Source of the DNA: a virus
Taxonomy: Duplodnaviria; Heunggongvirae; Uroviricota; Caudoviricetes
Direction: 5' to 3' (one strand)
IMG/VR virus record: IMGVR_UViG_3300033233_000013
Location: 50,857-114,856 of that record
Length of the DNA: 64,000 bases
In this document: positions 1 to 64,000 of the stretch, one piece after another
Numbering within the stretch: position 1 is the stretch's first letter
How the letters are laid out: each line of letters begins with the position of its first letter
Notes under the pieces: model-generated
What the model saw: the letters and a program-made list of their open reading frames with translations, nothing else
What the model was told of the DNA's origin: nothing
Database searches by the model: none
Made by a program: the position numbers and the translations under genes

Positions 1-2696
1 GCCGCCATGGGTGGCCCGAGCACCTCGCGCTCGATGCGCGCACGCTCCGCGCCCTGTTGGGTTTCTTCGGCGTGCGCGTCGGGGACCGAGAGGCCGATCT
101 GCGCCATCGTCCGACGCGTCGAGCGGATGGACTGCTTCAGCTTCGCGTTCCAGTCCTTCTCCCAGTCCGCCTGGTTGGAGAGGACGTCGTCGTCGTAGTG
201 GTAGCGCTCCGGCGCGCCCACCTGGTCGGCCGCGCGTCGGCCCGCGTAGTAGGCGATGAGCGCGTGGCGCCGCGCGGCATCGGGGAACAGGCCTTGGCCC
301 GTGAAAAAGTCGAGCTGCTTGCGGTAATAGCCCGCAGTCCCGCGGAGATTCTGTTCGGGATTGAAGGGGTCGCGAACGCCCATCTCCGCCTGCGCCGCCG
401 GCATCAACTGGCCGAGGCCCTTGGCGCCCGTCGATGAGACGGCGTTTGGGTCGAAGCCGCTCTCCTTCTCGATCAGACCGAGGAGCAGCGAGAACGGCAG
501 CCGGTACTCGCGCGCAATCGCGGCGATCCGAGGATCGTCCGGTCGCAGCTTGCCGATCTGGTGGACGCTCGGCGGCGGCTGCACGCCCCCGCCGCCGAGG
601 AGCCGCTCGAACGCGGGATTCCGCGGCGCGCGGTGCGCCGGCATCGGGATGAGGCGATCGAGGATGTCGCCAGCGCCGGCCGAGCCCGGTGGAAACGCCG
701 TCGGCGCGTCGAGAAGCGCGCGCGCGCCGATCGCGCCCCCTGAGGCGACGATGCGCAGGAGCGCCAGATGCTCGTCGATATCGCCGCGCCTCCACCCATC
801 GCGCGGGAGGCCGCTCGCGGCCGTATCGGCGATCGCGTCCGAGGGGCCGCTCCAGAGCGATTTGAACCCCTGCCACGCCCCCTTACCGAGACCGTAGCCG
901 CCGAGCGCGCCTACGGCGGCACCGCCAGGAACAGGCGAGAAGAACCCCACCGTCCCACCAATGGCGGCACCGATGCCGCCCGAGATCAGATCTTCGGTGT
1001 TGGTCGGATCGTCGCCGGTCTTCAGATCGTACAGATCCTTGATAAGGGACAGGCCACCGCCGACACCGGTGAGCCGACCGACCAACCCAGCACGCAATCC
1101 GGCAGCACCTGCGGTTGCTCCCGCGCCCCCGAGCATACGGGCAGCCCAACTCCCGGCGCGGCGCGCGATAGCTACACCTCCCGACGCCGCCAGCAGGCCA
1201 CCACCAATCTGCAGAGCCGAATATGTCCCCGGATGGCCACCGATGTAGCGATCGGCGGCCGCTGACGCGCTCGACGCGAGTGTCCAGAGCGCCTCGCCGG
1301 CGGCGCGGGCGCTCGACGCGAGCATCGAGATGCCCCCCGGTGCGTCGCCGAGCGACCGCGTGTAGTCCGACATGGTCTTGTCGGTTGCCCCGGGCGAGAG
1401 AAGCTTTCCGACTTCGCTCGTTGGCAGCGTGCCGCGGATGAGCTGCTCGGCCACGGCCGCGCTTGGTGCCGCGCCGGCGCGCTCCATGAGGAGCGACCCC
1501 ATCGCGGGGTTGCCCTTATAGAGCGCCTGCCACTCGCGGATCGTCGCAGGGATTGATTCCTGCTTCTGGCTTTCGCTCCACTTCTGATAGGCGAGGAGAC
1601 CTTCCGGGGTCGTGATATCGACGTCGGGGTGCGCCTGCATGAACGCGCGCATCGCGACCATCTGGCCCATGCCGCGCCCCATGCTCGACGAGACGCTCTG
1701 CGCGATGTCCATCCCGCCCTGGCCCTGGCCGACACCGCCCGGGAGGCCGCGGAGGAACTCGAGGAGCGCGACGGTGTCGGCAGCGCCGCGAGGGCGAGAC
1801 ATCGTCCCGCCCTCGGCCTGCTGGAAGCGCACGAGCTGATCGAAGAGGCGCACGAGCTCCTCGATCCCGCCGACGGTCTTCTCGCCGGTGCGCTCGGACA
1901 TCTTGATGAGCGTCGCGAAGGCCTCGGCGCCGTTCTCAGTCCGAAACGAGCCGTAGAGCTCGGACCCGAGCTTTTCACCCGGGGACGCGGAGCCGAATTT
2001 CACTTGGCTCAGGTTCGCGAGGAGCATCGCCTCGCGCATCGATCCTGGCGCGGACATGCCGAGGCGACCGAGGCGTCCCGCGACACCGACCGTTACGTTC
2101 GGATCGACGAACCCCGGCTGGCTGAGGACGTGCTTCGAGAGGGTGTCGATCGCCTCGGGGCCGCCGCCCATGCCGCTCCCGGCGACCATCGCGCGCTCGG
2201 CGAAGTCGCGGGAGCGCGTCGCCATGCGCGACACCTCGGCGAACCCGGCACGAATGCCGAGGCCGAGCCCGACCGCGCCGGCGGCGCCGTAGAGGAGATC
2301 GCGCAGGTAGCGCGGCACGTCACGGTCACGATCGGTGGGCGGCGGCGGTGGAGGCGAGCCGGGCGGAACGCCACCGGTGCCGGCGCCCGCGGACGTCGTG
2401 AGGGGCGTCGGGGGGCGTCCGGCCCCGGGCGTGTGCGCATCCAGTTGCGCACCGAAGCGCGTAAGCTGCCGCCCAACCTCGTTGACGACCCCGCCGAGGT
2501 CCTGCATCTCCCGCATGAGGGACCGGACCGTCGCGAAATCGGGGTTCGCGGATGCCGGCGCGACCGACCCGGCCGGCCCCGGGGCGATGCCGCTGTCGCG
2601 CGCCTGACGCACCGAGTTGCCGAGCATCGAGAGCGCGGACTGCGCGCCCGCTATGTCGACGCGGACGGGGACGACGACGGGCTGGACGTCAGCCAT
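1..2696 (-). CDS. Tail tape-measure protein with lytic transglycosylase (SLT) domain; 3'-partial, C-terminus lies beyond the left window edge
   Basis: ATG at 2696 (MADVQPVVVPVRVD...). The minus frame stays open to position 1, so the ORF track does not list it (no stop in window). It is Gly/Ala-rich. An SLT signature ...EKESGFDPNAVSSTGAKGLGQLMP... is encoded around 380-460. The gene lies directly downstream of the G/GT chaperone genes. Confidence 0.7.
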   Translation of the reverse strand, partial: MADVQPVVVPVRVDIAGAQSALSMLGNSVRQARDSGIAPGPAGSVAPASANPDFATVRSLMREMQDLGGVVNEVGRQLTRFGAQLDAHTPGAGRPPTPLTTSAGAGTGGVPPGSPPPPPPTDRDRDVPRYLRDLLYGAAGAVGLGLGIRAGFAEVSRMATRSRDFAERAMVAGSGMGGGPEAIDTLSKHVLSQPGFVDPNVTVGVAGRLGRLGMSAPGSMREAMLLANLSQVKFGSASPGEKLGSELYGSFRTENGAEAFATLIKMSERTGEKTVGGIEELVRLFDQLVRFQQAEGGTMSRPRGAADTVALLEFLRGLPGGVGQGQGGMDIAQSVSSSMGRGMGQMVAMRAFMQAHPDVDITTPEGLLAYQKWSESQKQESIPATIREWQALYKGNPAMGSLLMERAGAAPSAAVAEQLIRGTLPTSEVGKLLSPGATDKTMSDYTRSLGDAPGGISMLASSARAAGEALWTLASSASAAADRYIGGHPGTYSALQIGGGLLAASGGVAIARRAGSWAARMLGGAGATAGAAGLRAGLVGRLTGVGGGLSLIKDLYDLKTGDDPTNTEDLISGGIGAAIGGTVGFFSPVPGGAAVGALGGYGLGKGAWQGFKSLWSGPSDAIADTAASGLPRDGWRRGDIDEHLALLRIVASGGAIGARALLDAPTAFPPGSAGAGDILDRLIPMPAHRAPRNPAFERLLGGGGVQPPPSVHQIGKLRPDDPRIAAIAREYRLPFSLLLGLIEKESGFDPNAVSSTGAKGLGQLMPAAQAEMGVRDPFNPEQNLRGTAGYYRKQLDFFTGQGLFPDAARRHALIAYYAGRRAADQVGAPERYHYDDDVLSNQADWEKDWNAKLKQSIRSTRRTMAQIGLSVPDAHAEETQQGAERARIEREVLGPPMA

Positions 2697-2740
2697 TCGC
2701 CGTCCTTCCGGCTTCCCATGCGCGCGGCAAGTGCGGTAGC

Positions 2741-3025
2741 ATGCGTGGCATGCCGAACCTCGCGATCCTTGGTGCGATCATCGTCGTCAGCCTGGTGACA
2801 GCACGGATTGCGGCACGCGTGATCTGCGACGCTGTCGAGTACAGCGCGTCGAGCTGGGCAGCGCCGGCACAAGTCGTGATCGCCTGCGTGGTGTTCGTCG
2901 CCGGCGCAGGATTGGTACTGTTCGGGTGGAACTTGCTCACCAACGCGCTGGGGGGAACTGTCGGTGCGATGGCGTTCGTAATCGCTGCCCTGGTGGGGTT
3001 CGTCGCCCCCCAGCGCGCGCGGTGA
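2741..3025 (+). CDS. Small integral membrane protein (3 predicted TM helices), antisense moron
   Basis: Internal Met (MRGMPNLAIL...) of ORF 2552..3025. Three hydrophobic helices (AILGAIIVVSLV, VVIACVVFVAGAGLVLFGW, VGAMAFVIAALVGFV). The upstream part of the track ORF is Arg-rich out-of-frame sequence. Confidence 0.5.
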   Translation: MRGMPNLAILGAIIVVSLVTARIAARVICDAVEYSASSWAAPAQVVIACVVFVAGAGLVLFGWNLLTNALGGTVGAMAFVIAALVGFVAPQRAR

Positions 3026-3591
3026 CGCGAGTGAACGAAGCCGTCCGCCGCAGAAGCCGCGTGGCGAGCATCGCGCTGATGGTCGCGGTCGGGCTTGCTG
3101 CCACAAGCCATGCGCAGACGGGCTCGTACCCGAGCATCCCCGGCGCCGATCCCGGCTGGCCACCCGCATTTTCGGAGGCGATCAACGATCTGGCCTTGGT
3201 CGATGTCTATTTCCCTGGCCAAGCGCCACGATGCCGTGACGACCGGTGGGATCGGGCAACGGTCGAGGCCTATCGCTGTTGGCAGACGCGGTTGTACCTG
3301 GGACGGTGCGCGGCCGTTGCCCGGGCCGCAGAGCGCGCACTCGCGTCGTTGGACGACTACCGCCACACGCGCAACCCCATCGATCGAGATTTCGCCTGGG
3401 ACCGCTTCACCTCCGACGCCAATGACGCCACGAATCAGATGGTCGATATGGGTAACCGGATCGCTAAACTTGGCGCCCGCGCCCGCATGGACCCCGAATT
3501 TGCCACGCCCACATGGATCGCTCCGTGTCGCGCACGCATCTTCCCGCTCCTCGATCGGATCGAGGTAGCCATGAAGACCGGACGGCAGTAG
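3022..3591 (+). CDS. Secreted hypothetical protein (Sec signal peptide)
   Basis: GTG/ATG start inside ORF 2926..3591. N-terminus RRRSRVASIALMVAVGLAATSHA|QT is a typical signal peptide. Composition is normal and GC3 is slightly lower than in neighbouring phage genes. Confidence 0.5.
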   Translation: MTRVNEAVRRRSRVASIALMVAVGLAATSHAQTGSYPSIPGADPGWPPAFSEAINDLALVDVYFPGQAPRCRDDRWDRATVEAYRCWQTRLYLGRCAAVARAAERALASLDDYRHTRNPIDRDFAWDRFTSDANDATNQMVDMGNRIAKLGARARMDPEFATPTWIAPCRARIFPLLDRIEVAMKTGRQ

Positions 3592-3595
3592 TAGT

Positions 3596-4314
3596 TCACT
3601 TCTCCGGCGGCGCCGCGGCGTCGTAGAGCTTCCGAAACTCCGCAGGCGTGATCTCCTTGCCCTCGGCTTCGAGGCGCTCGACGGGATCAATCGGCAACCC
3701 CGGTGAGCACGGACACGCGTTCTGGTAGGTCCAGCCGCCGCAGAGAGGACACTCGGCCGGGTCGGTACCGGCGACCGCAAGATCGCACTCGAGGTCGAGC
3801 TGCATGAGCTCGTCGCTCGCGGCGAGCACGCGCGGATCCGTCGGTGGTAACCCGTACTTGCGGCGGAAGAGGTAGGCATGACGCCGCTCCGTCAGCTCGG
3901 CGGCGACGATGGCGCGCCACTGCCGACGGAGCTCTCGCCTTTTCCCGCGAGCTCCTCCATCGCGGTGTCGTAGGCGCGGATGATCCCGGCGTGCATCTTC
4001 GGATGGAACGGCGCCGTGTCGCTCAGCCACGGCGGCTTCTCGATCGCGAGTGTCTCGAAGAACGCGATCGCGAGCGCGAAGAGGTAGGTCGGTCCCGGCA
4101 CGCTCGCCGGGTCCTTCGCGCCGAACTGCTGGAGTGCCGACGTGACGCTGGTCGGAATCTTCAGGCAGAGTTCATGGCTCGTTGGCCAGCGGAGGCGGAT
4201 CGTGCCAGCGCATTCGGGGCCGAAAAGCTCGGCGACCCCGCGTCCGATGGTCGGGTCCGCGGGAAGATAGGTGTCCTTCTCGATGGAAAAACTGATCTCA
4301 GTCGGCAGTTGCAT
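3596..4314 (-). CDS. Tail assembly chaperone GT-like fusion, produced by a -1 programmed frameshift at 3946..3940 (frame 0 from 4314 to 3940, then -1 frame from 3939 to 3596)
   Basis: ORF 3596..4030 is in the -1 frame relative to 3892..4314. After the slip it reads GKRRELRRQWRAIVAAELTE...CPLCGGWTYQNACPCSPG...EK, with good composition downstream of the slip site only. Confidence 0.5.
3892..4314 (-). CDS. Tail assembly chaperone, G-like (frame-0 product)
   Basis: 140-aa ORF with normal composition, immediately downstream of the tube gene and upstream of the tape-measure gene. It contains the slippery heptamer GGGAAAA 17 codons before its stop. Confidence 0.6.
   Translation of the reverse strand: MQLPTEISFSIEKDTYLPADPTIGRGVAELFGPECAGTIRLRWPTSHELCLKIPTSVTSALQQFGAKDPASVPGPTYLFALAIAFFETLAIEKPPWLSDTAPFHPKMHAGIIRAYDTAMEELAGKGESSVGSGAPSSPPS
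3940..3946 (-). other. Slippery heptamer G_GGA_AAA (X_XXY_YYZ), a -1 ribosomal frameshift site
   Basis: The minus strand reads gcG GGA AAA Ggc in the G reading frame. Confidence 0.55.
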
Positions 4315-4437
4315 ACACGTCTCCCGTCAGGGTTCCGGGAGTGGGTGCTACCTGTGCGGCGTGCACCCCAAGCGCGACGGGTCCGGTGAACGGAAGGGGT
4401 TGCCCAGGCGCGTTGCACGCCCGAGTCCCCGTGCTGC

Positions 4438-4462
4438 GCGCGGCTCAGTACGTGAGCCGCGC
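4438..4462 (-). other. Perfect 10-bp stem / 5-nt loop hairpin (GCGCGGCTCA-gtacg-TGAGCCGCGC) just downstream of motif copy 1
   Basis: Inverted repeat read directly from the sequence. No U-tract follows on the minus strand. Confidence 0.5.
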
Positions 4463-4468
4463 TCCTAC

Positions 4469-4485
4469 CGTCAATCGTGCCAAGC
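4469..4485 (-). promoter_or_regulatory. Conserved 17-bp motif copy 1 (minus strand CTTGGCACGATTGACGG), candidate late promoter or operator
   Basis: Lies in the intergenic region between the tube and G-chaperone genes. It is repeated at 15340-15356 (one mismatch) and perfectly at 49812-49828 and 49991-50007. Confidence 0.5.
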
Positions 4486-4488
4486 AGA

Positions 4489-4911
4489 TCAGCCGACGAT
4501 CCGCATCGCCTCGAAGACGAGGTTCCGCTGGATCGGATTGTTCGCCGCGACCGACCGATCGCGCGAGACGAGATGGCACTCCTCGGCCGTCTGGCGCGCG
4601 CCCGAGTACTTGTCGATGATGTCGATGTCCACGTAGTCGGCGTTCAACGCATCGGCAGCGCCGCGGCTCGAGAGCTCGAGCATCGAGATCGTCACACGAT
4701 TCGTGTACGCGCCGTCGACGATGCCCTGCGGATTCGGATCGCCGATCGCGTAGAGCGGCCGCGCGCCGGTGTTCTGACTGAGCGACGCGTTCGAGCTCTC
4801 GGCGCTCCGGCCGGTGAGTCCTTCGCCGAGGATCTTCCGCTCGCCCGGGCCGCGCGTGTAAACCTGGACACGATTTCCGGTGCGGTACCTTTCCGCGGCC
4901 AAATTTCCCAT
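4489..4911 (-). CDS. Tail tube protein (or small major tail protein)
   Basis: 140-aa ORF of normal composition, positioned between the 486-aa sheath-like gene and the G/GT chaperone, as in P2/Mu-type tail modules. Confidence 0.5.
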   Translation of the reverse strand: MGNLAAERYRTGNRVQVYTRGPGERKILGEGLTGRSAESSNASLSQNTGARPLYAIGDPNPQGIVDGAYTNRVTISMLELSSRGAADALNADYVDIDIIDKYSGARQTAEECHLVSRDRSVAANNPIQRNLVFEAMRIVG

Positions 4912-4951
4912 TTTCTTGCCCCCTCCCCCTCTCGCTCAGCGCACGCCGGCG

Positions 4952-6412
4952 TCAGACCGTGAGCGGCACCTCGAAGTTGACGACGATGTCCGTTTGCTCC
5001 AGTTGAAGACTCACGGGCACGAAATTAATGGGCGGGATCGGCGTGAACGCGGCCGAGATGTAGAGCACCATCCCGACGAGCTCGCCGTGGATGCTCTCGG
5101 GACGGTACGAGTTGATGCGGACGGCCGCCCGCTGGCGCGTCGCCTCGTTCAGGATCTGATCCATCGCCGCCTCGGCCCGGACGACCGTCGCCCGCGTGCC
5201 CTCGCGGCCGAGCGCCACCTGGCGCATCGCGGCGTTCACCTGGTCCTCGATGCCGTCGACGGCGGCCAAGACGGAGTGCTCGCGGTCGTAGAGGTTGTCG
5301 CTCCCGGTGTAGGTCGAGAGGCCACGCGAGACGAGGAAGGTCGAGGGCGCGTCGGGATCGGACATCGGCGGCGCGACGCCGTTGATGTGGAGCCCGTCGA
5401 CGGGCCCGATCTCGGTATCGGGATCGAGCCGCGCCTCGAGCGAGGCGACGTCGAGATGGCGGAACGTCATCGGCGTCGAGGGATCGAGCGTCGCCGCGAG
5501 CGCCGCATAGCGGGCGGTCGCCAGGTAGCCCGGCTGGCCCTCCATGCCGAGGCCGACGTGCATCATCCGCTTCGCGTTGATGGCCGCCGCATCCGCCTTC
5601 AGGTTGGCGAGCGCCGTCGCCCGGTTCGAGGTCCCATTCCAGTTCTGGAGTCCGCGTCCGAAGAAGCCGCGCAGACGCTTCAGGATCGCGTAGTCGGCGA
5701 GCATCGCCCAGACGGTCGACGACGAGCTCCCGATCGCGATCGTATTCACGCGGATCCCGTCGAGGGCGTGGAGCGCGTCGCTCCAGTCCTGCGTGACGGC
5801 CGCCGGCTCGGTGCCGCCGGTCATCGGCGCGAATGCCGCGTTGACGGGCGTCCCTTGGGCCGTCCAGACCGCCGACACGAGTGCCGAGCGCTGGTTGATC
5901 GCATCCACGAGATCCGCGATCGCGGTTGCGCCCGAATACGGGAAGATCTCGAGGATGGTGCCGGTCGTCGTCGGGATGCTCAGCGTGAGCACGCCGGTCT
6001 CGATCTTCACCTGGATCTGATTGAACTTGAGGCCCCAGCCCTTGCTCGTGAGCGTCGCGAGGAGCGACGGCCCGGTCGCGTTGATCGCGAAGGTCGAGGG
6101 TGTCGACTTGTTGACCGGCACGACCAAGACGGTGCCGGCGCCGCGGTCGAGCTCGCTGAACGGCTTCGCCGCGAACTCCGCCATCGTCAGGAGCTCCGAG
6201 GGCGTGATGAACCGCTGCGGCGAGCCGCTCCCGAGCGGCAGCGACGTTGCCACGCCCGGCGGGAAGAGTCCGGCGCCGACGCCGAGGATCGCGACCGTCC
6301 CGAGCGGTGTGACCGGCCGGAGATCGAGATTGTCGGCGTTGACGGTGAGGAAGACATCGGGGACGGTCGTGAACCGCCCCCCGAACGAAAACCCGATTCC
6401 GAAGCGCGCCAC
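4952..6412 (-). CDS. Probable contractile tail sheath protein (alternatively a large major tail protein)
   Basis: 486-aa ORF (MARFGIGFSFGG...) with good composition. Size and position (sheath-tube-G/GT-tape measure order) support the call. No diagnostic motif was recognised by eye. Confidence 0.45.
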   Translation of the reverse strand: MARFGIGFSFGGRFTTVPDVFLTVNADNLDLRPVTPLGTVAILGVGAGLFPPGVATSLPLGSGSPQRFITPSELLTMAEFAAKPFSELDRGAGTVLVVPVNKSTPSTFAINATGPSLLATLTSKGWGLKFNQIQVKIETGVLTLSIPTTTGTILEIFPYSGATAIADLVDAINQRSALVSAVWTAQGTPVNAAFAPMTGGTEPAAVTQDWSDALHALDGIRVNTIAIGSSSSTVWAMLADYAILKRLRGFFGRGLQNWNGTSNRATALANLKADAAAINAKRMMHVGLGMEGQPGYLATARYAALAATLDPSTPMTFRHLDVASLEARLDPDTEIGPVDGLHINGVAPPMSDPDAPSTFLVSRGLSTYTGSDNLYDREHSVLAAVDGIEDQVNAAMRQVALGREGTRATVVRAEAAMDQILNEATRQRAAVRINSYRPESIHGELVGMVLYISAAFTPIPPINFVPVSLQLEQTDIVVNFEVPLTV

Positions 6413-6413
6413 G

Positions 6414-6665
6414 TTAGTATCCCCCTCCCGTGAACTCCGCGAACGCCGCGTCCCACGCTGCGAACGGCTTGCGCTTCTGGAGCTCGCCCTTCATCCGCAT
6501 CTCATGGCGAAAGCCGGCGACGAGCGTCCGCTGGGGACTCGCCTGCCCGTGCGCCCACTCGTCGAACTCGACCGGAAAGCGCTCCGGCTGCGTGTCGGCG
6601 ACCGGCGCGAGGTCCGCGCGCGCGGACGCGACCGCGGTCGTCTCAGAGGTTGGCTTGGCCGTCAC
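6414..6665 (-). CDS. Hypothetical small virion or tail-associated protein (83 aa)
   Basis: Normal composition. Its stop abuts the sheath gene start. Confidence 0.45.
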   Translation of the reverse strand: MTAKPTSETTAVASARADLAPVADTQPERFPVEFDEWAHGQASPQRTLVAGFRHEMRMKGELQKRKPFAAWDAAFAEFTGGGY

Positions 6666-7494
6666 CCGACACCTCCGCGTCGTCTTGGGTGAGCGTGACG
6701 TCGGTCGCCGTCACGGTGAGGAGATCCTCGGGAAGCGACAGGGCGGTCAGGCCGGTGACGACGAGCGTCCGCGCGAAGAGCTCGGCCGGGAACATCGGCG
6801 GCCGCGGTGCGAGGTCGCCGGTCTCGACCCCGCGCAGCGTGAAGCCCTGCGTCTCGAAGAGATCCCGCGCGGCGACGAGGTACGCCTGCAACATCCGCCC
6901 GAGCATCATGATGAAGGGCGGGTTCGAGCCGAGGACATCCACGCGGAGCGTCACCTGCTCGGGCCAGCCGACCCGCTGCGTGAGCGTGTAGAAGACGATC
7001 TCGGTCCCGATGGCATGCGCGGTTGCCGTCGAGCCGAGAATGCCGCGGCTCTCGAGGAGGAAGGCACCGGTGTCGAAGCGGTAGATCGCGTACTCGCTCC
7101 CGATCCGCAGCGTGCCGCGGACGGGCACGTCGTTGGGGACGGCAGGCGCGGCATTCGTGAACGTGATCGCGGCGCCGTCCTGGCCGTTGATCCCGGCTGC
7201 GAGGATGCGGACCGCGAGCGGCTCCTCTTCGGGGTCGGAGGCGGTGTCGCCGATGATCGCGATCTTCTGCGTCCCGGCGAGCGTCACGAGGACCGACCAG
7301 TCTTCCGGGATCTCCGCCGACCAGCCGAGGCGCACCTTCCCCTTGCGATTCGTGAGTGCGGTCCGAAAGCTGTCGCGCTCGCTCTGCGGACGGAAGCCGA
7401 GCATCTCGTCCAGGATCTTCGGGTTGGCGAGCATCTGCGTCACGGCCGCGTCGACCACGTCACGCACCTGGAAGTCGGGGAGGCTGAGGCTCAT
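6643..7494 (-). CDS. Structural protein (neck, tail completion or baseplate-like), ~283 aa
   Basis: Internal Met MSLSLPDFQVRDVV... of ORF 6643..7845, on an ATGA overlap with the stop of the upstream gene at 7491. The upstream 117 codons are Arg-rich out-of-frame sequence. Confidence 0.5.
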   Translation of the reverse strand: MSLSLPDFQVRDVVDAAVTQMLANPKILDEMLGFRPQSERDSFRTALTNRKGKVRLGWSAEIPEDWSVLVTLAGTQKIAIIGDTASDPEEEPLAVRILAAGINGQDGAAITFTNAAPAVPNDVPVRGTLRIGSEYAIYRFDTGAFLLESRGILGSTATAHAIGTEIVFYTLTQRVGWPEQVTLRVDVLGSNPPFIMMLGRMLQAYLVAARDLFETQGFTLRGVETGDLAPRPPMFPAELFARTLVVTGLTALSLPEDLLTVTATDVTLTQDDAEVSGDGQANL

Positions 7495-8366
7495 CCGATC
7501 TCCATCCCGACGAGGGTGACGACGTCTGCGCGCGCGGCCTCGCCGACGAGCTCGCGCACCTGGTCCTTGACGAGGCCGACCGTCTGGGCGGCGATGCGGG
7601 CCGGCGCGACCGGAGGAATCCACCAGCCGACGGAGTCCTCCATCATCGTCCGAAACGTCATGTATGTGCCCGACTCCCGGCCGGTGAGCGGGTTCGTCTG
7701 CGTGACTCGCGTGAGACCCTCGTAGAGGCGATTCTTCCAGGTGTACCCAGGCTGGCCGGTCTCCCGCATCGCGCGATCGCGGAGCGCGGCTTGCCGTTCG
7801 ATCGTCCGCTCGCGCTGGCGCGCGGTGAGCTCGCGCGAGAACCACGGGAAGTTCGACACGTCGTAGGGCCGGCTCATGATCGGGCCGGCGGCGTCGAGAC
7901 GGCGCTGCGCGGCCGCGAGGCGCTCGGCGACGGCGGCATTGCGCCGCTGCTTCAGCTGCGCCTTCAGCCGCATGACGGCGAGCGCGTCGCGGTACACATT
8001 GTCGGGGAGCATGCGTCGCGCGCGACCCGAGCCGACGCCGGCCAGTCCCGGCGTCGCATGACGCATCGGGATCGTCAGGTACCGGCGACCGTCCTTCGTC
8101 GTTTTGACGTGCGGACCCGACCAGTCGACATGTGCGGGCATCGAAAATCCGGCATGGCCTTCTTCGAGAAACCGAGCGTGCGGGGATGTATTCGCCACTG
8201 CCGCCGAGAGCGCGTTCCCCTCGTAGGGAAACATCTTCTCGAAGCTCGTGTAGGACGCGTACGCCCCGGTATCAGTGTGCTCGCGCGCCAGATCGCCCCA
8301 CGCGGCGATGATTAGGTCGGGCACGGGCCCTTCCAATGCGGCCTCGATATGGGGAAACTCACGCAT
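7491..8366 (-). CDS. Structural or morphogenesis protein, ~291 aa
   Basis: Internal Met MREFPHIEAALEG... of ORF 7491..8420. Normal composition. Confidence 0.5.
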   Translation of the reverse strand: MREFPHIEAALEGPVPDLIIAAWGDLAREHTDTGAYASYTSFEKMFPYEGNALSAAVANTSPHARFLEEGHAGFSMPAHVDWSGPHVKTTKDGRRYLTIPMRHATPGLAGVGSGRARRMLPDNVYRDALAVMRLKAQLKQRRNAAVAERLAAAQRRLDAAGPIMSRPYDVSNFPWFSRELTARQRERTIERQAALRDRAMRETGQPGYTWKNRLYEGLTRVTQTNPLTGRESGTYMTFRTMMEDSVGWWIPPVAPARIAAQTVGLVKDQVRELVGEAARADVVTLVGMEIG

Positions 8367-8973
8367 GGACGATCGCTCCGCCGGCGAACTGCGGCGCTGC
8401 TCGCAATGCGGCGTCGACAAGCCCCCGAGCGAGTTCTACTGCAAAGCGAATCAGCCGGGCGTTCTTCGCTCGGCGTGCAAGGCGTGCCATCGCGACAGCG
8501 GCAAAGCGTCGACGGAGCGATACAGGGCAAGCGCCAAGGGGATCGCGACGATCAGGCGCTACACGCGGGGCGCGCATCGACGCGAGTACTCCCGCGCGTA
8601 CCATGCGCGCCCCGAGGTGAAGGTTCAGGAGCGCGAACGCGACCGATCGCGCGACCGCAGCGAATCGAATCGCGCGTACCGTCAGCGACCCGAGGTGAAG
8701 GAGAGCCTGCGGCAGTTGGCCGCTGCCGAGCGCGTAAAGAACCCCGCGCGCGGGAGGGCGCACGCCGCAGTCAGCCGGGCGCTGAAAAGCGGTCGCCTTC
8801 AAAGGCCCGCGGTCTGCCCCAAGTGCGGATCGTCGAAATGGCGGATCGAGGCGCACCACCACCGCGGATACGACCGCGAGTTCTGGCTCGACGTCGAATG
8901 GATGTGCCAGCGGTGCCACCTGCACGCTCACAAGTTCCTTGGCGACGGTGGAGTCGGGGCCGCGCATCAGTAG
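8365..8973 (+). CDS. HNH endonuclease with an N-terminal Cys-rich zinc-finger region, antisense insertion in the structural operon
   Basis: Internal Met MDDRSAGELRRCSQCG... of ORF 8275..8973. C-terminal CPKCGSSKWRIEAHHHRGYDREFWLDVEWMCQRCHLHAH is HNH-like. It is a paralog of the plus-strand gene at 45622-46386. Confidence 0.6.
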   Translation: MDDRSAGELRRCSQCGVDKPPSEFYCKANQPGVLRSACKACHRDSGKASTERYRASAKGIATIRRYTRGAHRREYSRAYHARPEVKVQERERDRSRDRSESNRAYRQRPEVKESLRQLAAAERVKNPARGRAHAAVSRALKSGRLQRPAVCPKCGSSKWRIEAHHHRGYDREFWLDVEWMCQRCHLHAHKFLGDGGVGAAHQ

Positions 8974-9677
8974 CTCTGCTCCGCCGGTGCTTTCGGGTGC
9001 GTGAGGAAGTCGACGCGCTTACAGAGGCAGCGCCACGGGAGGTCCCGCCCGTTCTCGTTCCGCGTCTGGATCTCCCAGACGACGTACTCCTCGAGCGTGC
9101 GGAGGCGGAGCACGTAGCGCGTGCCGGTGGCGAGCGCGCTGCCGCCCGGCCAGACGATCGTTCGGTCGTTCAGGGTGAAGTCCGTGCCGAGCGCGAGCGG
9201 CACGATCTCGTTCACGTAGGGGTGCCCGGTCGAGGGGTTCCGCCGCGTCGCGTGCGCCTTCTCGACGCCGAGCACGTGGCTGAACCGGATCGTGTCCTCG
9301 CTCCCCTTGGTGAGCGTCTCGTCCACGAGGATCTCGGACGTCGGCAGCACGAGGCGCGAGAAGTAGGTGGGTTTCACGCCGGTCGGGAACGTGAAGAACG
9401 CGTCGCCGACCTCGAACGTGCCGGCCGCATCGGGGCGCCGCGTCGGTTTCCGATTCGGGCCGAAGACGATCACGTCCTGCTCGGGGTCCCACAAGAAACC
9501 ATACGGGAAGCAGAGCGTGCAGGCGGGATCGGGGCGGCCGGTCTCCGCGCCCCAGCAGGCGCAGCGCATGGCGAGGCGGAACTTCGCCTGCGTCCCGTGC
9601 GCGCGGGTCAGCGCGTCGAAGCTCTCGGGCTGCAGATGGAAGTCATCGAAACTGGCGATGTCCTCGGTGAGAAGCAT
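8967..9677 (-). CDS. Head-tail joining or virion protein, ~236 aa, with a Cys cluster (RCACWG...ACTLC)
   Basis: Internal Met MLLTEDIASFDDF... of ORF 8967..10235, overlapping the upstream stop by 1 nt. The upstream 186 codons are Arg/Pro-rich out-of-frame sequence. Confidence 0.5.
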   Translation of the reverse strand: MLLTEDIASFDDFHLQPESFDALTRAHGTQAKFRLAMRCACWGAETGRPDPACTLCFPYGFLWDPEQDVIVFGPNRKPTRRPDAAGTFEVGDAFFTFPTGVKPTYFSRLVLPTSEILVDETLTKGSEDTIRFSHVLGVEKAHATRRNPSTGHPYVNEIVPLALGTDFTLNDRTIVWPGGSALATGTRYVLRLRTLEEYVVWEIQTRNENGRDLPWRCLCKRVDFLTHPKAPAEQSY

Positions 9678-10495
9678 CAGGCCACCGCCCCGAGGACGCC
9701 GAAGGGAATGCCGCGCTCCTGGCGCTGCCAGTTCTGGACGAGGTCGGCTTCGGCCTTCATCCAGAGCTCGACCGTGCCGCTGTACGGGCCATACTTCTGC
9801 GTGATGAACGACTGCGACTGCGAGAGGCCATCCTCGGAGAGCGACTGGCTCCCGAGCCCGCGGTTCCGAATCGCCGATGCGATGCCCAAGATGAGGAGCG
9901 CGGCGCGGAGCCGGATCGCCTCGAGGAGATCGTTGTGGTCGTGGCGGAGCTCCGCGGACGTGAACCCGCACGTGTAGTCGACGAAGAAGCACATCGGGAT
10001 GCGCTGCCCGTAGGCGATCGCGCTCATGATGAGCCCGGACATCTTGGCCGCGTTCAGCGCGAGCGCGCCGGCGGGGACGAAGTAGAGCTTCCCGAAGCGG
10101 CGATCGAGCCGGATCCAGGGGTTCGGCACGACGAAGCCGGGTTGGATCGCCGGCGCGCCGGGATAGGCGAAGAAGGCCTGCGTCACCGCCCGGATCGGCC
10201 GGTAGGGGAGCTCCGTGTAGCCGAACGTGTGGCACTCCGGGAAGTTGAAGGCCGGGATCTCGACGTCGTAGGTGTCGGCAGCGAGGCCACGCCCACCGGG
10301 ATCAGACACGACGCGGCTCTCGGAAAAGCGCACCTCGAGCGCGCGCTCGTAGAAGTCCTCCGCGGCGCGGAGCTTCTGCGCGATCACGGATTCGGAGAGC
10401 GGCTCGGGCTGCCCGCCGATCTTCAAGAGGATCGGGTAGAGCTCGCTATCCCGGATCGCCTCGACCGTGAGTGGGGTCTTGAAGGAACTGGCCAC
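9677..10495 (-). CDS. Structural hypothetical protein (272 aa)
   Basis: MASSFKTPLTVEAIRDSELYPILLKIGG... with normal composition, in the head-tail block. Confidence 0.55.
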   Translation of the reverse strand: MASSFKTPLTVEAIRDSELYPILLKIGGQPEPLSESVIAQKLRAAEDFYERALEVRFSESRVVSDPGGRGLAADTYDVEIPAFNFPECHTFGYTELPYRPIRAVTQAFFAYPGAPAIQPGFVVPNPWIRLDRRFGKLYFVPAGALALNAAKMSGLIMSAIAYGQRIPMCFFVDYTCGFTSAELRHDHNDLLEAIRLRAALLILGIASAIRNRGLGSQSLSEDGLSQSQSFITQKYGPYSGTVELWMKAEADLVQNWQRQERGIPFGVLGAVA

Positions 10496-10508
10496 AGGCC
10501 CCCACGGC

Positions 10509-11114
10509 TCAGGGAATCGCGTCTAAAACGACGGAGAGCCCACTACACGTGCCGGTCGCGTTCACCGTGAGCGAGAGCGCCGACCGCGGCGGCACCTCGA
10601 GCGCGTCGTTCGGCCCATTGCCGGTACGGACGTAGAGCCCCTTTCCCGTTTTCCCGAAGAAGTTCAGCACGGCGAGCGTGGTCGTGCCGCGCTTGAGCGT
10701 CGCCTTGCAGACGGTGCCGGTCGCATCGATCGCCGACCCCCCGATGCCGCGGATCCGGTAGGAATTCCCCGCGGGCAGGATCGGGACGACCGTGTTGTCG
10801 GCGACGGCGCCGGCGGGCGCGAGCACGGTGACGAAGCGCGGGGCGGCCGTATCGACCGCGGCGTTCGGCGACGAGTCGCGTTCGCGGCTCTTCTCCATGA
10901 CGGGCGGGATGTCCGCCGTCGGCGTCGCGGTCGGCGTCGCCGTCTTGGTCGGGGTGGCCGTGACCGTCGGTGTCGCGGTGACCGTCGGCGTCGGCGTTTT
11001 CGTGACCGTCGGGGTCGGCGTCACCGTTTGAGCGGATGCCCCTTGCGGCAGGGCACAGATGAGGAGCGCGAGCGCGGCGGCCGCGAGGGCGAGGCGTCGG
11101 AAAGCGTGCGTCAT
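10509..11114 (-). CDS. Signal-peptide protein with a Thr/Pro-rich (TPTPTV) linker and a C-terminal ~110-aa domain
   Basis: MTHAFRRLALAAAALALLICALPQGASA|QT followed by (TPT)n. It sits within the head module. Confidence 0.55.
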   Translation of the reverse strand: MTHAFRRLALAAAALALLICALPQGASAQTVTPTPTVTKTPTPTVTATPTVTATPTKTATPTATPTADIPPVMEKSRERDSSPNAAVDTAAPRFVTVLAPAGAVADNTVVPILPAGNSYRIRGIGGSAIDATGTVCKATLKRGTTTLAVLNFFGKTGKGLYVRTGNGPNDALEVPPRSALSLTVNATGTCSGLSVVLDAIP

Positions 11115-11139
11115 CGTGAGGCTCCTTCTCGCGTCGGCG

Positions 11140-11715
11140 CTACTTCGCCGCCGCCTTGCCCTTCGCCTTCGGGTCGTTGGCCTGTTCGGCGCCCTCGGTC
11201 GCCCCCGTCGGCGCGGTGAGCTGTGCGTTCACGCTGCGGAGCGACTCGACCTCGCGCTGGGCGGCGGTGAGCGCATGTTGGAGCTCCGCCTTCTCCTGCG
11301 CGAGCTGGTCGACCTGCGCCTTGAGGGTCGGGATCGCGGACGCCTTCAGCTCGGTGCGGAGCGTCGCCGCTTCCGTGATCGCGGCGTTCCGCTCGGCGGA
11401 GATCGCGAGGTTCGCCTGCTGCAGCTCGGTGATGGTGCGGTTCGCCGCATCGAGCGCGCCGCCCGAGGTACCGGCCTTGGCGCTCGCGCGTGCCTGCGCG
11501 ATCTCGGCATCGACGCGCTGAAGGATCGCCGGGTCGTAGGTCTCGGCACGCGTGAAGCCCTGCCCGCGACAGAAGGCCTCCGCGACCGGGTCGTCGATCG
11601 GCTCGGAGAGGAGCAGCCGCGGCCCGTCCTTCGGCGCATCGACCACGCCGAAGCCGACGTTGTTGATCAGGTGGCTCGCGTTCGGGAGCCGACACTCGAT
11701 GCGGACCTTGCTCAT
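11140..11715 (-). CDS. Coiled-coil, Ala/Gln-rich protein (head decoration or auxiliary scaffold?)
   Basis: 191 aa with long helical heptad-like stretches. It is immediately downstream of the capsid gene. Confidence 0.5.
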   Translation of the reverse strand: MSKVRIECRLPNASHLINNVGFGVVDAPKDGPRLLLSEPIDDPVAEAFCRGQGFTRAETYDPAILQRVDAEIAQARASAKAGTSGGALDAANRTITELQQANLAISAERNAAITEAATLRTELKASAIPTLKAQVDQLAQEKAELQHALTAAQREVESLRSVNAQLTAPTGATEGAEQANDPKAKGKAAAK

Positions 11716-11773
11716 GCGATCTCCGAGCGCTGCCGGGAGGCGACGCGTGCCGCCCCCCGGGCTTCAGGGGGCG

Positions 11774-13303
11774 CTACCCGCGCGGGTTCCAGCGTGCGTT
11801 CGCGGGGAGCACGTTCTCGATCAAGGCGTGGTGCTCGATGATCCCCATCTGCAGGTACCAGAAGTGGACCATGCCGATGCGCGTGGTCGCGCGCAGCCGG
11901 GCGAGCGGGAACTGCGTGATCGGGTAGAGCCGGCGCATGCCGATCGCCGAGCTCTCCGGCGCGAGGTTCAGGAGGATGACCGGCGACGTGCCGGGCAGGA
12001 ACTTGTTGTTGTCGACGAAGGTCGTGTTGGCCCCCGACGCGCCGACCCGCGCGATGCGGGCGATCGAGCGCAGATCGGCGAGCGCGTTCGTGCCGTTGCG
12101 TCGGCCGCGGTAGACCTCGTAGCCCTTCACGCCGGCGTCGTTCGGATTCGTGATCGTGATCGTGACGTGGTCCCCCGCCGCGACGGTCACCTGCGCGGCG
12201 ACGACGCCGGTCGAGCGACCCTTCCCGATCGAGCAGACCGCGTAGTAGTAGGTCCCCTCGTCGACGAGCGCGAACTTGCTGTCGACCGACGCCGCGACGA
12301 CCGGCGCCCCCGCGGCCCCATCGCCGACGGCGGTCGGCGGAAGCAGCGGGTTCGAAGTCAGGAAGTCGGCGTACTTGCCGCCGCGGGCTTCGAAGGGCGG
12401 GAGGCTCTCGGTCAGGAAGATATCGCGTTCGAGCTTGACCTTCCCCTGGATCGTCTTCACGCCGCCGACCGTCGCGCCCATGGTGAGGTCGCGGTCGGCC
12501 GTGGAATCGTCGAGCGCGATCCGCATCGCCGGCTTCAGCTTCTGATCGAACTCGGAGGTCGCGACGTCGATCGAGGCGAGCGCGGTCGTGATCCGTCCGA
12601 AGCGGCCCTGCGCCTGCACCTTGGTCGAGAGGTTGATGACCTCGTCGCCCATCGACGAGAGGCCGCCGCCGCGGGCATCGAACGTCAGCTCGGGGTCGCC
12701 GTGGTCGCGGATCTGTTTCAGGATGCCGTCGGGCTCGAACGTGCTCGCGACGCTGTCGCCGTAGATGAGCGCGTACTCGGCGTCCTGCTTGAGTTGCCGG
12801 ATGCCGCCCATCTGCGCCCCCGCGAGGGCATCGATGACGGACACTTCGGCCATCTTCGCCATGCTCACTTCGCGCTGCGTCATCTGAAACTTCACATTGC
12901 CGACTTTGCGAACGTACTCCTCGTCCGCGGTCGGCAGGTCGTCGAGCTCGCCGACGAAGGTCTGGCCCTCGACGCCGCCGATCGACATCTGGCGGATCCA
13001 TTCGTCGAGCACCGCTCCGGCCTTGCCGGTCGCGAGCATGTTGAAGAGGATGAACATCGGCTCGAGCGGGATCGTCCGCTTGACGATCGGATCGAGCGAC
13101 TGCACGCGGAGCGCGGCGCCGCCTTCCAAGAGCGCGACGTCCGAGCCGCCGGTCGTGAGCCCGGCGTTGGTCGTCAGCGCCTTACAGAAGGCGTCGTACG
13201 ACTGATAGCCGCCCGCGCCGTCGAGCACGCCGAGGAGCTCGCCGCCGACGCCGCTCACTCCGAACTCGTTGATTCCAGGTTCCATCGCTCGCTCCTCCTC
13301 CAC
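11774..13303 (-). CDS. Probable major capsid protein (~500 aa, possibly with an inserted Ig-like domain)
   Basis: Follows the protease and scaffold genes. Normal composition, with an internal beta-rich segment YYYAVCSIGKGRSTGVVAAQVTVAAGDHVTITITNP. Confidence 0.55.
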   Translation of the reverse strand: MEEERAMEPGINEFGVSGVGGELLGVLDGAGGYQSYDAFCKALTTNAGLTTGGSDVALLEGGAALRVQSLDPIVKRTIPLEPMFILFNMLATGKAGAVLDEWIRQMSIGGVEGQTFVGELDDLPTADEEYVRKVGNVKFQMTQREVSMAKMAEVSVIDALAGAQMGGIRQLKQDAEYALIYGDSVASTFEPDGILKQIRDHGDPELTFDARGGGLSSMGDEVINLSTKVQAQGRFGRITTALASIDVATSEFDQKLKPAMRIALDDSTADRDLTMGATVGGVKTIQGKVKLERDIFLTESLPPFEARGGKYADFLTSNPLLPPTAVGDGAAGAPVVAASVDSKFALVDEGTYYYAVCSIGKGRSTGVVAAQVTVAAGDHVTITITNPNDAGVKGYEVYRGRRNGTNALADLRSIARIARVGASGANTTFVDNNKFLPGTSPVILLNLAPESSAIGMRRLYPITQFPLARLRATTRIGMVHFWYLQMGIIEHHALIENVLPANARWNPRG

Positions 13304-13357
13304 CCCATGCGGCGCGGCTGCCCGCGCCGACCCCGTTCTGCGTCGCGTGCCGTGCGG

Positions 13358-14200
13358 TTACGCGGCGGCGGTGGCCGCCTTCGCGAGGACCTCGCGGACC
13401 CGGGCCGCCAAGGCCCCGCGTCCTTCCTTCGCCATGTCGTCGATCCCTTGGCCGGCGTTCGTGTGCTGCAGGAGCTGCGTCGTCTCGACGAGCGAGAGAC
13501 CGCCCTGCGGCTCGGGGAGCTTCGTCGCCGCCTTGAAGAGCGTCTCGCCGCGGAGCCCAGCGTCGCCGGTCGGCACCGCCGCGAGCGTCGGCCGGGTCGT
13601 GCCCTTCGCGCCGCCATCACGCGGCTGCGCGCCGTACCCGTCGATCTTCGTCTCGAGCGCCTTCATGCGGGCGCCCATCGCCATCTGCGACTTGATGAGC
13701 AGGCCCGCCGCCTCGGCGACCGGCTTCAGGCACTTCAGGAGGTGCTCGGCGTGCTTCCGCTCGCCCGCCCGCGCCGCCTCGGCGGTCTGCAGGAGCGCGG
13801 TCAGGATCGGCATCGCGCTGACGTCCGCGCTCGGATCCGCGCCGGCCGGCGTGCCGGCCTTCAGGAGCGCCGCCGCGCGCTCGGTCGCCACCGGCGTCAG
13901 CTCCTCGTCGTCGTCGGCCGGGAGCGTCGCGAGGTCGGCGTTCAACGTGCCGCTCTCCATGCCGGCCTGGAAGGACTTGAGCAGGCCGAGCTGCACGTCG
14001 AGATCGTCCTCGGCGGGCGCCGCCACGCCGCAGGCGCCGCAGAAGCGGTCGGCCTTCAGCATCTCCTCGGTGCAGCTCGCGCACTTGCGGAGCGTGGCCC
14101 CCTCCTCGAGCGGCGGACGGCCGCAGGCGCCGCAGAACTTCTTCCCCTTCATCATCGGGTGCTGCTCTTCGCCGCTGCAGGGGATCTCGGTGTCCTTCAT
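13358..14200 (-). CDS. Scaffolding-like protein with two N-terminal CxxC...CxxC zinc ribbons
   Basis: KKFCGACGRP...CASC and DRFCGACG are followed by a long helical, Ala-rich region. It is positioned between the protease-like and capsid genes. Confidence 0.5.
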   Translation of the reverse strand: MKDTEIPCSGEEQHPMMKGKKFCGACGRPPLEEGATLRKCASCTEEMLKADRFCGACGVAAPAEDDLDVQLGLLKSFQAGMESGTLNADLATLPADDDEELTPVATERAAALLKAGTPAGADPSADVSAMPILTALLQTAEAARAGERKHAEHLLKCLKPVAEAAGLLIKSQMAMGARMKALETKIDGYGAQPRDGGAKGTTRPTLAAVPTGDAGLRGETLFKAATKLPEPQGGLSLVETTQLLQHTNAGQGIDDMAKEGRGALAARVREVLAKAATAAA

Positions 14201-14212
14201 GACGCTCTCCTC

Positions 14213-15154
14213 CTACGCGGCCTTCGCCGCTGTGGTGTCCCGAATCGAAGTCAAGAAGTCGCGGGCCGCGCGGCGCGCCCCGAGCGCGTCCAGGCCGCCG
14301 CATTTGGCGAAATGGTCGGTGAGCGTCTCCATCGACGGTGCGCTCGTCGTGTGCGCGCACTGGTGGTCGCGCTCGCCGCGGAGGCCGCGGAGGTAGGACG
14401 CGGCGACCGCGCGGGTCTTCCCGGTGAGCGACTGACGCGCGAGCGCGGCGCCACCGGTGCGCGCCGCCATGTCGCTCGACGCCGGCGTCGCCGTCATCGC
14501 CTTCGCGATCCCGCAGCACGCGCCCGCGCAGGTCTCGCCTTCGGCGCAGCCCGGAAGGTCGCGCGCGAGGACCGCGCTCTTCACGAACTCATCGAAGCCG
14601 TGGATCGAGACGGCGGGGACGCTGAGATTGATCGGGTTTTTCGCGAACGCCATGTTGTTCCAGAGCGCGCGCGTGGTGATGATCCGGTGCGCCTTGGTGA
14701 TCGGGTCGAGGAACTTTTTCCGCTCGAGGGGACGGCCGCAGATCGAGGGGAAGAACGGCTGCGCCGGCGACTGCTTGGTCTGGGTATCCCAGAACCAGTT
14801 CGCCATCTCGACGTGCGGGCCCTCGCCGCGGTAGATGGCCGTCTTCACGAGCGCCGACCGGTCGCCGCGGCAGACGTCCGCCGGCCGGCCGATCTCGTAG
14901 AGATAGGGGTTCGCGATCGGTGGCTTCATGAACCGCCCGATCTGCGTCAGGTGGTCGAGGTCGACATTCCCGTGCGCCTTGAAGTACGCGTCGGATCCCA
15001 AGAGCGCGTCGGTGAGGACCTTCTCGCCCTCGCTGTCCCAGGACTCGTTGGACGCCTCGGAGTAGACGAACCGGTCGTCGCCCTCGGTGTGGAGGCGCGA
15101 CTTGAACATCGGCAGGTGAACCGCGAAGACTGTGTCGTCGCGCCCCTCCATCAT
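14213..15154 (-). CDS. Probable prohead protease or scaffold (Mu gpI-like position)
   Basis: Likely start ATGATG (MMEGRDDTVFAVHLPMF...) with a GGTGGAG Shine-Dalgarno. The track start at 15217 lies inside an A/T-rich direct repeat. The functional call rests on position only. Confidence 0.4.
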   Translation of the reverse strand: MMEGRDDTVFAVHLPMFKSRLHTEGDDRFVYSEASNESWDSEGEKVLTDALLGSDAYFKAHGNVDLDHLTQIGRFMKPPIANPYLYEIGRPADVCRGDRSALVKTAIYRGEGPHVEMANWFWDTQTKQSPAQPFFPSICGRPLERKKFLDPITKAHRIITTRALWNNMAFAKNPINLSVPAVSIHGFDEFVKSAVLARDLPGCAEGETCAGACCGIAKAMTATPASSDMAARTGGAALARQSLTGKTRAVAASYLRGLRGERDHQCAHTTSAPSMETLTDHFAKCGGLDALGARRAARDFLTSIRDTTAAKAA

Positions 15155-15188
15155 CCGCTCCACCGCCCCATCCACCCGCCGCGTCCTC

Positions 15189-15224
15189 CGACTGCCCACA
15201 AAAAAACGACTGCCCACAAAAAAA
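15189..15224 (-). repeat. Two perfect tandem copies of an 18-bp A/T-rich unit (minus strand TTTTTTTGTGGGCAGTCG) in the protease 5' leader
   Basis: Plus strand reads cgactgcccacaaaaaaa twice. This is an unusual A/T tract in a 70% GC genome. Confidence 0.6.
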
Positions 15225-15339
15225 GGGCACCCAGGGCCGCGCCGGTGATTGCCGTCGCCTCCCTCGATGCCCTCGGACCTGCTAGCCCCCCGGGCGTTCT
15301 CGCTGTCGGGGCGCTCTGCTACGGGGTCGGTTGGTCAGC

Positions 15340-15356
15340 CGTCAATCATGCCAAGC
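15340..15356 (-). promoter_or_regulatory. Conserved motif copy 2 (CTTGGCATGATTGACGG, one mismatch)
   Basis: In the 145-bp intergenic region upstream of the protease/scaffold/capsid operon. Confidence 0.5.
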
Positions 15357-15362
15357 AGAAAC

Positions 15363-15569
15363 TCAGGCGCGGGGGATGACGAGACGGCGGGGGCGGGGCG
15401 TGTCAGGGGCAAAGCGGATCTCCCGGCCGCAGGCGGGATTTGGACAGGCAAGGATGACGGCGCCCTCGTCGGTGATCCGCGCGTAGGGCGGCTTCGCGAT
15501 CAGGAGCCCACCCTCGCGCGCCGGCCGCGCGATGGTCTCGCGACACTCGGGGCAGCGACGGTCGATCAC
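15363..15569 (-). CDS. Small zinc-ribbon protein (~68 aa)
   Basis: GTG start on a GTGA overlap. Sequence CPECRETIARPAREGG...CPNPACGREIRF. Confidence 0.4.
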   Translation of the reverse strand: MIDRRCPECRETIARPAREGGLLIAKPPYARITDEGAVILACPNPACGREIRFAPDTPRPRRLVIPRA

Positions 15570-15793
15570 TCGGCGCAGCGCCGGGCGCGCGCGCGGGCGA
15601 CGAGCGCGCGGCGATACTGCGCGATCGCCTCGGGGTCGCCGGCGGCGGCGCGCTCGCGGATCCCGTCGGTGAACGTCGACGCGTGATCGGCCATGCCGGC
15701 CGCCGCGGCGCGGAGCTGCTGGCGTTGCGCGAGGTTCCGATCGCGCAGGCGCTCGGCGCGCGCGGCCGCAGCGGTGAGTTCCTTCGGCGTCAT
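15566..15793 (-). CDS. Small helical protein (75 aa)
   Basis: MTPKELTAAAARAERLRDRNLAQRQQL... Confidence 0.4.
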   Translation of the reverse strand: MTPKELTAAAARAERLRDRNLAQRQQLRAAAAGMADHASTFTDGIRERAAAGDPEAIAQYRRALVARARARRCAE

Positions 15794-18700
15794 GCGACCT
15801 TCCGTTCGGGTATCGCCGTCTGTGCACGCGCCGTACGGAACGCGCCTGCGATGCCGTGCTCGTCGAGATCGGCGGCAGGGTCTGTCAACACGCTCCTCAA
15901 GGCGTACTTGCGGGCGATCCTCTCCTCCGCGCGTGCCTCGAACGGCGTGTCCGTGGTGAGGTCGACCAGGTCGAGATCGGGGTTCGTCCGCCCGAGGCGG
16001 TCGATGCGTCCATTGCGTTGTTCCCGCCCCATACTGGTCATGGGGCGATCGAGCTGGAAAAGCGCCTGGCCGCGCTGGAGGTTCAGGCCGGCCTGCCCCG
16101 CATCCGAGAGGACGAAGACATCGGCCTTCGGCTCACCGCTCTCCGGTTGGAACGTACGCCGCTTCGCATCGCGTTCCTTCGCGGAGTCCGCGCCCGTCAG
16201 GCTGACGACGCGGTGGCCCGCTTCGGCGAGCGCTTCGGTCGTCTCGTGCACGGTCTTCAAATTGTGAGCGAACACAACGACGGGGCGTCCCGTCGGCGGG
16301 TGATCCTTCAGCAGCTTCACGAGGTGCTGGATCTTGGCGTTCGACTCCCGCGGCGCCATGTCGACGACGCGCGCGAGCGCCTGCTCCTTCAACGTGCCGG
16401 GGTTGCGTTGGATCGCGCGCGCGATGGCCTCGTGTTCGGCGGCAGGCTTCCCCTCGAAGCGCGCCGGCACGAGCGTGCGTGCTGCCTCGACGTCGACCGT
16501 GCCGCGATCGCGCGCCACCCGCAGACGGTCGAACGCGCCGAGCACCGCCGCGTACTGCTTCTGTTGCTCGGGATGGAGCGGCACGGTCTCACGTCGGCGA
16601 TTCACGCGGTTCCCGGTCGGCACGGATGCGGCGTAAATGTATGGCGCGACCTCGCGCTTCAAGGCTTCCGCCGCCGCGATCGTGTTGACCGCGTACCTTC
16701 TCTTCCACTCGCCCGCGTCGCTGTAGCGGCCGCTCGGCTCGAGCTTATCGAGGAGCGACCGGAGCTCCGTCACGTCGTTCTTCACCGGATCCGCGGAGGC
16801 GCTCATGTAGTAGGGCGTCGTGTCGCTCGCGGCCTGCGCGATCCGGGACAGGAGCGAATCTTCTTTTCCGGTCCGGTCAAGCAAGCCGTGCCCCTCGTCG
16901 ACCATGAGCATCTGGTAGTCGATCCCCTGCTGCTTCCACGCGTCGCGGAGTGCCGCAGCGGCTTCCGGTCGTTTCAACGCCATGAACCGCGCCTGCGCCG
17001 CCTCGGGCTTGACGCCCCAGTGCGTCGCGAGCACGTGCAGCATGTCATCGCGGAACGCCTGGTGCGTGTGGACGACGGCGTGCGTGTCCAGGCTCCGGTG
17101 CTCGGCGAGACGCTGCGCGCGATCGCCGCCGGGGTTCGCCGCCCAGTTGAGCTTGCCCGGCTCCACGAACCTAGTGAACTCCGATCCGAACTGCCCCTGC
17201 ACCGACGACGGGACCACGAAGAGTCCTCTCTTCACGCCGCTCTTCGGCTGTGCGCGGAGATCGGTGAGTGCCCCGATGCCGATCGCCGTCTTCCCGCTGC
17301 CGGTGCTGAGTGCGGCCGCGAGCCGCTTCGTCCGCTCGAATTGCTTGATCGTCCGCTGCTGCTGCGGACTCCACCGCATGTCGGCCATGAGCTTCACCGC
17401 CGCGCCCGGCTTGAAGTTCTGCGCCATCGACGGCATGAGCGACGCGATCTGCTGCTCGACGGTCTGCCCGAGCGTGTAGCGCTCGTGCGCACCCGGCTCG
17501 CGCTTCACCCGCGACGTCGCCTCGCGGGTCGCGCCTAACAACCCGAGCTGGTTTTGGCGTGCGATTTCCTCGGACTCCGAAAGCCGCGCCATCTTCTCGA
17601 GGGCGGAGCCTTCCGCGTACTTGCCCTGCGCGCGTGTCCGCGCTGCCTCGAGGAGCTGACGGCGTTCGCCCAGGAGCGCGGCGCGCTTGGCGGGATCGAG
17701 ATAGCTCGCGTGGAGCTCGGCGTGGGCAACCGGCCGCGTTGCGATCCTGAGCGGCGTGTCGTGAAGCGTCGTGTACGCCTGGTGGAACCGATGGAGGAAA
17801 CGGGACTTGAGACCGTCCTGGAGTGTCTCGTACGCGCGCTGCGTGCCGCCCATCGCCTGCGTGTACTCGGTCCAACTGGTCGTTCGCGGCGTGTCGGCGG
17901 CGTCCCCGTGCGCGTCGGCGACGACGCTGTCGCGTTGCTGCTTCCACGCGAGCCACTCGGGTGTGGTCTCTTCACCGAAGAGCCCCTTGCTGGTCTTCGT
18001 CGGCTCGGGCCCGAAGGCGCTGAGCTTCCGATCGACGGACGCCTGATCGTAGCCCGTCGCGGCGTCCGTCTTCGCGACGTCGGTCGCGAAGTAGTGGCGG
18101 AGCGTGCGCTGGTCCTGGTCGGTCAAGTCTCCGATCGGCGCAAACGCGACCTGCGCGCGCGGGTCTTCTGCCAGGGCGCGGGTGAACGCTTCGCGGGTCG
18201 GCTTGTCGTCGGCGACCGCGATCCGCTGGCTATGGAGCGCGGCCGTGCGATCGAGGCCCCGCGCCTTGAAGTGGTCCGTCACGAGCTGCTCAAGCGCGGC
18301 GGCGTGGGCGTCGGCCTTGGTCGGCACCATCACCGGCACGGTCTTCCCGTCCACGTCGCGCGTGATCGCCTTCCCGTGCTCGACGAGCGGCACGGTCGGC
18401 GGGAAGACGCGGCTCAGCTCCGCCTCGACAGCGCCGCGATGCGCTGCGGGGATCGCGAGGATATCGCGGTGGACGCTCGCGAGGAGGTCGTTCGGGTCCT
18501 CGCCGTTGGCCGCGCGGAGCGCGAGGTGCTCGCGGAGGTCGCCGACCGGATCACCGTGGTCGCCGAGGTTCCCGAGCGGCTTCAACGATGCGGTGAGACT
18601 CGACGGCTCGAGGCCAGGCGCGCTGAACGTCGAGGCGGGCCGCGTGATCGTGCCCGCCGGCTTCCAATTCGGCTCGTCGCGCTCGCCGCGCTTGATCGCC

Positions 18701-27482: not shown

Positions 27483-28528
27483 GCCTTCGCCTCCAGCGCC
27501 GCGTACGCGGCCGTGTCGCGATCGTCCGTGCCGCCCGGGTGGTCGTGGTGACTCCGTGCGGCGAGCCGCTTTTTTGCGTCGGTCTGTTCCTTCCCACCTG
27601 CCGGGGTGGGCGCGGTGATGACGGGCTTCCCGCCGCGCATCACGAGCTGCGCATGGCTCCCGCGACCGGCGGCAACCAGGTGATCCTCGGCCACTGTGTC
27701 GTGGTGCTCGGCGAGCTTCCGGTGGCGGTCCGCGTCGGTGTGCGACGATTCCGAGCGCCGCCAATCGTCGTCTTTCTCCGCGCTCGCGTGGTGGTCGCCC
27801 GCGCGCGCCGCATGGTGCTTTCCGGCGCCGTGGTGGAGGCGCGCGGCGTCGTGGTGATCGTCGTCGGAAAACTTCGCCGACTCCGCGCCCGAGGCGAAGA
27901 CCGGCTTCCCGGATTTCGTCTTCCCGAGCGTGTGCTGCCCGGCGGGTGGGGCGGGCTTCGCGAACGGGGCCGCCTTCAGGACGAGCCGCGGCTGTGTCGC
28001 GCGCGCGAGGCGTTCGGCGCATGCAGGATGGAGCTGCGCGCGGGCGCGACAGGTCGGGCAGCGCTGGAGATGTTCGCGCGCGACGGCCTGATCCAGCGCG
28101 TTCGGTGCGACGGGCTTGACGATCCGCGCCGGCAGCGTCGCCCAGCCGTGCCGGACCGCCACCGCGTGCGCCCCCGATCCGTTCACGATCGCATGCACGC
28201 CCTGCGCATTTGGGGGCGTGACGAGCAGTGGGCCGCGCTTCCCGCCCGTCCCCCCGGCCGCGGCGCGCATCGTCCGCTCCGCATGCTCGCCCGAGAGGCC
28301 CTTCAGCGGATCCAGCTGATCGAGCGGGAGATGGACCGTCCCCGTCGGCAGATGGAAGTAGCGTCCGTGGTCTTCGGGCAAGCGCTCGCCCGGCGTCGGC
28401 GCCTGGCCGTAGCGCCAGCGATGCTCCTCGGTGGTGTAGTAGCCGTGTCCCCCACGGCTGCCGGGGGCGCGCGGCTCCGCTTTCAACAGCAAACGAATCG
28501 CACGGAGCGGATGGAGGAGGAGCCGCAT
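27479..28528 (-). CDS. Polyvalent-associated protein with an LLKAE...GSRGGHGYYTTEEHRWRYG motif (two copies) and a His/Asp-rich C-terminal tail
   Basis: Probable start is Met75 of ORF 27479..28750, where GC3 rises. C-terminal DDDHHDAARLHHGAGKHHAARAGDHHASAEKDDD...SHHDHPGG. Confidence 0.45.
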   Translation of the reverse strand: MRLLLHPLRAIRLLLKAEPRAPGSRGGHGYYTTEEHRWRYGQAPTPGERLPEDHGRYFHLPTGTVHLPLDQLDPLKGLSGEHAERTMRAAAGGTGGKRGPLLVTPPNAQGVHAIVNGSGAHAVAVRHGWATLPARIVKPVAPNALDQAVAREHLQRCPTCRARAQLHPACAERLARATQPRLVLKAAPFAKPAPPAGQHTLGKTKSGKPVFASGAESAKFSDDDHHDAARLHHGAGKHHAARAGDHHASAEKDDDWRRSESSHTDADRHRKLAEHHDTVAEDHLVAAGRGSHAQLVMRGGKPVITAPTPAGGKEQTDAKKRLAARSHHDHPGGTDDRDTAAYAALEAKA

Positions 28529-28985
28529 CACCGTCGTGCCATCCCGCGGCTCCTTGTGCGGCCTATCTCGGGCGTGCGAGGATTTCCCGCCATGCTGTTC
28601 ACGGACGTGACCATCGTGTTCGGCGAGGTGCGCAGCATCCGCACGCAGGACACGGCCACGATGGCGCCAGCGGCCATCGCCTGCTTCCGCGATCTTTTGG
28701 CGACGGGTGCCCCGCGGTTTACGGTTCCCGGTCGCCGCGAGTGGGGCCACATCGAATGCGTAGTGCGCCGCGAGAATCCGAATGCGGTCGCCGACTTTCT
28801 CGTCGAGGGCGTCCGGTACACACGCAGTGCCCTGCTCGTCGCGGGCGGACCGCCCTCATGGCTCAGCGCCACCTTGCCGTCCGCCCGGCCGCTCCTCGCC
28901 ACGGTGATCGCGCCCGAGGCGGCCATCCGCCCCGACGCGATGGGGATCGTCGCCGACATGGAAACGTGTCTCGCGGCAGCGTTCT

Positions 28986-29945
28986 TCATCGCTTAGGTGG
29001 CGTGTTGCGCGAGATGTGCACCCAGACCAACTCGGGATCCTCGTGGTCGGGAGCCCAGTCTGCCTCCATGCCTTGCGCTCGCAATCGGGCGGCCAGTTGT
29101 TGGCCCAAGGGACGTGGAATTGCCTCGCTTAAGGCACCGTCAGTTTCGAGCTCTAGGCTGCCGAGCCCGAGTTGCCGCAACGCATCCTGGACAAGTGTTT
29201 CGGTGGTTTTCGGCGTCGTCGCGTTTTCCTGCTTGGAAGTTCCTGACTCAGCGTGGCCAGCACCGCGCTGCCCGTACCGCCACTTCCCTGATCGGGTTCG
29301 GTAGCCTACGCCACCCCGTGAGCCCGGCACTTTCGGGTCGGCTTTCTGGATGGTTCCATCGGTACATGATGGACAGTCGCTGATGGGTCCGATGCGGTGC
29401 TCTGCCATGTGACCTGCTCCTCTCTTGTCGACGTGCGCTTTCTGCAGACTCGCTTCAGCGGACCCGATGGCCGCTCGGACGCGATCCCATGAGGCGGGTC
29501 CCAGGGTCGAGGATGCCCGGAGCTTCGTAATCGCCTGCTCGCGCGTGTGGCCCTCGCGGATCAGGCGGCGGACATCCGCGACGGCTGTGGCAACGACGCC
29601 GGTGATACCCTCGCCGAGCGTCGGCGGCGCGCCGGCGTTCGGCGTCGCTCCGGTGAAGACCGCGCGGTGGCCTTCGTAAACAGGTTTCGCGCTCCGCGTA
29701 TGGCCGACCACGTGCCCGCCACGCGACCCCTCGCCCGTGCCTACTTTCTGCAGCGCCGCGCCGCTCGCGACCGCCCCGAAGTACTTCCGCTGCTGGTCCG
29801 TGATCGGGTGACCATGCACCGTGCCATCGTGCAAGATCTCCTTCGCCTTGTCCGGCGAGAGATCCCCCCGCGCCTGGTGGCGCTGGCAGTGAATGCAGCG
29901 ATCATGATCGGTCGTCGCGTGTCCCGCCTTCAGGATCAGCCGCAT
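28986..29945 (-). CDS. Polyvalent-associated protein with LILKAGH and ...PGSRGGVGYRTRSGKWRYGQ motifs plus CxxC pairs
   Basis: Internal Met MRLILKAGHATTDHDRCIHCQ... of ORF 28986..30032. Confidence 0.5.
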   Translation of the reverse strand: MRLILKAGHATTDHDRCIHCQRHQARGDLSPDKAKEILHDGTVHGHPITDQQRKYFGAVASGAALQKVGTGEGSRGGHVVGHTRSAKPVYEGHRAVFTGATPNAGAPPTLGEGITGVVATAVADVRRLIREGHTREQAITKLRASSTLGPASWDRVRAAIGSAEASLQKAHVDKRGAGHMAEHRIGPISDCPSCTDGTIQKADPKVPGSRGGVGYRTRSGKWRYGQRGAGHAESGTSKQENATTPKTTETLVQDALRQLGLGSLELETDGALSEAIPRPLGQQLAARLRAQGMEADWAPDHEDPELVWVHISRNTPPKR

Positions 29946-31378
29946 GTCGTTCCCCTTGTCCTCATCGGAGCGCCGCTCGACTCGTCCGCAAGAGTCGGCG
30001 GCTTGCCACGAGCAGCCGATCGGTGTCCGCAATCACGCGCATCAGCCGGCGCACCGAAGCGGGCGCGTGCGTCGGCTCTCTCTCTCTCGACCGCGAGCGC
30101 GCGTTGCGATGCGTGCAACGCCGCGACCGTCCGCTGGCGCGCTGGACTCTTGGCCATCCGCATGCCGCACCACCCGCGATGCGTGCGCGCCTCACGGCCG
30201 CAGCGGCAGAGAATAGGGCGCCCGAGAAGTGCCTCGACGATCCGGCGCGCCTTATCGACGGTCTCGCGCGTGACGCCAACCGTGCAGGCGATCTCGCGGA
30301 GTGAGTCTCCGTTGACGATAGCCGTGATGAGCGTCGCGAGCTGGTCGCCGCGCGCCCGCAGCCCACGCGGCCCCATGATCGCGAACACGTCGACGTTCTC
30401 GGGGACGGGGACATCGAGTACTGCGGCCACGCGCAGCAACGAGCGCGTGGCCATGTCTTCCTCGTGACACGAGGATTCGATGGGCGGTGGCACCGCGGAG
30501 CGCGCGGCATAGCGTTCGGCGACCCGGCGCGCGATCGCCTCGCGGCGGAGTTCCGCTCGGCGCTGATAGCAGGGTCGGCACAGCTGCCCGAGAATCGGCG
30601 TGCCGCACGTCGCACGCTCGCTGCCGGCGATCCCCGGGCATGGGACAGACCACCGCGACCGCTGCGGAGACGGCCCGTCTCCAGGTTCGACGACGACGTC
30701 AACGGGACCTGGATCTACCGTCTGCTCTTCGACCTTCTCTTCTTGGCTGCCATAGGCACCTCCCTCACCGTTCGGGAGACGGGCAGTCTCGGCAGCGGTC
30801 GTGACGTGTGGCGGCACCAGATGGAGTCCGCCGAACTCCGCGAAGTCCGGGAGGTAGTCATGGCGGACGACGAAGTCCCAGGCGTTGCGGTCGATCTTCG
30901 GCGGTACGACGCGCTTCGGAGCGACGACCTGATTCGCCGAGCGGAGCGGCGGCGCAGGGGGCACGATGGACAGCTCCCCAGCGGGGCGAAGCGTCCGATA
31001 GACCGGGTAGCGCGCGCCATCGGGCACGAGCACGTGGTTGGCTTCCCAAATCCGGCGCAAGCGCTCGGCGAAGACCTCGCGCTCGAACCCGAGCGCATCA
31101 CAGAGCGATTCGGCCGATCCCCACTCGCCCGCGGGCCGCTCGTCGTCGCGCCACCACCACTGCGCATTCGCACGGGCGCCGCGCGTATCGGAGTGCGCGA
31201 AGGCCGAGCAGCCCTGGCGCGCCGCGTCCTCGATCGCGGCCGTCATGACGGCGACCATGAGCCGGCGCGTGCCGTCCTCGAGCGGGAGCCCTTGCCGTGG
31301 CGCGCCGCCGATCGACGCCGGGTCGAGCCCGTCGAGGCTGTCGCCGCGACCGAGGGGATTGCCGGTGCCGGTCGCCAT
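29936..31378 (-). CDS. Putative regulator (~480 aa): N-terminal ANAQWWWxDD domain, Zn-ribbons, and a sigma-70 region-4 / LuxR-like HTH
   Basis: Internal Met MATGTGNPLGRGD... on an ATGA overlap. HTH segment LATLITAIVNGDSLREIACTVGVTRETVDKARRIVEAL. Cys pairs CGTPILGQLCRPC and CRCGREARTHRGWC. Confidence 0.5.
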   Translation of the reverse strand: MATGTGNPLGRGDSLDGLDPASIGGAPRQGLPLEDGTRRLMVAVMTAAIEDAARQGCSAFAHSDTRGARANAQWWWRDDERPAGEWGSAESLCDALGFEREVFAERLRRIWEANHVLVPDGARYPVYRTLRPAGELSIVPPAPPLRSANQVVAPKRVVPPKIDRNAWDFVVRHDYLPDFAEFGGLHLVPPHVTTAAETARLPNGEGGAYGSQEEKVEEQTVDPGPVDVVVEPGDGPSPQRSRWSVPCPGIAGSERATCGTPILGQLCRPCYQRRAELRREAIARRVAERYAARSAVPPPIESSCHEEDMATRSLLRVAAVLDVPVPENVDVFAIMGPRGLRARGDQLATLITAIVNGDSLREIACTVGVTRETVDKARRIVEALLGRPILCRCGREARTHRGWCGMRMAKSPARQRTVAALHASQRALAVERERADARARFGAPADARDCGHRSAARGKPPTLADESSGAPMRTRGTTCG

Positions 31379-32601
31379 TAGGCAAGCCCTCGCTGTTCCA
31401 TCATCTGCGCGTACTGGGGCGCGGAGCGCGCGAACACGGCGGCGAGTGCGGGTTGCCAGGTGAGGGCAGGCGAATCCAAGCAGTTGGGGTGGCTCGGTCC
31501 GATGCGGTGACGCCACTCGCGCCACGGGCCGCGGTTCGGCCCGAGCTGGTCCTCCGCTTCGAGCTGGCGGACGGTGATCAAGCGCGGCGTGCCATCGCCG
31601 TTCTTCCAGAGGCGGAGACAGCCCGAGCACGGGTTGGCGGCGAGCGTCTTGTAAACGAGGGTCTCGGGGGTCCAGTTCCGGGAGCGCCGTTCCCCTTCGA
31701 ATGCCCCACGGAGCCGCGCCTCTTGGATCTCCGTCCGCGCCACACGTTCGAAGTCGCGCTGGATGCCCTCCTCGACCCCGAGGCGCTGATAGAGCTGGCG
31801 TGCGAACTCTCGCGGGTGGACTTCCGCTCGAATGGCGTCGGCGGTCATCGTCCGCAGCAAGTCGCACTCATGTTCGAGCATCCCGGCGTGTGCAGCCGTG
31901 CCATCGCGGAGTAGCACCGGCGTCAGATACTCGCCGGCGCGCGCGCGGGCGACCGCGATCGCGACCTCGTCGGAATGGAGGAGCGGCGTCTCGCCGGCGA
32001 GCTGCAGGACCCGCGGCCAGGCGAACCGGACGCCGGGCTTGCGGAGCTCGGCGTCGATGAGGCCAAGCTTGTAGCTGACCCCCGGGAAATCGAGCACGTC
32101 GCGATCGGTGAAGCCGAGCTTCCGCACGGCCTGCTCGACGCCGGGGCTCAGCGGATTCGCGACGCTCCAGCGGATCGCTTGGCGCTGATCGAACAGCAGC
32201 CGCTCGAACGCCTCGAGCTGCGCCGCCTCGTGGAGGTGGCCCGCGTGCCAGGTCAGGAAATCCTCGATCGCGGCGCGGAGGAGCGCCCGCACGGACCCGA
32301 CGTGCGTCCGCGCCTGCTCGGCCACGAGCTCGAGCCACCACTCCTCGAACGCGAGTCCGGGCTGCACCTGGACGGCCTTCATCCACGGCCCGACCTCGTA
32401 GGCGCCGGGGATCGGAAAGAGCGCGTCCCAGAGCGTGCGCGGATCGACGGCGCGGGCGGCGGGATGCGAGAGCGCGACCTCGAGACGCTGCCCGCTCGCC
32501 GCCTTCACGACGTACGTGCCGGCAGCGGGAAAGAGCTCGGCGAGGAGGGTGGCGACCTCGCGCGCCGGGACGACGTCGTCGGCGATGACCAGCTCGAGCA
32601 T
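31378..32601 (-). CDS. MuF / SPP1 gp7-like head morphogenesis protein
   Basis: Internal Met MLELVIADDVVPAREV... on an ATGA overlap. C-terminal MuF signature NPCSGCLRLWKNGDGTPRLITVRQL...GPNRGPWREWRHRIGPSHPNC. Confidence 0.7.
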   Translation of the reverse strand: MLELVIADDVVPAREVATLLAELFPAAGTYVVKAASGQRLEVALSHPAARAVDPRTLWDALFPIPGAYEVGPWMKAVQVQPGLAFEEWWLELVAEQARTHVGSVRALLRAAIEDFLTWHAGHLHEAAQLEAFERLLFDQRQAIRWSVANPLSPGVEQAVRKLGFTDRDVLDFPGVSYKLGLIDAELRKPGVRFAWPRVLQLAGETPLLHSDEVAIAVARARAGEYLTPVLLRDGTAAHAGMLEHECDLLRTMTADAIRAEVHPREFARQLYQRLGVEEGIQRDFERVARTEIQEARLRGAFEGERRSRNWTPETLVYKTLAANPCSGCLRLWKNGDGTPRLITVRQLEAEDQLGPNRGPWREWRHRIGPSHPNCLDSPALTWQPALAAVFARSAPQYAQMMEQRGLA

Positions 32602-33848
32602 CAGTCGTCTCCGGTCCGCACGCGGACGATGCCCGGGCCACCCATGCGAACGCGGACGATGCCGGTTCCGCCGCTCCGCACGCGCTCCGTGCCGAGCACG
32701 AGGCCGTGCGCGAGCGGCTGCACGACCGCGTGGAGGTCGAGACTCGCGACGCTCCCCGCGGGCAGGAGGATGCGTAGATCGGCCGTCAGCACCGCGGCCT
32801 GGTCGACGAGCTGGACGCGGCCGTCGGCCGTCTCCGTCGTGGCGGCACGGATGGTCGCCCGGAGGTCGGCGAGCGGCGTCGTCGGCGCCGTGATCCCGAT
32901 ACGGGCATCCGCCGCGAGCGTCGATACCGCCCGCACGACCGCCCGAAAATCGCCTCCTTGCGTCTGTGCGGCCCGGATCGCGACCCGTCCGTCGGCCGTC
33001 CGCGAGGCCGCCGTCTGCACGATCGCGCGGAGATCGGCCGGCTGGACGAGCGCGTTCTGGATCCGCACGCGGCCATCGGCGAGCGCGTCCTGGAGGGCGG
33101 CCACCTGGACGCGGAGATCGAGGGTCTGACTCTGCCCGCCGCCGACGGTCGCGCGGAGATCCGCGAGATGGGTCGTGGCGGCACGGACGACCGCCCGGAG
33201 ATCGGCGGTGCGCGTGAGCGCGGCCCCGATCACGACCCGCCCATCCGCGCTGCCGAGCGCCGCAAGCGTCACGCCGACCCGGAGATCCGCCGTCCGCGTC
33301 GTCGCGGCCTGCACGACCGCGCGGCAATCCGCCACGCTCGCCGTCTCGATGCTGACGAGGACGCGGCCATCGGCGATGACCGTGGTCGCGGCCTTCACGA
33401 TCGCACGCCCGTCCGCGCCCTGCGTCGTCGCGGCCCGAATCGCCGCCCGAAGATCGCCGAGCAGAGTCATGGCGGCCCGGACGACGGCGCGGAGATCGAG
33501 CGTGCGGGTGGCGCTGTTCTGCACGCGGACGAGGAGATCGAGGAGCGCGTCGGTATCGTCGCGGAGAACGGCGCGGCCGTCAGCAAGACGGGTCGCCGCG
33601 GCGCGCACCACCGCGCGGGCGTCCGTGGTCGGGGTCGCGGTCCCCTGGACGCCGATCTTCAGATCACACGCGACCGGGGCCGGTCGCTGGATCTGTTGAT
33701 CCCACCACGTGAAATAGCCCAACCGCCCCTCCCCCGTGCGGCGCGCCCTGTAGCATAGGCGGGCGGGGGCGTGCGGACGGTGCCAAGCAAGCGCGGACGG
33801 GAAGGAAACGGTGGGGTTGACATCGCTGATAGGAGACGCCAGGGCCAC
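32601..33848 (-). CDS. Tandem-repeat protein made of ~25 copies of a 13-residue unit (consensus ~ADLRAVVRAATTR)
   Basis: ORF 32601..33848 sits on an ATGA overlap with the MuF start, and is co-oriented with the operon. The underlying DNA is a degenerate 39-bp tandem repeat. Confidence 0.45.
   Translation of the reverse strand: MALASPISDVNPTVSFPSALAWHRPHAPARLCYRARRTGEGRLGYFTWWDQQIQRPAPVACDLKIGVQGTATPTTDARAVVRAAATRLADGRAVLRDDTDALLDLLVRVQNSATRTLDLRAVVRAAMTLLGDLRAAIRAATTQGADGRAIVKAATTVIADGRVLVSIETASVADCRAVVQAATTRTADLRVGVTLAALGSADGRVVIGAALTRTADLRAVVRAATTHLADLRATVGGGQSQTLDLRVQVAALQDALADGRVRIQNALVQPADLRAIVQTAASRTADGRVAIRAAQTQGGDFRAVVRAVSTLAADARIGITAPTTPLADLRATIRAATTETADGRVQLVDQAAVLTADLRILLPAGSVASLDLHAVVQPLAHGLVLGTERVRSGGTGIVRVRMGGPGIVRVRTGDD
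32640..33700 (-). repeat. Degenerate 39-bp tandem repeat array (~27 units) that encodes the 13-aa repeat protein
   Basis: Recurrent ...GCGGCCCGGACGACCGCCCGGAGATCG... periodicity is visible on both strands. There are no spacers, so it is not CRISPR-like. Confidence 0.55.
33772..33790 (-). promoter_or_regulatory. Partial copy of the conserved motif (GCTTGGCACCGTCCGCACG)
   Basis: Shares the CTTGGCAC core. It lies upstream of the repeat-protein/MuF operon. Confidence 0.3.
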
Positions 33849-33881
33849 GCATCGGGTGCGTCAGCATCTCAAGCCCCAGGA

Positions 33882-36800
33882 TCAGAACGCGCCGCCTTCC
33901 ATGGTCGCACCGCCATCGAGTTGGCCCTCGCGGGCACTCGGGAGTCCCTGGAAGATGCCCGCCACGACGATGCGCCCGAGCCCCGGAAAGCCGGCGGCGG
34001 TGTTGACCGAGGCGGAGGACGACGTTGGGGCGAGACAGAAGACGCTCGCGAGCTGCACCGCGACCTGGCTCCCACTCGGCAGCTCATGCGCGCCGAAGGC
34101 CGTCACGCTCGCGCCCACGATGCCGTTGTCGAGGAAGCAGGGGCGGTTGCGAAACACGGAGCACGTCTCGGCCACGCACGTGCTCCCCGGGCATGCCGAG
34201 TTCGTCGTGCAGAGTCCGCCCGCGTTCGTCCCCGCCGCACACCGCGCGTAAGGCGCACAATCCGCGTCGATCGCGCATTCGACAAACGTCGCCGTGGGGC
34301 CGCAGAGGTTGTCAAACGGTCCGCCCGCACATTGCCCGTTGCCGCCACCGGCACACGTGCTGCCCGGGCACTCAGACGCCTCGGCGCAGACCGCATTCGC
34401 ATTCACGCCCGCGATGCACCGCCCATCAATGGCCGAGCAGTGTCCATCATCGCAGGCGTTCGGTGCCGTCGCGAGGCCGGGCACGATACACGCCCCGCTC
34501 GGACACTCGCTCGAGACGCTGCACGGCGTCCCGGCGTTGGTCCCCGATTGACACCGACGCCCGCCGCAGACGGTGGCCCCGACCGCGGTGCAATCGGCAT
34601 TGCTCGCGCACACCGTGGCCGCTGCGTTGTTGCAGGTGTCGCAGAAGCACGCGAGGGATGTGGATCCGACCGCGCGGCACGGCGGGCTCGCGCCGGTCAG
34701 CGCCCGGGTCTCATGATGCGTCGAGAGCGCGAGCGGAAGCGTCATCTTCCCGATGGTGCCGCTCGGTGGGCAGTCGAGACTCGTCGTGCCGAACCAGCCG
34801 TTCGGGTGCGTGCCGTTGGCATCGCAGGCAAGGCCGATACGGGGACCGTCGGAACAGGTGCCGTCCTGCACCCCGTCATCCTCGGCCACGTCGCCGACGC
34901 AGAGCGGACAGGGCGCATCGGTGTGGAGGCCGTTCGCCACGTCGGCGATGGCCGTCCCCGCGACTTCGGCATCCCCGGTGTTGAGGTTCACGGTGCCGGA
35001 GAGATTCGTCGCGAAGTGGACGAGCGCGCAGACCGGCACGCTCCCCGCGCTGAACGGAATCGGCCCGCCGAAGAAGTCGCGGCAGACGTCGCCGGCCGCG
35101 CAGCCGCCCGTGTCGCCGCATCGGGTCTGCGGCTGATCCACGCACCGCCGGGTCGCGAGCTGGCGGAAGGGTGGCGGGGTCGCTTGCGGCGGCGCAAAGG
35201 GATTCGTCGTGAGCCCCGTCACCTGGCAGACGCCGCACGGCACTGTCGGGTTGTCGCAGTGCTGCACCCGGAGCGTCAGGGACGCGTTGCCGCTGAGCGT
35301 CTGCCCGTGTGCCGTGCCCGTCCACCCGAGGTCGAGGTGGGCATTCTCGGCCGGGTTGTTGATGAACGAGAGCTGTCCTGGACAGGAAATCGGCGGGCCG
35401 GGGGGTGCCGTCGCGGTCGCCGTCGGCGTTGGCGTCACCGTCTCAGTCGGGGTCGCGGAGAGCGTCGGTGTTGGCGTCTCCGTCGCGGTCAGTGTGGGCG
35501 TCGGCGTCTCCGTGACGGTCGGCGTCGGCGTCGCTGTCTTCGTCGGCGTGGCCGTCACGGTCGGCGTCGGCGTGAGCGCGGGCGTCGCGGTCAGCGTCGC
35601 GGTCGCCGTGACCGTGGGCGTGGGAGTAGCGGTCACCGTCGGCGTCGGCGTGACTGTGATCGTCGGCGTGGCACTCGGCGTCGGCGTCCCGGAGGCGACG
35701 CAGAGGTCGACGTACGGATACGCATCGTGGAGCCCGTTGCCCTCGATGACGGTGCTGTTCGTGATGAGGTCGACGCCGTTGCCTGCCGTTGGCTCCCCGC
35801 CGCTGACCCACGCGCGGAAGGCGACTTTCGACGCCGGCACGAAGTTGTCGAGGTTCGTGAGCGTGAGCACGTTCCACGCAAACGTGGTCAGGCTATTGAT
35901 CGTGACCGAGGCCGCGACCGGATCGGTACTCCCGCTCTCTTCCTTCACGTAGTCGCTGCAACTGAACGTCGTCGGCGGGCTCGGCCAATACTTCAGCACG
36001 AAGTTCCGCACCCCGTCGAAGTTGTCGCGGTTCGTGACACCATAGACGAACTTCGCGGCCGCCACGTGATGCCCGGATGGCACGGCCGTCGTCGTATCGA
36101 GCCGCATCAGCATCACGTCGGTGTACCAGTTGTCATAGTCGCACGCGGACTGATTGCAGACGTGCGCGTGGTAGACCTCGTGCGCGAAGAGATAGGGAGG
36201 ATTGTTCGCGCCGCCGATGAAGCTCGTACAGCGCGTGATCTGCGCATACGAGCCCATGCCAGTACACGTTCCACCCGGACACCCGCTGCTGTTCGTGCAG
36301 GCGCCGTTATTGTTGGTCCCGCCCGTGCATTTCGGCTGATTCGTACACGCCCCGCTCGGACATTCACTGCTCGTCACACACGCCGTGCCATTGTTTGCGC
36401 CGCCGTAGCAATACGTCGGGGAGTAGCCGCGCACGTACGCCTTATCGGCCGTCCCGGCGAGCACGACGCGCTGATAGTCCTCGCCGGCATTGCACGAGAT
36501 CATCGGTGTTGGCGTGGGCGTGACGGTCGGCGTTGGTGTCACGGTGAGTGTCGGCGTTGGCGTTTCCGTGACCGTGGCCGTGGGGGTGGGTGTCGCCGTC
36601 AAGGTTGGCGTGGGCGTCAGAGTCGGCGTCTTCGTCGGCGGGGGCGTGGCGGTGATCGTGGGTGTCGGTGTGGGCGTCGGCGTCACCGTGGGGGTTGGCG
36701 TTGTCGTGGGTGTCGGCGTCACGGTCGGCGTCGGCGTGAGAGTCTGCGTCGGCGTCGGCACTTCGAGCGGCGTGGATGTGATGGTTGGCGTCGCCGAGAG

Positions 36801-38189
36801 CGTGGGCGTCGCGGTCGGTGTTGGTGTCGTGGTCTTCGTCGGCGTCGGCGTGAGGGTCGGCGTCGGGGTCAGCGTGGGCGTCGGCGTGGCGGTGCGCGTC
36901 GGCGTTACGCTCGGGGTCGGGGTGCCGGTCGGCGTCACACTCGCCGTCGCGACCGGCTGGTAATCGCACATCAGCCACGCGTCTTCGATCGTGAGCACGG
37001 CATTCGTCGTCGTGTTCCGCGCGCCGATTTCTGTCTCCGCCAAGATCGCCACGGGGCTCGGCGCGAGCGGGGGCGTGGCTCCCGGACGTGGTGTTGGCGT
37101 CCAACACGGTCCCACGGCGGCCCCCGAACCGCAGTCGTCGTAATAGGCATCGCTCGTCGTGAATGTCCGGGTGTTCAGGAGTTCGGTCACGAGGTCGCGC
37201 CGAATGATTCGGTGCACGCCCGTCGTCGCGGCCCGCTTCCCATACACCTGCACCTTGCAGGCATTCAGCACCGCATTGGCTGGCATCGCGTCGGCATCGA
37301 CGGTGAAGGGGCGGACGCGCATGCCTTGGCTCCGCGTCGCCGTCACGCCGGAGTTGCGATTCGTCCCGGTGTTCGGCGGCGTGTCCGACCACTCCTTCCC
37401 GGCATAGTTTGGCGTCGTGTTCGGCACCGGCGACCACTGGTTGTAAAACGGCGTCGGTCCCGGCGACGGATAGCCTTGCCGCGCAATTACTTTGCCGTTG
37501 GCCGGGAACGCCGCATCATCGACGTAGAGATCATCGTGCGTCGCATGCACGAGCGCGCCACTCGTCGCCGTGCCGCCCCCAAACGCCACGCGGTCCACGT
37601 TCGTCGAGCCGGTATTGAGCGTCGCCACGCTGGTCAGGATCGTGACGTCGTCGAGCTGCACAACCACCTGGCCGACCGTGGTCGACCGCACCACCTTGAG
37701 GTTGATCGCGTAGAACCGCCCAGCCGTAATCGGGAACTCCGTCATCGAAGGAATGGCCGCGCCCGTCCGCTGCCGCGCCTCGAGCGCGATCGTCCCGTCG
37801 GTGTGATAGTTCACCTGCACACCACCGATAAAGACGCTCGTCGCATCCTCGCACCACACGAGAAAGCTGCTCACGGCGGCACCCGTCGGCGGCGTCACGA
37901 CGTCGATGCGAACCGGGTCGCGGACGAAGCAGTTGAGCGTGATGCCGAGGCCCGTCGGCGAGCGTGCCACGTCCGCCGCGCCCGTTGACTGGTAACTGTA
38001 GCTGCCGCTCCGCACGAGCGTGGGATCGCTGACGATGGTCTTGATCTGTCCCGAGAAGGACGAGAACTCCCCGAGGCTGCCCGTCTCCATGCCCGCGAAC
38101 CAGCGCGGCGCCGCCTCGGCCGACGTCGCCACGAGGCAAAGGGAAAGCGCAAGCGCCGCCGCGAGGACCGTGCTACGCTTGCCCGTCAT
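33882..38189 (-). CDS. Giant secreted protein (~1435 aa): signal peptide, jelly-roll-like N-domain, two long Thr/Pro linkers, an HExxH (HEVYH) segment, and C-terminal arrays of Cys-rich CxxxxC repeats
   Basis: Internal Met MTGKRSTVLAAALALSLCLVATSAEA|APRW. Repeats such as NAGTPCSVSSECPSGAC and SNADCTAVGATVCGG resemble Myxococcus-type Cys-rich repeats. Confidence 0.6.
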   Translation of the reverse strand: MTGKRSTVLAAALALSLCLVATSAEAAPRWFAGMETGSLGEFSSFSGQIKTIVSDPTLVRSGSYSYQSTGAADVARSPTGLGITLNCFVRDPVRIDVVTPPTGAAVSSFLVWCEDATSVFIGGVQVNYHTDGTIALEARQRTGAAIPSMTEFPITAGRFYAINLKVVRSTTVGQVVVQLDDVTILTSVATLNTGSTNVDRVAFGGGTATSGALVHATHDDLYVDDAAFPANGKVIARQGYPSPGPTPFYNQWSPVPNTTPNYAGKEWSDTPPNTGTNRNSGVTATRSQGMRVRPFTVDADAMPANAVLNACKVQVYGKRAATTGVHRIIRRDLVTELLNTRTFTTSDAYYDDCGSGAAVGPCWTPTPRPGATPPLAPSPVAILAETEIGARNTTTNAVLTIEDAWLMCDYQPVATASVTPTGTPTPSVTPTRTATPTPTLTPTPTLTPTPTKTTTPTPTATPTLSATPTITSTPLEVPTPTQTLTPTPTVTPTPTTTPTPTVTPTPTPTPTITATPPPTKTPTLTPTPTLTATPTPTATVTETPTPTLTVTPTPTVTPTPTPMISCNAGEDYQRVVLAGTADKAYVRGYSPTYCYGGANNGTACVTSSECPSGACTNQPKCTGGTNNNGACTNSSGCPGGTCTGMGSYAQITRCTSFIGGANNPPYLFAHEVYHAHVCNQSACDYDNWYTDVMLMRLDTTTAVPSGHHVAAAKFVYGVTNRDNFDGVRNFVLKYWPSPPTTFSCSDYVKEESGSTDPVAASVTINSLTTFAWNVLTLTNLDNFVPASKVAFRAWVSGGEPTAGNGVDLITNSTVIEGNGLHDAYPYVDLCVASGTPTPSATPTITVTPTPTVTATPTPTVTATATLTATPALTPTPTVTATPTKTATPTPTVTETPTPTLTATETPTPTLSATPTETVTPTPTATATAPPGPPISCPGQLSFINNPAENAHLDLGWTGTAHGQTLSGNASLTLRVQHCDNPTVPCGVCQVTGLTTNPFAPPQATPPPFRQLATRRCVDQPQTRCGDTGGCAAGDVCRDFFGGPIPFSAGSVPVCALVHFATNLSGTVNLNTGDAEVAGTAIADVANGLHTDAPCPLCVGDVAEDDGVQDGTCSDGPRIGLACDANGTHPNGWFGTTSLDCPPSGTIGKMTLPLALSTHHETRALTGASPPCRAVGSTSLACFCDTCNNAAATVCASNADCTAVGATVCGGRRCQSGTNAGTPCSVSSECPSGACIVPGLATAPNACDDGHCSAIDGRCIAGVNANAVCAEASECPGSTCAGGGNGQCAGGPFDNLCGPTATFVECAIDADCAPYARCAAGTNAGGLCTTNSACPGSTCVAETCSVFRNRPCFLDNGIVGASVTAFGAHELPSGSQVAVQLASVFCLAPTSSSASVNTAAGFPGLGRIVVAGIFQGLPSAREGQLDGGATMEGGAF

Positions 38190-38364
38190 GCGCACCCTGC
38201 TCACCGTGGCGCTGATGCTCGCGTGCGCGGCCGTCGCCGGACACTTCCTGACGCCGGCCGAGAAGGTCGACCCCGAGCTGCAGGCCGCGATGGAACTCGG
38301 CACCGTCCTCCCGGAGCACTGCATCCGCCAGGACACCACGGGCTGGCATTTCGTCTGCCCCTAG
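38188..38364 (+). CDS. Small secreted peptide (58 aa)
   Basis: MRTLLTVALMLACAAVAGHF... Its start shares a CATG with the divergent giant gene. This call is weak. Confidence 0.3.
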   Translation: MRTLLTVALMLACAAVAGHFLTPAEKVDPELQAAMELGTVLPEHCIRQDTTGWHFVCP

Positions 38365-38366
38365 CC

Positions 38367-41129
38367 TCACGAGGGCACCGGGAACGCGCAGCGCCACGTG
38401 TCGCAATCCCCGTCCACGCTGCACGATCCAAGATCGACCCGCCCGCGCGTGCACTTCGTCGCCACGCAGAGCCCATCGTGGGTCGCGCTGCCTACGGCCG
38501 CGCCGAGTGGCGTGTTCGTCACGCACTCCGTGAAGAGATCCGCGAGGAGCCCGCGCCCGAAGTCGTTCGGGTGAATCGAGTCGGTGAAGAAACACGACGT
38601 GTCGGCGCACGTCCCCTGGAGGCTCGGCGTGCGGAGCTTCACCGCCCGACGCGCGTCGATCCAGAGCCGCACACTGTCGGCCTTTCCCCAATCGTCAATC
38701 AGCCAGCGGTCGTACTCCTCGATTTCGGTGCGCACGCTGCCCCAGCAGCCGACCCCTTGCCCCTCGATCGGCGGGGGCGGGGCGACCGCGACGAACGCAG
38801 GGCGACCGTTCGGGGTCTTCGCCGGCGTCGGATAGGCGTCATGCGTCGCGACCAGTGCGAGGAAATCGTCCTTTGCCCACTGTACCTTGTTCGAGGTGAC
38901 GCAGGTCCCGGAGCAATCCGGCGAATCTTTACAACCCGAGTTACACCAGGACGCCCGGCGATTCGGCGGCGTCCGATCTGCGCGACAATTATCGCCGGCG
39001 TTGATGCAGCCCGGGGTCGTTGCGCAATTCTGGCAGGCAAAGGTACACCGACCGCCGGGACAGGCCGAGGTCGCGGAACACGTCTGACCGGCATTGCTCC
39101 CGAACTCACAGTAGCCGCAAATCCCTGTGCCCCCGTTGAAGCTACAGTCCGCATTCGAGGCACACACGCAGTCGCTGCTATTGTAGCAGCTCGCGCCGAA
39201 CGCCCCGGCTCCTGTGCCTTTCGTGACGCAGTAGCCATGACTGCCCCTGGCGGGGTCGGTCCGCCGCAGCGTCGAATCGCCACACTCGCACGCGTGACCT
39301 TGATCTGCCCCGCCGCTCTCGCACCATCCATTTTGCCCGAGGCCACCCTCGAGTGAGGTGGGATTGTCGGTCTTCCCGACTTGCTTCTGGTGGACGTTGT
39401 TGACGCCGAACATCTCCAAGATGACGTCACAGGTCTTGCCGAGCTGGCCGCGCTTCTTTGAACACTTGAGATAGCCGCCACTGTTCCCTTCGACGATGAA
39501 GCTGTAGCGGTCGGTCATGTCCTGAATCATGGTGCCGCCGAGCGAGCAGAAGTAAAGATTCGTCGGCTCGATCACACGCGCGTTGACCTTGTTCCAGAGC
39601 TCTTCATTCGCGATGATCGAGTCGCCGACGATGCACAAGGTATCCTCCCCGTCCGCGTCGAGATCGGGAATGATCGCGGGAATCGGCGGGTCGGCGGTCT
39701 GCCGGAGCACGCTCACCGTGGCATCGGTAAAGCGCATCTTGTTCCCGCCCGAGCCGGTGCGCTTGAACTGCAGATGGACCGCGCTCAGGTTTGCCAGGAT
39801 CGTCGCGTTTTCGGAGAGCAGCGGCGGCAGATTGTGGAAGGCCGCGCTCGTGCCGTTGTCCGCGAAGATGTCCACGAAGTCGGCGAAGTCGCTCGTCGTC
39901 GTCGCCCCCGAGACGAACTCCAGGTCCACCGTCGCCGTCCCGTTCTCGGCCTGCTGCATGTCGAGTTCGGCAAGGATCGCGAGCGGCGTCGGTGCCGGCG
40001 TCGGGGTGGAGATCGCGGCAAAGTTGATGATGGCGGTCGGCTTGGCGGCCTGCGTGTTCTCCAGTGTCGAGAGTGTTCCGTCGATCGCTGTCCCATCGTT
40101 CAGGCAGTCGAAGAGGTGCGTGTCGTCGCAGGTCCGGACTGCGCCACCAGAGAGGAACGAGTGCCAGTTGCCGCGCTCACCGTCGCTGAGCGGCAGCGTG
40201 GTTTCCCAATAGGAATTGGCCACGACGTTCCCGTCGTACCAGAAGCATCCGTCGAGCACGTAGGACCATCCGCCATCTGCGACCGTGTCATCCGTGCCGA
40301 TCACCGGCTGCGTAATCGTGACCCGATGGTCCGTACAGGTACTCGCCGGGCAATCGCTATCCGCCCCGCACGAGTAGCCTGCCGACGCGCCCGCGGCACA
40401 GATGCCGACGAGGCGATTCGTCGTGCCGCGCGGGTAGACGTTCGAGGGCACGCCGCCGGTGCCCGACCAGAGCCCGACGTCGACGGAATCGTCGGTGCCA
40501 TTCTTCTGGCGGAGCGTGAACGCGTTCCAGCTCCCGACCGGAATCTCGACGTCGGCATACTTCGCCGCCACGCACGTCGACTCACAATGGTTGTTCTCCG
40601 GGCAGTTCGTGGTGTCGCGCGCCTGATCGTTGCACGAGGGATCGACCACGGGCGTGCAGGGCGTATCGTTCCGTGTCGACCCGGAGCAGACGTAGCCCGT
40701 CGTGCTCCGATACCAGGCGGTCAAGTTTGCGTTCTGTGCGCTCACGGGATTCAGCGTCAGGATCGCGCCATCTTCGCTCGCGCCGCGGAAGTTCGTCAGG
40801 CGCCGCGTCGTCGTCCCGACCGTCAAGACCTTCAAGCGACACGAGAGATTCAATGTGCCCTGCGCACTCGCCATCGCAACCGGCAGGATGTAGTCCGTCG
40901 CGCCACTGGCGGGTGCAAACTTTGCCGCACAAAGGTTCCCCGGCATGGTGTCCAGCCCGCTCGTGATGGTCGTTGGCTTGTTTGTGCCGTAGCCGAGCCA
41001 CCGTCCCGGCGTCGGTTGCGGCGTCGTCTCGATCAGACATGGTTCGTTCCATGCGCCGAAGATCGTCGCCTGCGCCTCGACCGGCAGCAGCATGCACGCC
41101 AGCGCCACGAAGACGCGGAGCGCTCGCAT
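38367..41129 (-). CDS. Secreted Cys-rich repeat protein (~920 aa) containing an SGNH/GDSL hydrolase-like domain
   Basis: Internal Met MRALRVFVALACMLLPVEAQA on an ATGA overlap. GDSL block LCIVGDSIIANE and catalytic DxxH block FFTDSIHPNDFG. Many Cys-rich repeats (CASNADCSFNGGTGICGYC and others). Confidence 0.6.
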   Translation of the reverse strand: MRALRVFVALACMLLPVEAQATIFGAWNEPCLIETTPQPTPGRWLGYGTNKPTTITSGLDTMPGNLCAAKFAPASGATDYILPVAMASAQGTLNLSCRLKVLTVGTTTRRLTNFRGASEDGAILTLNPVSAQNANLTAWYRSTTGYVCSGSTRNDTPCTPVVDPSCNDQARDTTNCPENNHCESTCVAAKYADVEIPVGSWNAFTLRQKNGTDDSVDVGLWSGTGGVPSNVYPRGTTNRLVGICAAGASAGYSCGADSDCPASTCTDHRVTITQPVIGTDDTVADGGWSYVLDGCFWYDGNVVANSYWETTLPLSDGERGNWHSFLSGGAVRTCDDTHLFDCLNDGTAIDGTLSTLENTQAAKPTAIINFAAISTPTPAPTPLAILAELDMQQAENGTATVDLEFVSGATTTSDFADFVDIFADNGTSAAFHNLPPLLSENATILANLSAVHLQFKRTGSGGNKMRFTDATVSVLRQTADPPIPAIIPDLDADGEDTLCIVGDSIIANEELWNKVNARVIEPTNLYFCSLGGTMIQDMTDRYSFIVEGNSGGYLKCSKKRGQLGKTCDVILEMFGVNNVHQKQVGKTDNPTSLEGGLGQNGWCESGGADQGHACECGDSTLRRTDPARGSHGYCVTKGTGAGAFGASCYNSSDCVCASNADCSFNGGTGICGYCEFGSNAGQTCSATSACPGGRCTFACQNCATTPGCINAGDNCRADRTPPNRRASWCNSGCKDSPDCSGTCVTSNKVQWAKDDFLALVATHDAYPTPAKTPNGRPAFVAVAPPPPIEGQGVGCWGSVRTEIEEYDRWLIDDWGKADSVRLWIDARRAVKLRTPSLQGTCADTSCFFTDSIHPNDFGRGLLADLFTECVTNTPLGAAVGSATHDGLCVATKCTRGRVDLGSCSVDGDCDTWRCAFPVPS

Positions 41130-44100
41130 CACTCCCGCCCGACGCAGAGGTAGTTGATGACTCCCGCCGCCGTAAATGCCGTCGGCTGAAGTGTCGTCAC
41201 ACTTGACGAGGTCGCCCCGTAGTTCGTGATGATGAGCGACGTCGTCGAGGTCTGGGCACGCAGGATGCCGCCGAGCGATGGCGGCGCCGTATCCCACGAG
41301 AGCGTACAGGCGGGCGCGTTCGCGAATGTCCCTGGCAACCCAAAGGTCAGCGTGCACGCGCTGACGGAGCCGCCACCGCCAATCGTGATCCTCCCAGCCG
41401 TGTTGGTGCCGACAAGGCTCCCGTTCGGGCTCGACCCACACGAGCTGATGGTCGGCGCCGCGCCGCCCGTGGCGATCCGCGACGTCGCATTGCCGTCGAG
41501 GTAGACGACACCCGCGCCCCCGACCGCCCCACCGCCCCCGACCTTGGCCGTGAGAATGACACTCGACCCGTTCCAGCCGATGCCGCCGATGACTGACGCA
41601 TTGCCACCCGCACCGAGACCACCGCCTGCGCCCCCTTGCACAACCGCCGGACCACCAATGCCGCCGTTTTGCCCCCCGCTGCCGGCGCCACCCTGCAGCG
41701 TGAGCGTGCCGCCGGTGCCGACGGGGGAGCCGGCGGCTGCGCCCGCCGCGATCGTGAGCCCGCCGGCTGTGCCGTTCGCCGTCAGATTCCGCGGCTCGAC
41801 GAGAATGGTATGTGTCGCGCCCGTGCCGCCTTCTTTAAACGTCAGATTCCCCGCGATCTGATCATTGGCCCCGCAGATGCGTATGGGTGTGACCGTGGCC
41901 GTGGGGGTGGGCGTCGCTGCCGTTGCGGTCGGCGTCGCGCTCGTCGGCGTCGGCGTGGCGGTGGGCGTCGCCGTGGCCCCGACGTTCTCCGGCCCATTGA
42001 CCTGCGTCACGCCCAGCAGGTTCGTCCCTGCCGACCCATCCAGCGTGCCTCCGCTGGCGATCGTCATCGTCGCCCCGCTGTCGATCGTCAGCGACTTGCC
42101 CGTCAGGATGTGCACGGGACAGTCCTGGTTCAGCACCGTCGACCCCGCACAGGTCTGATTCAGCTTGTTCCCGCTATTGAAGTATTTCGTGCAGAAGTCC
42201 GAGTCGGTGCCCTGACAGCGCGAGACGTCGTCGGTCGCGATCACGGTCGGGATCTGCGAGTTCAGAATCGTCGCCCCGCCGACCTTCACCACGGTCGAAT
42301 CGAGGCTCATGTTCGCCTCGCCGCTCGGCGATTCCGTCACGTCGAAGTCGGCCGCCGTGAAATCCAGCGTGCCGGCGTTCGCCGCGACCGTCGCGTCACC
42401 TTCCTGCACGATCAGTTTCGGTGTCGGGCTCGTCGTGGGTGTCGCCGTCACCGTCGCAGTCGGAGTCGGTGAGACAGTCGGGGTCGGCGTCGGATGGCAC
42501 ACGAACCCTGCGGCCGTCGTGTCTACGCCATAGGGGCACGCCCCCGTCGGGATCACGCGCCACGTCGTCGTGCCCGTGATGGCATCCGTCACGACCTCGA
42601 ACGCTGGCACGACAGACGGTGCCGACGCCGGATGCACGATCGTGTAGGGCGCGGCGAAGCCGGCATCGGGCGAACAGTCCTTGCGCGTATCGGTGCCGGC
42701 TAACGGCGGCTCCTTCAAGGTGAAGCAGTTGCCCGAAGCCTGCGCCAGACAGTCCAGTTTGCCGTTGATGATCGTGCAGTCTGACGGCCCGATCGAGAGC
42801 CCATCGGCGGATGGGAAGACCGCGATCGCATACGTCGCGACCGGCGACGGCGGCGCCAAGATATACGGCGAGTTCGACGGCGTCGGATCCGGCGTCGGCG
42901 TGGGCGTCGCCGAGGGCGCCGGCCCGTCGCAGCGCCAGCCGGCGCTCGTCCGATAGGCGATCGCGCCCGGCCCCGAGCCGGCGCACGGCTCGGTGTTCTT
43001 CGCGCAGTCGGTGCAGGCGACCTGGCTCCCAGCGGCCGCGTTCTCGAGCGGGCCGCCCGACGTGAGATCGGCGAACGTCGCCGGCGGGAGACCGCCGATT
43101 GTGAAGTTGCCCGACGAGCCCGACGCGGCGTCGATCGGCTTCGCGCAGTTCGTGCGGTTGAATCCGATCGTGATGCCGAGGACGGTCTCCAGCCGGATGC
43201 ACTCCCGCCCAGTCGTCGTCTCCCACGAGATCACGTTCCCGCGAATGTCGACCCGGTTGGCGCCGGTACCGCCGGTCACGTCGCGGAGCCAGACGCCCTT
43301 CGCGTCGTTCGCGGTCGCGAGGTTCGTGATGCTGTTGGCCTCGATCAGCCCGCCGACGAGCTCGCGGAGCACGATCGCCGAGGAGTCGAGCGACGACAGC
43401 GCGTTTCCCCAGCCGCCGCCCGTGATGCGGTTTCCGACGATCGCGACGTTCCGCGCCGGGTCAAGCGCCATGGCCCCTGCGGCCGACTGGCCCTGGACGA
43501 GGATCGCGTTGCCGCCCTGGCGGTCGAGCTCGTTTCCGAGGAGGCTCGTCTCGAGCGGCCGCTGCGTCGCCTCGATGCCGACCAGGTAGCCACGGACGGT
43601 GTTGTGGCTGACGGTGACATCGGTTTCCGCGATCGCGGTGCAGGTCGCCGCCGTGCAGGTGCCAGACGGACACTGCGACGCGACGGTGCAGACGGCCGCG
43701 TTGTTCGCCCCGCCGACGCACGAGCTCCCCGGGCAGTCGCCGTTGGCGTCGCAGTTGCTATCCGGGCTCGAGCCGTGGGCGCACGCGGCCGTGCGGACGA
43801 GCGCGATGCCAGAACCCGTCGCGACACACTTCTCCCCTGAGACCGACGTGCAGTCGGTATCGCCGTAGCACTCCTGTGCCGAGGACGTGCACTGCGCATC
43901 GCTCGCACACGCGGCGCCGCCAACCGCGCACGTCGTCCCGCCGCCGCCGGTGCAGCGATTCGTGCAGGCGCCCGGCTTCGTGAGGACGTTGCCGCTGATC
44001 TCGGTATCCTGGCAGGCGCCGCAGGTGATGCCGTTCCCGGTCGCGGTATTGACGGCGCGGATCGTGTTCCCCTGGATCTTCGCCTGCTCGACCGGCGCCT

Positions 44101-45049
44101 CTTTCTTGCCGTTCAGCGTGATGCCGTTCGAGTTGCCGTCGAGCTGGTTCCCGCGGACGATGAGGTCGCGAAAGGGTCCGCCGGTGTCGTCGGGCGGCTC
44201 GAGCCGGATCCCGCCATTGCCGTTGCTGGTGATCGTGTTGTCGAGGATCCGGCAACGCTGGCAGTCGGCGCGGATGCCGTGGCGGTCGTTCGCGGTCGCT
44301 GTGACCCCGCGGATGCGGATCAACGACGGCACGGCCTGGCCCGGCGTCGCGACGCTCACGCTGATCCCGTCGCCGTCGGCGTGCGTGACGGTGACGTCCT
44401 CGATCGCGATGTTCGTTGCGCCGTCGACGATGCGGATGTCCGGGCCCTGATCGTCGGTGCCGGTCGCTCCCCGGTTCGCCGTGTTGCCGTCGATCGTGCC
44501 GTGGCCGCGGATCCGCACGTCGGCGATACCAGCGATGGAAAGCGGGCGGAGGGAGTGACTGACGCCGTTCGCCGCCTTCAGCGTGCCCTCGATCGTGAGC
44601 CGCTGGCTGGCGTTCAGCGTGAGGCCGGTGCCGACGACACATGTGACCCCGCCCGGGAGGAGCACCACCTTCGCGCCGGCGGTGTTCAGGGTGGCTTGGA
44701 TGGCCGTCGCATCATCGGTCGTCCCGTCGCAGACCGCGCCCTGCTCGACGAGGTTCACGGTCGTGATGGGCGTGGCCGTCGCGGTCGGCGTCGGAGTGGC
44801 AGTCAGGGTTGGCGTCGCCGTTTTCGTCGGGGTCGCCGTCTTGGTCGCGGTCGGGATCGGGGTGATGCGAACGATCCGCGCCTTCTGCGCGCTGTCGCGT
44901 TGGACGTCGAGCCCGCTCGGCTTGTCGATGATGATCTTCGCGGGATCATGGACCGCGGTCGTGCCGTCGCTGTTCTCGATCGTGAGCTGCGCCCGCGCGA
45001 GCGGGACCAGCAGGACGAGGAGCGCGAGGGCGAGCGCGACGCGCTTCAC
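41129..45049 (-). CDS. Secreted right-handed beta-helix protein (pectate-lyase superfamily N-terminus) with PT linkers, Cys-rich modules and a Gly-rich C-terminal region (~1306 aa)
   Basis: GTG start on a GTGA overlap gives MKRVALALALLVLLVPLARAQ. A VCDGTTDDATAIQATLNTAG motif and parallel beta-helix repeats (GNTIRAVNTATGNGITCGAC..., IRGNVISW). C-terminal GGAGSGGQNGGIGGP... Confidence 0.6.
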   Translation of the reverse strand: MKRVALALALLVLLVPLARAQLTIENSDGTTAVHDPAKIIIDKPSGLDVQRDSAQKARIVRITPIPTATKTATPTKTATPTLTATPTPTATATPITTVNLVEQGAVCDGTTDDATAIQATLNTAGAKVVLLPGGVTCVVGTGLTLNASQRLTIEGTLKAANGVSHSLRPLSIAGIADVRIRGHGTIDGNTANRGATGTDDQGPDIRIVDGATNIAIEDVTVTHADGDGISVSVATPGQAVPSLIRIRGVTATANDRHGIRADCQRCRILDNTITSNGNGGIRLEPPDDTGGPFRDLIVRGNQLDGNSNGITLNGKKEAPVEQAKIQGNTIRAVNTATGNGITCGACQDTEISGNVLTKPGACTNRCTGGGGTTCAVGGAACASDAQCTSSAQECYGDTDCTSVSGEKCVATGSGIALVRTAACAHGSSPDSNCDANGDCPGSSCVGGANNAAVCTVASQCPSGTCTAATCTAIAETDVTVSHNTVRGYLVGIEATQRPLETSLLGNELDRQGGNAILVQGQSAAGAMALDPARNVAIVGNRITGGGWGNALSSLDSSAIVLRELVGGLIEANSITNLATANDAKGVWLRDVTGGTGANRVDIRGNVISWETTTGRECIRLETVLGITIGFNRTNCAKPIDAASGSSGNFTIGGLPPATFADLTSGGPLENAAAGSQVACTDCAKNTEPCAGSGPGAIAYRTSAGWRCDGPAPSATPTPTPDPTPSNSPYILAPPSPVATYAIAVFPSADGLSIGPSDCTIINGKLDCLAQASGNCFTLKEPPLAGTDTRKDCSPDAGFAAPYTIVHPASAPSVVPAFEVVTDAITGTTTWRVIPTGACPYGVDTTAAGFVCHPTPTPTVSPTPTATVTATPTTSPTPKLIVQEGDATVAANAGTLDFTAADFDVTESPSGEANMSLDSTVVKVGGATILNSQIPTVIATDDVSRCQGTDSDFCTKYFNSGNKLNQTCAGSTVLNQDCPVHILTGKSLTIDSGATMTIASGGTLDGSAGTNLLGVTQVNGPENVGATATPTATPTPTSATPTATAATPTPTATVTPIRICGANDQIAGNLTFKEGGTGATHTILVEPRNLTANGTAGGLTIAAGAAAGSPVGTGGTLTLQGGAGSGGQNGGIGGPAVVQGGAGGGLGAGGNASVIGGIGWNGSSVILTAKVGGGGAVGGAGVVYLDGNATSRIATGGAAPTISSCGSSPNGSLVGTNTAGRITIGGGGSVSACTLTFGLPGTFANAPACTLSWDTAPPSLGGILRAQTSTTSLIITNYGATSSSVTTLQPTAFTAAGVINYLCVGRE

Positions 45050-45576
45050 GCGACGCCACCCCACGCGTCGACGGCGACGCCGCTCGTGCGCGCGAGGACG
45101 ACGAGCTTGTATTCCTTCATCCCGCGGCACTCGACGCCGAGCGCGAGCGTGCGATCGATGCCGATGAAGTTGCCCGACTCGAGCACATCGTCGCCGGCCG
45201 TGCCCCCGGCGCCCCCCGAGAGGCCCAGGTTGTCCGGCTCGAACACGCCCACCCAGACGACGCGACTGTCATGGCCGCGCATCGCGACGATGAACTCGCG
45301 CGTGTTCGCGGGGGGCGCGGGATTGGCGCGGTACTCGATCTTGATCCGCAGGAGCGCGTGATCGGCGCACGACTTCCACGCGCTCTCGGCGTAGACCCCG
45401 GACGCGCCGCCGTTCGTGAAGAGTCGGTCCGCATCGAGGAAGGAGAGCCGATCGCCGATCAGGCCTACCGCTTCGCCATCGGTGTCTGCGCTCGCGCCGA
45501 GCCCCTGGAAGCACGCCGTGTTGTGCGTGTCGCCGGCGGCGGCGGGCTCGATCCGGCGGCGCTTGCTGAGGGCCAC
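45046..45576 (-). CDS. Hypothetical protein (176 aa)
   Basis: MALSKRRRIEPAAAGDTHNTACFQGLGASADTDGEAVG... with normal composition. Confidence 0.45.
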   Translation of the reverse strand: MALSKRRRIEPAAAGDTHNTACFQGLGASADTDGEAVGLIGDRLSFLDADRLFTNGGASGVYAESAWKSCADHALLRIKIEYRANPAPPANTREFIVAMRGHDSRVVWVGVFEPDNLGLSGGAGGTAGDDVLESGNFIGIDRTLALGVECRGMKEYKLVVLARTSGVAVDAWGGVA

Positions 45577-45621
45577 GGGCTACCCTTCCCTTCCGGATCG
45601 GGTCGCGGTACGCCTACCGAC

Positions 45622-46386
45622 ATGCCAGAGCACGCCCTGCGGCGTTGCGCCCCATGCGGTCGTGACTTGCCGGCGACAACGGAGTTTTTCTACACTGATC
45701 GCCGGGCGCACGACGGCTTGGCATCGCCCTGCCGGGAGTGCCGGAAGACATACGGTCGTGCACGCTCTGCGGATGGGCGCGCGCGATTGAAGACCCAGCC
45801 GAGCACGAAACTCTGTTCGCGCTGTGGCGAACATCGTCCGGCGACGCAGTTCTACCGATCGTCTGCGGCGCATGATGGCCTCGCACCGTGGTGCATTCCG
45901 TGTCGACGTACCTACAGCGCTCAGCCGGACCAACGGACGAAACGTCGCGAGTACATGCGGTCGCCGCGCGGTAGAGCTACGCACCAACATTTTGTTGCCA
46001 GCGAGAAAGGACATGCGGCAATCCAGCGGTACGCTCGGCGGTACGCGCGCTCGGCGAAGGGCCGGGAGACACGGCGCTGTTATCAGGCGCATCTCCGTCG
46101 AACGGACATCGCGGCGCGACGGGCGCGCGAAGCGGTCGCGCACGCCATTCGCGCGGGACGCCTCGTTCGGGCAGCGCGGTGTGAAACGTGTGGCCGGGAG
46201 AGGCGAACCGACGGGCATCATCACCGCGGCTATGCCCGTCGCTTCTGGCTGACGGTTCAATGGCTGTGTCGTCGGTGCCATGTCGCCGTCGACCGTCTCA
46301 ACCGTGCCCGGGGAGCGTCGCCAACGCCCGGCCGCTCATCGGATGGAAGTGGTCCGGGAACCGAGAGTAGTCACGGGGCAACGTAA
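45622..46386 (+). CDS. HNH endonuclease with two N-terminal CxxCG...HDGLA..C.CR.TY zinc-finger repeats, antisense to flanking genes
   Basis: Internal Met MPEHALRRCAPCGRD... of ORF 45271..46386. C-terminal CETCGRERRTDGHHHRGYARRFWLTVQWLCRRCH. It is a paralog of the gene at 8365-8973. Confidence 0.55.
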   Translation: MPEHALRRCAPCGRDLPATTEFFYTDRRAHDGLASPCRECRKTYGRARSADGRARLKTQPSTKLCSRCGEHRPATQFYRSSAAHDGLAPWCIPCRRTYSAQPDQRTKRREYMRSPRGRATHQHFVASEKGHAAIQRYARRYARSAKGRETRRCYQAHLRRTDIAARRAREAVAHAIRAGRLVRAARCETCGRERRTDGHHHRGYARRFWLTVQWLCRRCHVAVDRLNRARGASPTPGRSSDGSGPGTESSHGAT

Positions 46387-46810
46387 ACCGTTCGAGGTGC
46401 CGTCCTGATTTCCAACAATAGCGGTCGAGATACTCGGTCTGGCCATCGGTCCAGCCAAGACACCAGCTCATGTGAGGAATCACCTCGAACCGTTGGCTAT
46501 GATTGGGATCGGTGACGATCCGGAAGTCCGAACCGGCTGTGCGGAACACGACAAGTTCGACGCACGTCGATGGACAATCGGAGCGGCGAAGTCCCCAGAT
46601 CGCGCCCTTAATGTGAAAGCGGACCTCGACGAGTATGCGCAGGTCAACGTTGCGCCAGTTGAGCTGCCGTGACGTCAAGACCCGGCCATCCGCATAAACG
46701 TAGTCCATCCACTGCGACGGACTGTCGCGGTCGTGGGGGAGCCGCGGCGGCTCGAGCGCTGAGGCAATGGTCTGCACGTCGTGCTCGGCCTCGGCGTTAT
46801 GAGAAGTCAA
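46298..46810 (-). CDS. Hypothetical protein (170 aa)
   Basis: Normal composition. It overlaps the 3' end of the plus-strand HNH gene. Confidence 0.4.
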   Translation of the reverse strand: MTSHNAEAEHDVQTIASALEPPRLPHDRDSPSQWMDYVYADGRVLTSRQLNWRNVDLRILVEVRFHIKGAIWGLRRSDCPSTCVELVVFRTAGSDFRIVTDPNHSQRFEVIPHMSWCLGWTDGQTEYLDRYCWKSGRHLERFTLPRDYSRFPDHFHPMSGRALATLPGHG

Positions 46811-47396
46811 ATCGAAGACTTAAACGCATTTCGTAACCGGCTGTGACAGTGCCGAGATAGGTCCCGCTCGTCTCCGCCGGGTCGACTTCGAGAAGCGCCT
46901 GCAGGCCGACGACATCGTCGGTTGCCCCGGTCGAGAAGCTCGTCGCGCCGTTCCCCGCGAAGAGATTCTGCGTCGGCGCGTTCGCCTGCACCGCCATCAC
47001 GTCCCACGCCGCGTGCCCGCCGTAGCTATTCTCGTCGGCGTTCACGACGTAGGCCGAACCATTGGCGCCCGCCTCGTAGCGGAGCGCGCGGTACTGAAGG
47101 CGTGTGCCGGCCTGATCGAAGCCCCAGTTGCCGGTGCCGGCAAACCACGCGCGCAGGTTCGAGATTTGTGAATTTCCCTGGTAGTTCGTGCAGTGGAAGA
47201 GGAGATGCTTGACGGCGCTCCGCACCGCGGCGACGGCGCCGGCGATGCTCACCAGGCCAAAGTCGAGAGGGTTCGCCCCGCTCGCATCGACGAGTGTCCC
47301 CGCCGCCGCTGCCGTCTTCCGCTCGCTCGCCGTATCGAGCGCGGTCGTCGCGAGGGAATTCGCGACCGCGCGGAACTCTGTCGTCGGGGCAGCCAT
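46797..47396 (-). CDS. Hypothetical virion-associated protein (199 aa)
   Basis: Ala/Gly/Thr-rich and beta-like, downstream of the portal gene. Confidence 0.45.
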   Translation of the reverse strand: MAAPTTEFRAVANSLATTALDTASERKTAAAAGTLVDASGANPLDFGLVSIAGAVAAVRSAVKHLLFHCTNYQGNSQISNLRAWFAGTGNWGFDQAGTRLQYRALRYEAGANGSAYVVNADENSYGGHAAWDVMAVQANAPTQNLFAGNGATSFSTGATDDVVGLQALLEVDPAETSGTYLGTVTAGYEMRLSLRFDFS

Positions 47397-47414
47397 CGTC
47401 GGACTCCTTTCGGG

Positions 47415-47852
47415 TTACGCGGGCGCCTCGAACCGGCGGAGGTTCTCGACGCGAAAGCCGTGCTGGAGGGGAAATTCCCCGCCGGTGTGCACGACCCGGA
47501 GCAGCATCACGTGCACCTCGTAGAGCGACGCGCGATCGAGGATTGGGACCAGGCGCGCGGGGAACGTGAGGAAGAGCTTCAAGACCGTCGGATCATCCGG
47601 GTCGGTCGGATCGACCACGTACCGCGCGCCATAGACCGCCTTCATCGGCGGCAGATCGCTCGCCACGAAGATCGGGATGTCTTCCTGGCTTCGGATCGTG
47701 TTCCCGGCGTCGTCGTAGACATCGGCGTTGTAGAGCGCGACGAGCGTGATCGTGAGGAGGGCCGCGAGCGGCACCGGGAGGCGCGTGTGCGTGTCGAGGA
47801 GCGGCGCCGACCACTCGACATCCGCGCCCTCTGGCACGTCGGTCACGATCAC
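47415..47852 (-). CDS. Hypothetical protein (145 aa)
   Basis: MIVTDVPEGADVEWSAPLLD... Its start overlaps the portal stop. Confidence 0.45.
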   Translation of the reverse strand: MIVTDVPEGADVEWSAPLLDTHTRLPVPLAALLTITLVALYNADVYDDAGNTIRSQEDIPIFVASDLPPMKAVYGARYVVDPTDPDDPTVLKLFLTFPARLVPILDRASLYEVHVMLLRVVHTGGEFPLQHGFRVENLRRFEAPA

Positions 47853-49750
47853 GGCCAGGCCTCGTCGGGGAGGTGGCGGATCTGGACGACGAGCGGCGGG
47901 TCCGCTTCCGCCTTCTGGAGGCGCCCGCCCGTCGGGCGCGCCGCGCTCGTGCCGCCGCGGCCGCGCGCGGCGTCGCTGCCGCGATTCGTGGCCGGTGCCC
48001 CTGCGTCACGCGCATAGGGAAGCGGCGCCTCACTCGCAGGGAGGCCATCGCCGATCCTCCCCGGTGGTGCCCCCTCGCCGCCGGGCTGCTCTGGCGGCGC
48101 GAGCTTCCCCTGCTGCTGGAGGCTCGTGATGTACAGGCTTTGGAGCGCGGGGTTCACGGGCGCGCCGCCGATCAGCGGGTCCTCGTGCTTGGCTTCGCCG
48201 TCGATCGTCAGCATCCGATCCACGGTGAGCGTCAGCTTCTGGCGCTCGTGCTTCCGCGCTTCGTCTTCGGGGAAGAGACCGACGGGGGTGAGCCGATACT
48301 TCGTCGTGAGCTGGCTCACGAGGTTGTCGTTGACGAGCCCGATCCAGAAGAGCATCAGCGGGATGAGGCCGCGGTCGCGCGAGGACTGGAGCTTCTCGGT
48401 CGTGTCCTTCCCCGAGAGCGAGGAGGTATGCACGGAGAACGATTCGAAGTTCAGCTCCTCCGGGGCGAGCCCGAAAAACGCGCAGCCGAGCGACACGAGG
48501 AAGGTGAGGAAGCGGACCATGAACATCTCCGCTTCCGCCATGTTGTCGATCGGCGTCCACGCCGCGCCGCCCTCGGTCTTGGAGCGCGCGACCATGATCG
48601 GGATGTTCCACTGATTCGACGCCCCCGAGAGGAGGAGCTGCCACTTCTGCTGCAGGTCCAAGACCTGGCGCTGATTGTAGTCGCCGAAGAGCGTGAAGAA
48701 GCCGCGCGGGATCGCCTTCTTGTCGACGAACGTGGAGTTCATCGCGAAAAGGTTCAGGTACGCGGTGGCCGCGCGGACGAAGTGCTCGAGCTCGGCATCC
48801 CCATACCCACCGAGGTAGATCGAGCTCCGCGGGTTGCGGACTTCATAGATGAGCTCGTCGCGCTCGAAGCCGACAAACGGCTGGCGGGTCAGCGGGTCGA
48901 TCTGCACGCCGACGATCGCGTCGTTCCCCTCATAGCCGTCTTCGAACGCGAGCCGGATCGTCGTGAAGTCGAGGTTGTGCCAGCCGAGGAGCTTCCCGCT
49001 TCGTGCCCGCACCGTCTCGATGGGGCAGGCATCGGCCGTCAGCGTGTCGGCGATCATCGCCGCGACGAAGCCGGGGAAGGTGCGCAGACGCTGGTTCCAG
49101 CGCCGCTCGAGCGGATCGGTGGTGGCACCGGAGCTCTCGATCAGCGCCTCGAGCCGCGCGATCTCTTTCTGGTCGGCCTTCGTCAGCCGCTCGCCGTCGT
49201 TCCGGACGAACCGCACGCCGAGCGGGTTGTTGTCGTCTTCCCGGTAGAACCGCGCGAACGGCACCACCTGGTGGACGCGCGTCTGAATCATCGCCTGGAT
49301 GATGTCGACGCGGCTCGCCATCATGCGGAGAAACTCGAACCCGCTCGTCACGGTTGGCTTCTCGGCGAACGGATCGGCGGTCTGCCCGATCACGCCGAGC
49401 TCGTGGACGTGGAGCACCGCGTGGTGGCGCGCGCGGCGCGGATCGTCGGCGTACTTCCCGGGATAGGTCGCGGCGTAGAGCGAGGGGCTCAAGACGACGG
49501 ACTTCGCGAGGCTCTGGTGCTGGAAGCGCTCCCAGCTGTCGCGGATCTCGTCGGGATCGACGACGGCGACGCCGTGCGCGATCTGATCGCGGAGGCTCGC
49601 GAGGATCTCGCGCCCGACGGCCTGCTCCTCGTCGGCGGGGAGGTCGGTCCGTCCTGCCGTCTCGAAGAGCCCCGCGAGTCGTCCCACCGTCCCCCGCCCT
49701 TGTGTGGGACAGGCCCGACGCGCGAGCGCCCGCGCGCTCGAAGGCCGCAC
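47849..49750 (-). CDS. Probable portal protein
   Basis: 633-aa ORF between the terminase region and the MuF-containing head module. Gly/Pro-rich, basic C-terminal tail. The exact start is uncertain. Confidence 0.5.
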   Translation of the reverse strand: MRPSSARALARRACPTQGRGTVGRLAGLFETAGRTDLPADEEQAVGREILASLRDQIAHGVAVVDPDEIRDSWERFQHQSLAKSVVLSPSLYAATYPGKYADDPRRARHHAVLHVHELGVIGQTADPFAEKPTVTSGFEFLRMMASRVDIIQAMIQTRVHQVVPFARFYREDDNNPLGVRFVRNDGERLTKADQKEIARLEALIESSGATTDPLERRWNQRLRTFPGFVAAMIADTLTADACPIETVRARSGKLLGWHNLDFTTIRLAFEDGYEGNDAIVGVQIDPLTRQPFVGFERDELIYEVRNPRSSIYLGGYGDAELEHFVRAATAYLNLFAMNSTFVDKKAIPRGFFTLFGDYNQRQVLDLQQKWQLLLSGASNQWNIPIMVARSKTEGGAAWTPIDNMAEAEMFMVRFLTFLVSLGCAFFGLAPEELNFESFSVHTSSLSGKDTTEKLQSSRDRGLIPLMLFWIGLVNDNLVSQLTTKYRLTPVGLFPEDEARKHERQKLTLTVDRMLTIDGEAKHEDPLIGGAPVNPALQSLYITSLQQQGKLAPPEQPGGEGAPPGRIGDGLPASEAPLPYARDAGAPATNRGSDAARGRGGTSAARPTGGRLQKAEADPPLVVQIRHLPDEAWP

Positions 49751-49763
49751 GGACCCCGCGGCG

Positions 49764-49790
49764 CCGAGCCGCCCCGTCCGGGCGGCTCGG
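49764..49790 (-). other. Perfect 11-bp stem / 5-nt loop hairpin (CCGAGCCGCCC-ggacg-GGGCGGCTCGG) between motif copy 3 and the portal start
   Basis: Inverted repeat read directly from the sequence. No U-tract follows. Confidence 0.5.
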
Positions 49791-49811
49791 TTATCGGGAG
49801 GGGTGGTCGAG

Positions 49812-49828
49812 CGTCAATCGTGCCAAGC
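49812..49828 (-). promoter_or_regulatory. Conserved motif copy 3 (CTTGGCACGATTGACG)
   Basis: About 60 bp upstream of the portal start. A further GTTGACGG half-site lies at about 49837-49852. Confidence 0.5.
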
Positions 49829-49990
49829 CGGAACGGCCGTCAACCGCAATGCTGGGCGCGCCCGGTAGACCCCCCGGCCCACTGCTTCCGGGCGCGCCCC
49901 GCTTTCCACCGCCCCTCCGCCACCACCACGTTGTCTGCCCATCCAACGTGAGCACGTCGGGGCGCAGGCTTACCCATGCGACCTACGCGA

Positions 49991-50007
49991 ACGTCAATCG
50001 TGCCAAG
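49991..50007 (-). promoter_or_regulatory. Conserved motif copy 4 (CTTGGCACGATTGACG)
   Basis: About 180 bp upstream of copy 3. It overlaps the 3' end of a weak 68-aa ORF. Confidence 0.5.
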
Positions 50008-50200
50008 CGGCGCGCGCCACGGCGACCGCCTCGCCGCAGCGATCGCAGACGCCGAACACGGTCAGCTGCTCCGGCTCGCCGGCGACGCGAACGGTCAGTC
50101 GGCCCGCCTCGAGGCGGAGCCACCCGCCCTGCCGGCACGTGCGGTGCGGTTCCGGGTGGGCAAGCGGGCGATGCGGACCCTTCGGCGGTAGCGTGGGCAT
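49994..50200 (-). CDS. Weak small ORF (68 aa)
   Basis: Contains CDRCGEAV. It overlaps motif copy 4 and may be spurious. Confidence 0.25.
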   Translation of the reverse strand: MPTLPPKGPHRPLAHPEPHRTCRQGGWLRLEAGRLTVRVAGEPEQLTVFGVCDRCGEAVAVARAAWHD

Positions 50201-50343
50201 TCTTCCGGGTCGACGCGGTCGAGCGCGGCGAGCAAGGCGGCGACGACGTCGCTCACCCGCCGGAGTTCGCGCTTGCAGCGCGCCTCCTCGGCGAGTGCAG
50301 CATACAGCCGCTGCTCGAGGCGAGCGACGCGCCGCCTTCTCAC
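50095..50343 (-). CDS. Small basic helical protein (82 aa)
   Basis: MRRRRVARLEQRLYAALAEEARCKRELRR... Confidence 0.35.
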   Translation of the reverse strand: MRRRRVARLEQRLYAALAEEARCKRELRRVSDVVAALLAALDRVDPEECPRYRRRVRIARLPTRNRTARAGRAGGSASRRAD

Positions 50344-50564
50344 GCGTCGTCGCGCCAGCCGCGCCCCTCGCGGATGACGCGGCCCTTGATCCGCCGACTC
50401 ATCCAGTGGAACGCCTCGCCGAGCGCTTCCCGCGTCGCCTCTTCACTCCGCGCCGTCTGCCGCGCGATCTCGGGCACCGTCTTCCCCTCGACGAACCAGT
50501 GCACCATGTCCGCCTGCTCGAGATCGAGCCCCGCGGTCGCCTCGGCGAGCGTGTGCACGATCAT
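50340..50564 (-). CDS. Small sigma-70 region-4 / LuxR-type HTH protein (~74 aa), candidate late-gene regulator
   Basis: Internal Met MIVHTLAEATAGLDLEQADMVHWFVEGKTVPEIARQTARSEEATREALGEAFHWM on an ATGA overlap. Confidence 0.5.
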   Translation of the reverse strand: MIVHTLAEATAGLDLEQADMVHWFVEGKTVPEIARQTARSEEATREALGEAFHWMSRRIKGRVIREGRGWRDDA

Positions 50565-50818
50565 GTCGCCGCACCTCCCGCACCGTCCGCGCCCTTCGCA
50601 CCCCCCTCGCGCGCCGCGAGCGGGTACGCCACGCCCTCCGAGCTCACGCACGAGACGCGGCCGTCCCGGATCGTCACCGTGAAGCGCGCCGCGTGGTCGG
50701 TCCAGTGCTCCTCGAGCCACGCCTGGAAGACGGCGGCGAGATCGGCGACCGTCCGTGCGGCCGTCAGCTGCGGCACCATCACCAAAGGATGGGGTGGCCC
50801 GGGCGTAGGATCTGCCAT
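50561..50818 (-). CDS. Hypothetical small protein (~85 aa)
   Basis: Internal Met MADPTPGPPHPLVMVPQLTAARTVADLAAVFQAWLEEHW... Confidence 0.4.
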   Translation of the reverse strand: MADPTPGPPHPLVMVPQLTAARTVADLAAVFQAWLEEHWTDHAARFTVTIRDGRVSCVSSEGVAYPLAAREGGAKGADGAGGAAT

Positions 50819-51117
50819 CACCGTCCCGCCTCGAGCAGCCACTGGCGGAGCGCGCGGAGGCCCGTCGCCGCCTGCTCCACGATCGCCCGCTCGCCGAGCC
50901 AGGTCAGCGTCGCATCCGCGTGCGTCCAGGACTCCACCTCGCCCTCCCAGAGAATCCACCGGACGCCCGTCTCGAGGGCGACGTTCCACAGGCGGAGCTC
51001 GACGAGGGTTGGCGCATGCTCCGTGCCGGACACGTCGAGCTCGACGCCCGAGGGGAGGAGCCGTTGCATCACGACCAGGATCGCGATCAGGCGCTCGGTG
51101 TACTCCTCGCGGGTCAT
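50818..51117 (-). CDS. Hypothetical small protein (~99 aa)
   Basis: Internal Met MTREEYTERLIAILVVMQRLLPSGVELD... Confidence 0.45.
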   Translation of the reverse strand: MTREEYTERLIAILVVMQRLLPSGVELDVSGTEHAPTLVELRLWNVALETGVRWILWEGEVESWTHADATLTWLGERAIVEQAATGLRALRQWLLEAGR

Positions 51118-51272
51118 CGCTGCCTCCAGGAACCGTGCCCGATGCAGAGGTAGAAGTGGCCGATGTGCATGCGCATCACGCCGTCGGTGAACCAGATGGA
51201 GAAGTACATCGGCTCCTGCCGCGACCAGTACATACGAACGAGCCCGCGTATCTTGAGCACACGGATACTCAT
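51114..51272 (-). CDS. Hypothetical small protein (~52 aa)
   Basis: Internal Met MSIRVLKIRGLVRMYWSRQEPMYF... on an ATGA overlap with the terminase stop. Confidence 0.35.
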   Translation of the reverse strand: MSIRVLKIRGLVRMYWSRQEPMYFSIWFTDGVMRMHIGHFYLCIGHGSWRQR

Positions 51273-53392
51273 CGCCAATCGATCTCCTCCTCCGCCGCCG
51301 GCGTGAACATCCCGCAGGCCGCGAGCGTCGCAGTGACGCCCAAGTTCCGCGCCGTGCAGCGGTTCTTCGCGGCGTTGAAGCTCGCGCACCCGCCGCAGGT
51401 AAGCTGCGCCTGGTCCTCGGCCGCAAGCGGCATCACGAAGCCGGGGAGCGCGCGGCGCACCTCATCCATCGCGGGCGGCGGCGGCAGCTCCGTGACCGGC
51501 GTCTCGAGATCGACCGAGGAACCCGGCTCGACGTCAAGCATGAAGTCCTGCCCGTACGCGCGCGCCCAGGCGACGTCGCAGAGCATGTTCGCGAACGCGA
51601 AGTGCGGATCCTCGGGGCCGATCTTCTTCACGACCCCGCGGTACTTGAGCTCGTCTTCTTTCTTCTCGCCGCCGACGAGCTCGGTTACGAGCGCGACCGA
51701 CTTCATGTGCTTCCAGAACATCTCGCGGCAGACCATGACGTCGCGGGTGCCTTCGGGGGTGCGGAGGCGCTGGGTCAGCGTCCGCGCATCCGGGGTCTCG
51801 ACGCCACCCCGCGCCCAGCGCTGCAGCGCGGCGGACATCATCTTGTAGCGGTGGACGGTTGCGGTGTACGGCGTCTTGAAGTCGTCGGTCGTGCGGCGGT
51901 CCGTCACGCGCTCCTTCTGCCGGTCGCCCCAGCGGATCATGCCGCTCGTGATGTCGCTGTACGCGTCGACGACGAAGACCCGGCCGGGGAAGTCGTGCGC
52001 GAGCGCGTAGGCGGGGTCGGTGTTCGGGAGCGCCTCGAGACACGCATAGCGGACGTGGAACGCCTGCAGCAGCTCGCGCACCCGCGCCCACGGATCGGCC
52101 GCCTGCACCACTTCGAGGTGGAGGACGCGTTGGCGATCGCCGACCTTCCCCTTGATCACGATGTGGTGCTCGTGCGAGCGCTGGTCGAGGCCGAGGAAGA
52201 CGGCGTCGACGTCGACGCGCTTGGGTGGCCCCCAGACGAGGTCCGGATTCTGCGCGGCGTCCAGGATCGTGTCGTTGATCGGCACGGTCGCGGGATCAGT
52301 GAACGGGAGCCCGACGACGCGGTTGAAGTAGTCTTGCGTCGAGATCCGTCGGCGCCACTTCTCGAGGGTCTGCGCGGGCGTTTGCCGGGGCGAGAGCATC
52401 TGCGGGAACTGGAACCCGTAGCGCTTCTTCACGTCCGCGTCGGTCCGGTGGCGCACGTACTGCCCGACCTGCGGGTCGCGAATGATGTGTTTGCACTTCT
52501 GGCAGACGTAGAAGTAGTCGCGTGGCACGCCCGGGGTTGTCCCGTTCCCGCGGTCGATGCAGAGCGGCCCTTGTTGCGGGTCGACCTGCTTCGCGAGGAT
52601 GATGCCTTCTTTGCAGCGGCAGGTGGTATGAAACCAACGCTGGTCGGAGCGTTGGAACCAGAAATCGATGTCCGCACCCTCGAAGCCGCCGGTCGACCCA
52701 AACGCCATGATCTTCAACGTCGAGGCGTCGAGCCGATGCTGCGCGCGCTCCATCGACGCGAGGCCCATCGCGTGCACCTCGTCGAAGAAGACGGCATCCA
52801 TCGGGTTGGACTCCGTCGAGATCTTGCCGCCGAGGGAGAAGAAGTAGAGGAGCGAGCGCCAGAGCTTGCGGATCGACATCGCGCCTTCGTCGATGACCGC
52901 GTGCGTGTGCGGATCTTCGGGATCGCCCATGAGCGCGTGGATCCCGGGGTTGTCGCGGACGAGCCCCATCCAGCGGTTGTCGGAGAAGTCGGTCGCCTTG
53001 GTATCGGTCGGCAAGTAATAGCCGGCGCGGAAGAGCTCGATGCGGAGCCCGAGCCAGATCGAGAGCAGCAGGAGCGCGATCGATTTCCCGTTTTGCGAGC
53101 TCGCGAGGAGACAGAGGCTCCAGTCGGTGAGCCCGTCGATCGACTGCGGCACGGCCGCGTAGATCGGGCGGAGATGCTTCCAGACCGTAAAGTCGACGCG
53201 CTCGCGATCAGCGCGAAACCCGCCCTGCTCGACCCACGTGACAAACGGCTTCGCGCGCGCATCACGGAGGACCTGCGTCCGCTTCCCGCTCCGCTGGTGG
53301 TGCTCCCGGATCGCGGTCGCCAACCACGGCGTTCGCAAGACGTTCGAGCCGGGCAATGGCACTCTCGAGGGCAGAGCCGGGGACGAACTCAT
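51269..53392 (-). CDS. Terminase large subunit (lambda gpA-like)
   Basis: 707 aa with a P-loop-like LASSQNGKSIALLL and a Walker B AVFFDEVHAM, plus a C-terminal nuclease-sized domain. It lies upstream of the portal gene. Confidence 0.7.
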   Translation of the reverse strand: MSSSPALPSRVPLPGSNVLRTPWLATAIREHHQRSGKRTQVLRDARAKPFVTWVEQGGFRADRERVDFTVWKHLRPIYAAVPQSIDGLTDWSLCLLASSQNGKSIALLLLSIWLGLRIELFRAGYYLPTDTKATDFSDNRWMGLVRDNPGIHALMGDPEDPHTHAVIDEGAMSIRKLWRSLLYFFSLGGKISTESNPMDAVFFDEVHAMGLASMERAQHRLDASTLKIMAFGSTGGFEGADIDFWFQRSDQRWFHTTCRCKEGIILAKQVDPQQGPLCIDRGNGTTPGVPRDYFYVCQKCKHIIRDPQVGQYVRHRTDADVKKRYGFQFPQMLSPRQTPAQTLEKWRRRISTQDYFNRVVGLPFTDPATVPINDTILDAAQNPDLVWGPPKRVDVDAVFLGLDQRSHEHHIVIKGKVGDRQRVLHLEVVQAADPWARVRELLQAFHVRYACLEALPNTDPAYALAHDFPGRVFVVDAYSDITSGMIRWGDRQKERVTDRRTTDDFKTPYTATVHRYKMMSAALQRWARGGVETPDARTLTQRLRTPEGTRDVMVCREMFWKHMKSVALVTELVGGEKKEDELKYRGVVKKIGPEDPHFAFANMLCDVAWARAYGQDFMLDVEPGSSVDLETPVTELPPPPAMDEVRRALPGFVMPLAAEDQAQLTCGGCASFNAAKNRCTARNLGVTATLAACGMFTPAAEEEIDWR

Positions 53393-53978
53393 GGAGCACC
53401 TCGACCATACCCTTCACGAGCCGCTGCGCCTGCGCGACGGTGAGCGTCGGCGCGCCCGACTGGTAGATCTTCCACTCGATCTTGGCGACGCGCTCGAGCG
53501 TCATGGCGAGCATCTGGAGCGTCGCGACGATCGCCGGCGGCTGCTCGCCGTGTTGGGTCACGATGACTTCCGGGACCTGGCGCGCCACCCGGTGCAGCGT
53601 CGCCCAGGCGAAGGCCAGGAGCGTGTCGAGATCGCGGCGCTTCGCCGGGTCGTCGAGATAGATCGCGAGATCGGCAGCGAAGGCCGGGTCGATGTCGGCG
53701 AGCAGCGCTTTCGTCGCTGGCGTCGTGGAGCCGCCATGCGTGACGTTGACGGTCTTCGGGTTCTGGCGCGTGCCCTCGCGTTCGCGCTTCGCGTATCCGG
53801 CTCCGTGTGAGCCGCACACGGTCCAGCCCTTCCGCGCCGCCTTCTCGCACTGCGCCCCCGTCCGCTTGCGCTTCTGGCAGCGCGGCGCGACCGCCCCGCG
53901 TGGGAGCTTGACCGTCGGCGCGAGACCCTGTCGCCCCGGCTTCGCTTTCCGCCCCCGCGCCATCCTGCCCCTCGCCAC
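53262..53978 (-). CDS. Candidate terminase small subunit or DNA-binding protein (basic Zn-ribbon N-terminus)
   Basis: MARGRKAKPGRQG...PRCQKRKRTGAQCEKAARKGWTVCGSHG. It is immediately upstream of the terminase large subunit gene and overlaps the annotated TerL start. The functional assignment is by position only. Confidence 0.4.
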   Translation of the reverse strand: MARGRMARGRKAKPGRQGLAPTVKLPRGAVAPRCQKRKRTGAQCEKAARKGWTVCGSHGAGYAKREREGTRQNPKTVNVTHGGSTTPATKALLADIDPAFAADLAIYLDDPAKRRDLDTLLAFAWATLHRVARQVPEVIVTQHGEQPPAIVATLQMLAMTLERVAKIEWKIYQSGAPTLTVAQAQRLVKGMVEVLHEFVPGSALESAIARLERLANAVVGDRDPGAPPAEREADAGPP

Positions 53979-54022
53979 GCTCCATGCGGTGCTACCTGGC
54001 TACCGACGATCCAGGGGGTTGG

Positions 54023-54943
54023 TCATGCCCGTGCTGGTTTCGTTGGCACGCGATCGGCCGCGAGCATGGCACCCGTGACTTGCGTGAGCGTATCGGCAAC
54101 CGCGTTCGCGCCGCTCGGCAAAAACAGGACAGTGCTGTTCGGCGCCGTGCCGACCGCTTTCATGGTATCGAAATATTGAATCGCCGTGATGAAACCGACG
54201 ATCTGATCCTCCGTGAGCGTGCCGCCGCGGACCTGCTGCATTTCCTCGATCGACTTCTTCATGCCCTCGGTGATCGCAAGGCGCTGGCCAGCGATGCCCT
54301 TCCCGTGGAGAATGTTCGACTCCATCTCGGCTTCGGCCTCCTTCACGACCATGATCTTTTTTGCCTCGCCCTTGTACGACGCCGCGACCTTCTCGCGCTC
54401 CGAGGCGACAATGTCGTTCATCGCCTTCACGACGGCATCGCTCGGGTGAATCCCGGTGATCTGCGAGGCGGCGATCTCCCAGCCGAACTCGGCCATTTCG
54501 CGGTTCAGCGTCTCGTTGATCAAGCCCGCCGTCTCGTCGCGCTTCTCGAACACCTCATCGAGTGCCATCTTCGACACCGAGGAGATGACGAGCGCCTTCA
54601 CGTACGACTCGATCTGGGCATCCTCGTCGTCGAGGCTGTAGGTGGCCTCGTAGAGCTTGTCCTTGATCGGTTTCCGCTGCACCGAGATGACGACGGTGAC
54701 GAAGGCGTTGTCACGCGTCTTGACCTCGACTTTGATGACGTACTGCTCCAGCCAGAGGTTCAACGTCCGCGCGACCATGTCCACGAATGGCAGCTTGAAG
54801 TTGATGCCCGGCTCGGCGATGCGGAGGAACTTGCCGAACCGCTCGATCACGAACCGCTCCTGCTGCTCGACGCGGAAGACGCCGAGGAAGACCGTCAGCA
54901 CCGCCAGCCCGCTCAGGACCCCGAGGATACTCCATCCGATCAT
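54023..54943 (-). CDS. SPFH / band-7 (stomatin/HflK-like) membrane protein
   Basis: Internal Met MIGWSILGVLSGLAVLTVFLGVF (TM anchor) followed by a typical SPFH core (RFVIERFGKFLRIAEPGINFKLPFVD...VKTRDNAFVTVVISV...) and a coiled-coil tail. Confidence 0.7.
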   Translation of the reverse strand: MIGWSILGVLSGLAVLTVFLGVFRVEQQERFVIERFGKFLRIAEPGINFKLPFVDMVARTLNLWLEQYVIKVEVKTRDNAFVTVVISVQRKPIKDKLYEATYSLDDEDAQIESYVKALVISSVSKMALDEVFEKRDETAGLINETLNREMAEFGWEIAASQITGIHPSDAVVKAMNDIVASEREKVAASYKGEAKKIMVVKEAEAEMESNILHGKGIAGQRLAITEGMKKSIEEMQQVRGGTLTEDQIVGFITAIQYFDTMKAVGTAPNSTVLFLPSGANAVADTLTQVTGAMLAADRVPTKPARA

Positions 54944-55034
54944 GCGTCCTCCACCTTCCTTGCCACGACACGCGAGGCGCGGGGACGGCCCGCGCTCGCA
55001 CCCTTCCCCCCGTCGCCGTCCGACGGCGTTGCCC

Positions 55035-55343
55035 TCAGATGTGGGTGGCGTTCGGATCGAACTGGCCCGCCGGCGGCGGTCCGAGCTCGTCGAGCGCGTC
55101 GTGATACTGCATCGAGATCTCCGCGAGCGCCGCGCGGTACTGGACGGACACGAGCGCCAACGCCCGCCGTTTCGCGGCGGCCAGCACGGCCTTCTGCGCG
55201 TCGGTCTTGCCCTGAATGTCCGCGTGGTACTGCGTGCCGAGCGCGCGGTTCGCATCGAGCATCGCCTGCCCGGCCAGATCCTCCTCGTGCTTCTTCTGCC
55301 GCAAGAGCGGCTTCCGCGCCGCCTCGTACTCCGCTGCTGTCAT
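55035..55343 (-). CDS. Small helical protein (~102 aa)
   Basis: Internal Met MTAAEYEAARKPLLRQKKHEEDLAGQ... on an ATGA overlap. Confidence 0.45.
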   Translation of the reverse strand: MTAAEYEAARKPLLRQKKHEEDLAGQAMLDANRALGTQYHADIQGKTDAQKAVLAAAKRRALALVSVQYRAALAEISMQYHDALDELGPPPAGQFDPNATHI

Positions 55344-58300
55344 GGGCAATCCTCCCCTTCCGTGTTCGGCGCGAGCTCCGTGCCCGCGCGGGTTGACGTG
55401 GTCTCGATCCGATCGAGATCGAAGAGCGTCGGCGTTGCCATGTCTCGCGCGGCCGCCTCGCAGTAGCCGACGCCGTCGGTGAAGTAGCGGGGGTTGAGCT
55501 CGAACCCGAGGCCGCGGCGGCGGAGTTTCAGCGCGCAGAACGGGACAGTTGCGAGCCCGCAGAAGGGATCGAACACCGTCTCGCCCGCCATCGAGAGCTG
55601 CGTGATCAGGCGATCGACGATGTCGAACTGCAGGGCGCACAAGTGCATCTCGCGGCCCTTCGCCGCCTGCGCGCCGTTCAACGTCCGCATGCGCGTGATG
55701 TCGGTCCAGACATCGGGGTGCCACGACGGCGGCTGCAGCAGCATGAACGTGACCGGGAGCATGCCCTTCGCTTCGAGCGCCTCGCCAAGCGCCACGTGGT
55801 GCTCGAAGTCGTAGACCTCGGCGAGCCCCGAGTTGCGGAAGAGCTGGAAGATCGCGTCGTGCGCCAGGTGCACGATCTCCTCCGGTCGCAGGTGCCGATT
55901 ACCGCCGGAGCGCATGAAGCCATGCGCGTCGATCTGCCACCGGGTCCGCGAGTACGCGGCCTTCTCCTTCACGACCGGCTCGTCGGCGTACCCGTCGCTC
56001 CCATCGGTCGGCGGCTTGCGGAACAGCAGCACGTATTCCGGCATCCCGGCCCCCATCCGCGAGCCGTCCTTGCACTGCTCGGTCCAGCCGAGCCGGTAGG
56101 TCTGGTTGTTCTCGCGGACGACGTCGGTGACGACGGTCTTACGTCCGAGGAAGGCGAAGCCGTGCTGCCGGAAGTGCGCGACCGTGGCATCGCTGAACGG
56201 GCTCACGGTCTGGAAGCCGAGGCCGGTCAGGCCCCCGGGGACGATCCGATCCTTCACGTGGACGGCGCAAACGCGCCCGGGCTTCAGGACGCGGAGGAGT
56301 TCGGGGGTTAGGTAGCCGAGATGCTGGAAGAAGTGGGCGTCATCATCGGTATGGCCAAGGTCGCGATATGATGGAGTATATTCGTATTGAGTCGAGTTGC
56401 CGCTGATGCATGGCTTTCCGTTGCGACGGACGATGATCGTTCCGTTCGGGACGGTGGCGCAGCCGATCATGCCGTCATACGTCACGCGATCGGGTGCGCG
56501 CCGAATCTCGGGGTAGATCTGCTTATCCCCGACGTAGACGTAATTGCCGTTGATCGCTGCGCGCCATCCCGTCTTCAGACAGATCTCCTGGAAGTGGTCG
56601 CGCAGCTCCTTGCTGTAGGACGTGTAAGTTGTGTGATCGCGCGAGCCATCACCTTTCATCATCGTGTCGCGCAATATGGTCAGCAGGTGCGGATGCAGTT
56701 CCCTGACCCAGGCGGGAATGCGCTTTTGCTTGCTCCCGCTCCCGAACTCCGCGATCAGGAAATACGCCAGATTGCGGCACCAGACGGTGAGCTGTCGTGA
56801 ATGCCACGACGGCGGCAACCCGATGCGCACAAAGAGGTCGGCGATCTCCTGCCGAAGCGTCTGGTTCTTTACCTGGGCGATGGAGATGCGCCCGGCCGAA
56901 CGCCCACGAGAAAAGGAATCTGCGTGGCCCTCGGAAAGATACCAGCCCGCCAGCGCCACGAAGTCTTCGGCCTCAATCCAGTACAACTGGACGCCGTGCC
57001 CACTCCGAACGTTGGCGGGCAGTGGCGGAATGCTGATTCGCGATGGACGATGTCCATCGCCTCTCTCGGGAGGAACAAGGCAGGTGCGCCATGCCCTTCC
57101 AACGCGCCCGCGAGCCTGCCCGCGACGCTTCGCACGCTCATAGTCAAGGGCGATCGTTGCCGCGTCCACGAGGTGGAGCTTCTCGGGACCGAATCCCTTC
57201 CCGCGCCTCGCGACCAACATGCGATGATTGGGGGTGACCAGCAGATCAAAGGACCGATTGCCGAACCGCAGCATCTCGCCCGAGTAGTGTTGCCAGATGA
57301 TCGCGGTCGGTCGCTGCCACTCGAAACACCGCCGCCCTTGGTTGACGGTGGCAACTGTGTCTGCGGGCGCGAGGTCGCCAAAACCAATCCAGCCACGACC
57401 GGTGAGAACTTCGGTCGATGCGTCGTGGCAGAAGGGAATCGACGTGACGATCAGGTGCACGCTGTCGGACTCCAGCGTGCGCGTCTCCTCGATCGCGTCG
57501 GCGTTCACCAGGCGATAGTTCTCCCCCGCGACCTCGACGCGCTCGATGGTCGAGGTCCGCTTGAGCGCTCCCGCGATGTCCGGGTGCGCGAGGCCGTACT
57601 CGCGGATGATCTCCGTCATCTTGCCGACCATCACCGTGTGCTGTGCCCACTTCCGCTCGAGCGTCCGACGCACCTCGCGCTCGGCCTCGGTGTAGATCAG
57701 GTCGATTTCGACGGGCTTCGTCTGCAGAAAGCGGTGGATACGATGCAGGGCCTGGATGAAATCGTTGAACTTGAAGCCGATGCCGAGAAAGACCGCGCGA
57801 TGACAGTGCCGCTGGAAATTACACCCGCTGCCGCTGAGCACGGGCTTCGTGGCCAGGATCGGAATCTCCCCGTCGCTGAACTCGATGATCCGCCGCTCGC
57901 GCTCCTCGAGGTCCTGCGCGCCGTACACCTCGGTCGCATTGGGGACCGCGCCGACGATCGCATGGCGCTCGACTTCGAGATCGTGCCAGAGGAGAAAATG
58001 CTCGTCAGGGCTCGCGGTTACGATCTCCCGCAGCTTCGCAACGCGCGCCGTCAGGCTCTCCCGCTTCTCTCGCGCCGCGTCCTGCACACCGAGCGCCGCA
58101 TTGCGGATGAGCCGGCCTTGCCCGTCCCGCTCGTGCCCCGCCTTCCGGTGGTCGGTCGGCACCTCGTGCCAACGCACCGCCATCGGTGGGAGCGCATAGC
58201 CCTCGTCGGAGTAGCCGAGATCCGACGGGCGCTGGAGCAAGATCGCCCAGCTACTCACCCACAACCAGAACTCTTTCTCTTTGTGCGCGTGGAGCGTGAG

Positions 58301-58990
58301 CTGGTCGGCCTTCGTCGAGTCGCGCTTGAAGAAGCGCGTCTTCGCTTGGCTCACATCGAGGATGCCGAGATAGGCCGCGTACGCGAGGAGCTCGATGTAC
58401 TCGTTCGGACTCGGCGTCGCCGTGGCCACGAACCGATAGGGGACGCCCGTTCCCATGGCCTTCTGCGCCTTGACGCCGCGTGCGGGATCAGCCGCAAAGA
58501 GGCGCATGAACTCGCGAAACGTCTTGGTGCCACCGAATCCGCGGAGCACGCTCGCCTCGTCGAGACTCGCGACCGTGAACGCCTGCGGATCGAGCTTCCC
58601 GTCGCGCACGGTCTCGTAGTTCGTGAGGTAGATCGTCGCCTCGTCGTCGGCTTCCTCGATGCGCCGGATGAACTTCACGGGCGTCCCGAGCATCGCCGCA
58701 TCGCGGATGAACTCTTGCCGCACTCCGAGCGGGAGCACGATGAGCGCGCGACCCCCGATCCGCGCCCGCGTCAGCCGCACCGCTTCCAGCTGGATGACAC
58801 TTTTCCCAAGACCAAACGCGGCAAAGCAGGCACGCCGTCCACCCGCAACCATCCACCGCACGAGGGCCCGCTGGTGGTCGCGGAGAAGGGGATGGATCTC
58901 CTCGGGCGCCACGTCGAAGCCGTGGCTCTTGGCGACGCAGACCTTGCGTCCAAGAAAAGCGTCGTAGTCGGTCTGCGGCTCGCCGGTCAC
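55340..58990 (-). CDS. SNF2-family helicase fused to a beta-class N6/N4 DNA methyltransferase, apparently interrupted by an intein
   Basis: Helicase motifs AAFGLGKSVIQ (I), ASLDEASVL (II), VATATPSPNEYIELL (III), QALHRIHRFLQ (VI). MTase motifs LRVLKPGRVCAVHV and MHLCALQFDIVDRLITQLSMAGETVFDPFCGLATV (AdoMet motif I). The DPPY-equivalent HLIVTSIPF is followed by an intein N-terminal block. The start may be a GTG near 58990 if the 79-aa ORF at 58987-59226 is real. Confidence 0.7.
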   Translation of the reverse strand: MTGEPQTDYDAFLGRKVCVAKSHGFDVAPEEIHPLLRDHQRALVRWMVAGGRRACFAAFGLGKSVIQLEAVRLTRARIGGRALIVLPLGVRQEFIRDAAMLGTPVKFIRRIEEADDEATIYLTNYETVRDGKLDPQAFTVASLDEASVLRGFGGTKTFREFMRLFAADPARGVKAQKAMGTGVPYRFVATATPSPNEYIELLAYAAYLGILDVSQAKTRFFKRDSTKADQLTLHAHKEKEFWLWVSSWAILLQRPSDLGYSDEGYALPPMAVRWHEVPTDHRKAGHERDGQGRLIRNAALGVQDAAREKRESLTARVAKLREIVTASPDEHFLLWHDLEVERHAIVGAVPNATEVYGAQDLEERERRIIEFSDGEIPILATKPVLSGSGCNFQRHCHRAVFLGIGFKFNDFIQALHRIHRFLQTKPVEIDLIYTEAEREVRRTLERKWAQHTVMVGKMTEIIREYGLAHPDIAGALKRTSTIERVEVAGENYRLVNADAIEETRTLESDSVHLIVTSIPFCHDASTEVLTGRGWIGFGDLAPADTVATVNQGRRCFEWQRPTAIIWQHYSGEMLRFGNRSFDLLVTPNHRMLVARRGKGFGPEKLHLVDAATIALDYERAKRRGQARGRVGRAWRTCLVPPERGDGHRPSRISIPPLPANVRSGHGVQLYWIEAEDFVALAGWYLSEGHADSFSRGRSAGRISIAQVKNQTLRQEIADLFVRIGLPPSWHSRQLTVWCRNLAYFLIAEFGSGSKQKRIPAWVRELHPHLLTILRDTMMKGDGSRDHTTYTSYSKELRDHFQEICLKTGWRAAINGNYVYVGDKQIYPEIRRAPDRVTYDGMIGCATVPNGTIIVRRNGKPCISGNSTQYEYTPSYRDLGHTDDDAHFFQHLGYLTPELLRVLKPGRVCAVHVKDRIVPGGLTGLGFQTVSPFSDATVAHFRQHGFAFLGRKTVVTDVVRENNQTYRLGWTEQCKDGSRMGAGMPEYVLLFRKPPTDGSDGYADEPVVKEKAAYSRTRWQIDAHGFMRSGGNRHLRPEEIVHLAHDAIFQLFRNSGLAEVYDFEHHVALGEALEAKGMLPVTFMLLQPPSWHPDVWTDITRMRTLNGAQAAKGREMHLCALQFDIVDRLITQLSMAGETVFDPFCGLATVPFCALKLRRRGLGFELNPRYFTDGVGYCEAAARDMATPTLFDLDRIETTSTRAGTELAPNTEGEDCP
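56396..57430 (-). mobile_element. Putative intein (~345 aa) with a LAGLIDADG homing-endonuclease core, inserted at MTase motif IV
   Basis: Begins CHDASTEVLTGRGW (block A) and carries LLVTPNHRMLV (block B, TxxH). LAGLIDADG-like segments FVALAGWYLSEGHAD and AYFLIAEFGSGSK are present. It ends ...TIIVRRNGKPCISGN followed by S of the extein. Confidence 0.5.
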
Positions 58991-59226
58991 AACGCCACCC
59001 GTTCTCCGAGGAGCCGCGCCGTCTGCGCGCCACCCCGACAATCCGAATTGTCGAGGCAGTACCGGACGTTCTGGATGAGCGTGCCCTCTCCCATGCCGAA
59101 CTCGGCGCTCAGATCGGTCGTGAAGAGGCCGAGCTCCGTGTGGAGCCGCGGCGTCTGGCAGATCAGGCACGGGAGGCGCACGACCTCCTCGGGGGTGCGG
59201 AGCAGCGGGATGACGCGCGCGCTCAT
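58987..59226 (-). CDS. Weak small ORF (79 aa)
   Basis: MSARVIPLLRTPEEVVRLPCLICQTPRLH... has normal composition. It may instead be 5' leader of the helicase-MTase gene. Confidence 0.3.
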   Translation of the reverse strand: MSARVIPLLRTPEEVVRLPCLICQTPRLHTELGLFTTDLSAEFGMGEGTLIQNVRYCLDNSDCRGGAQTARLLGERVAL

Positions 59227-59230
59227 GGCC

Positions 59231-59686
59231 TCACCGATCCGTCGCGAAGCAGACGAGGAGACTCGCGACCGTGCAGTCCGACCCCGGACACTGCGACGCG
59301 ACCGTGCACGCGCGTCCCGCTTGCGCGCCGCCGGCGCACGCCGGGGTGACGGCGCCGATCCGCAGCGTGAGCCGCCCCTGCACCCGAAGCGTCGTCGCCC
59401 CCTTCGGCGCCGTGACGAGCACGCCTGCCGCCGTGCACCGGAGCGGGACGCCGCCGTTCACGGTCGCGCCGCCGACCAGGATATCGAGATCGACGGCGCC
59501 GGGGCCCCCGAGCACACACGAGACGCTCTCCACCCGGCTCCTTGCGATCGCTTCCCAGATCGGCCCGGCGCGATCGCCCCCCTTCGGCGTTTCGACGAAT
59601 GCACAGTGCTGGACCGCGCCCGCGACGCGCGCGAGGGCCAAGATGATCACCACCGCGACCCCCATCTGCCACCACCCGAGTCTCAT
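59231..59686 (-). CDS. Small secreted Cys-rich protein (~151 aa)
   Basis: Internal Met MRLGWWQMGVAVVIILALARVAGAVQHC... on an ATGA overlap. C-terminal CAGGAQAGRACTVASQCPGSDC repeats resemble those of the giant secreted proteins. Confidence 0.5.
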   Translation of the reverse strand: MRLGWWQMGVAVVIILALARVAGAVQHCAFVETPKGGDRAGPIWEAIARSRVESVSCVLGGPGAVDLDILVGGATVNGGVPLRCTAAGVLVTAPKGATTLRVQGRLTLRIGAVTPACAGGAQAGRACTVASQCPGSDCTVASLLVCFATDR

Positions 59687-60156
59687 TGGACCTCCCACTC
59701 GATCGCGTGCTCGCTCTGGGCGCCTGCGTCCACGCACGCCGGCAGGCAGTCCTCGCACTGGCACGAGCAGCCGCGGGCGCAAGGCGGTGGCGCACCGATC
59801 AGCGTCGCGTGCGTGATGACGATCGGGACGACATCGCAGCCAGCCTTGGTGCCGAACGTGTTCCGGCCGCCCTCCATCTCGTTGGGCGGGATCGTGAAGA
59901 ACGGCTCCTCGGTACACTGGCCCCCGCGGAAGACTTCGGCGGTTTCGAACGCGACGAGTGCGCACCGTTCGAAGGTCGCGCCATCACAGTCGAGATACGG
60001 CTGCGCCCGTGCCTGCGCGTCCTGGACGGCGACCGCGTGGCCGCGATAGCCCTCGTAGTAGCGGTCGGGCGGGATCAGATGCGCCCGGGCGACCGCGGCA
60101 GCGAGCACCATGGACCCGACCGCCAGCACCACGATCGCGATCAGCGGGCGCCTCAT
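59683..60156 (-). CDS. Small secreted Cys-rich protein (~157 aa)
   Basis: Internal Met MRRPLIAIVVLAVGSMVLAAAVARA... C-terminal CARGCSCQCEDCLPAC. Confidence 0.5.
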   Translation of the reverse strand: MRRPLIAIVVLAVGSMVLAAAVARAHLIPPDRYYEGYRGHAVAVQDAQARAQPYLDCDGATFERCALVAFETAEVFRGGQCTEEPFFTIPPNEMEGGRNTFGTKAGCDVVPIVITHATLIGAPPPCARGCSCQCEDCLPACVDAGAQSEHAIEWEVQ

Positions 60157-60160
60157 GCGC

Positions 60161-60766
60161 TTACCCAGCCCGTCGGTTCCGCTCCTCGCGCCGCCGCGCG
60201 CCGACCGCGTGGTAGTACGTGCGCGATTCGAGCTGTCGTTTGAGGCGCGCGCAGTCCGCGCAGCGTCGTCGGCGGGCCGCCGCCCCGCAGACGGCGCGCA
60301 TCGTCGCCGGAACGCCCGGGCAGATCCGGTCGCGGATCGGCGCCTCGCCCGCCGCAATCGCCGCCGCCACGACCGCGAGCACCAGCACCTCGCACGCCCG
60401 GATGGTCGCCGAGAGCGGGCGCCACGGCCGCGCCCGGCGCTCCAACGGCGTCCGCAGCACCGCCGCCGCCTGCCACACGGCAACGAGCTGCGCCCGGCAC
60501 CCGTCGTAGGGCTGGTCGAGGATCGTCTCGCAGAAGTAGCGTGCGGAGCCGAATGTCGTCCGCGGATCGTCGAGCCACCACCACTGCGCGTTCGCGATGC
60601 AGCGCTCGCGCTCGGCCGCGTTCCGGTTGTCGTTGTCGAGGGTCGGGTGCCCGCTCGCCTCCTCGTAGGTCGCAAGGGCGATTGCCGCCAAGAGCTTCCG
60701 TTCGCGCGCGCCGACGAGCGAGAGTCGGCCGCTCGCCGTATGTTCCCCACCCCCGTCCTCCATCAT
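60161..60766 (-). CDS. Protein with an ANAQWWWxDD domain, paralogous to the N-terminus of the gene at 29936-31378
   Basis: ...NAAERERCIANAQWWWLDDPRTTFGSARYFCETIL... compared with ...ANAQWWWRDDERPAGEWGSAESLCDALGF... Confidence 0.45.
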   Translation of the reverse strand: MMEDGGGEHTASGRLSLVGARERKLLAAIALATYEEASGHPTLDNDNRNAAERERCIANAQWWWLDDPRTTFGSARYFCETILDQPYDGCRAQLVAVWQAAAVLRTPLERRARPWRPLSATIRACEVLVLAVVAAAIAAGEAPIRDRICPGVPATMRAVCGAAARRRRCADCARLKRQLESRTYYHAVGARRREERNRRAG

Positions 60767-60841
60767 CCCGAGCCTGAGTCCGTGCACACATGGGCCCTCC
60801 TGCCTGCCCCACCTTGGTTGTCGTCACCGCCCTGCCCTTGT

Positions 60842-61093
60842 TCACGGTCGCCACCCGGTCCCGATGTTGCCGACATCGCTAAACGTCGTGGTGCCGAGGA
60901 TCGTATCGTCGGCAAGCTCGGCCTGGTCGCCAGCGGCTCGCGCACGCGCTCCCCGATGCTGCCCCTCCCAGAGCTGCTCGCGCGTCTCGTCGATCCCCGC
61001 CTCGTAGCCGGTCACGACCCCGCGCCAGTACGCGCACGCCGCGACCAGGAGGAGCACGAGCAACGCCAGGAGCGCGCCGAGCGGTTCACCCAT
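60842..61093 (-). CDS. Small membrane protein (1 TM)
   Basis: Internal Met MGEPLGALLALLVLLLVAACAYW... Confidence 0.4.
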   Translation of the reverse strand: MGEPLGALLALLVLLLVAACAYWRGVVTGYEAGIDETREQLWEGQHRGARARAAGDQAELADDTILGTTTFSDVGNIGTGWRP

Positions 61094-61544
61094 GCGCAAC
61101 CTCGCTCTGCGCACGTGCCGCGACTGCAGCAGCGAGACCACGCGCGAGTGCGTCCGCCAACTGCGGCGTCAGAAGGCTCTCGGCGTACACGTGGTAGTCC
61201 GTCGCCTTGTCCTTGACCGCGATCTCCACGACCGCCCAGACCGGCGCCACGAGGCCATACCCCGCCGCCAGCGCGATCCGTTCAGGTTCGCCGCCCGTCT
61301 CCGCAGCCCGCGCGAGATCAACCAGTGTCGAGGGCTCGACGCCGTGGTTGCTGGCTACCTTCGCGGGCACGACGAGCTCGAGCGTGAGGAGCGGATTGCC
61401 ATTCGCGCGGACGACGACGGCCGCACGCCGGCACCAATGAGGGACGGCGCCCGCCTCGACGAGGCAGCGTCCCAAGCGGAGCGGGGACAACCCTCGATTC
61501 ATATCGGCCATCAACGTGCTGCCCTCCACAATCGTCTCACCCAT
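61086..61544 (-). CDS. Hypothetical protein (152 aa)
   Basis: Normal composition. It is co-oriented and overlaps the stop of the helicase gene. Confidence 0.45.
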   Translation of the reverse strand: MGETIVEGSTLMADMNRGLSPLRLGRCLVEAGAVPHWCRRAAVVVRANGNPLLTLELVVPAKVASNHGVEPSTLVDLARAAETGGEPERIALAAGYGLVAPVWAVVEIAVKDKATDYHVYAESLLTPQLADALARGLAAAVAARAQSEVAHG

Positions 61545-63327
61545 GCGCGACCTCGCTCTCGGGCGGCGCCGGTACGTCGCCGCGGGTAGCCAGGTACGCT
61601 TCCGCGAGCCGGCGCATGTGCTCGGGATCGACCTCGAGTTTCTCGATCAGCGCGGCGTCGGGATCGCGGATGCCTTCGCTCTGCTGCGCTTTCAGCCCGA
61701 GGACGTCCGCCATCACCGGGTCCGCCCCATCTTCGGACACGAGGAAGTACGCGACGCACGGCTCTTCCTGCCCGTCGCGGTGCACGCGGCCGAGGCATTG
61801 CTGGAGCACGCCCGGCGACCAGTCGAGCTCCCCGAAGACCGGCGTCCGGCAGTGGCCCTGCAGCCCGTCGAGCCCCGCGCCGGCGCGGAGCGACATGATG
61901 AACAGCGGCGTCTTCCCCCGCACGAAGCGCCGGAATTCCTCGTGCTTCTTCGATGGGGATTCGCTGCCGGTGAACCACGCGGGCTCCAGGTCCGCGAAGA
62001 GCTTTGCCCAGATCGCGTACACCGCGCGGTGCCAGCCATAGAGGACGATCCGCTCGCCACTCTCGATCAGCATTCGCACGAAGGTCGCGACGTAGGGCGC
62101 CTTGGCAACCCCCGTCGCTTGGCGGAGCAGCATGTCGAACTCCGCCGCGGCTTCTCGCGTCGCGCCGCGGTACGCCGCATCGGACCGCGCCAGAATGGCC
62201 CGCGCGAGACCAGCCGCATCGGCGTCGATATGATCGAAGGCCCCGCGATCGCTCTCGATCGTGTGCACGATCCGCTGGAGCGGTGGGAGCTCGCGGCCGA
62301 CCTCGGCGCGGGTGCGCCGGAGCATCAAACCCTGCGCCCGGAGATAGTGGCCGAGCGCCTTCGGATCGGCGACAAACGCGCGCTTCCCCCATCGCCCATC
62401 GCACCACTCGCGCGCGAACTCCGCCTTCGTCCCGAGCACGCCCCGCTTCATGCAATCGAAGACGGTGAAGATCTCGTCGCCGTAGTTGTAGATGGGCGTG
62501 GCGGAGGCGGCGAAGACGTATCGCGCGTGCGCCGCGAGATGCTGCGCCGCCGCGTATTTCTGACTCGGCCGCTGTTCATCGCCCGCCCGGCGCAACTCTT
62601 GGACTTCATCGAACGCGACAGCCTTGATCAGCGGGGCGAGTGTGTCGGCCCACCCTGAGAGCTTGTGGTAGTTCGCGATGATCACATCGGGGAAGGGCTC
62701 GCCGAGATCGTACGGTGTCCCCTTCTTCAGCACGTGCACGCGGAGCGCGGGCGCGAACTTCTGGAGCTCCTCGACCCACTGGCGCGGGAGATGCGCGAGC
62801 GTTACCACGAGCGCTGGCCGCGTCGCGGGGTCGGTGAGCGCGGTGATCACGCTGCAGGACTTGCCGGTGCCGAGGTCGTCCGCGATCAGAAGAATGCCCG
62901 TGCGGAGCGCGAGATCCGCGGCCACCGCCTGGTACTCGCGTGCCGGCACAGCGAGCGTAAACCGCCGCGGCCGGTACCCACGCGCGAGGATGGTGGCGAT
63001 CAGCGTTTCCTTCTCGCGATGCGCCGCCGCCCGTGCGTTCAGGTGGGCGCGGTCGGGCGCCGCCATCTGCATCGGGTAGCGCTCCAAGAACCACGCGAGC
63101 TCGCGCGCGTTCTCGATCGTGTCGCTGAGCCCGATCGTGTCGTGGCTCCCCTTGTGCACGCGCTCGAAGACGCGCTTCAGGCGCAGACGCACGTGGGGCT
63201 CGCAGCGGATGAGCCAGCGGCGTTCGGTCTTCGCGAAGGTGATCGTGCCGAACGTGCGCGCGCCCGGCCGACGTGGGCTGCCATGGCTGAACGGGACGTG
63301 ATCCCGCGGGCGCGGCTGCGGCATCAC
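61537..63327 (-). CDS. SNF2-family helicase (596 aa)
   Basis: Motifs LIADDLGTGKS (I), LVVTLAHLPRQWVEELQKFAP (Ia), VAFDEVQEL (II), FAASATPIYN (III) and LDWSPGVLQQCLGRVHRDGQ (V/VI). Confidence 0.75.
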   Translation of the reverse strand: MMPQPRPRDHVPFSHGSPRRPGARTFGTITFAKTERRWLIRCEPHVRLRLKRVFERVHKGSHDTIGLSDTIENARELAWFLERYPMQMAAPDRAHLNARAAAHREKETLIATILARGYRPRRFTLAVPAREYQAVAADLALRTGILLIADDLGTGKSCSVITALTDPATRPALVVTLAHLPRQWVEELQKFAPALRVHVLKKGTPYDLGEPFPDVIIANYHKLSGWADTLAPLIKAVAFDEVQELRRAGDEQRPSQKYAAAQHLAAHARYVFAASATPIYNYGDEIFTVFDCMKRGVLGTKAEFAREWCDGRWGKRAFVADPKALGHYLRAQGLMLRRTRAEVGRELPPLQRIVHTIESDRGAFDHIDADAAGLARAILARSDAAYRGATREAAAEFDMLLRQATGVAKAPYVATFVRMLIESGERIVLYGWHRAVYAIWAKLFADLEPAWFTGSESPSKKHEEFRRFVRGKTPLFIMSLRAGAGLDGLQGHCRTPVFGELDWSPGVLQQCLGRVHRDGQEEPCVAYFLVSEDGADPVMADVLGLKAQQSEGIRDPDAALIEKLEVDPEHMRRLAEAYLATRGDVPAPPESEVAHG

Positions 63328-63788
63328 ACGAGTCCCCGCCAGACCGCCAGCGTGCGGAGCGGCTTCCCGTCAATCTCCCCGCCGAGATTCGCGAGCTGCA
63401 CGCGCTGGGTGACGAGGAGGAGCGCACGCACGCGGTCGTGCTGCGCGTAGCGCGTCAGCTGCTCCAGCACGGCCGACGGGCCGCCCTTGATCTTCACCTC
63501 GACCCCGATCGCGCCGACCAGGAAGTCGATGCGGTCCTCCGGGGTGAGCGCGACCTCGCGCTCGAACGCGATCCGCTCGTGCTGGAAGATGAGCGCGAGC
63601 CCGTCCTGCACCTCGCGCTCACCCGTGCCGCGGACACCGTAGTGACGCAGCACGGTCACGAGCTCGTCGAGCGTCGAGGGTGGGACAGGGGCGGTCGTGG
63701 CGCGTCGGCTCAACGCATCTCCTCCGTCAGCGCGAGAGGCCGGCGCGCCAGCGCCGGCCTCCGCATGGGTTTGCTCTCCGCGTCCCAC
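63324..63788 (-). CDS. PD-(D/E)xK nuclease, VRR-NUC-like, in the usual partnership with an SNF2 helicase. The true start is probably downstream of the track start.
   Basis: ...EDRIDFLVGAIGVEVKIKGG... (D...EVK core). The first ~30 codons of the track ORF overlap a hairpin and are likely non-coding. Confidence 0.45.
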   Translation of the reverse strand: MGRGEQTHAEAGAGAPASRADGGDALSRRATTAPVPPSTLDELVTVLRHYGVRGTGEREVQDGLALIFQHERIAFEREVALTPEDRIDFLVGAIGVEVKIKGGPSAVLEQLTRYAQHDRVRALLLVTQRVQLANLGGEIDGKPLRTLAVWRGLV

Positions 63789-63801
63789 GTCCGTGGGACG
63801 C
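63780..63801 (-). other. Perfect 10-bp stem / 2-nt loop hairpin (GCGTCCCACG-tc-CGTGGGACGC) between the acidic-peptide gene and the nuclease gene
   Basis: Inverted repeat read from the sequence. No U-tract follows on the minus strand. Confidence 0.5.
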
Positions 63802-63802
63802 G

Positions 63803-63889
63803 TTACTCGTCGTCGTCCTCGTCCTCGAAGTCGTCGTCGTCTTCATCGTCGTCCTCGACGGGCTCCGTGGGCGGGATCTTGTCGTCCAT
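63803..63889 (-). CDS. Extremely acidic 28-aa peptide MDDKIPPTEPVEDDDEDDDDFEDEDDDE
   Basis: ATG preceded by AAAGGGGGTGAGG (a strong Shine-Dalgarno at -6). An in-frame stop lies 16 codons upstream, so a longer form is unlikely. Confidence 0.4.
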   Translation of the reverse strand: MDDKIPPTEPVEDDDEDDDDFEDEDDDE

Positions 63890-64000
63890 CGCCTCACCCC
63901 CTTTCGTCCGATCGCTTCCGCGATACGGGTGCTCTCGTCACCTTCGGCTCGCTCGTGACGCTGCGGTGTGCCAAACTCCGGCGATTAGGCAGGGCTTGAC

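Follow-up and report, generated by a model that had tools for sequence, protein, structure and literature searches.

A 17-base block, GCTTGGCA(C/T)GATTGACG, is repeated in one orientation ahead of the structural gene modules of an uncultured, myovirus-like phage (about 69% GC). The window, by which we mean the whole 64,000-nucleotide stretch of DNA that was analysed, holds four copies on the minus (gene) strand, each followed by a spacer of free sequence and a short second element held in register. The best-supported explanation, from the module-head position, the conservation in relatives, the conserved/variable/conserved pattern and the register-locked second element, is that the block is a phage-specific late promoter or activator site, as the earlier note on this DNA had suggested. 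More narrowly, the reading of the block as the upstream half of a lineage-specific late promoter acting at the DNA level has, in our estimate, an even chance of being right. Sequence pattern, location and conservation are direct observations; from them we infer promoter function, and the start site, the sigma factor or activator, and the antitermination discussed below are proposals made on the same footing.

Sequence and placement of the repeated block

The 16-mer CTTGGCACGATTGACG occurs on the minus strand without mismatch at 4469-4484, 49812-49827 and 49992-50007, and with one mismatch (C>T) at 15340-15355. With the invariant 5' G included, the 17-mers span 4469-4485, 15340-15356, 49812-49828 and 49992-50008. 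The earlier count of three perfect copies and one single-mismatch copy, all oriented as the genes, is thus borne out (0 mismatches three times, C>T once, all on the minus strand), with a one-base correction to the third site, which had been placed at 49991-50007. The family is discrete, as no copy with two mismatches exists in the window; a match with three mismatches at 44488 is intragenic. Shuffling gave a mean of 0.68 matches over 100 shuffles, and 0 of 100 reached 5. The shorter CTTGGNANNNT has 6 matches in the window against 1.55 expected, which supports a further, partial copy. The 17-bp block has no dyad symmetry.

All genes preceded by the motif are on the minus strand: the portal gene, the protease/scaffold/capsid genes, the tail genes that follow the tube gene, and a gene for a 373-aa protein. 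Copy 1 (GCTTGGCACGATTGACG, 4469-4485) starts 3 nt past the stop codon of the tail-tube gene, with 155 nt between it and the next gene (3892-4314). Copy 2 (GCTTGGCATGATTGACG, 15340-15356), which carries the C>T variant, begins 6 nt past the stop codon (15363-15365) of a small zinc-ribbon gene and 165 nt upstream of the prohead protease start (15175). Copy 3 (49812-49828) stands 125 nt upstream of the portal start (about 49687), and copy 4 (49992-50008) a further 180 nt upstream of copy 3. Partial copy 5 (GCTTGGCACCGT, 33777-33788, minus strand) consists of the left half only and lies 55 nt upstream of the 373-aa gene (32601-33722). This fifth site, reported earlier as lying upstream of a repeat-protein gene, is real but is downstream of that gene (33882-38303). 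All five are placed in the few large gaps between genes. By our own reading of the gene calls, the largest of these gaps, of 174, 187, about 305 and 159 nt, hold copies 1, 2, 3 and 5, in a window of which an estimated 2-3% is intergenic. The TGA of copy 4 doubles as the stop codon of a 68-codon ORF that is itself doubtful. A 46-codon ORF between copies 4 and 3 (49976-49836) was considered and set aside, its frame being broken, on our own reading, in the relative L057; since it is not conserved there, the region is treated as non-coding.

No copy was found at about 50-64 kb of the window, the upstream part with mostly non-structural genes, and the search of the remaining genome proposed earlier, carried 6 kb beyond the window start (the low-coordinate end), gave no further copy. 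A scan of IMG/VR returned 33 matches, all single copies in unrelated contexts. Metagenome contigs gave at least 119 matches; among the matches listed, all are single copies and none of the contigs has blastn similarity to the window. The motif is lineage-specific.

Conservation and the register-locked second element

Downstream of TTGACG, which ends the block, a second short element recurs on the minus strand. CGTA lies 16 nt past TTGACG both in copy 1 (4449-4452, motif positions 34-37, coinciding with a hairpin loop) and in copy 2 (15320-15323). Copy 3 has CGATA (49792-49796), its TA aligned with that of copies 1 and 2, and in copy 4 the element reads GGTA; all of these are candidate -10 elements. 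Exact CGTA is thus found in only two of the four full copies. Copy 5 lacks TTGACG and has TA at motif positions 37-38. Counting all five, TA starts at position 36 three times and at position 37 twice, an arrangement matched by 0 of 200,000 shuffles, and the CGTA offset is equal in copies 1 and 2 despite unrelated spacers (shuffle p = 0.0014); shared ancestry of the paralogous sites may inflate both figures.

Four relatives with 83-93% protein identity to the window (L034, L045, L057 and L058) retain full copies unchanged at orthologous positions: copy 2 in L034, with the identical T variant in the same place, copy 1 in L045, copies 3 and 4 in L057, and copy 4 in L058. The DNA flanking these copies has been substituted, inserted or replaced. 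In L045, copy 1 is exact despite an insertion of 80 nt between the tube stop codon and the motif, which indicates that the motif travels with the downstream block. Copy 4 is likewise exact in L057 and L058, where the gene upstream and the 60 nt downstream differ. Across three orthologue pairs, substitutions number 0 at positions 1-17, 9 at positions 18-33 and 0 at positions 34-60, with no indels; under uniform substitution, (16/60)^9 comes to about 7e-6.

The second element is not retained everywhere. In L057 and L058, where the 60 nt after copy 4 have been replaced, CGTGA stands at N13 and TA at N22; the two-part geometry is thus lost there, and the motif is still perfect. The more distant L037 carries CTGACG-N16-CGTAGCA directly after its tube gene, with the geometry of window copy 2 and without the left half of the motif; a search for a repeated motif in L037 gave nothing above chance. 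In L043, the whole junction and the next gene have been replaced. No near match to the window was found in the phage collection, and neither a capsid-peptide search of IMG/VR nor a sheath-peptide search of JGI metagenomes returned relatives.

Distant relatives from the same phage family have their own repeated element, GTCGTGAC-NN, in equivalent places, which makes repeated promoter elements in these positions a family trait. In 21 of 22 cases the hexamer after this element has A as its second base and T as its sixth, and in 11 of the 22 an ATG lies 5-7 nt past that hexamer. The hexamer upstream of the protease gene of L048, CACGAT, is identical to that in the window. In L046, L049 and L050 the promoter element is right at the start codon, with a terminator-like hairpin ahead of it in L050. 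Within the window, GTCGTGAC is intragenic only and no -10 follows it, so its occurrence there is at chance level. A literature search for GTCGTGAC returned primer sequences only.

Hairpins and candidate factors

Two perfect minus-strand stems described earlier near copies 1 and 3 were recovered with the same coordinates. The first, at 4438-4462, has 10 bp and a 5-nt loop (GCGCGGCUCA CGUAC UGAGCCGCGC; -20.8 kcal/mol, z = -4.2) and persists in L045, where an A>G change leaves a G-U pair. The second, at 49764-49790, has 11 bp and a 5-nt loop (CCGAGCCGCC C GGAC ... GGCGGCUCGG; -27.1 kcal/mol, z = -4.6), and its upper 7 bp are retained in L057. Between copies 4 and 3 lies a 12-bp GC stem (GGGCGCGCCCGG...CCGGGCGCGCCC, 49854-49899, minus strand), preceded by a conserved G-rich tract (49906-49930); in L057 this stem is unchanged and its loop is variable. 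The stem-loops are unlike one another in sequence, arm order and distance from the motif (9, 21 and about 95 nt). Scans of the window with Rfam and tRNA models gave no match. A common structure for the leaders between the tube gene and the next gene was also sought, and the consensus of four relatives was unconvincing, with only the 8-mer TGCAACGC invariant.

Between copy 2 and the protease gene there is, in addition, a feature that the earlier note overlooked: a long imperfect hairpin followed by U7, resembling an intrinsic terminator (15218-15274, minus strand; -35.6 kcal/mol, z = -3.9), within the leader, some 45 nt short of the protease start. L034 retains the structure and gains one G-C pair in it through two apical substitutions (C>G, A>C); in L037, L039, L040 and L048, comparable hairpins with T-runs stand ahead of the protease gene. 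Among the copies, only copy 2 has a U-tract terminator.

Two small proteins encoded beside the motif are candidate trans-acting factors. A 74-aa protein (50340-50564, minus strand), encoded 330 nt upstream of copy 4 and already put forward as a candidate cognate factor, is modelled as a four-helix HTH protein (AF2 pLDDT 84). Its predicted fold resembles sigma region 4 or a LuxR/GerE HTH: the top Foldseek matches are ECF sigma region 4 domains and LuxR/GerE proteins (TM about 0.7, E 0.06-0.3), and against Pfam Sigma70_r4_2 it scores E = 0.16 only. It is not a sigma factor, because region 2 is absent, and it may act at the motif, to which proximity is its sole tie. The second candidate, a conserved gene also overlooked earlier, encodes a 68-aa CxxC...CxxxxC zinc-ribbon protein (15363-15569, minus strand) immediately ahead of copy 2. 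L037, L039, L040 and L048 have homologues in the same place (66-68 aa in the family). Weak matches to Ogr_Delta (PF04606) occur in 2 of 5 members (best E = 9e-4), the window protein having none. This protein, too, is a conceivable factor for the motif.

The 480-aa ORF at 29936-31378, previously called a sigma-like regulator, found no support in Pfam, PHROGs, NCBIfam or PDB sequences. No complete sigma gene, including ECF types, was found in the window, nor were homologues of MotA, AsiA or Mor/C. Among the small proteins adjoining the motifs, none had a Pfam, PHROG or NCBIfam match to a Q-family antiterminator, and no N-like or other antiterminator was recognised. No RNA polymerase domain was detected in the window's large ORFs (the 64-kb window being part of a 117.6-kb contig).

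Promoter readings and rival explanations

In the two-part late promoter that we favour, TTGACG (motif positions 12-17) would serve as a -35-like element, and the invariant GCTTGGCAYGA that adjoins it on the upstream side would bind a phage-encoded activator or provide an extended RNA polymerase contact. The 16-bp spacer of fixed length and free sequence would then lead to the second element, CGTA, CGATA or GGTA, which with the following nnGAGCCGC or GAGCGCC could form an atypical -10 and start region, nearer to the -10 elements of ECF or alternative sigma factors than to the housekeeping TAnnnT. The transcript would begin about 45-48 nt past the first motif base and extend into the modules for the portal, the head and the post-tube tail genes. 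The head-operon transcript would pass the terminator-like hairpin and U7 before the protease gene, and head-operon expression would therefore probably also need read-through or antitermination.

Several observations count against this proposal. Sigma-70-type factors normally need T at the last -10 position, and all candidate -10 hexamers (GTACTG/TACTGA, GTAGCA/TAGCAG, ATAACC/TAACCG and GTAAGC/TAAGCC) lack it. Neither copy 1 nor copy 2 was called as a promoter by a consensus scan. TTGACG is missing from copy 5, and the perfect copy 4 of L057 and L058 lacks the two-part geometry. The copy 1 hairpin is left unexplained at the RNA level, because the proposed transcript begins inside its 3' arm. 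A housekeeping -35/-10 promoter was rejected: among 10 copies from the window and its relatives, none is followed at 16-19 bp by a -10 that has A as its second base and T as its sixth. The earlier suggestion that TTGACG is a -35 hexamer is plausible, with 5 of the 6 bases of TTGACA in copies 1-4, but what follows is CGTA-like and not a housekeeping -10.

T4 MotA-box middle promoters, Mu Mor/C-dependent promoters and P2/186 Ogr/B-dependent late promoters join a core element of host type to a site for a phage activator. The present motif resembles them in being short, in one orientation before late or structural operons, in pairing one good core element with one poor one, and in having small phage DNA-binding proteins encoded close by. 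In the Mu, P2 and T4 middle promoters, however, it is the -10 that is good and the -35 that is poor; here the reverse holds. As with P2 Ogr, a roughly 70-aa Cys4 zinc-ribbon protein is encoded nearby, albeit with an Ogr_Delta similarity that is weak in the family and absent in the window protein; unlike at P2 Ogr/Delta promoters, there is no TGT-N12-ACA dyad near -55, and the 45 nt upstream of the copies are not conserved. ECF promoters offer another parallel. That of the Bacillus subtilis sigma-W type is TGAAAC-N16-CGTA, to be compared with GAC(G)-N16-CGTA in copies 1 and 2 and in L037, with a -10 other than TAnnnT, a spacer fixed in length among orthologues and a sigma-region-4-like fold encoded near copy 4. 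Set against this likeness are the -35 (TTGACG versus the usual ..AAC), the CGATA of copy 3 and GGTA of copy 4, and a window that encodes a stand-alone region-4-like fold and no sigma factor with regions 2 and 4. Promoters of T7-type RNA polymerases are near-identical blocks of 17-23 bp in one orientation before gene groups, much as here, but the second element 16 bp downstream and the lack of a polymerase domain in the large ORFs set the present motif apart.

A serious rival, which we nonetheless rate as unlikely, is that the block is a self-contained, -35-independent extended -10 promoter, with TG at -15/-14, g, a CA(C/T)GAT hexamer and a TGACG discriminator. The start would then lie at the block's 3' edge, and the GC-rich stem-loops and CGTA...GAGCCGC would belong to the 5' leader. 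Extended -10 (TGn) promoters serve phage middle and late genes, for example in Thermus phage P23-45. On our own reading, TGGCAYGAT departs from TGnTAnnnT in the first base of the hexamer alone. All five window copies, partial copy 5 (TGGCACCGT) included, have TG-g-CACGAT, CATGAT or CACCGT, with A-11 and T-7 (and A-8 in CAYGAT); the sole variant (C>T) falls at the least constrained hexamer position, and no -35-like hexamer lies upstream of the block. The survival of a perfect copy 4 in L057 and L058 with everything downstream replaced is what a self-sufficient block would lead one to expect, and in the distant relatives a conserved 8-mer abuts the -10 hexamer with no -35 (21 of 22), the L048 hexamer being CACGAT as here. 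Such a promoter would leave unexplained the fixed distance of CGTA/TA in paralogues, the L037 site (TGACG-N16-CGTAGCA without the left half) and the invariance of the additional TGACG, and it would have C in place of T-12. The motif could instead act as RNA, transcribed from upstream and controlling read-through together with a stem-loop, as a nut-like boxA+boxB or a processing or stability site. We think this less probable still. It would suit the position of the motif 3-6 nt past stop codons (copies 1 and 2) or overlapping one (copy 4), the stable stem-loop after each copy and the change in hairpin 1 of L045, which keeps pairing only as G-U; and since head transcripts must pass the terminator-like hairpin, antitermination of some kind is likely whichever reading holds. 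Among known systems, the order at copy 2 resembles that of lambda Q/PR'/tR' (a small regulator gene, a promoter-like element, a leader of about 120 nt with a terminator-like hairpin and U7, then late genes), and it recurs in L037, L039, L040 and L048. Lambda Q, though, has one promoter copy as against several here, and no Q-family protein was detected. Against an RNA site, the hairpins lie anywhere from 9 to about 95 nt away, vary in sequence and arm order, and so differ from nut boxB in providing no conserved stem-loop at a fixed short distance; the 80-nt insertion in L045 separates stop codon and motif; no antiterminator or Rfam match was recognised; and a fixed-length free spacer before a register-locked short element is a promoter-type pattern.

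Two further explanations fare worse. That the block is a recombination or mobile-element boundary, a short conserved linker for module exchange with no role in expression, is very unlikely in our judgement. Mosaic breakpoints do adjoin the motif (the L045 insertion, the copy 4 flanks in L057 and L058, and the L043 junction), but recombination at conserved regulatory sites is an expected by-product of their conservation. The copies are accompanied by no recombinase, endonuclease or terminal inverted repeats; they all point one way and are found only in front of structural modules, and a second element at fixed distance would have no role. To a sigma-54 (-24/-12) promoter we assign almost no likelihood. 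TTGGCACG matches the -24 element, with TTGGCAC in copies 1, 3, 4 and 5 and TTGGCAT in copy 2. As the earlier note recognised, the -12 element is lacking: where TTGC is expected after TGGCAC-N5, copies 1-4 have ACGG and copy 5 has GCAC out of register, nothing TTGC-like stands at the required spacing, and no copy, copy 5 included, has a GC dinucleotide at the fixed 10-bp spacing. Among the window proteins scanned (part of the ORFs), there was no Sigma54_activat domain or AAA+ enhancer-binding activator.

A broader proposal, which we offer tentatively and consider rather improbable, is that the family has a new late-transcription system in an uncharacterised clade. Each lineage would have its own promoter element (GTCGTGAC-N2-(-10) in the distant relatives), read by a phage factor (the region-4-like or Ogr-like zinc-ribbon protein), with many leaderless late mRNAs and a terminator-gated head operon. 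The clade itself is widespread, comprising roughly 100-kb myoviruses and prophages of Alpha-, Beta- and Gammaproteobacteria and other phyla. The window's own uncultured lineage has no close isolate, capsid identity to the nearest isolated phages being only 30-36%; for this lineage the motif, if confirmed, would mark out the late transcription units, help in annotating relatives and single out two small proteins as candidate regulators. Promoter motifs that recur within one phage and are specific to it are familiar, and the present evidence extends that known theme. What is unusual here is the layout, in which a 17-bp invariant block, a non-canonical -10 and a terminator in the head-operon leader would together be informative on how phage factors retarget RNA polymerase.

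Copies of the motif and their genomic setting

The repeated motif described in the earlier note was confirmed. On the minus strand, the 16-mer CTTGGCACGATTGACG is present with 0 mismatches at 4469-4484 (copy 1), 49812-49827 (copy 3) and 49992-50007 (copy 4), and with one mismatch, C>T, at 15340-15355 (copy 2). Shuffled controls gave 0.68 matches at three or fewer mismatches, and the observed five were reached in 0/100 shuffles. An invariant G before each copy extends the full unit to a 17-mer, GCTTGGCA(C/T)GATTGACG, of which the left half recurs as a partial copy 5 at 33777-33788 (GCTTGGCACCGT). Copies of the 16-mer with two mismatches were absent from the window plus 6 kb past its start, and matches with three to four mismatches fall within genes. 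The upstream, mostly non-structural part (~50-64 kb) and a 6-kb extension past the start of the window hold no motif copy. By our reading of the gene calls, non-coding DNA is estimated at only 2-3% of the window, and the gaps holding motif copies are the largest intergenic ones (174, 187, about 305 and 159 nt).

The window has a GC content of about 69% and a myovirus-type virion module; the nearest capsid matches, Pseudomonas phage Dolphis and Bordetella phage PHB04, are 30-36% identical, with no close isolate. All genes preceded by motif copies are on the minus strand. Along the direction of transcription, an SNF2 helicase (61537-63327) is followed by a methylase fusion (55340-58990), an SPFH protein, the large terminase (51269-53362), small genes including a 74-aa HTH protein (50340-50564), motif copies 4 and then 3, and the portal (47849-49687). 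Large virion proteins, including a repeat protein (33882-38303), lead to partial copy 5, behind which lie a 373-aa gene, more unknown genes, a RadC-InPase-RelA/SpoT polyvalent protein, a 1787-aa SNF2 helicase and a 68-aa zinc-ribbon gene (15363-15569). Copy 2 then precedes the prohead protease, scaffold and major capsid protein through to the sheath and tube (4489-4911), and copy 1 a 140-aa gene followed by tape-measure and baseplate genes. Periodic GC-rich repeats of 6/12/18 nt (GTCGGCGTC-like, plus strand) run long in 33882-38303 (a 1473-aa ORF), 10885-11070 and 41900-44850; these three genes presumably encode repeat-rich virion or fibre proteins. Two plus-strand genes (94 and 189 aa; 2741-3591) are found between the genes at the tail-chaperone position and the tape-measure gene, opposite to the single strand of the remaining gene calls around them.

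Conservation in close and distant relatives

A 117,568-bp ENA contig (ERZ27248239, k141_1651292) matches the window, and the close relatives, found on short contigs that come from a group of related samples, have proteins 83-93% identical to those of the window. Contig L034 starts with the motif of copy 2, T variant included. In L045, copy 1 and its hairpin are kept despite an insertion of 80 nt that separates the motif from the stop codon of the tube gene. In L057, which keeps both portal-upstream copies, a different gene lies upstream and copy 4 is followed by 60 nt of different sequence; L058 keeps copy 4. From these retained copies it follows that the motif is under strong purifying selection and moves with the downstream block. 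In L043 (1243-1440), the junction of the tube and next gene and the downstream gene are swapped for unrelated sequence lacking the motif, which shows a module exchange exactly at that boundary. Outside this lineage the motif is absent, with IMG/VR and metagenome matches, among those listed, being single copies in unrelated contexts. Upstream of portal copy 3, L057 carries a GGTTGAC/GTCAACC repeat array (725-790) including the perfect palindrome GTCAACCGGTTGAC, possibly serving as an array of operators or terminators; the window has one GGTTGACGG there (49837-49845). One 8-mer, TGCAACGC, does not vary in the intergenic DNA between the tube and next gene of four relatives (window 4410-4417, minus; L045 1706-1713; L042 744-751; L037 19031-19038) with tube or capsid proteins just 42-61% identical; in the window and L042 it is the loop of a stem, with arms that differ in sequence.

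Distant relatives (capsids 35-43% identical) comprise Oxalobacter, Azospirillum and Microvirga prophages and several metagenomic contigs. They carry a different element, GTCGTGAC, in one to four same-strand copies per locus (L039, L040, L046, L048, L049, L050, L051 and L053), for example at 4889, 8354 and 15665 in L050 and at 596, 8276, 12020 and 14322 in L048; among these relatives are prophages in Oxalobacter paraformigenes, an Azospirillum MAG and Microvirga lupini. One such element always precedes the protease-scaffold-capsid operon. In 21/22 cases (background 2-5%), the hexamer found exactly 2 nt behind GTCGTGAC has A as its second base and T as its sixth, and in 11 of the 22 an ATG follows 5-7 nt past the hexamer, without a Shine-Dalgarno sequence. 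Judged by this layout, the elements look like -35-less promoters, many of them for leaderless late mRNAs, and we know of no described equivalent of such a family. Past the tail-tube module of the phage-like contig L039, an intergenic stretch (18160-18260) contains two CRISPR type I-E-like repeats (GTGTTCCCCGCAC..GCGGGGAT.A) with one ~32-nt spacer between them, suggesting a phage-borne mini-array.

Leader hairpins and candidate trans-acting factors

Stable local structure is found downstream of each motif copy, and the two perfect stems reported in the earlier note are real, with stability far above that of shuffles. Between copy 2 and the protease start, a hairpin at 15218-15274 (-35.6 kcal/mol) is followed by U7. 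L034 keeps this hairpin, with two apical changes that add a G-C pair, and T-run hairpins occur just ahead of the prohead protease start in four other relatives (L037 8037-8075, L039 8300-8345, L040 8232-8285 and L048 about 8325-8380). In distant relatives the protease-upstream hairpins lie downstream of the promoter-like element; in L046, L049 and L050 that element abuts the start codon, L050 having a terminator-like hairpin upstream of it. There is no space for a promoter past the hairpin at 15218-15274, and head-gene transcripts must therefore read through it. This arrangement suggests that the head operon may be governed by regulated read-through, a logic comparable to lambda Q/PR'/tR', and no Q-like protein was found. 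Two sequence features adjoin these structures. At 15189-15224 (minus) an 18-nt unit is exactly duplicated in tandem (TTTTTTTGTGGGCAGTCG twice); the U-run behind the terminator-like hairpin forms its first bases, the ribosome-binding site of the protease comes shortly after it, and L034 has one copy (TTTTCTTTTGGGCAGTCG). Between copies 4 and 3, a G-rich tract (49906-49930; CGTGGTGGTGGCGGAGGGGCGGTGG) stands just ahead of a 12-bp GC hairpin and is kept in L057 though the preceding 60 nt are replaced.

For the 74-aa protein (50340-50564), previously described as a region-4-like HTH protein, the fold agrees: the predicted structure (pLDDT 84) best matches ECF sigma region 4 domains and LuxR/GerE proteins (TM about 0.7, weak E-values). 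At the sequence level its match stayed below threshold. A 480-aa ORF called sigma-like in the same description matched nothing in any library, and the window showed no complete sigma gene. The 68-aa zinc-ribbon gene (CPxC...CPxC; 15363-15569) is directly upstream of copy 2 and has homologues at the same place in four relatives (L039 8037-8240, L040 7945-8151, L048 8054-8254 and L037 about 7514-7813); two of the five family members show weak Ogr/Delta-like (Ogr_Delta) similarity.

Proposed promoter architecture of the motif

Three orthologue pairs, aligned from the first motif base without indels, differ by 0 substitutions at positions 1-17, nine at 18-33 and 0 at 34-60; under uniform substitution the chance is (16/60)^9, or about 7e-6. 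Paralogous copies have unrelated spacer sequences, yet a short element stands in register behind them: CGTA at 34-37 in copies 1 and 2, CGATA with TA at 36-37 in copy 3, and TA at 37-38 in copies 4 (GGTA) and 5 (CTA). The TA register was matched in 0/200,000 shuffles and for CGTA at a shared offset in two copies p is 0.0014, figures that apply to paralogues which may share ancestry. All full copies have nn(n)GAGCCGC or GAGCGCC after the CGTA-like element. Right behind the tube gene of L037 (capsid 42% identical), CTGACG-N16-CGTAGCA repeats the geometry of copy 2 in the window and lacks the left half. Such a succession of conserved block, fixed-length spacer of free sequence and second conserved block is classically the mark of a two-part promoter. 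Our leading model, to which we give about an even chance, is that the motif copies are such promoters, in which an upstream site GCTTGGCAYGA would precede a -35-like TTGACG, a 16 bp spacer and a CGTA-like element acting as an atypical -10. None of the candidate -10 hexamers ends in the T typical of housekeeping promoters, and a consensus scan made no call at copies 1 and 2; the candidate -10 looks more like those of ECF or alternative sigma factors.

The main rival, which we regard as considerably less probable, is that the block is a self-sufficient extended -10 promoter, with TG at -15/-14, g, CA(C/T)GAT as the -10 and TGACG as discriminator. Transcription would then start at the block edge and the stem-loops would be leader structures. 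CA(C/T)GAT does supply A-11, A-8 and T-7, and the L048 head-operon site has the same hexamer as the window, CACGAT. Partial copy 5 (TGGCACCGT) is missing TTGACG and retains exactly TG, A-11 and T-7. Copy 4 is perfect in L057 and L058 though its downstream partner is displaced (CGTGA at N13), and the -35-less elements of distant relatives add further weight. The spacer of constant length and the second element in register speak for the two-part promoter. Neither the -12 element nor the spacing fits a sigma-54 promoter. We consider a nut-like RNA site unlikely: in L045 the motif remains with the downstream block, and the hairpins vary in sequence, arm order and distance across copies. As a pure recombination linker the motif has no associated enzyme and the second element goes unexplained; its conservation explains the mosaic breakpoints beside it more simply, as a by-product. 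Among the readings weighed, the general one proposed from the sequence at the outset, a phage-specific late promoter or activator site, remains the best. Most likely, the element is a lineage-specific late promoter of unusual layout, and lineage-specific late promoters are a well-known kind of phage feature.

Follow-up and report, generated by a model that had tools for sequence, protein, structure and literature searches.

Why would a phage carry, among its head genes, three giant genes whose products open with signal peptides? We examined a 64,000-nucleotide stretch (hereafter the window) of an uncultivated high-GC (69% GC) myovirus, in which three co-oriented genes on the minus strand, A, B and C, encode such proteins (Table 1). 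A first-pass annotation, made from the sequence alone, had located them between the portal and head-morphogenesis genes, and this placement held. The trio lies downstream of a portal gene recognized by PHROG profiles (phrog_15361, phrog_12 and phrog_11117, E = 1.7e-19 to 1.8e-14; the match to Pfam Phage_portal was below cut-off) and upstream of a gene weakly matching MuF/gp7-like head-morphogenesis proteins (phrog_758, E = 0.0027). The insert size of 12 kb did not hold, as the stretch from portal to prohead protease measures 32.6 kb.

Three giant genes among the head genes

An independent gene caller run on the source contig returned A, B and C at the lengths first proposed. The genes had also been described as translationally coupled to each other and to their neighbors. 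This is so upstream, where the 176-aa gene overlaps A and the stop of A overlaps the start of B (TGATG), but not for B and C, which are separated by 177 nt spanned only by a called 74-aa ORF, nor for C and the next gene, about 160 nt apart. Family searches with the 176-aa and 74-aa products gave no match.

The three ORFs could have been over-called in high-GC DNA, or could be decayed remnants without function. Spurious long ORFs are common at 69% GC, one example being a plus-strand ORF of 1405 aa at 33771-37988. However, GC3 in the called frames is 0.83-0.88, catalytic residues are conserved among homologues, the fold model is confident and gene order is kept in other contigs. We therefore regard this explanation as effectively refuted.

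Table 1. Positions in the window of the three giant genes, their parts and neighboring landmarks. Slashes mark predicted cleavage sites.
Feature	Position	Strand	Remarks
Portal gene	47849..49750	-	Upstream landmark
176-aa gene	45046..45576	-	Stop overlaps GTG start of A (GTGA)
Gene A	41129..45049	-	1306 aa; ORF and translation; same length in independent call
A signal peptide	44987..45049	-	(M)KRVALALALLVLLVPLARA/Q
A beta-helix	43070..44758	-	Residues 98-660; includes N-terminal cap motif CDGTTDDATAIQATL
A Cys-rich insert	43640-43966	-	Residues 362-470; inside beta-helix
A conserved domain	42065..42418	-	Residues 878-995; marks gene immediately upstream of B-like genes elsewhere
Gene B	38367..41129	-	920 aa; same length in independent call
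B signal peptide	41067..41129	-	MRALRVFVALACMLLPVEAQA/T
B jelly-roll domains	39690..41066	-	Residues 22-480; concanavalin-like
B SGNH domain	38370..39662	-	Residues 490-920
B Ser504 codon	39618-39620	-	Catalytic
B Gly531 codon	39537-39539	-	Catalytic
B Asn577 codon	39399-39401	-	Catalytic
B Cys-rich insert	38895-39347	-	Within SGNH domain
B Asp850 codon	38580-38582	-	Catalytic
B His853 codon	38571-38573	-	Catalytic
74-aa ORF	38173..38397	-	Called on source contig; overlaps end of B and start of C; status uncertain
Gene C	33882..38189	-	1435 aa; same length in independent call
C N-terminal domain	36915..38111	-	Residues 27-425; conserved in gene after B in relative L001
C middle domain	35688..36503	-	Residues 563-834; two Cys repeats and single HExxH (36168-36182)
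C C-terminal Cys-rich domain	33885..35399	-	Residues 931-1435; common to secreted cellular proteins
407-aa gene	31378..32601	-	Downstream landmark; weak head-morphogenesis match

A common design of signal peptides and cysteine repeats

We scored signal peptides with a crude rule: a positive n-region, an uncharged hydrophobic h-region of at least 9 residues and, in roughly the first 30 residues, a small-x-small cleavage site. By this rule A, B and C, as first annotated, each open with an n/h/c-type (Sec-type) signal peptide ending in AxA. Clear signal peptides occurred in 5 of 34 window proteins and in none of the core virion proteins. Despite identities of 25-55%, they are retained in homologues of A (N-terminus MNARALFAVVALIVLPVAVVAQ in the homologue P0005) and of C, and 55 of 65 full-length representatives of the B family pass the rule. 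Judged by their sequences, most of the ten B relatives that fail it seem to have a mis-called or truncated start, or fall short by K/R alone.

The three proteins contain 157 cysteines in total (3.3-5.5% of residues, versus 0-0.4% in the major capsid protein (MCP), sheath and portal), and a 22-residue four-Cys repeat, CxGGxNxGxxCxxxSxCPxGxC, is found in all of them; by composition, they look like disulfide-type proteins. The repeat had been assigned to a Myxococcus type and taken to hint at a myxobacterial host. Both suggestions had to be dropped: A, B and C matched no repeat model in NCBIfam or Pfam, including TIGR02232, at E ≤ 0.1, and the sole named cellular relative, which shares the C-terminal domain of C, is from Candidatus Binatia. 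The Thr/Pro (TP) linkers ascribed to all three proteins occur in A and C, with lengths of 25-130 residues, and not in B. Among PHROGs, only phrog_15511, of unknown function, matched the trio; it covers TP-linker regions of A and of other proteins, and in C it spans residues 490-765 (E = 1.6e-17), reaching into the middle domain.

B carries an SGNH hydrolase domain and A a beta-helix

B consists of a signal peptide, two jelly-roll domains and an SGNH hydrolase domain into which a Cys-rich stretch of ~150 residues is inserted. The first-pass annotation had placed a jelly-roll in C; those demonstrated are in B. The SGNH domain has the three-layer alpha/beta/alpha fold and a complete catalytic tetrad, and the GDSI and DSIHPN segments noticed at first are true blocks I and V. 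In block I (G502-D503-S504-I505), S504 is invariant among 64 family members and D503 is at least 90% conserved, as are the oxyanion-hole residues G531 of block II and N577 (in GVNN) of block III. Block V (D850-S-I-H853, a DxxH motif) aligns to GDSL enzymes in the PDB; H853 does not vary in the family, and D850 reaches at least 90% conservation. No Pfam or NCBIfam family, the curated GDSL models included, matched B at E ≤ 0.1, probably because the insert splits the domain, and the B profile reached AlgX at an E-value of only 0.8.

A begins with a signal peptide and a TP linker, followed by a parallel beta-helix that houses a Cys-rich insert and then by three more TP-separated domains. The proposed beta-helix was confirmed by Pfam NosD on residues 250-357 (34.3 bits versus a cut-off of 23.6, E = 2.1e-8) and by a profile built from A and P0005, which itself carries PF13229 and PF05048. 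This profile matched the epimerases AlgE4 (2pyg, E = 2e-5) and AlgE6 (5lw3, E = 1.2e-4), and iota-carrageenase at E = 0.013. The suggested Pectate_lyase_3-type assignment fared less well: Pect-lyase_RHGA_epim scored below its gathering threshold on residues 98-313 (20.0 versus 27 bits, E = 6.4e-4), and only its N-terminal cap motif, together with general repeats, agreed with these two models. The candidate catalytic segment of A is unaligned in P0005, the sole homologue for comparison. On profile similarity, the nearest relatives of this parallel beta-helix are the secreted mannuronan C5-epimerases. These assignments for A and B point to polysaccharide chemistry, in line with the earlier proposal of polysaccharide-acting enzymes.

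C is a composite protein sharing a domain with cellular proteins

The N-terminal half of C comprises a signal peptide, a conserved domain and a 137-residue TP linker; the remainder comprises a middle Cys-repeat domain with an HEVYH motif, a 96-residue TP linker and a Cys-rich C-terminal domain. Residues 8-428, signal peptide included, align at 29% identity to a gene of L001, and the N-terminal domain had no match in the PDB, Pfam or deposited phages. The HExxH site noted earlier is present once, at residue 670 (0.014 expected by composition), but peptidase-family and homologue support for it is absent: the middle domain had no match in Pfam, NCBIfam or the PDB. The C-terminal ~500 residues share 37-40% identity with P0006 and P0012 (Candidatus Binatia, HEY2386100.1). 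One 7.0-Mb contig carries four paralogues, and all cellular members have signal peptides. Together with the signal peptides retained across the homologues, this bears out the exported look of the trio.

The A-B pair recurs in other phages

The A-B gene pair is conserved in four other phage contigs, joined in L001 by C. The A-type gene always lies directly 5' of the B-type gene, with stop and start overlapping, and is marked by the domain at residues 878-995 (42-49% identity by BLASTP to L001_656, L002_276, L010_890 and L016_1175). The module adjoins the portal gene in four loci (the window, L009, L010 and L016), and in L017 it comes right after tail genes. The last contig encodes a canonical Pect-lyase beta-helix protein resembling a tailspike, without a signal peptide, and separately a four-gene cluster of signal-peptide proteins including a B-like protein and a GH-like DUF4874/DUF4832 protein.

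This distribution bears on the first-pass view of the block as an inserted island. The block borders share no 12-mers and hence no flanking repeats of at least 12 nt, no tRNA or att-like repeat was found in the window, no integrase was present among its scanned ORFs, and promoter and terminator counts for the block were at the level of shuffled controls. GC and GC3 resemble those of neighboring genes. A recent island was rejected on the phage-like composition, the absence of repeats and the recurrence of the pair, and the same checks gave no sign of an independent mobile element.

The genes might still be lysogenic-conversion cargo (a moron), expressed from the prophage and remodeling surface glycans of the lysogen, with host benefit or superinfection immunity as the result. 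Exported envelope-active proteins are typical moron products, Lom and Bor of phage lambda being examples that likewise lie within structural gene clusters; C carries a host-derived domain, and GC3 of the giants is slightly under the 0.90-0.93 of core structural genes. However, lambda-type morons are small, sporadic and equipped with their own promoter and terminator, none of which is true of this module. Its genes are chained to late genes via overlapping codons, the pair has persisted in several deeply diverged phage lineages, signs of integration (integrase, att-like repeats, tRNA) are missing from the window, and all recovered contexts are phage-like contigs, with no flanked prophage among them. 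We consider such cargo improbable.

Could the giants be parts of the virion?

The giants could also be virion appendages, that is, neck, head or tail fibers or depolymerase spikes, either with hydrophobic N-termini that do not serve as export signals or as proteins exported, oxidatively folded in the periplasm and joined to complete particles once holin opens the inner membrane. Their genes belong to the late structural cluster, in which start and stop codons overlap, and lie beside portal or tail genes. Beta-helix, SGNH and LamG domains are the classical tailspike and fiber repertoire, typical of receptor-binding and depolymerase proteins (BFVD matches include minor tail, receptor-binding and LamG proteins). 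In addition, a protein of 2016 aa built on the same plan (signal peptide, LamG and TP linker) is encoded in the baseplate module after genes for 358-aa and 239-aa baseplate proteins. This position is equivalent to that of Dolphis gp27, a tailspike/endo-glycosidase following 375-aa and 240-aa baseplate proteins, and no other fiber gene was seen within the ~70 kb examined of the 117.5-kb contig. In three lineages, the MCP gene is also followed by one for a small signal-peptide and linker protein, where a decoration protein would be encoded. The coding investment is large as well (>17 kb).

Several observations argue against this assignment. Tailed phages build their virions in the cytoplasm, and we know of no Sec-exported tail fiber. 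A, B and C match no PHROG tail, fiber or anchor family. In each, the signal peptide gives way at once to a TP linker or lectin domain, and a virion-attachment domain would find no space between them. L017 has its own tailspike candidate lacking a signal peptide, and Dolphis gp27 and the 2016-aa protein have no detectable sequence similarity. We judge a role in the virion, the main rival explanation, possible but somewhat unlikely.

Comparison with known systems

Phage G7C and the Vi phages carry deacetylating spikes, which exemplify SGNH-esterase tailspikes. Such spikes and virion-associated depolymerases (reviewed in PMC5380687) likewise direct beta-helix and SGNH domains against host surface polysaccharide and use LamG or jelly-roll targeting. 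However, they have N-terminal virion anchors, lack signal peptides, contain few cysteines and are encoded in tail modules, whereas the giants have Sec-type N-termini, many cysteines, TP linkers and a place beside the portal. The NanS-p sialate O-acetylesterases of Stx prophages (PDB 6yp6) are small, single-purpose proteins of temperate coliphages, lacking giant multidomain architecture and a beta-helix partner gene.

The alginate system, with secreted AlgE, the periplasmic beta-helix AlgG and the SGNH proteins AlgX/AlgJ with a CBM, similarly pairs a beta-helix enzyme with an SGNH/jelly-roll enzyme outside the cytoplasm on one acetylated acidic polysaccharide. Its members are cellular biosynthetic enzymes, and A compares with them by its profile match to AlgE4. 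Rhamnogalacturonan acetylesterase (SGNH, CE12) and rhamnogalacturonase A (beta-helix) show the same two-fold division of labor, but are fungal/plant-cell-wall enzymes, and the corresponding Pfam match of A is below cut-off. Signal peptides also occur on 5% of prophage CAZymes (PMC13507307), and WceF is a tailspike-like enzyme secreted by bacteria (PMC7949094). These CAZyme-like proteins, tied to phages or tailspike folds, are single enzymes of ordinary size viewed as auxiliary metabolic genes; ours form a conserved multi-gene cassette of Cys-rich proteins of 900-2000 aa in late structural operons on non-integrated contigs.

Discussion

The best explanation, to which we give about an even chance, is that the phage expresses A, B and C late and exports them as enzymes that modify polysaccharide, either in the host envelope or as exopolysaccharide. 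Export is suggested by the conserved signal peptides, the cysteine content and four-Cys repeat that set the trio apart from core virion proteins, and the cellular relatives of C; the enzyme assignment draws further on the similarity of A to NosD and secreted AlgE4/AlgE6 and on the fixed A-B order. The coexistence in L017 of a tailspike-like protein and a separate signal-peptide cluster, and the documented phage CAZymes with signal peptides (PMC13507307), point the same way. Counting against export are the embedding in a late structural operon without its own promoter or terminator, the adjacency to portal or tail genes, the tailspike-like domain repertoire and the similarly built 2016-aa protein in the tailspike position, with no other fiber gene seen in the ~70 kb examined. 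In a diderm host, moreover, Sec alone reaches only the periplasm.

As exported enzymes, the three proteins would leave the cytoplasm by the host's Sec system, fold beyond it with disulfide bonds in place, and have host envelope or matrix polysaccharide as their target. B would act as a carbohydrate O-acetyl esterase (an SGNH-type acetyltransferase being the less likely option), aimed by its two lectin-like jelly-rolls, and A would be its obligate genomic partner, a putative beta-helix glycan enzyme of the epimerase/lyase type. The logic would match that of alginate or rhamnogalacturonan processing, in which the backbone enzyme can work only once O-acetyl groups have been taken off or otherwise dealt with. 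C may be an accessory protein for binding or anchoring, with a C-terminal module acquired from a family of secreted Cys-rich proteins of the host itself. We infer that the likely gain is destruction of receptor or exopolysaccharide around the infected cell, which would ease progeny escape, reduce readsorption to debris and exclude competitors.

A more speculative proposal, which we think rather unlikely, extends to all the outermost appendages: A, B and C as neck or head fibers, the 2016-aa protein as a baseplate spike and the post-MCP protein as decoration would be Sec-exported, disulfide-rich and folded in the periplasm, and would attach to cytoplasm-assembled particles when the inner membrane is breached in lysis. 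If true, virion assembly would be split between two compartments, a route for which tailed phages offer no known precedent.

Three giant ORFs in the late genes of a contractile-tailed phage

Gene calling on the contig ena:ERZ27248239:k141_1651292 gave proteins of 1306, 920 and 1435 aa (hereafter A, B and C), exactly the sizes estimated in the first-pass annotation, with a GC3 of 0.83-0.88 in the called frames. These giant ORFs are real. The signal peptides proposed for all three are likewise predicted here: each N-terminus has a positively charged n-region, an uncharged hydrophobic stretch and an AxA-type site, the cleavage sites (slash) reading ...VPLARA/Q, ...PVEAQA/T and ...ATSAEA/A in A, B and C, respectively. 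When 34 window proteins were put through a rule-based signal-peptide test, the clear positives were the three giants and two smaller proteins of 201 and 311 aa; a 931-aa protein (probably mis-started) and a 99-aa membrane protein were marginal, and portal, capsid, sheath and terminase were all unflagged. In total, at least six late proteins bear predicted secretion signals, with a summed length of more than 6000 residues.

The giants also carry the Thr/Pro-rich linkers seen at first pass, three in A and two in C (137 and 96 residues), and together contain 157 cysteines (3.3-5.5%), compared with 0-0.4% in core virion proteins. A four-cysteine repeat, CxGGxNxGxxCxxxSxCPxGxC, gives one regex match each in A and B and five in C. 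It had been read as a Myxococcus-type repeat pointing to a myxobacterial host; we rejected both assignments, and the element is an undescribed Cys-rich repeat. Translational coupling of the giants to each other and to flanking genes held in part: a 176-aa upstream gene overlaps A (GTGA) and A overlaps B (TGATG, preceded by GGGAG), but B and C are separated by 177 nt and C lies about 160 nt from the next gene.

Judging from family scans, the window comes from a contractile-tailed phage. Measured over 2-kb windows, GC ranges from 63 to 73% and is mostly 66-72%; the minus strand carries nearly all genes. The closest deposited capsid, at 36% identity, is that of Pseudomonas phage Dolphis. The portal-to-prohead-protease interval spans 32.6 kb in the window (15217-47849) and 1.8 kb in Dolphis, so the giants make up one third of a much larger expansion, in which most of the genes besides the giants and two polyvalent-type proteins have no family match. 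The polyvalent-type proteins are the 931-aa protein, with RadC JAB, InPase and RelA/SpoT domains, and a 1873-aa protein with a C-terminal SNF2/DEAD helicase (phrog_62); both resemble capsid-packaged, injected anti-defence proteins (DarB-like PHROG matches). A zinc-ribbon protein fills the slot between protease and major capsid genes where a scaffold protein is expected. The 311-aa signal-peptide protein had no family match in Pfam, PHROGs or PADLOC. The PADLOC scan returned nothing meaningful, its HNH match falling on a Thr/Pro linker.

Features of the window and of its phage contig (L013)
Feature	Position	Strand	Note
SNF2 helicase; helicase-methylase genes	61537-63327; 55340-59170	minus	Family scans
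SPFH/Band 7 domain protein	54023-55255	minus	Pfam E 4e-26; two genes upstream of large terminase
Large terminase	51269-53392	minus	phrog_675, E 6e-66
Portal	47849-49750	minus	Family scans
Five small genes	Portal to A interval	minus	No family match
A	41129-45049	minus	
B	38367-41129	minus	
C	33882-38189	minus	
Four genes after C without family assignment, one MuF-like	31378-32601 (MuF-like)	minus	phrog_758, weak, E 0.0027
311-aa signal-peptide protein	25462-26397	minus	N-terminus MRRALLLTLALGASLVPQTATA/SC, signal-peptide-like
Two polyvalent-type giant proteins	15790-24881	minus	Between portal and prohead protease
Prohead protease	14213-15217	minus	Weak match
Double zinc-ribbon (DZR) protein	13358-14200	minus	Between protease-like and major capsid genes
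Major capsid protein	11774-13303	minus	phrog_752, E 6e-59
201-aa signal-peptide protein	10509-11114	minus	40-residue Thr/Pro linker; two genes after major capsid protein
Sheath	4952-6412	minus	Followed by tube, then tape measure with SLT domain
2016-aa protein	L013:19514-20423		About 15 kb beyond window position 1, directly after baseplate genes; first 303 residues read

Two further observations concern the phage itself. Window position x corresponds to position 60683+x of ena:ERZ27248239:k141_1651292, so that the window would end at 124,683, past the 117,568 bp of the contig. Two explanations are available: the window derives from a different assembly, or the genome is circular (or circularly permuted), as would suit a phage genome that is complete and not integrated. 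A small minus-strand protein (60842-61141) begins, from an internal start, with MGEPLGALLALLVLLLVAAC... and has a lipobox-like VAAC. A spanin or lipoprotein is one possibility, and would point to a diderm host.

B is an SGNH protein paired with a beta-helix protein

Curated Pfam and NCBIfam models matched neither whole B nor whole C. The identity of B was reached only through an exhaustive HMM search, a 64-sequence alignment and AlphaFold2. The profile search recovered 81 representatives at 50% clustering. In the alignment, Ser504, His853, Cys603 and Cys739 are invariant, and conservation is at least 90% at Asp503, Gly531, Asn577 and Asp850; the conserved residues correspond to SGNH blocks I, II, III and V, bearing out the SGNH call made for this protein from a short motif. 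The B-family profile matches solved GDSL/SGNH esterases (4ppy, E 2.5e-8; acetyl-xylan esterases; a sialate O-acetylesterase), and AlphaFold2 gave a pLDDT of 89.1 with the deep alignment and 32 with four sequences. Together, the conserved blocks, profile matches and model indicate that B consists of a signal peptide, two jelly-rolls and an SGNH domain into which about 150 Cys-rich residues are inserted.

The beta-helix suggested for A was recovered by Pfam NosD above cut-off, with Pect-lyase_RHGA_epim matching below it. With a two-sequence profile of A and its homologue P0005, the matches were two secreted mannuronan C5-epimerases, AlgE4 (E 2e-5) and AlgE6, followed by iota-carrageenase. The Cys repeat of A falls within the helix, and P0005 has it unchanged. 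PDB sequence searches with A and with the N-terminal and middle domains of C returned nothing useful, and word-indexed homology searches with A and C were flooded by Thr/Pro-linker matches, the self match being absent; for C, linker-only matches formed the majority.

The giants belong to a cassette shared among phages

The first-pass description of a 12-kb island raised the possibility of an independent mobile element. This did not hold up: the giants match the phage in composition, their borders have no 12-mer in common, and the window has no tRNA. Promoter-like and terminator-like sites around them were no more frequent than in shuffled controls. All B-family genomic contexts recovered are phage-like contigs, and wherever DNA was recovered, the gene directly upstream of the B-like gene contains the domain found at residues 878-995 of A (42, 45, 47 and 49% identity in the phage-like contigs L001, L002, L010 and L016, respectively). 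On a JGI contig encoding the B homologue P0003, the beta-helix protein P0005 (1234 aa) occupies the A slot.

The position of the cassette varies. In the window it lies downstream of the portal. In L009, L010 and L016 it immediately precedes an SU10-type portal gene, with a run of four signal-peptide proteins encoded ahead of the portal in L016, and in L017 it comes after adaptor and tail genes. The four signal-peptide proteins of L017 are of 778, 1339 (B-like), 461 and 1455 aa (GH-like DUF4874/DUF4832), and this contig also encodes a 578-aa Pect-lyase beta-helix protein without a signal peptide. HNH_3 homing-endonuclease genes flank B-like genes (L002:3557-4150, L017:2968-3387 and L017:14040-14495) and could explain these differing positions. 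Cassette phages also carry glycosyltransferase genes (L016:20363-20457 and L017:1-401; UDPGT/EryCIII-like and, faintly, Glyco_tranf_2_3), whose products might glycosylate Thr/Pro linkers or host glycans.

Searching 50,697 deposited phages by tblastn with B, the C N-terminal domain and the A beta-helix gave no match, nor did IMG/VR scans with the B alignment, the portal protein and a DNA tag taken from the start of the window, or two JGI metagenome scans. The only match from a GTDB scan was a contig of 5 kb in a MAG labelled 'uncultured Actinomycetes', too short to indicate a host.

C carries a domain of cellular secreted proteins

The N-terminal 400 residues of C, signal peptide included, are 29% identical to the product of the gene after the B homologue in L001. 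Over its last 500 residues, C shares 37-40% identity with the C-terminal domain of large cellular proteins, one annotated as Candidatus Binatia (HEY2386100.1) and at least four of them paralogues on one 7.0-Mb contig. All of these relatives have signal peptides and 5-8% Cys, and most share the end motif ...AGLPGPGRVTIRGTATGxP. This cellular family (P0009-P0033; L015:6001-8463) is secreted, 800-1100 aa long and has no Pfam domain; its C-terminal motif region is a candidate for a previously undescribed type of sorting or anchoring domain.

Two other readings of C lack support. An HExxH occurs at residue 670, more than composition would predict (0.014 expected); neither family matches nor conservation back it, and a metalloprotease call was rejected. 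A B-like jelly-roll in the N-terminal domain is unsupported: by hhalign with the B-family profile, homology is confined to the signal peptide.

Exported enzymes or parts of the virion

We put at about even the chance that A and B are an exported enzyme pair acting on O-acetylated polysaccharide, with export, substrate and benefit all inferred. This model is the most economical because a family diverged to about 25% identity has kept its Sec-type N-termini, because the disulfide-type chemistry resembles that of secreted cellular proteins, and because an intact SGNH tetrad is genetically tied to an epimerase/lyase-like beta-helix. The proposed division of labour between B and A would parallel those of acetylesterase with rhamnogalacturonase and of AlgX/AlgJ with AlgG/AlgE. 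In this scheme C would reuse a host domain and serve as an accessory for binding or anchoring. Late-gene expression would fit a role at or around lysis, where clearing a receptor or matrix polysaccharide might help escape, avoid readsorption or exclude competitors. Lysogenic conversion, one of the candidate roles named at first pass, seems very unlikely, since no temperate hallmark was found in the window.

The giants might instead be virion appendages. Their architecture recurs in the 2016-aa protein, whose gene follows those for tape measure, tail lysin, a 358-aa baseplate protein (phrog_975) and a 239-aa protein; its N-terminus, MTRARRVRLAIATVLGLLALAAPAGA/TNYC, leads into Laminin_G_3 (E 1.7e-9), Cys residues and a Thr/Pro linker. 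In Dolphis, the same position, after 375-aa and 240-aa baseplate genes, is taken by gp27, annotated as a tailspike/endo-glycosidase. The 2016-aa protein has no sequence similarity to gp27, nor its 239-aa neighbour to gp26, so this argument is positional only; hhalign of the B-family profile with the 2016-aa N-terminus likewise gave no homology beyond the signal peptide. Small signal-peptide and linker proteins also follow the capsid gene, as the 201-aa protein does in the window and, directly after it, those of L010 (185 aa) and L016 (167 aa), which share a weak similarity (E 5.6e-4). These post-capsid, portal and baseplate places are where one normally finds genes for decoration proteins, neck fibres and tail spikes, and with signal-peptide proteins encoded there we regard a virion role as unlikely but worth keeping in view. 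Its radical form, in which the proteins fold in the periplasm and attach at lysis, is more doubtful still.

Significance

Phage SGNH esterases, beta-helix depolymerases, soluble phage glycanases and signal-peptide-bearing prophage CAZymes are known (PMC5380687; PMC13507307). What is new is a conserved multi-gene cassette of 900-2000-aa, Cys-rich, Thr/Pro-linked signal-peptide proteins inside late structural operons, the obligate pairing of a beta-helix gene (A) with a following jelly-roll and SGNH gene (B), the four-cysteine repeat, and the host-derived C-terminal domain of C. The family of that domain in Binatia-like bacteria is also of interest.

Phage enzymes that attack host polysaccharides are usually seen as particle parts or as cytoplasmic proteins freed by lysis, and the interest of the cassette lies mainly in the choice between exoenzyme and virion part. 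If the giants are virion parts, the rule that tailed-phage assembly is wholly cytoplasmic would need revising. If they are free exoenzymes, these phages would actively condition the host envelope or biofilm matrix before lysis, which would bear on phage spread in soils and biofilms and make the cassette a source of new disulfide-stabilised glycan esterases and epimerases.

Follow-up and report, generated by a model that had tools for sequence, protein, structure and literature searches.

A probable class 1 LAGLIDADG intein directly after motif IV of a viral helicase-methyltransferase

Inteins in N6_N4 methylases of actinobacteriophages have already been published (PMC5050341, PMC9957025, bioRxiv 10.1101/2025.01.02.630785), and the described examples include DNMT-1/-2 (Kelley et al. 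2016, PMC5050341) and the Dorothy_75/Akhila_67 family (Gosselin et al. 2023, PMC9957025). An earlier note on the DNA analyzed here, which called inteins rare in DNA methyltransferases, was overstated in view of these reports (PMC5050341, PMC9957025). The intein candidate described below, found in a viral stretch of 64,000 nucleotides (the window), resembles them as a LAGLIDADG class 1 intein with patchy occurrence and horizontal transfer in an orphan amino-methyltransferase of phages. The actinophage methylase intein is a homolog of the window intein, with 25-27% identity over all 345 aa and the same ...RRNGxxxxxGN|S end. However, Akhila_67 and Awesomesauce_76 belong to another methylase, which has DPPY near its N-terminus and no helicase, and their intein site (...IAWLYG|C...ITGN|SGFPKS) is not motif IV.

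Three other groups of known systems were compared. The phosphoesterase (RDF) intein of mycobacteriophage Bethlehem shares C1, TxxH, Cys at F:4, VPNG, GN and Ser+1 with the window intein, and pairwise BLAST gave E-values of 7e-8 and 1e-6 for the N and C parts, respectively. It differs in its metallophosphoesterase host (GNHD|C) and its length of 317 aa, and it aligns in two segments only (30% identity over 79 aa and 21% over 121 aa). Inteins with solved structures (PI-PkoII, TliVMA/PhoVMA, PI-PfuI and PI-SceI) show 10-17% sequence identity to the window intein, come from archaeal or yeast hosts and reside in other exteins (VMA, RIR1, Pol); several of them carry an extra DNA-recognition or stirrup domain, whereas the window intein is compact with 345 aa. 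The Snf2 intein of Deinococcus radiodurans, as cited in PMC11219805 and PMC4031507, has been shown experimentally to splice in a host of the SNF2 family; compared by literature only, it is a class 3 intein in the helicase part, whereas the window intein belongs to class 1 by its Cys1 and interrupts the methyltransferase part.

The enzyme interrupted in the window belongs to a family of phage helicase/methylase fusions (phrog_16), which is known from Pseudomonas phage phi297, Rhizobium phage RR1-A, Arthrobacter phages ("DNA helicase/methylase") and cluster F mycobacteriophages. The window extein is 54-65% identical to isolate phage proteins over its entire length, and shares with them TSIPF of motif IV and DPFxGLxTVP of motif I. 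Unlike the window gene, the listed isolate members are all intein-free proteins of about 850-870 aa. No occupied helicase-methyltransferase allele with a related intein was found in a collection of 50,697 isolate phage records, none of which covers at least 80% of the query. We found no description in the literature of an intein at motif IV in the helicase-methyltransferase family, and no paper on the base specificity or role of the host enzyme. What appears new is the host gene together with the insertion site; the published phage methylase inteins that could be compared (Akhila_67 and Awesomesauce_76) differ from the window intein in both.

An ORF scan of the window gave an uninterrupted ORF at 59170..55340 on the minus strand, on which all features below are located. 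The precursor gene, which encodes a fusion of an SF2/SNF2-like helicase with a class-beta amino-methyltransferase plus one intein, occupies 55340..58990 including the stop codon and gives 1216 aa from a GTG. This GTG at 58990 is the probable start: it overlaps the stop codon of an upstream 79-aa ORF as GTGA, homolog N-termini begin at its position, and the gene call on an identical public contig also uses it. Against PHROG, the precursor ORF matches phrog_16 (7e-113). The N-extein (aa 1-520; 57431..58990) comprises the helicase lobes and the first strand and motif IV of the methyltransferase, and the C-extein (aa 866-1216; 55340..56395) comprises Ser+1, STQYEYTPSYRDLGH, a target-recognition region, the HLC motif (55622-55651), motif I and the stop codon. 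All motifs quoted by the earlier note were found in the sequence and given coordinates, among them GLGKS (58799-58816), DEAS (58550-58564), TATPSPN (58403-58423) and QALHRIHRF (57728-57754) of the helicase in the N-extein, and LRVLKPG (56276-56296), FDPFCGLATV within motif I VFDPFCGLATVP (55541-55576) and ELNPRY (55484-55504) of the methyltransferase part.

The assignment of the N-terminal half to SNF2 is indirect for this protein: helicase motifs I, II, III and VI are present and orthologs pass Pfam thresholds (P0013 and P0120 for SNF2-rel_dom, P0006 and P0010 for Helicase_C), but the window protein itself stays below them, with 14.4 bits at most for Helicase_C. The N-extein matches phrog_62 "DNA helicase" (9.5e-35), and hhalign placed it collinearly with the second SNF2 helicase of the window over 347 columns, a weak match (E 0.004, probability 8%). 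Sequence search gave no helicase match in PDB.

The insert of 345 aa (precursor aa 521-865; 56396..57430) has exactly the limits given earlier: it starts with Cys (CHDASTEVLTGRGW) and ends with ...CISGN, followed by S. Its N-terminal Hint (splicing) lobe (intein aa 1-89; 57164..57430) has block A CHDASTEVLTGRG (57392-57430) and block B DLLVTPNHRMLV (57212-57247), the latter with TPNH carrying Thr66 and His69. The LAGLIDADG homing-endonuclease domain (intein aa about 151-290; 56561..56980) includes motif 1 EDFVALAGWYLSEGH (56924-56968), which contains LAGWYLSEG and Glu167, block D KQKRIPAW (56708-56731) and motif 2 HLLTILRDTMMKGDGS (intein aa 248-263; 56642-56689) with Asp261. In the C-terminal Hint lobe (intein aa 291-345; 56396..56560) are block F VTYDGMIGCATVPNGTIIV (56429-56485), with Cys at F:4, and block G RRNGKPCISGN (56396-56428), which ends in Gly344-Asn345 before Ser+1. 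The segment LIAEFGSGS, previously taken as LAGLIDADG-like, is actually in the helix before block D (KRIP); secondary structure of the model and family conservation identify LLTILRDTMMKGDGS as the second motif.

A confident predicted structure contains both the Hint-fold core and a two-motif LAGLIDADG pseudo-dimer, the latter in an alpha-beta-beta-alpha-beta-beta-alpha fold whose two LAGLIDADG helices each have a terminal acidic residue. Among 84 intein homologs, C1, T66 and H69 are invariant, and G344, N345, C324, G168 and D261 are kept in at least 90%; within the intein, conservation is highest in the endonuclease domain. By sequence, the insert is below the Pfam thresholds (Hint_2 15.8 bits, LAGLIDADG_3 20.6 bits) and its best PDB match has an E-value of 0.39. 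Class 3 is defined by the lack of Cys1/Ser1 and by a Trp(B:12)-Cys(F:4)-Thr(G:5) triplet (PMC4031507, PMC5050341); this class was rejected, because the window intein has Cys1 and carries Met at B:12 and Ser at G:5, sharing only Cys at F:4.

The penultimate His of block G:6 is absent, the position being taken by Gly344, and there is no His at F:13 either. A penultimate His is common in class 1 inteins and not obligatory, and a Gly-Asn ending is the norm of the family of the window intein. We do not regard Gly344 as a defect, because the Bethlehem intein shares the same constellation and, with its Gly, has been reported to splice efficiently, and more slowly after replacement of Gly by His (PMC5050341).

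The motif order IV-TRD-I, with TSIPF (aa 516-520; 57431-57445) at the end of the N-extein and ahead of FDPFCG (aa 1140-1145), is that of class-beta methyltransferases as defined in PMC7544214. In-silico splicing raised the score of PF01555 (N6_N4_Mtase; cut-off 26.7) from 32.5 to 44.8 bits, and extended the covered part of the profile from 37-217 to 1-217. The spliced sequence, moreover, aligns to Thermus thermophilus TTHA0409 (2zie) with no gap across the junction (TSIPFSTQYEY..LGH vs TSPPYWTLKRY..LGH). The C-extein aligns to 2zie, N4CMT, CcrM, M.MboIIA and M.RsrI, and the PDB matches of the family profile are class-beta enzymes only. The alignment to 2zie and the Pfam match thus place the junction in the active site, and since the intein would sit inside the catalytic loop, methyltransferase activity would necessarily depend on splicing. 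The earlier proposal that activity may depend on splicing or be lost is therefore kept in its first part; of lost catalysis we saw no sign. Nor is SIPF a degenerate motif IV, as had been suggested, since it is the family norm: among 97 members, S, P and F are invariant and position 2 is I in 91, V in 4, P in 1 and A in 1. Against the consensus (D/N/S)-P-P-(Y/F/W), positions 1, 3 and 4 fit and position 2 is Ile. We lean towards an N4-cytosine or N6-adenine amino-methyltransferase on the basis of the S-x-P-F motif and the nearest solved relatives. The mature enzyme most likely methylates phage DNA, and its presumed role, taken from family annotation only, is protection against host restriction.

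The insert is no chance feature: it is missing in 97 of the 119 top homologs, which read TSIPF|STQYEY contiguously. The empty-allele sequence around the insertion point is ...ACGTCGATTCCCTTC|TCGACCCAGTACGAGTAC... None of the 96 homologs with the closest exteins, whose identity is 73-77% for the top-ranked ones, carries the insert. In the occupied alleles, the exteins are 53-67% identical to that of the window, and the inteins at the same site (site a) are 50-72% identical, mostly above the extein figure. Ser+1 is found in all 14 site-a alleles, and empty alleles also have Ala or Gly there. GC3 is 0.75 in the intein and 0.87 in the extein, the latter typical of the genome, and the ORF is intact. 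The first 20 codons of the C-extein (56336..56395) have a GC3 of 0.40 and are a probable co-conversion tract. The lowest 15-codon GC3 window of the entire extein (0.33; mean 0.87, sd 0.11) begins at the +1 codon, and the trough at the junction is sharp and one-sided; for the corresponding 20 codons, GC3 is 1.00 in P0022, the closest of the empty alleles, and 0.55 in the occupied allele P0002. From the intein and extein identities and the GC3 tract, the window intein looks recently mobile. Homologs of the insert with 100% coverage are found in ThyX, metallophosphoesterase, papain-like protease, AAA, PD-(D/E)XK, NrdD and GpA/terminase-like (Pfam GpA_nuclease) hosts, and 4863 clusters match the insert at E<=1e-10.

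Homologous inteins occur at four insertion points within 10 codons after motif IV, i.e., SIPF|S, YEYS|S, YEYTP|S and SPNY|C, with 47-55% identity between sites and 50-78% within site a. In a separate SF2 helicase, a sister intein clade lies between motifs V and VI. At SPNY|C (site b), a +1 Cys is present in every occupied allele and in 0 of the 97 empty alleles, and the intein therefore appears to have created its own nucleophile. Repeated re-seating of one intein lineage within a single homing region is a tentative reading, to which we give slightly less than an even chance. The gene family has at least three further intein sites. The P-loop site, which is empty in the window gene, also has a low-GC3 patch.

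Taken together, these data make it very probable that the window encodes a class 1 intein with a LAGLIDADG homing endonuclease, positioned directly after motif IV (S-I-P-F|S) of a helicase::methyltransferase. This agrees with the main claim of the earlier note, that a LAGLIDADG intein splits the fusion at motif IV: Hint lobes, Cys1, TxxH, the terminal Asn345 and the +1 nucleophile Ser are present, and empty homologs are gapless. Reading the splicing steps from the residues present, we propose that translation would give a 1216-aa precursor whose catalytic loop is split and whose methyltransferase is inactive. Cys1, helped by Thr66 and His69 of block B, would carry out the N-S acyl shift, the N-extein would be passed to Ser+1, cyclization of Asn345 would release the intein, and an O-N shift would give an 871-aa enzyme that reads TSIPFSTQYEY at motif IV, like intein-free homologs. 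Either the precursor or the excised intein may then act as a site-specific endonuclease on intein-free alleles of co-infecting phages or prophages, and in the course of repair the empty allele would receive the intein and a short piece of the adjoining extein (homing).

Splicing may also be conditional and serve as a post-translational switch, e.g., a redox switch through Cys1 and Cys324 of block F, which would delay the methyltransferase during infection. The position in the catalytic loop, which makes activity strictly splicing-dependent, the conservation of both Cys residues, and the proposal that non-His penultimate residues of phage inteins tune the splicing rate (PMC5050341) are in its favor. 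However, selfish inteins generally insert into active sites, and only one residue is more common than Cys at F:4 (PMC4031507), so we consider a switch improbable; it would in any case be an add-on to the intein explanation and not an alternative. Slightly less probable still is an element that is an intein by descent and nonfunctional, either with impaired splicing, making the gene close to a pseudogene, or with a dead endonuclease alone, on its way to a mini-intein. The lack of His at the penultimate position and at F:13 and the subthreshold Pfam scores could be read in this way, as could the only identical public contig (L001), whose gene copy has its 3' end replaced after aa 1061. Against it, the essential nucleophiles and block B residues are all kept and invariant in the 84 homologs, Gly-Asn also ends the Bethlehem homolog, for which splicing has been reported (PMC5050341), the acidic residues of both LAGLIDADG motifs remain in the best conserved domain, the ORF is intact with typical extein GC3, and in most occupied alleles intein similarity exceeds extein similarity, a sign of recent transfer. 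That the insert is a permanent methyltransferase domain, e.g., a domesticated homing endonuclease now serving as a target-recognition or nuclease module, is extremely improbable: motif IV of class-beta methyltransferases is indeed followed by a variable region (PMC7544214) and a free-standing LAGLIDADG insertion is known in another phage methylase (PMC9957025), but here complete Hint lobes with Cys1, TxxH, Asn and Ser+1 flank the endonuclease, the invariant catalytic loop and not the variable region is split, the 96 closest homologs lack the insert, the module is also found in unrelated enzymes, and the distribution of the +1 Cys at site b is sensible only if splicing is required.

With the mobile class 1 intein as the preferred reading, the annotation of the 1216-aa ORF should list an 871-aa enzyme and, separately, a mobile element of 345 aa, which standard domain models overlook, Pfam being below threshold for the intein and truncating the methyltransferase match. 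Being compact, of the Cys1/Gly-Asn/Ser+1 type and equipped with an endonuclease that appears intact, the intein is also a candidate for use as a tool. The element is a selfish one of a well-known kind and leaves the current understanding of inteins unchanged; what it adds to the known homes of inteins is a phage family of helicase-methyltransferases with wide occurrence and, as a site, the catalytic motif IV of an amino-methyltransferase. The signs of recent homing are unusually clean, with the closest allele empty, the intein mostly more conserved than the extein and the co-conversion tract one-sided, and the adjacent insertion points and further sites would lend themselves well to studying, in a natural setting, the move of inteins from site to site. 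If one and the same endonuclease target can be re-colonized at shifted positions ("intein sliding"), inteins would have a concrete way to escape saturation and gain sites, and the patches of low GC3, one at motif IV (occupied) and one at the P-loop site (empty), would be footprints of this traffic.

The intein-bearing gene lies on the minus strand, in a single uninterrupted open reading frame from 59170 to 55340. Its start is placed at a GTG at 58990, for a 1216-aa product, on the evidence of homologs, of the gene called on a public contig of identical sequence, and of a GTGA in which this start overlaps the stop of the 79-aa ORF upstream; with this start, the gene interval proposed in the earlier note is exact, and the motifs listed there were all found where expected. 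The insert comprises residues 521-865 (nt 57430..56396, 345 aa), begins with Cys and ends with Gly-Asn, and is followed by Ser. In Pfam, it matched Hint_2 (the splicing domain, 15.8 bits) and LAGLIDADG_3 (the homing-endonuclease domain, 20.6 bits) below threshold; NCBIfam gave no useful match, and the top match of a PDB sequence search, a class 3 split intein, had an E value of only 0.39. Because sequence-only detection was weak, the case for an intein has been built on structural and comparative evidence.

Four independent lines of evidence (comparison, structure, modularity and the healed host protein) show that the proposed intein was essentially right, and the insert is a clean example of an intein, ordinary by type. 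The helicase-methyltransferase gene family has at least 8000 matches, and 97 of the best 119 homologs are uninterrupted in the insert region, reading ...TSIPF/STQYEYTPSY(R or N)DLGH... (slash, insertion point) without a gap at the window's insert point. An AlphaFold2 model of the insert, based on an 84-homolog alignment, has a pLDDT of 90.5 and a pTM of 0.91. The insert has homologs over its full length (25-33% identity) in unrelated hosts, namely ThyX, metallophosphoesterases, a papain-like protease, GpA/terminase-like proteins (Pfam GpA_nuclease), AAA and PD-(D/E)XK proteins and NrdD, and an exhaustive HMMER scan gave 4863 clusters of homologs at E<=1e-10. Cys1 and the block B TxxH residues Thr66 and His69 do not vary within the insert family, while Gly344, Asn345, Gly168 and Asp261 are kept in >=90% of it. 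When the insert was removed in silico, the Pfam N6_N4_Mtase score rose from 32.5 to 44.8 bits and the match extended from profile positions 37-217 to 1-217. The spliced sequence then aligned without a gap at the junction to the class-beta enzyme TTHA0409 of T. thermophilus (2zie), the outcome named beforehand as favoring an intein (SVHLVVTSPPYWTLKRY...LGH in TTHA0409 and SVHLIVTSIPFSTQYEY...LGH in the window protein). Excision of the intein would leave the extein junction peptide ...LIVTSIPFSTQYEYTPSYR.

Since Cys1 is present, the intein is assigned to class 1. Class 3 was considered because of the top PDB match and a conserved Cys at block F:4, and was ruled out by the invariant Cys1 and the lack of the W and T of the WCT motif; Cys is the second most common residue at F:4 among inteins generally and is common in class 1 (PMC4031507). 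The penultimate residue is Gly, not His, which is the norm of this intein family. The phosphoesterase (RDF) intein of mycobacteriophage Bethlehem shares Cys1, TxxH, Cys F:4, VPNG and GN/S with the window's intein, and it is reported to splice well with Gly and more slowly after a Gly to His change (Kelley et al., PMC5050341). On the basis of model helices 154-167 and 247-261 and the invariant residues, the LAGLIDADG helices are assigned to EDFVALAGWYLSEGH (helix 1, Glu167) and HLLTILRDTMMKGDGS (helix 2, Asp261). LIAEFGSGS, earlier taken as a LAGLIDADG segment, belongs to a different helix directly ahead of block D (KRIP).

The extein belongs to a phage ‘DNA helicase/methylase’ family (phrog_16, 7e-113), whose intein-free members in isolate phages (54-65% identity) include Pseudomonas phi297-like phages, Rhizobium RR1-A, Arthrobacter phages and cluster F mycobacteriophages. 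Its methyltransferase motifs are in the order IV-TRD-I, which defines class beta (PMC7544214), and the family profile matched class-beta enzymes only in PDB. Motif IV (SIPF) had been described as degenerate; this does not hold, as Ser, Pro and Phe never vary in the 97 family members compared, of which 91 have Ile. Because of the first-position Ser and the nearest solved relatives (TTHA0409 and a cytosine-N4 methyltransferase), we lean towards an amino-methyltransferase of the m4C or m6A type, judging from sequence. The SNF2 designation is supported indirectly, by the motifs and by orthologs that exceed the Pfam thresholds of SNF2-rel_dom and Helicase_C; the window protein itself falls below those thresholds. 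A PDB helicase was found by sequence neither with the N-extein alone nor with the family profile, and a literature search on the function of the helicase-methyltransferase family gave nothing relevant.

The window is a tailed-phage genome context, with genes for the large terminase (51269-53392), portal (47849-49750), major head protein (11774-13303) and tail sheath (4952-6412). The methyltransferase gene is separated from the terminase by a 238-aa ORF and a gene for an SPFH/Band 7 domain protein (54023-55255, minus strand; Pfam 4e-26). Such a gene is unusual among phage packaging genes; its listed start is probably too far upstream, since the first ~100 aa are Arg-rich. Upstream of the helicase-methyltransferase gene, at a distance of 2.4 kb, is a second, separate gene for an SNF2-family helicase (61537-63327, minus strand; Pfam SNF2-rel_dom 48 bits, phrog_62 1.6e-77), which brings the number of SNF2-like ATPases encoded by the phage to two. 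Two very large minus-strand ORFs with coding-like third-position GC (GC3) are also present, at 38367-41441 (1024 aa, with zero PHROG matches) and 15790-21411 (1873 aa). PADLOC reported nothing beyond generic Type II methyltransferase matches.

The 117-kb public contig L001 (ENA ERZ27248239 k141_1651292) shares an 8174-bp stretch of 100% identity with the window (55806-63979) and diverges abruptly at both ends of this match. The methyltransferase gene is interrupted by one of these breaks, after ...AEVYD (aa 1061 of 1216), so the contig's copy is without motif I; a flanking 342-aa ORF of L001 had no Pfam match. The divergence may reflect either an assembly chimera or a real rearrangement.

Inteins have been published in phage DNA-metabolism genes, N6_N4 methylases included (PMC5050341, PMC9957025, bioRxiv 10.1101/2025.01.02.630785). 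The published actinophage ‘methylase intein’ was examined as the same allele and was ruled out, because both the host methylase and the site differ: the Akhila_67 and Awesomesauce_76 methylases are another enzyme, which has an N-terminal DPPY and lacks a helicase, and the intein they carry, a distant homolog (25-27%), occupies its own site, WLYG/C...GN/SGFPKS. Among 50,697 isolate-phage records, no occupied helicase-methyltransferase allele with a related intein was found. Metagenomes commonly contain occupied alleles, which also occur in IMG/VR, and representative genomes contained one, in a Chelatococcus MAG. A literature search for an intein at motif IV gave nothing relevant, and we have not found the host gene and insertion site described.

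In a ranking of homologs by the identity of their exteins, none of the first 96 (top 73-77%) had the intein, and the exteins of occupied alleles were all more distant (53-67% identity). Inteins at the window's site (SIPF/S, site a) are 50-72% identical to the window's, the ten closest 64-72%; in homolog P0006, for example, the intein is 69% and the extein 55% identical. GC3 is 0.75 in the intein versus 0.87 in the extein. In 15-codon windows, extein GC3 (mean 0.87, sd 0.11) reaches its overall minimum of 0.33 in the one that starts exactly at the +1 codon, and the 20 codons 5' of the intein have a GC3 of 0.95. In P0022, the closest allele without the intein, the first 20 C-extein codons specify nearly the same residues at a GC3 of 1.00, and the trough is therefore specific to the occupied allele. 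It fits a one-sided co-conversion tract, which we infer was imported with the intein from a donor of lower GC.

In homologs, the same intein lineage occurs at four positions in a 10-codon stretch that follows motif IV: SIPF/S, YEYS/S, YEYTP/S and SPNY/C. Sites other than a correspond to window codons 866-876 (nt ~56363-56395); inteins are present at site b (SPNY/C) in P0012, P0015, P0036, P0051, P0126, L007 and L020, at site c in P0016, P0021, P0094, P0120, P0125 and L010, and at site d in P0052. They are homologous to site-a inteins (47-55% identity) and form site-specific clades, differing most in the linker (aa 90-150). Every allele occupied at SPNY/C has Cys as its +1 residue, where the 97 empty ones have N, A, R, S or H. 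A precedent for adjacent insertion sites is TerL1-a and TerL1-b, one residue apart (PMC5050341); differently from that pair, the adjacent-site inteins of the present family are clearly homologous to one another. A sister clade occurs in a different SF2 helicase (P0122, P0124, P0127, L011:2501-3550), between motifs V and VI at ...FVGLSD/C...VVSGN/S(F or W)E..YQ..RRCWRFGQ. Its inteins are the closest relatives outside the methyltransferase (41-47% identity), and this helicase is a distant relative (36% over 84 aa) of the second helicase encoded in the window. Neighbor-joining bootstrap values (/200) were 197 for the site-a clade, 199 for the helicase clade, 197 for both together and 122 for all methyltransferase sites together.

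Additional inteins of about 330-356 aa are found at three more sites in the family: the HL/C motif (EMHL/C...IVKN/CPLQFD, after window aa 1117, nt ~55637-55639; P0005, P0008, P0016 and P0066), after window aa 217 (QGK/AQPLDAKIL...VTHN/TRFFKRD; P0021) and the P-loop after window aa 63 (GLGK/CHGAGTKIL...VTHN/T, 334 aa; P0005). The aa-217 intein is possibly of class 3, since its first residue is Ala. All three sites are empty in the window, with Cys at +1 of HL/C. Apart from the trough at +1, the extein has a single patch of low GC3 (58781-58855, minus strand, codons 46-70; 0.40-0.53 versus 0.87). It overlaps the P-loop of the helicase, FGLGK^S, a site that is empty in the window and bears an intein in P0005. 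The patch may be a past-intein footprint or a result of gene conversion, and the overlap may also be due to chance (about 10%). The helicase-methyltransferase family is an intein hotspot. Among 23 related inteins, mean pairwise identity is highest in the endonuclease domain (0.60; Hint lobes 0.52 and 0.58), and this conservation argues for selection on the endonuclease.
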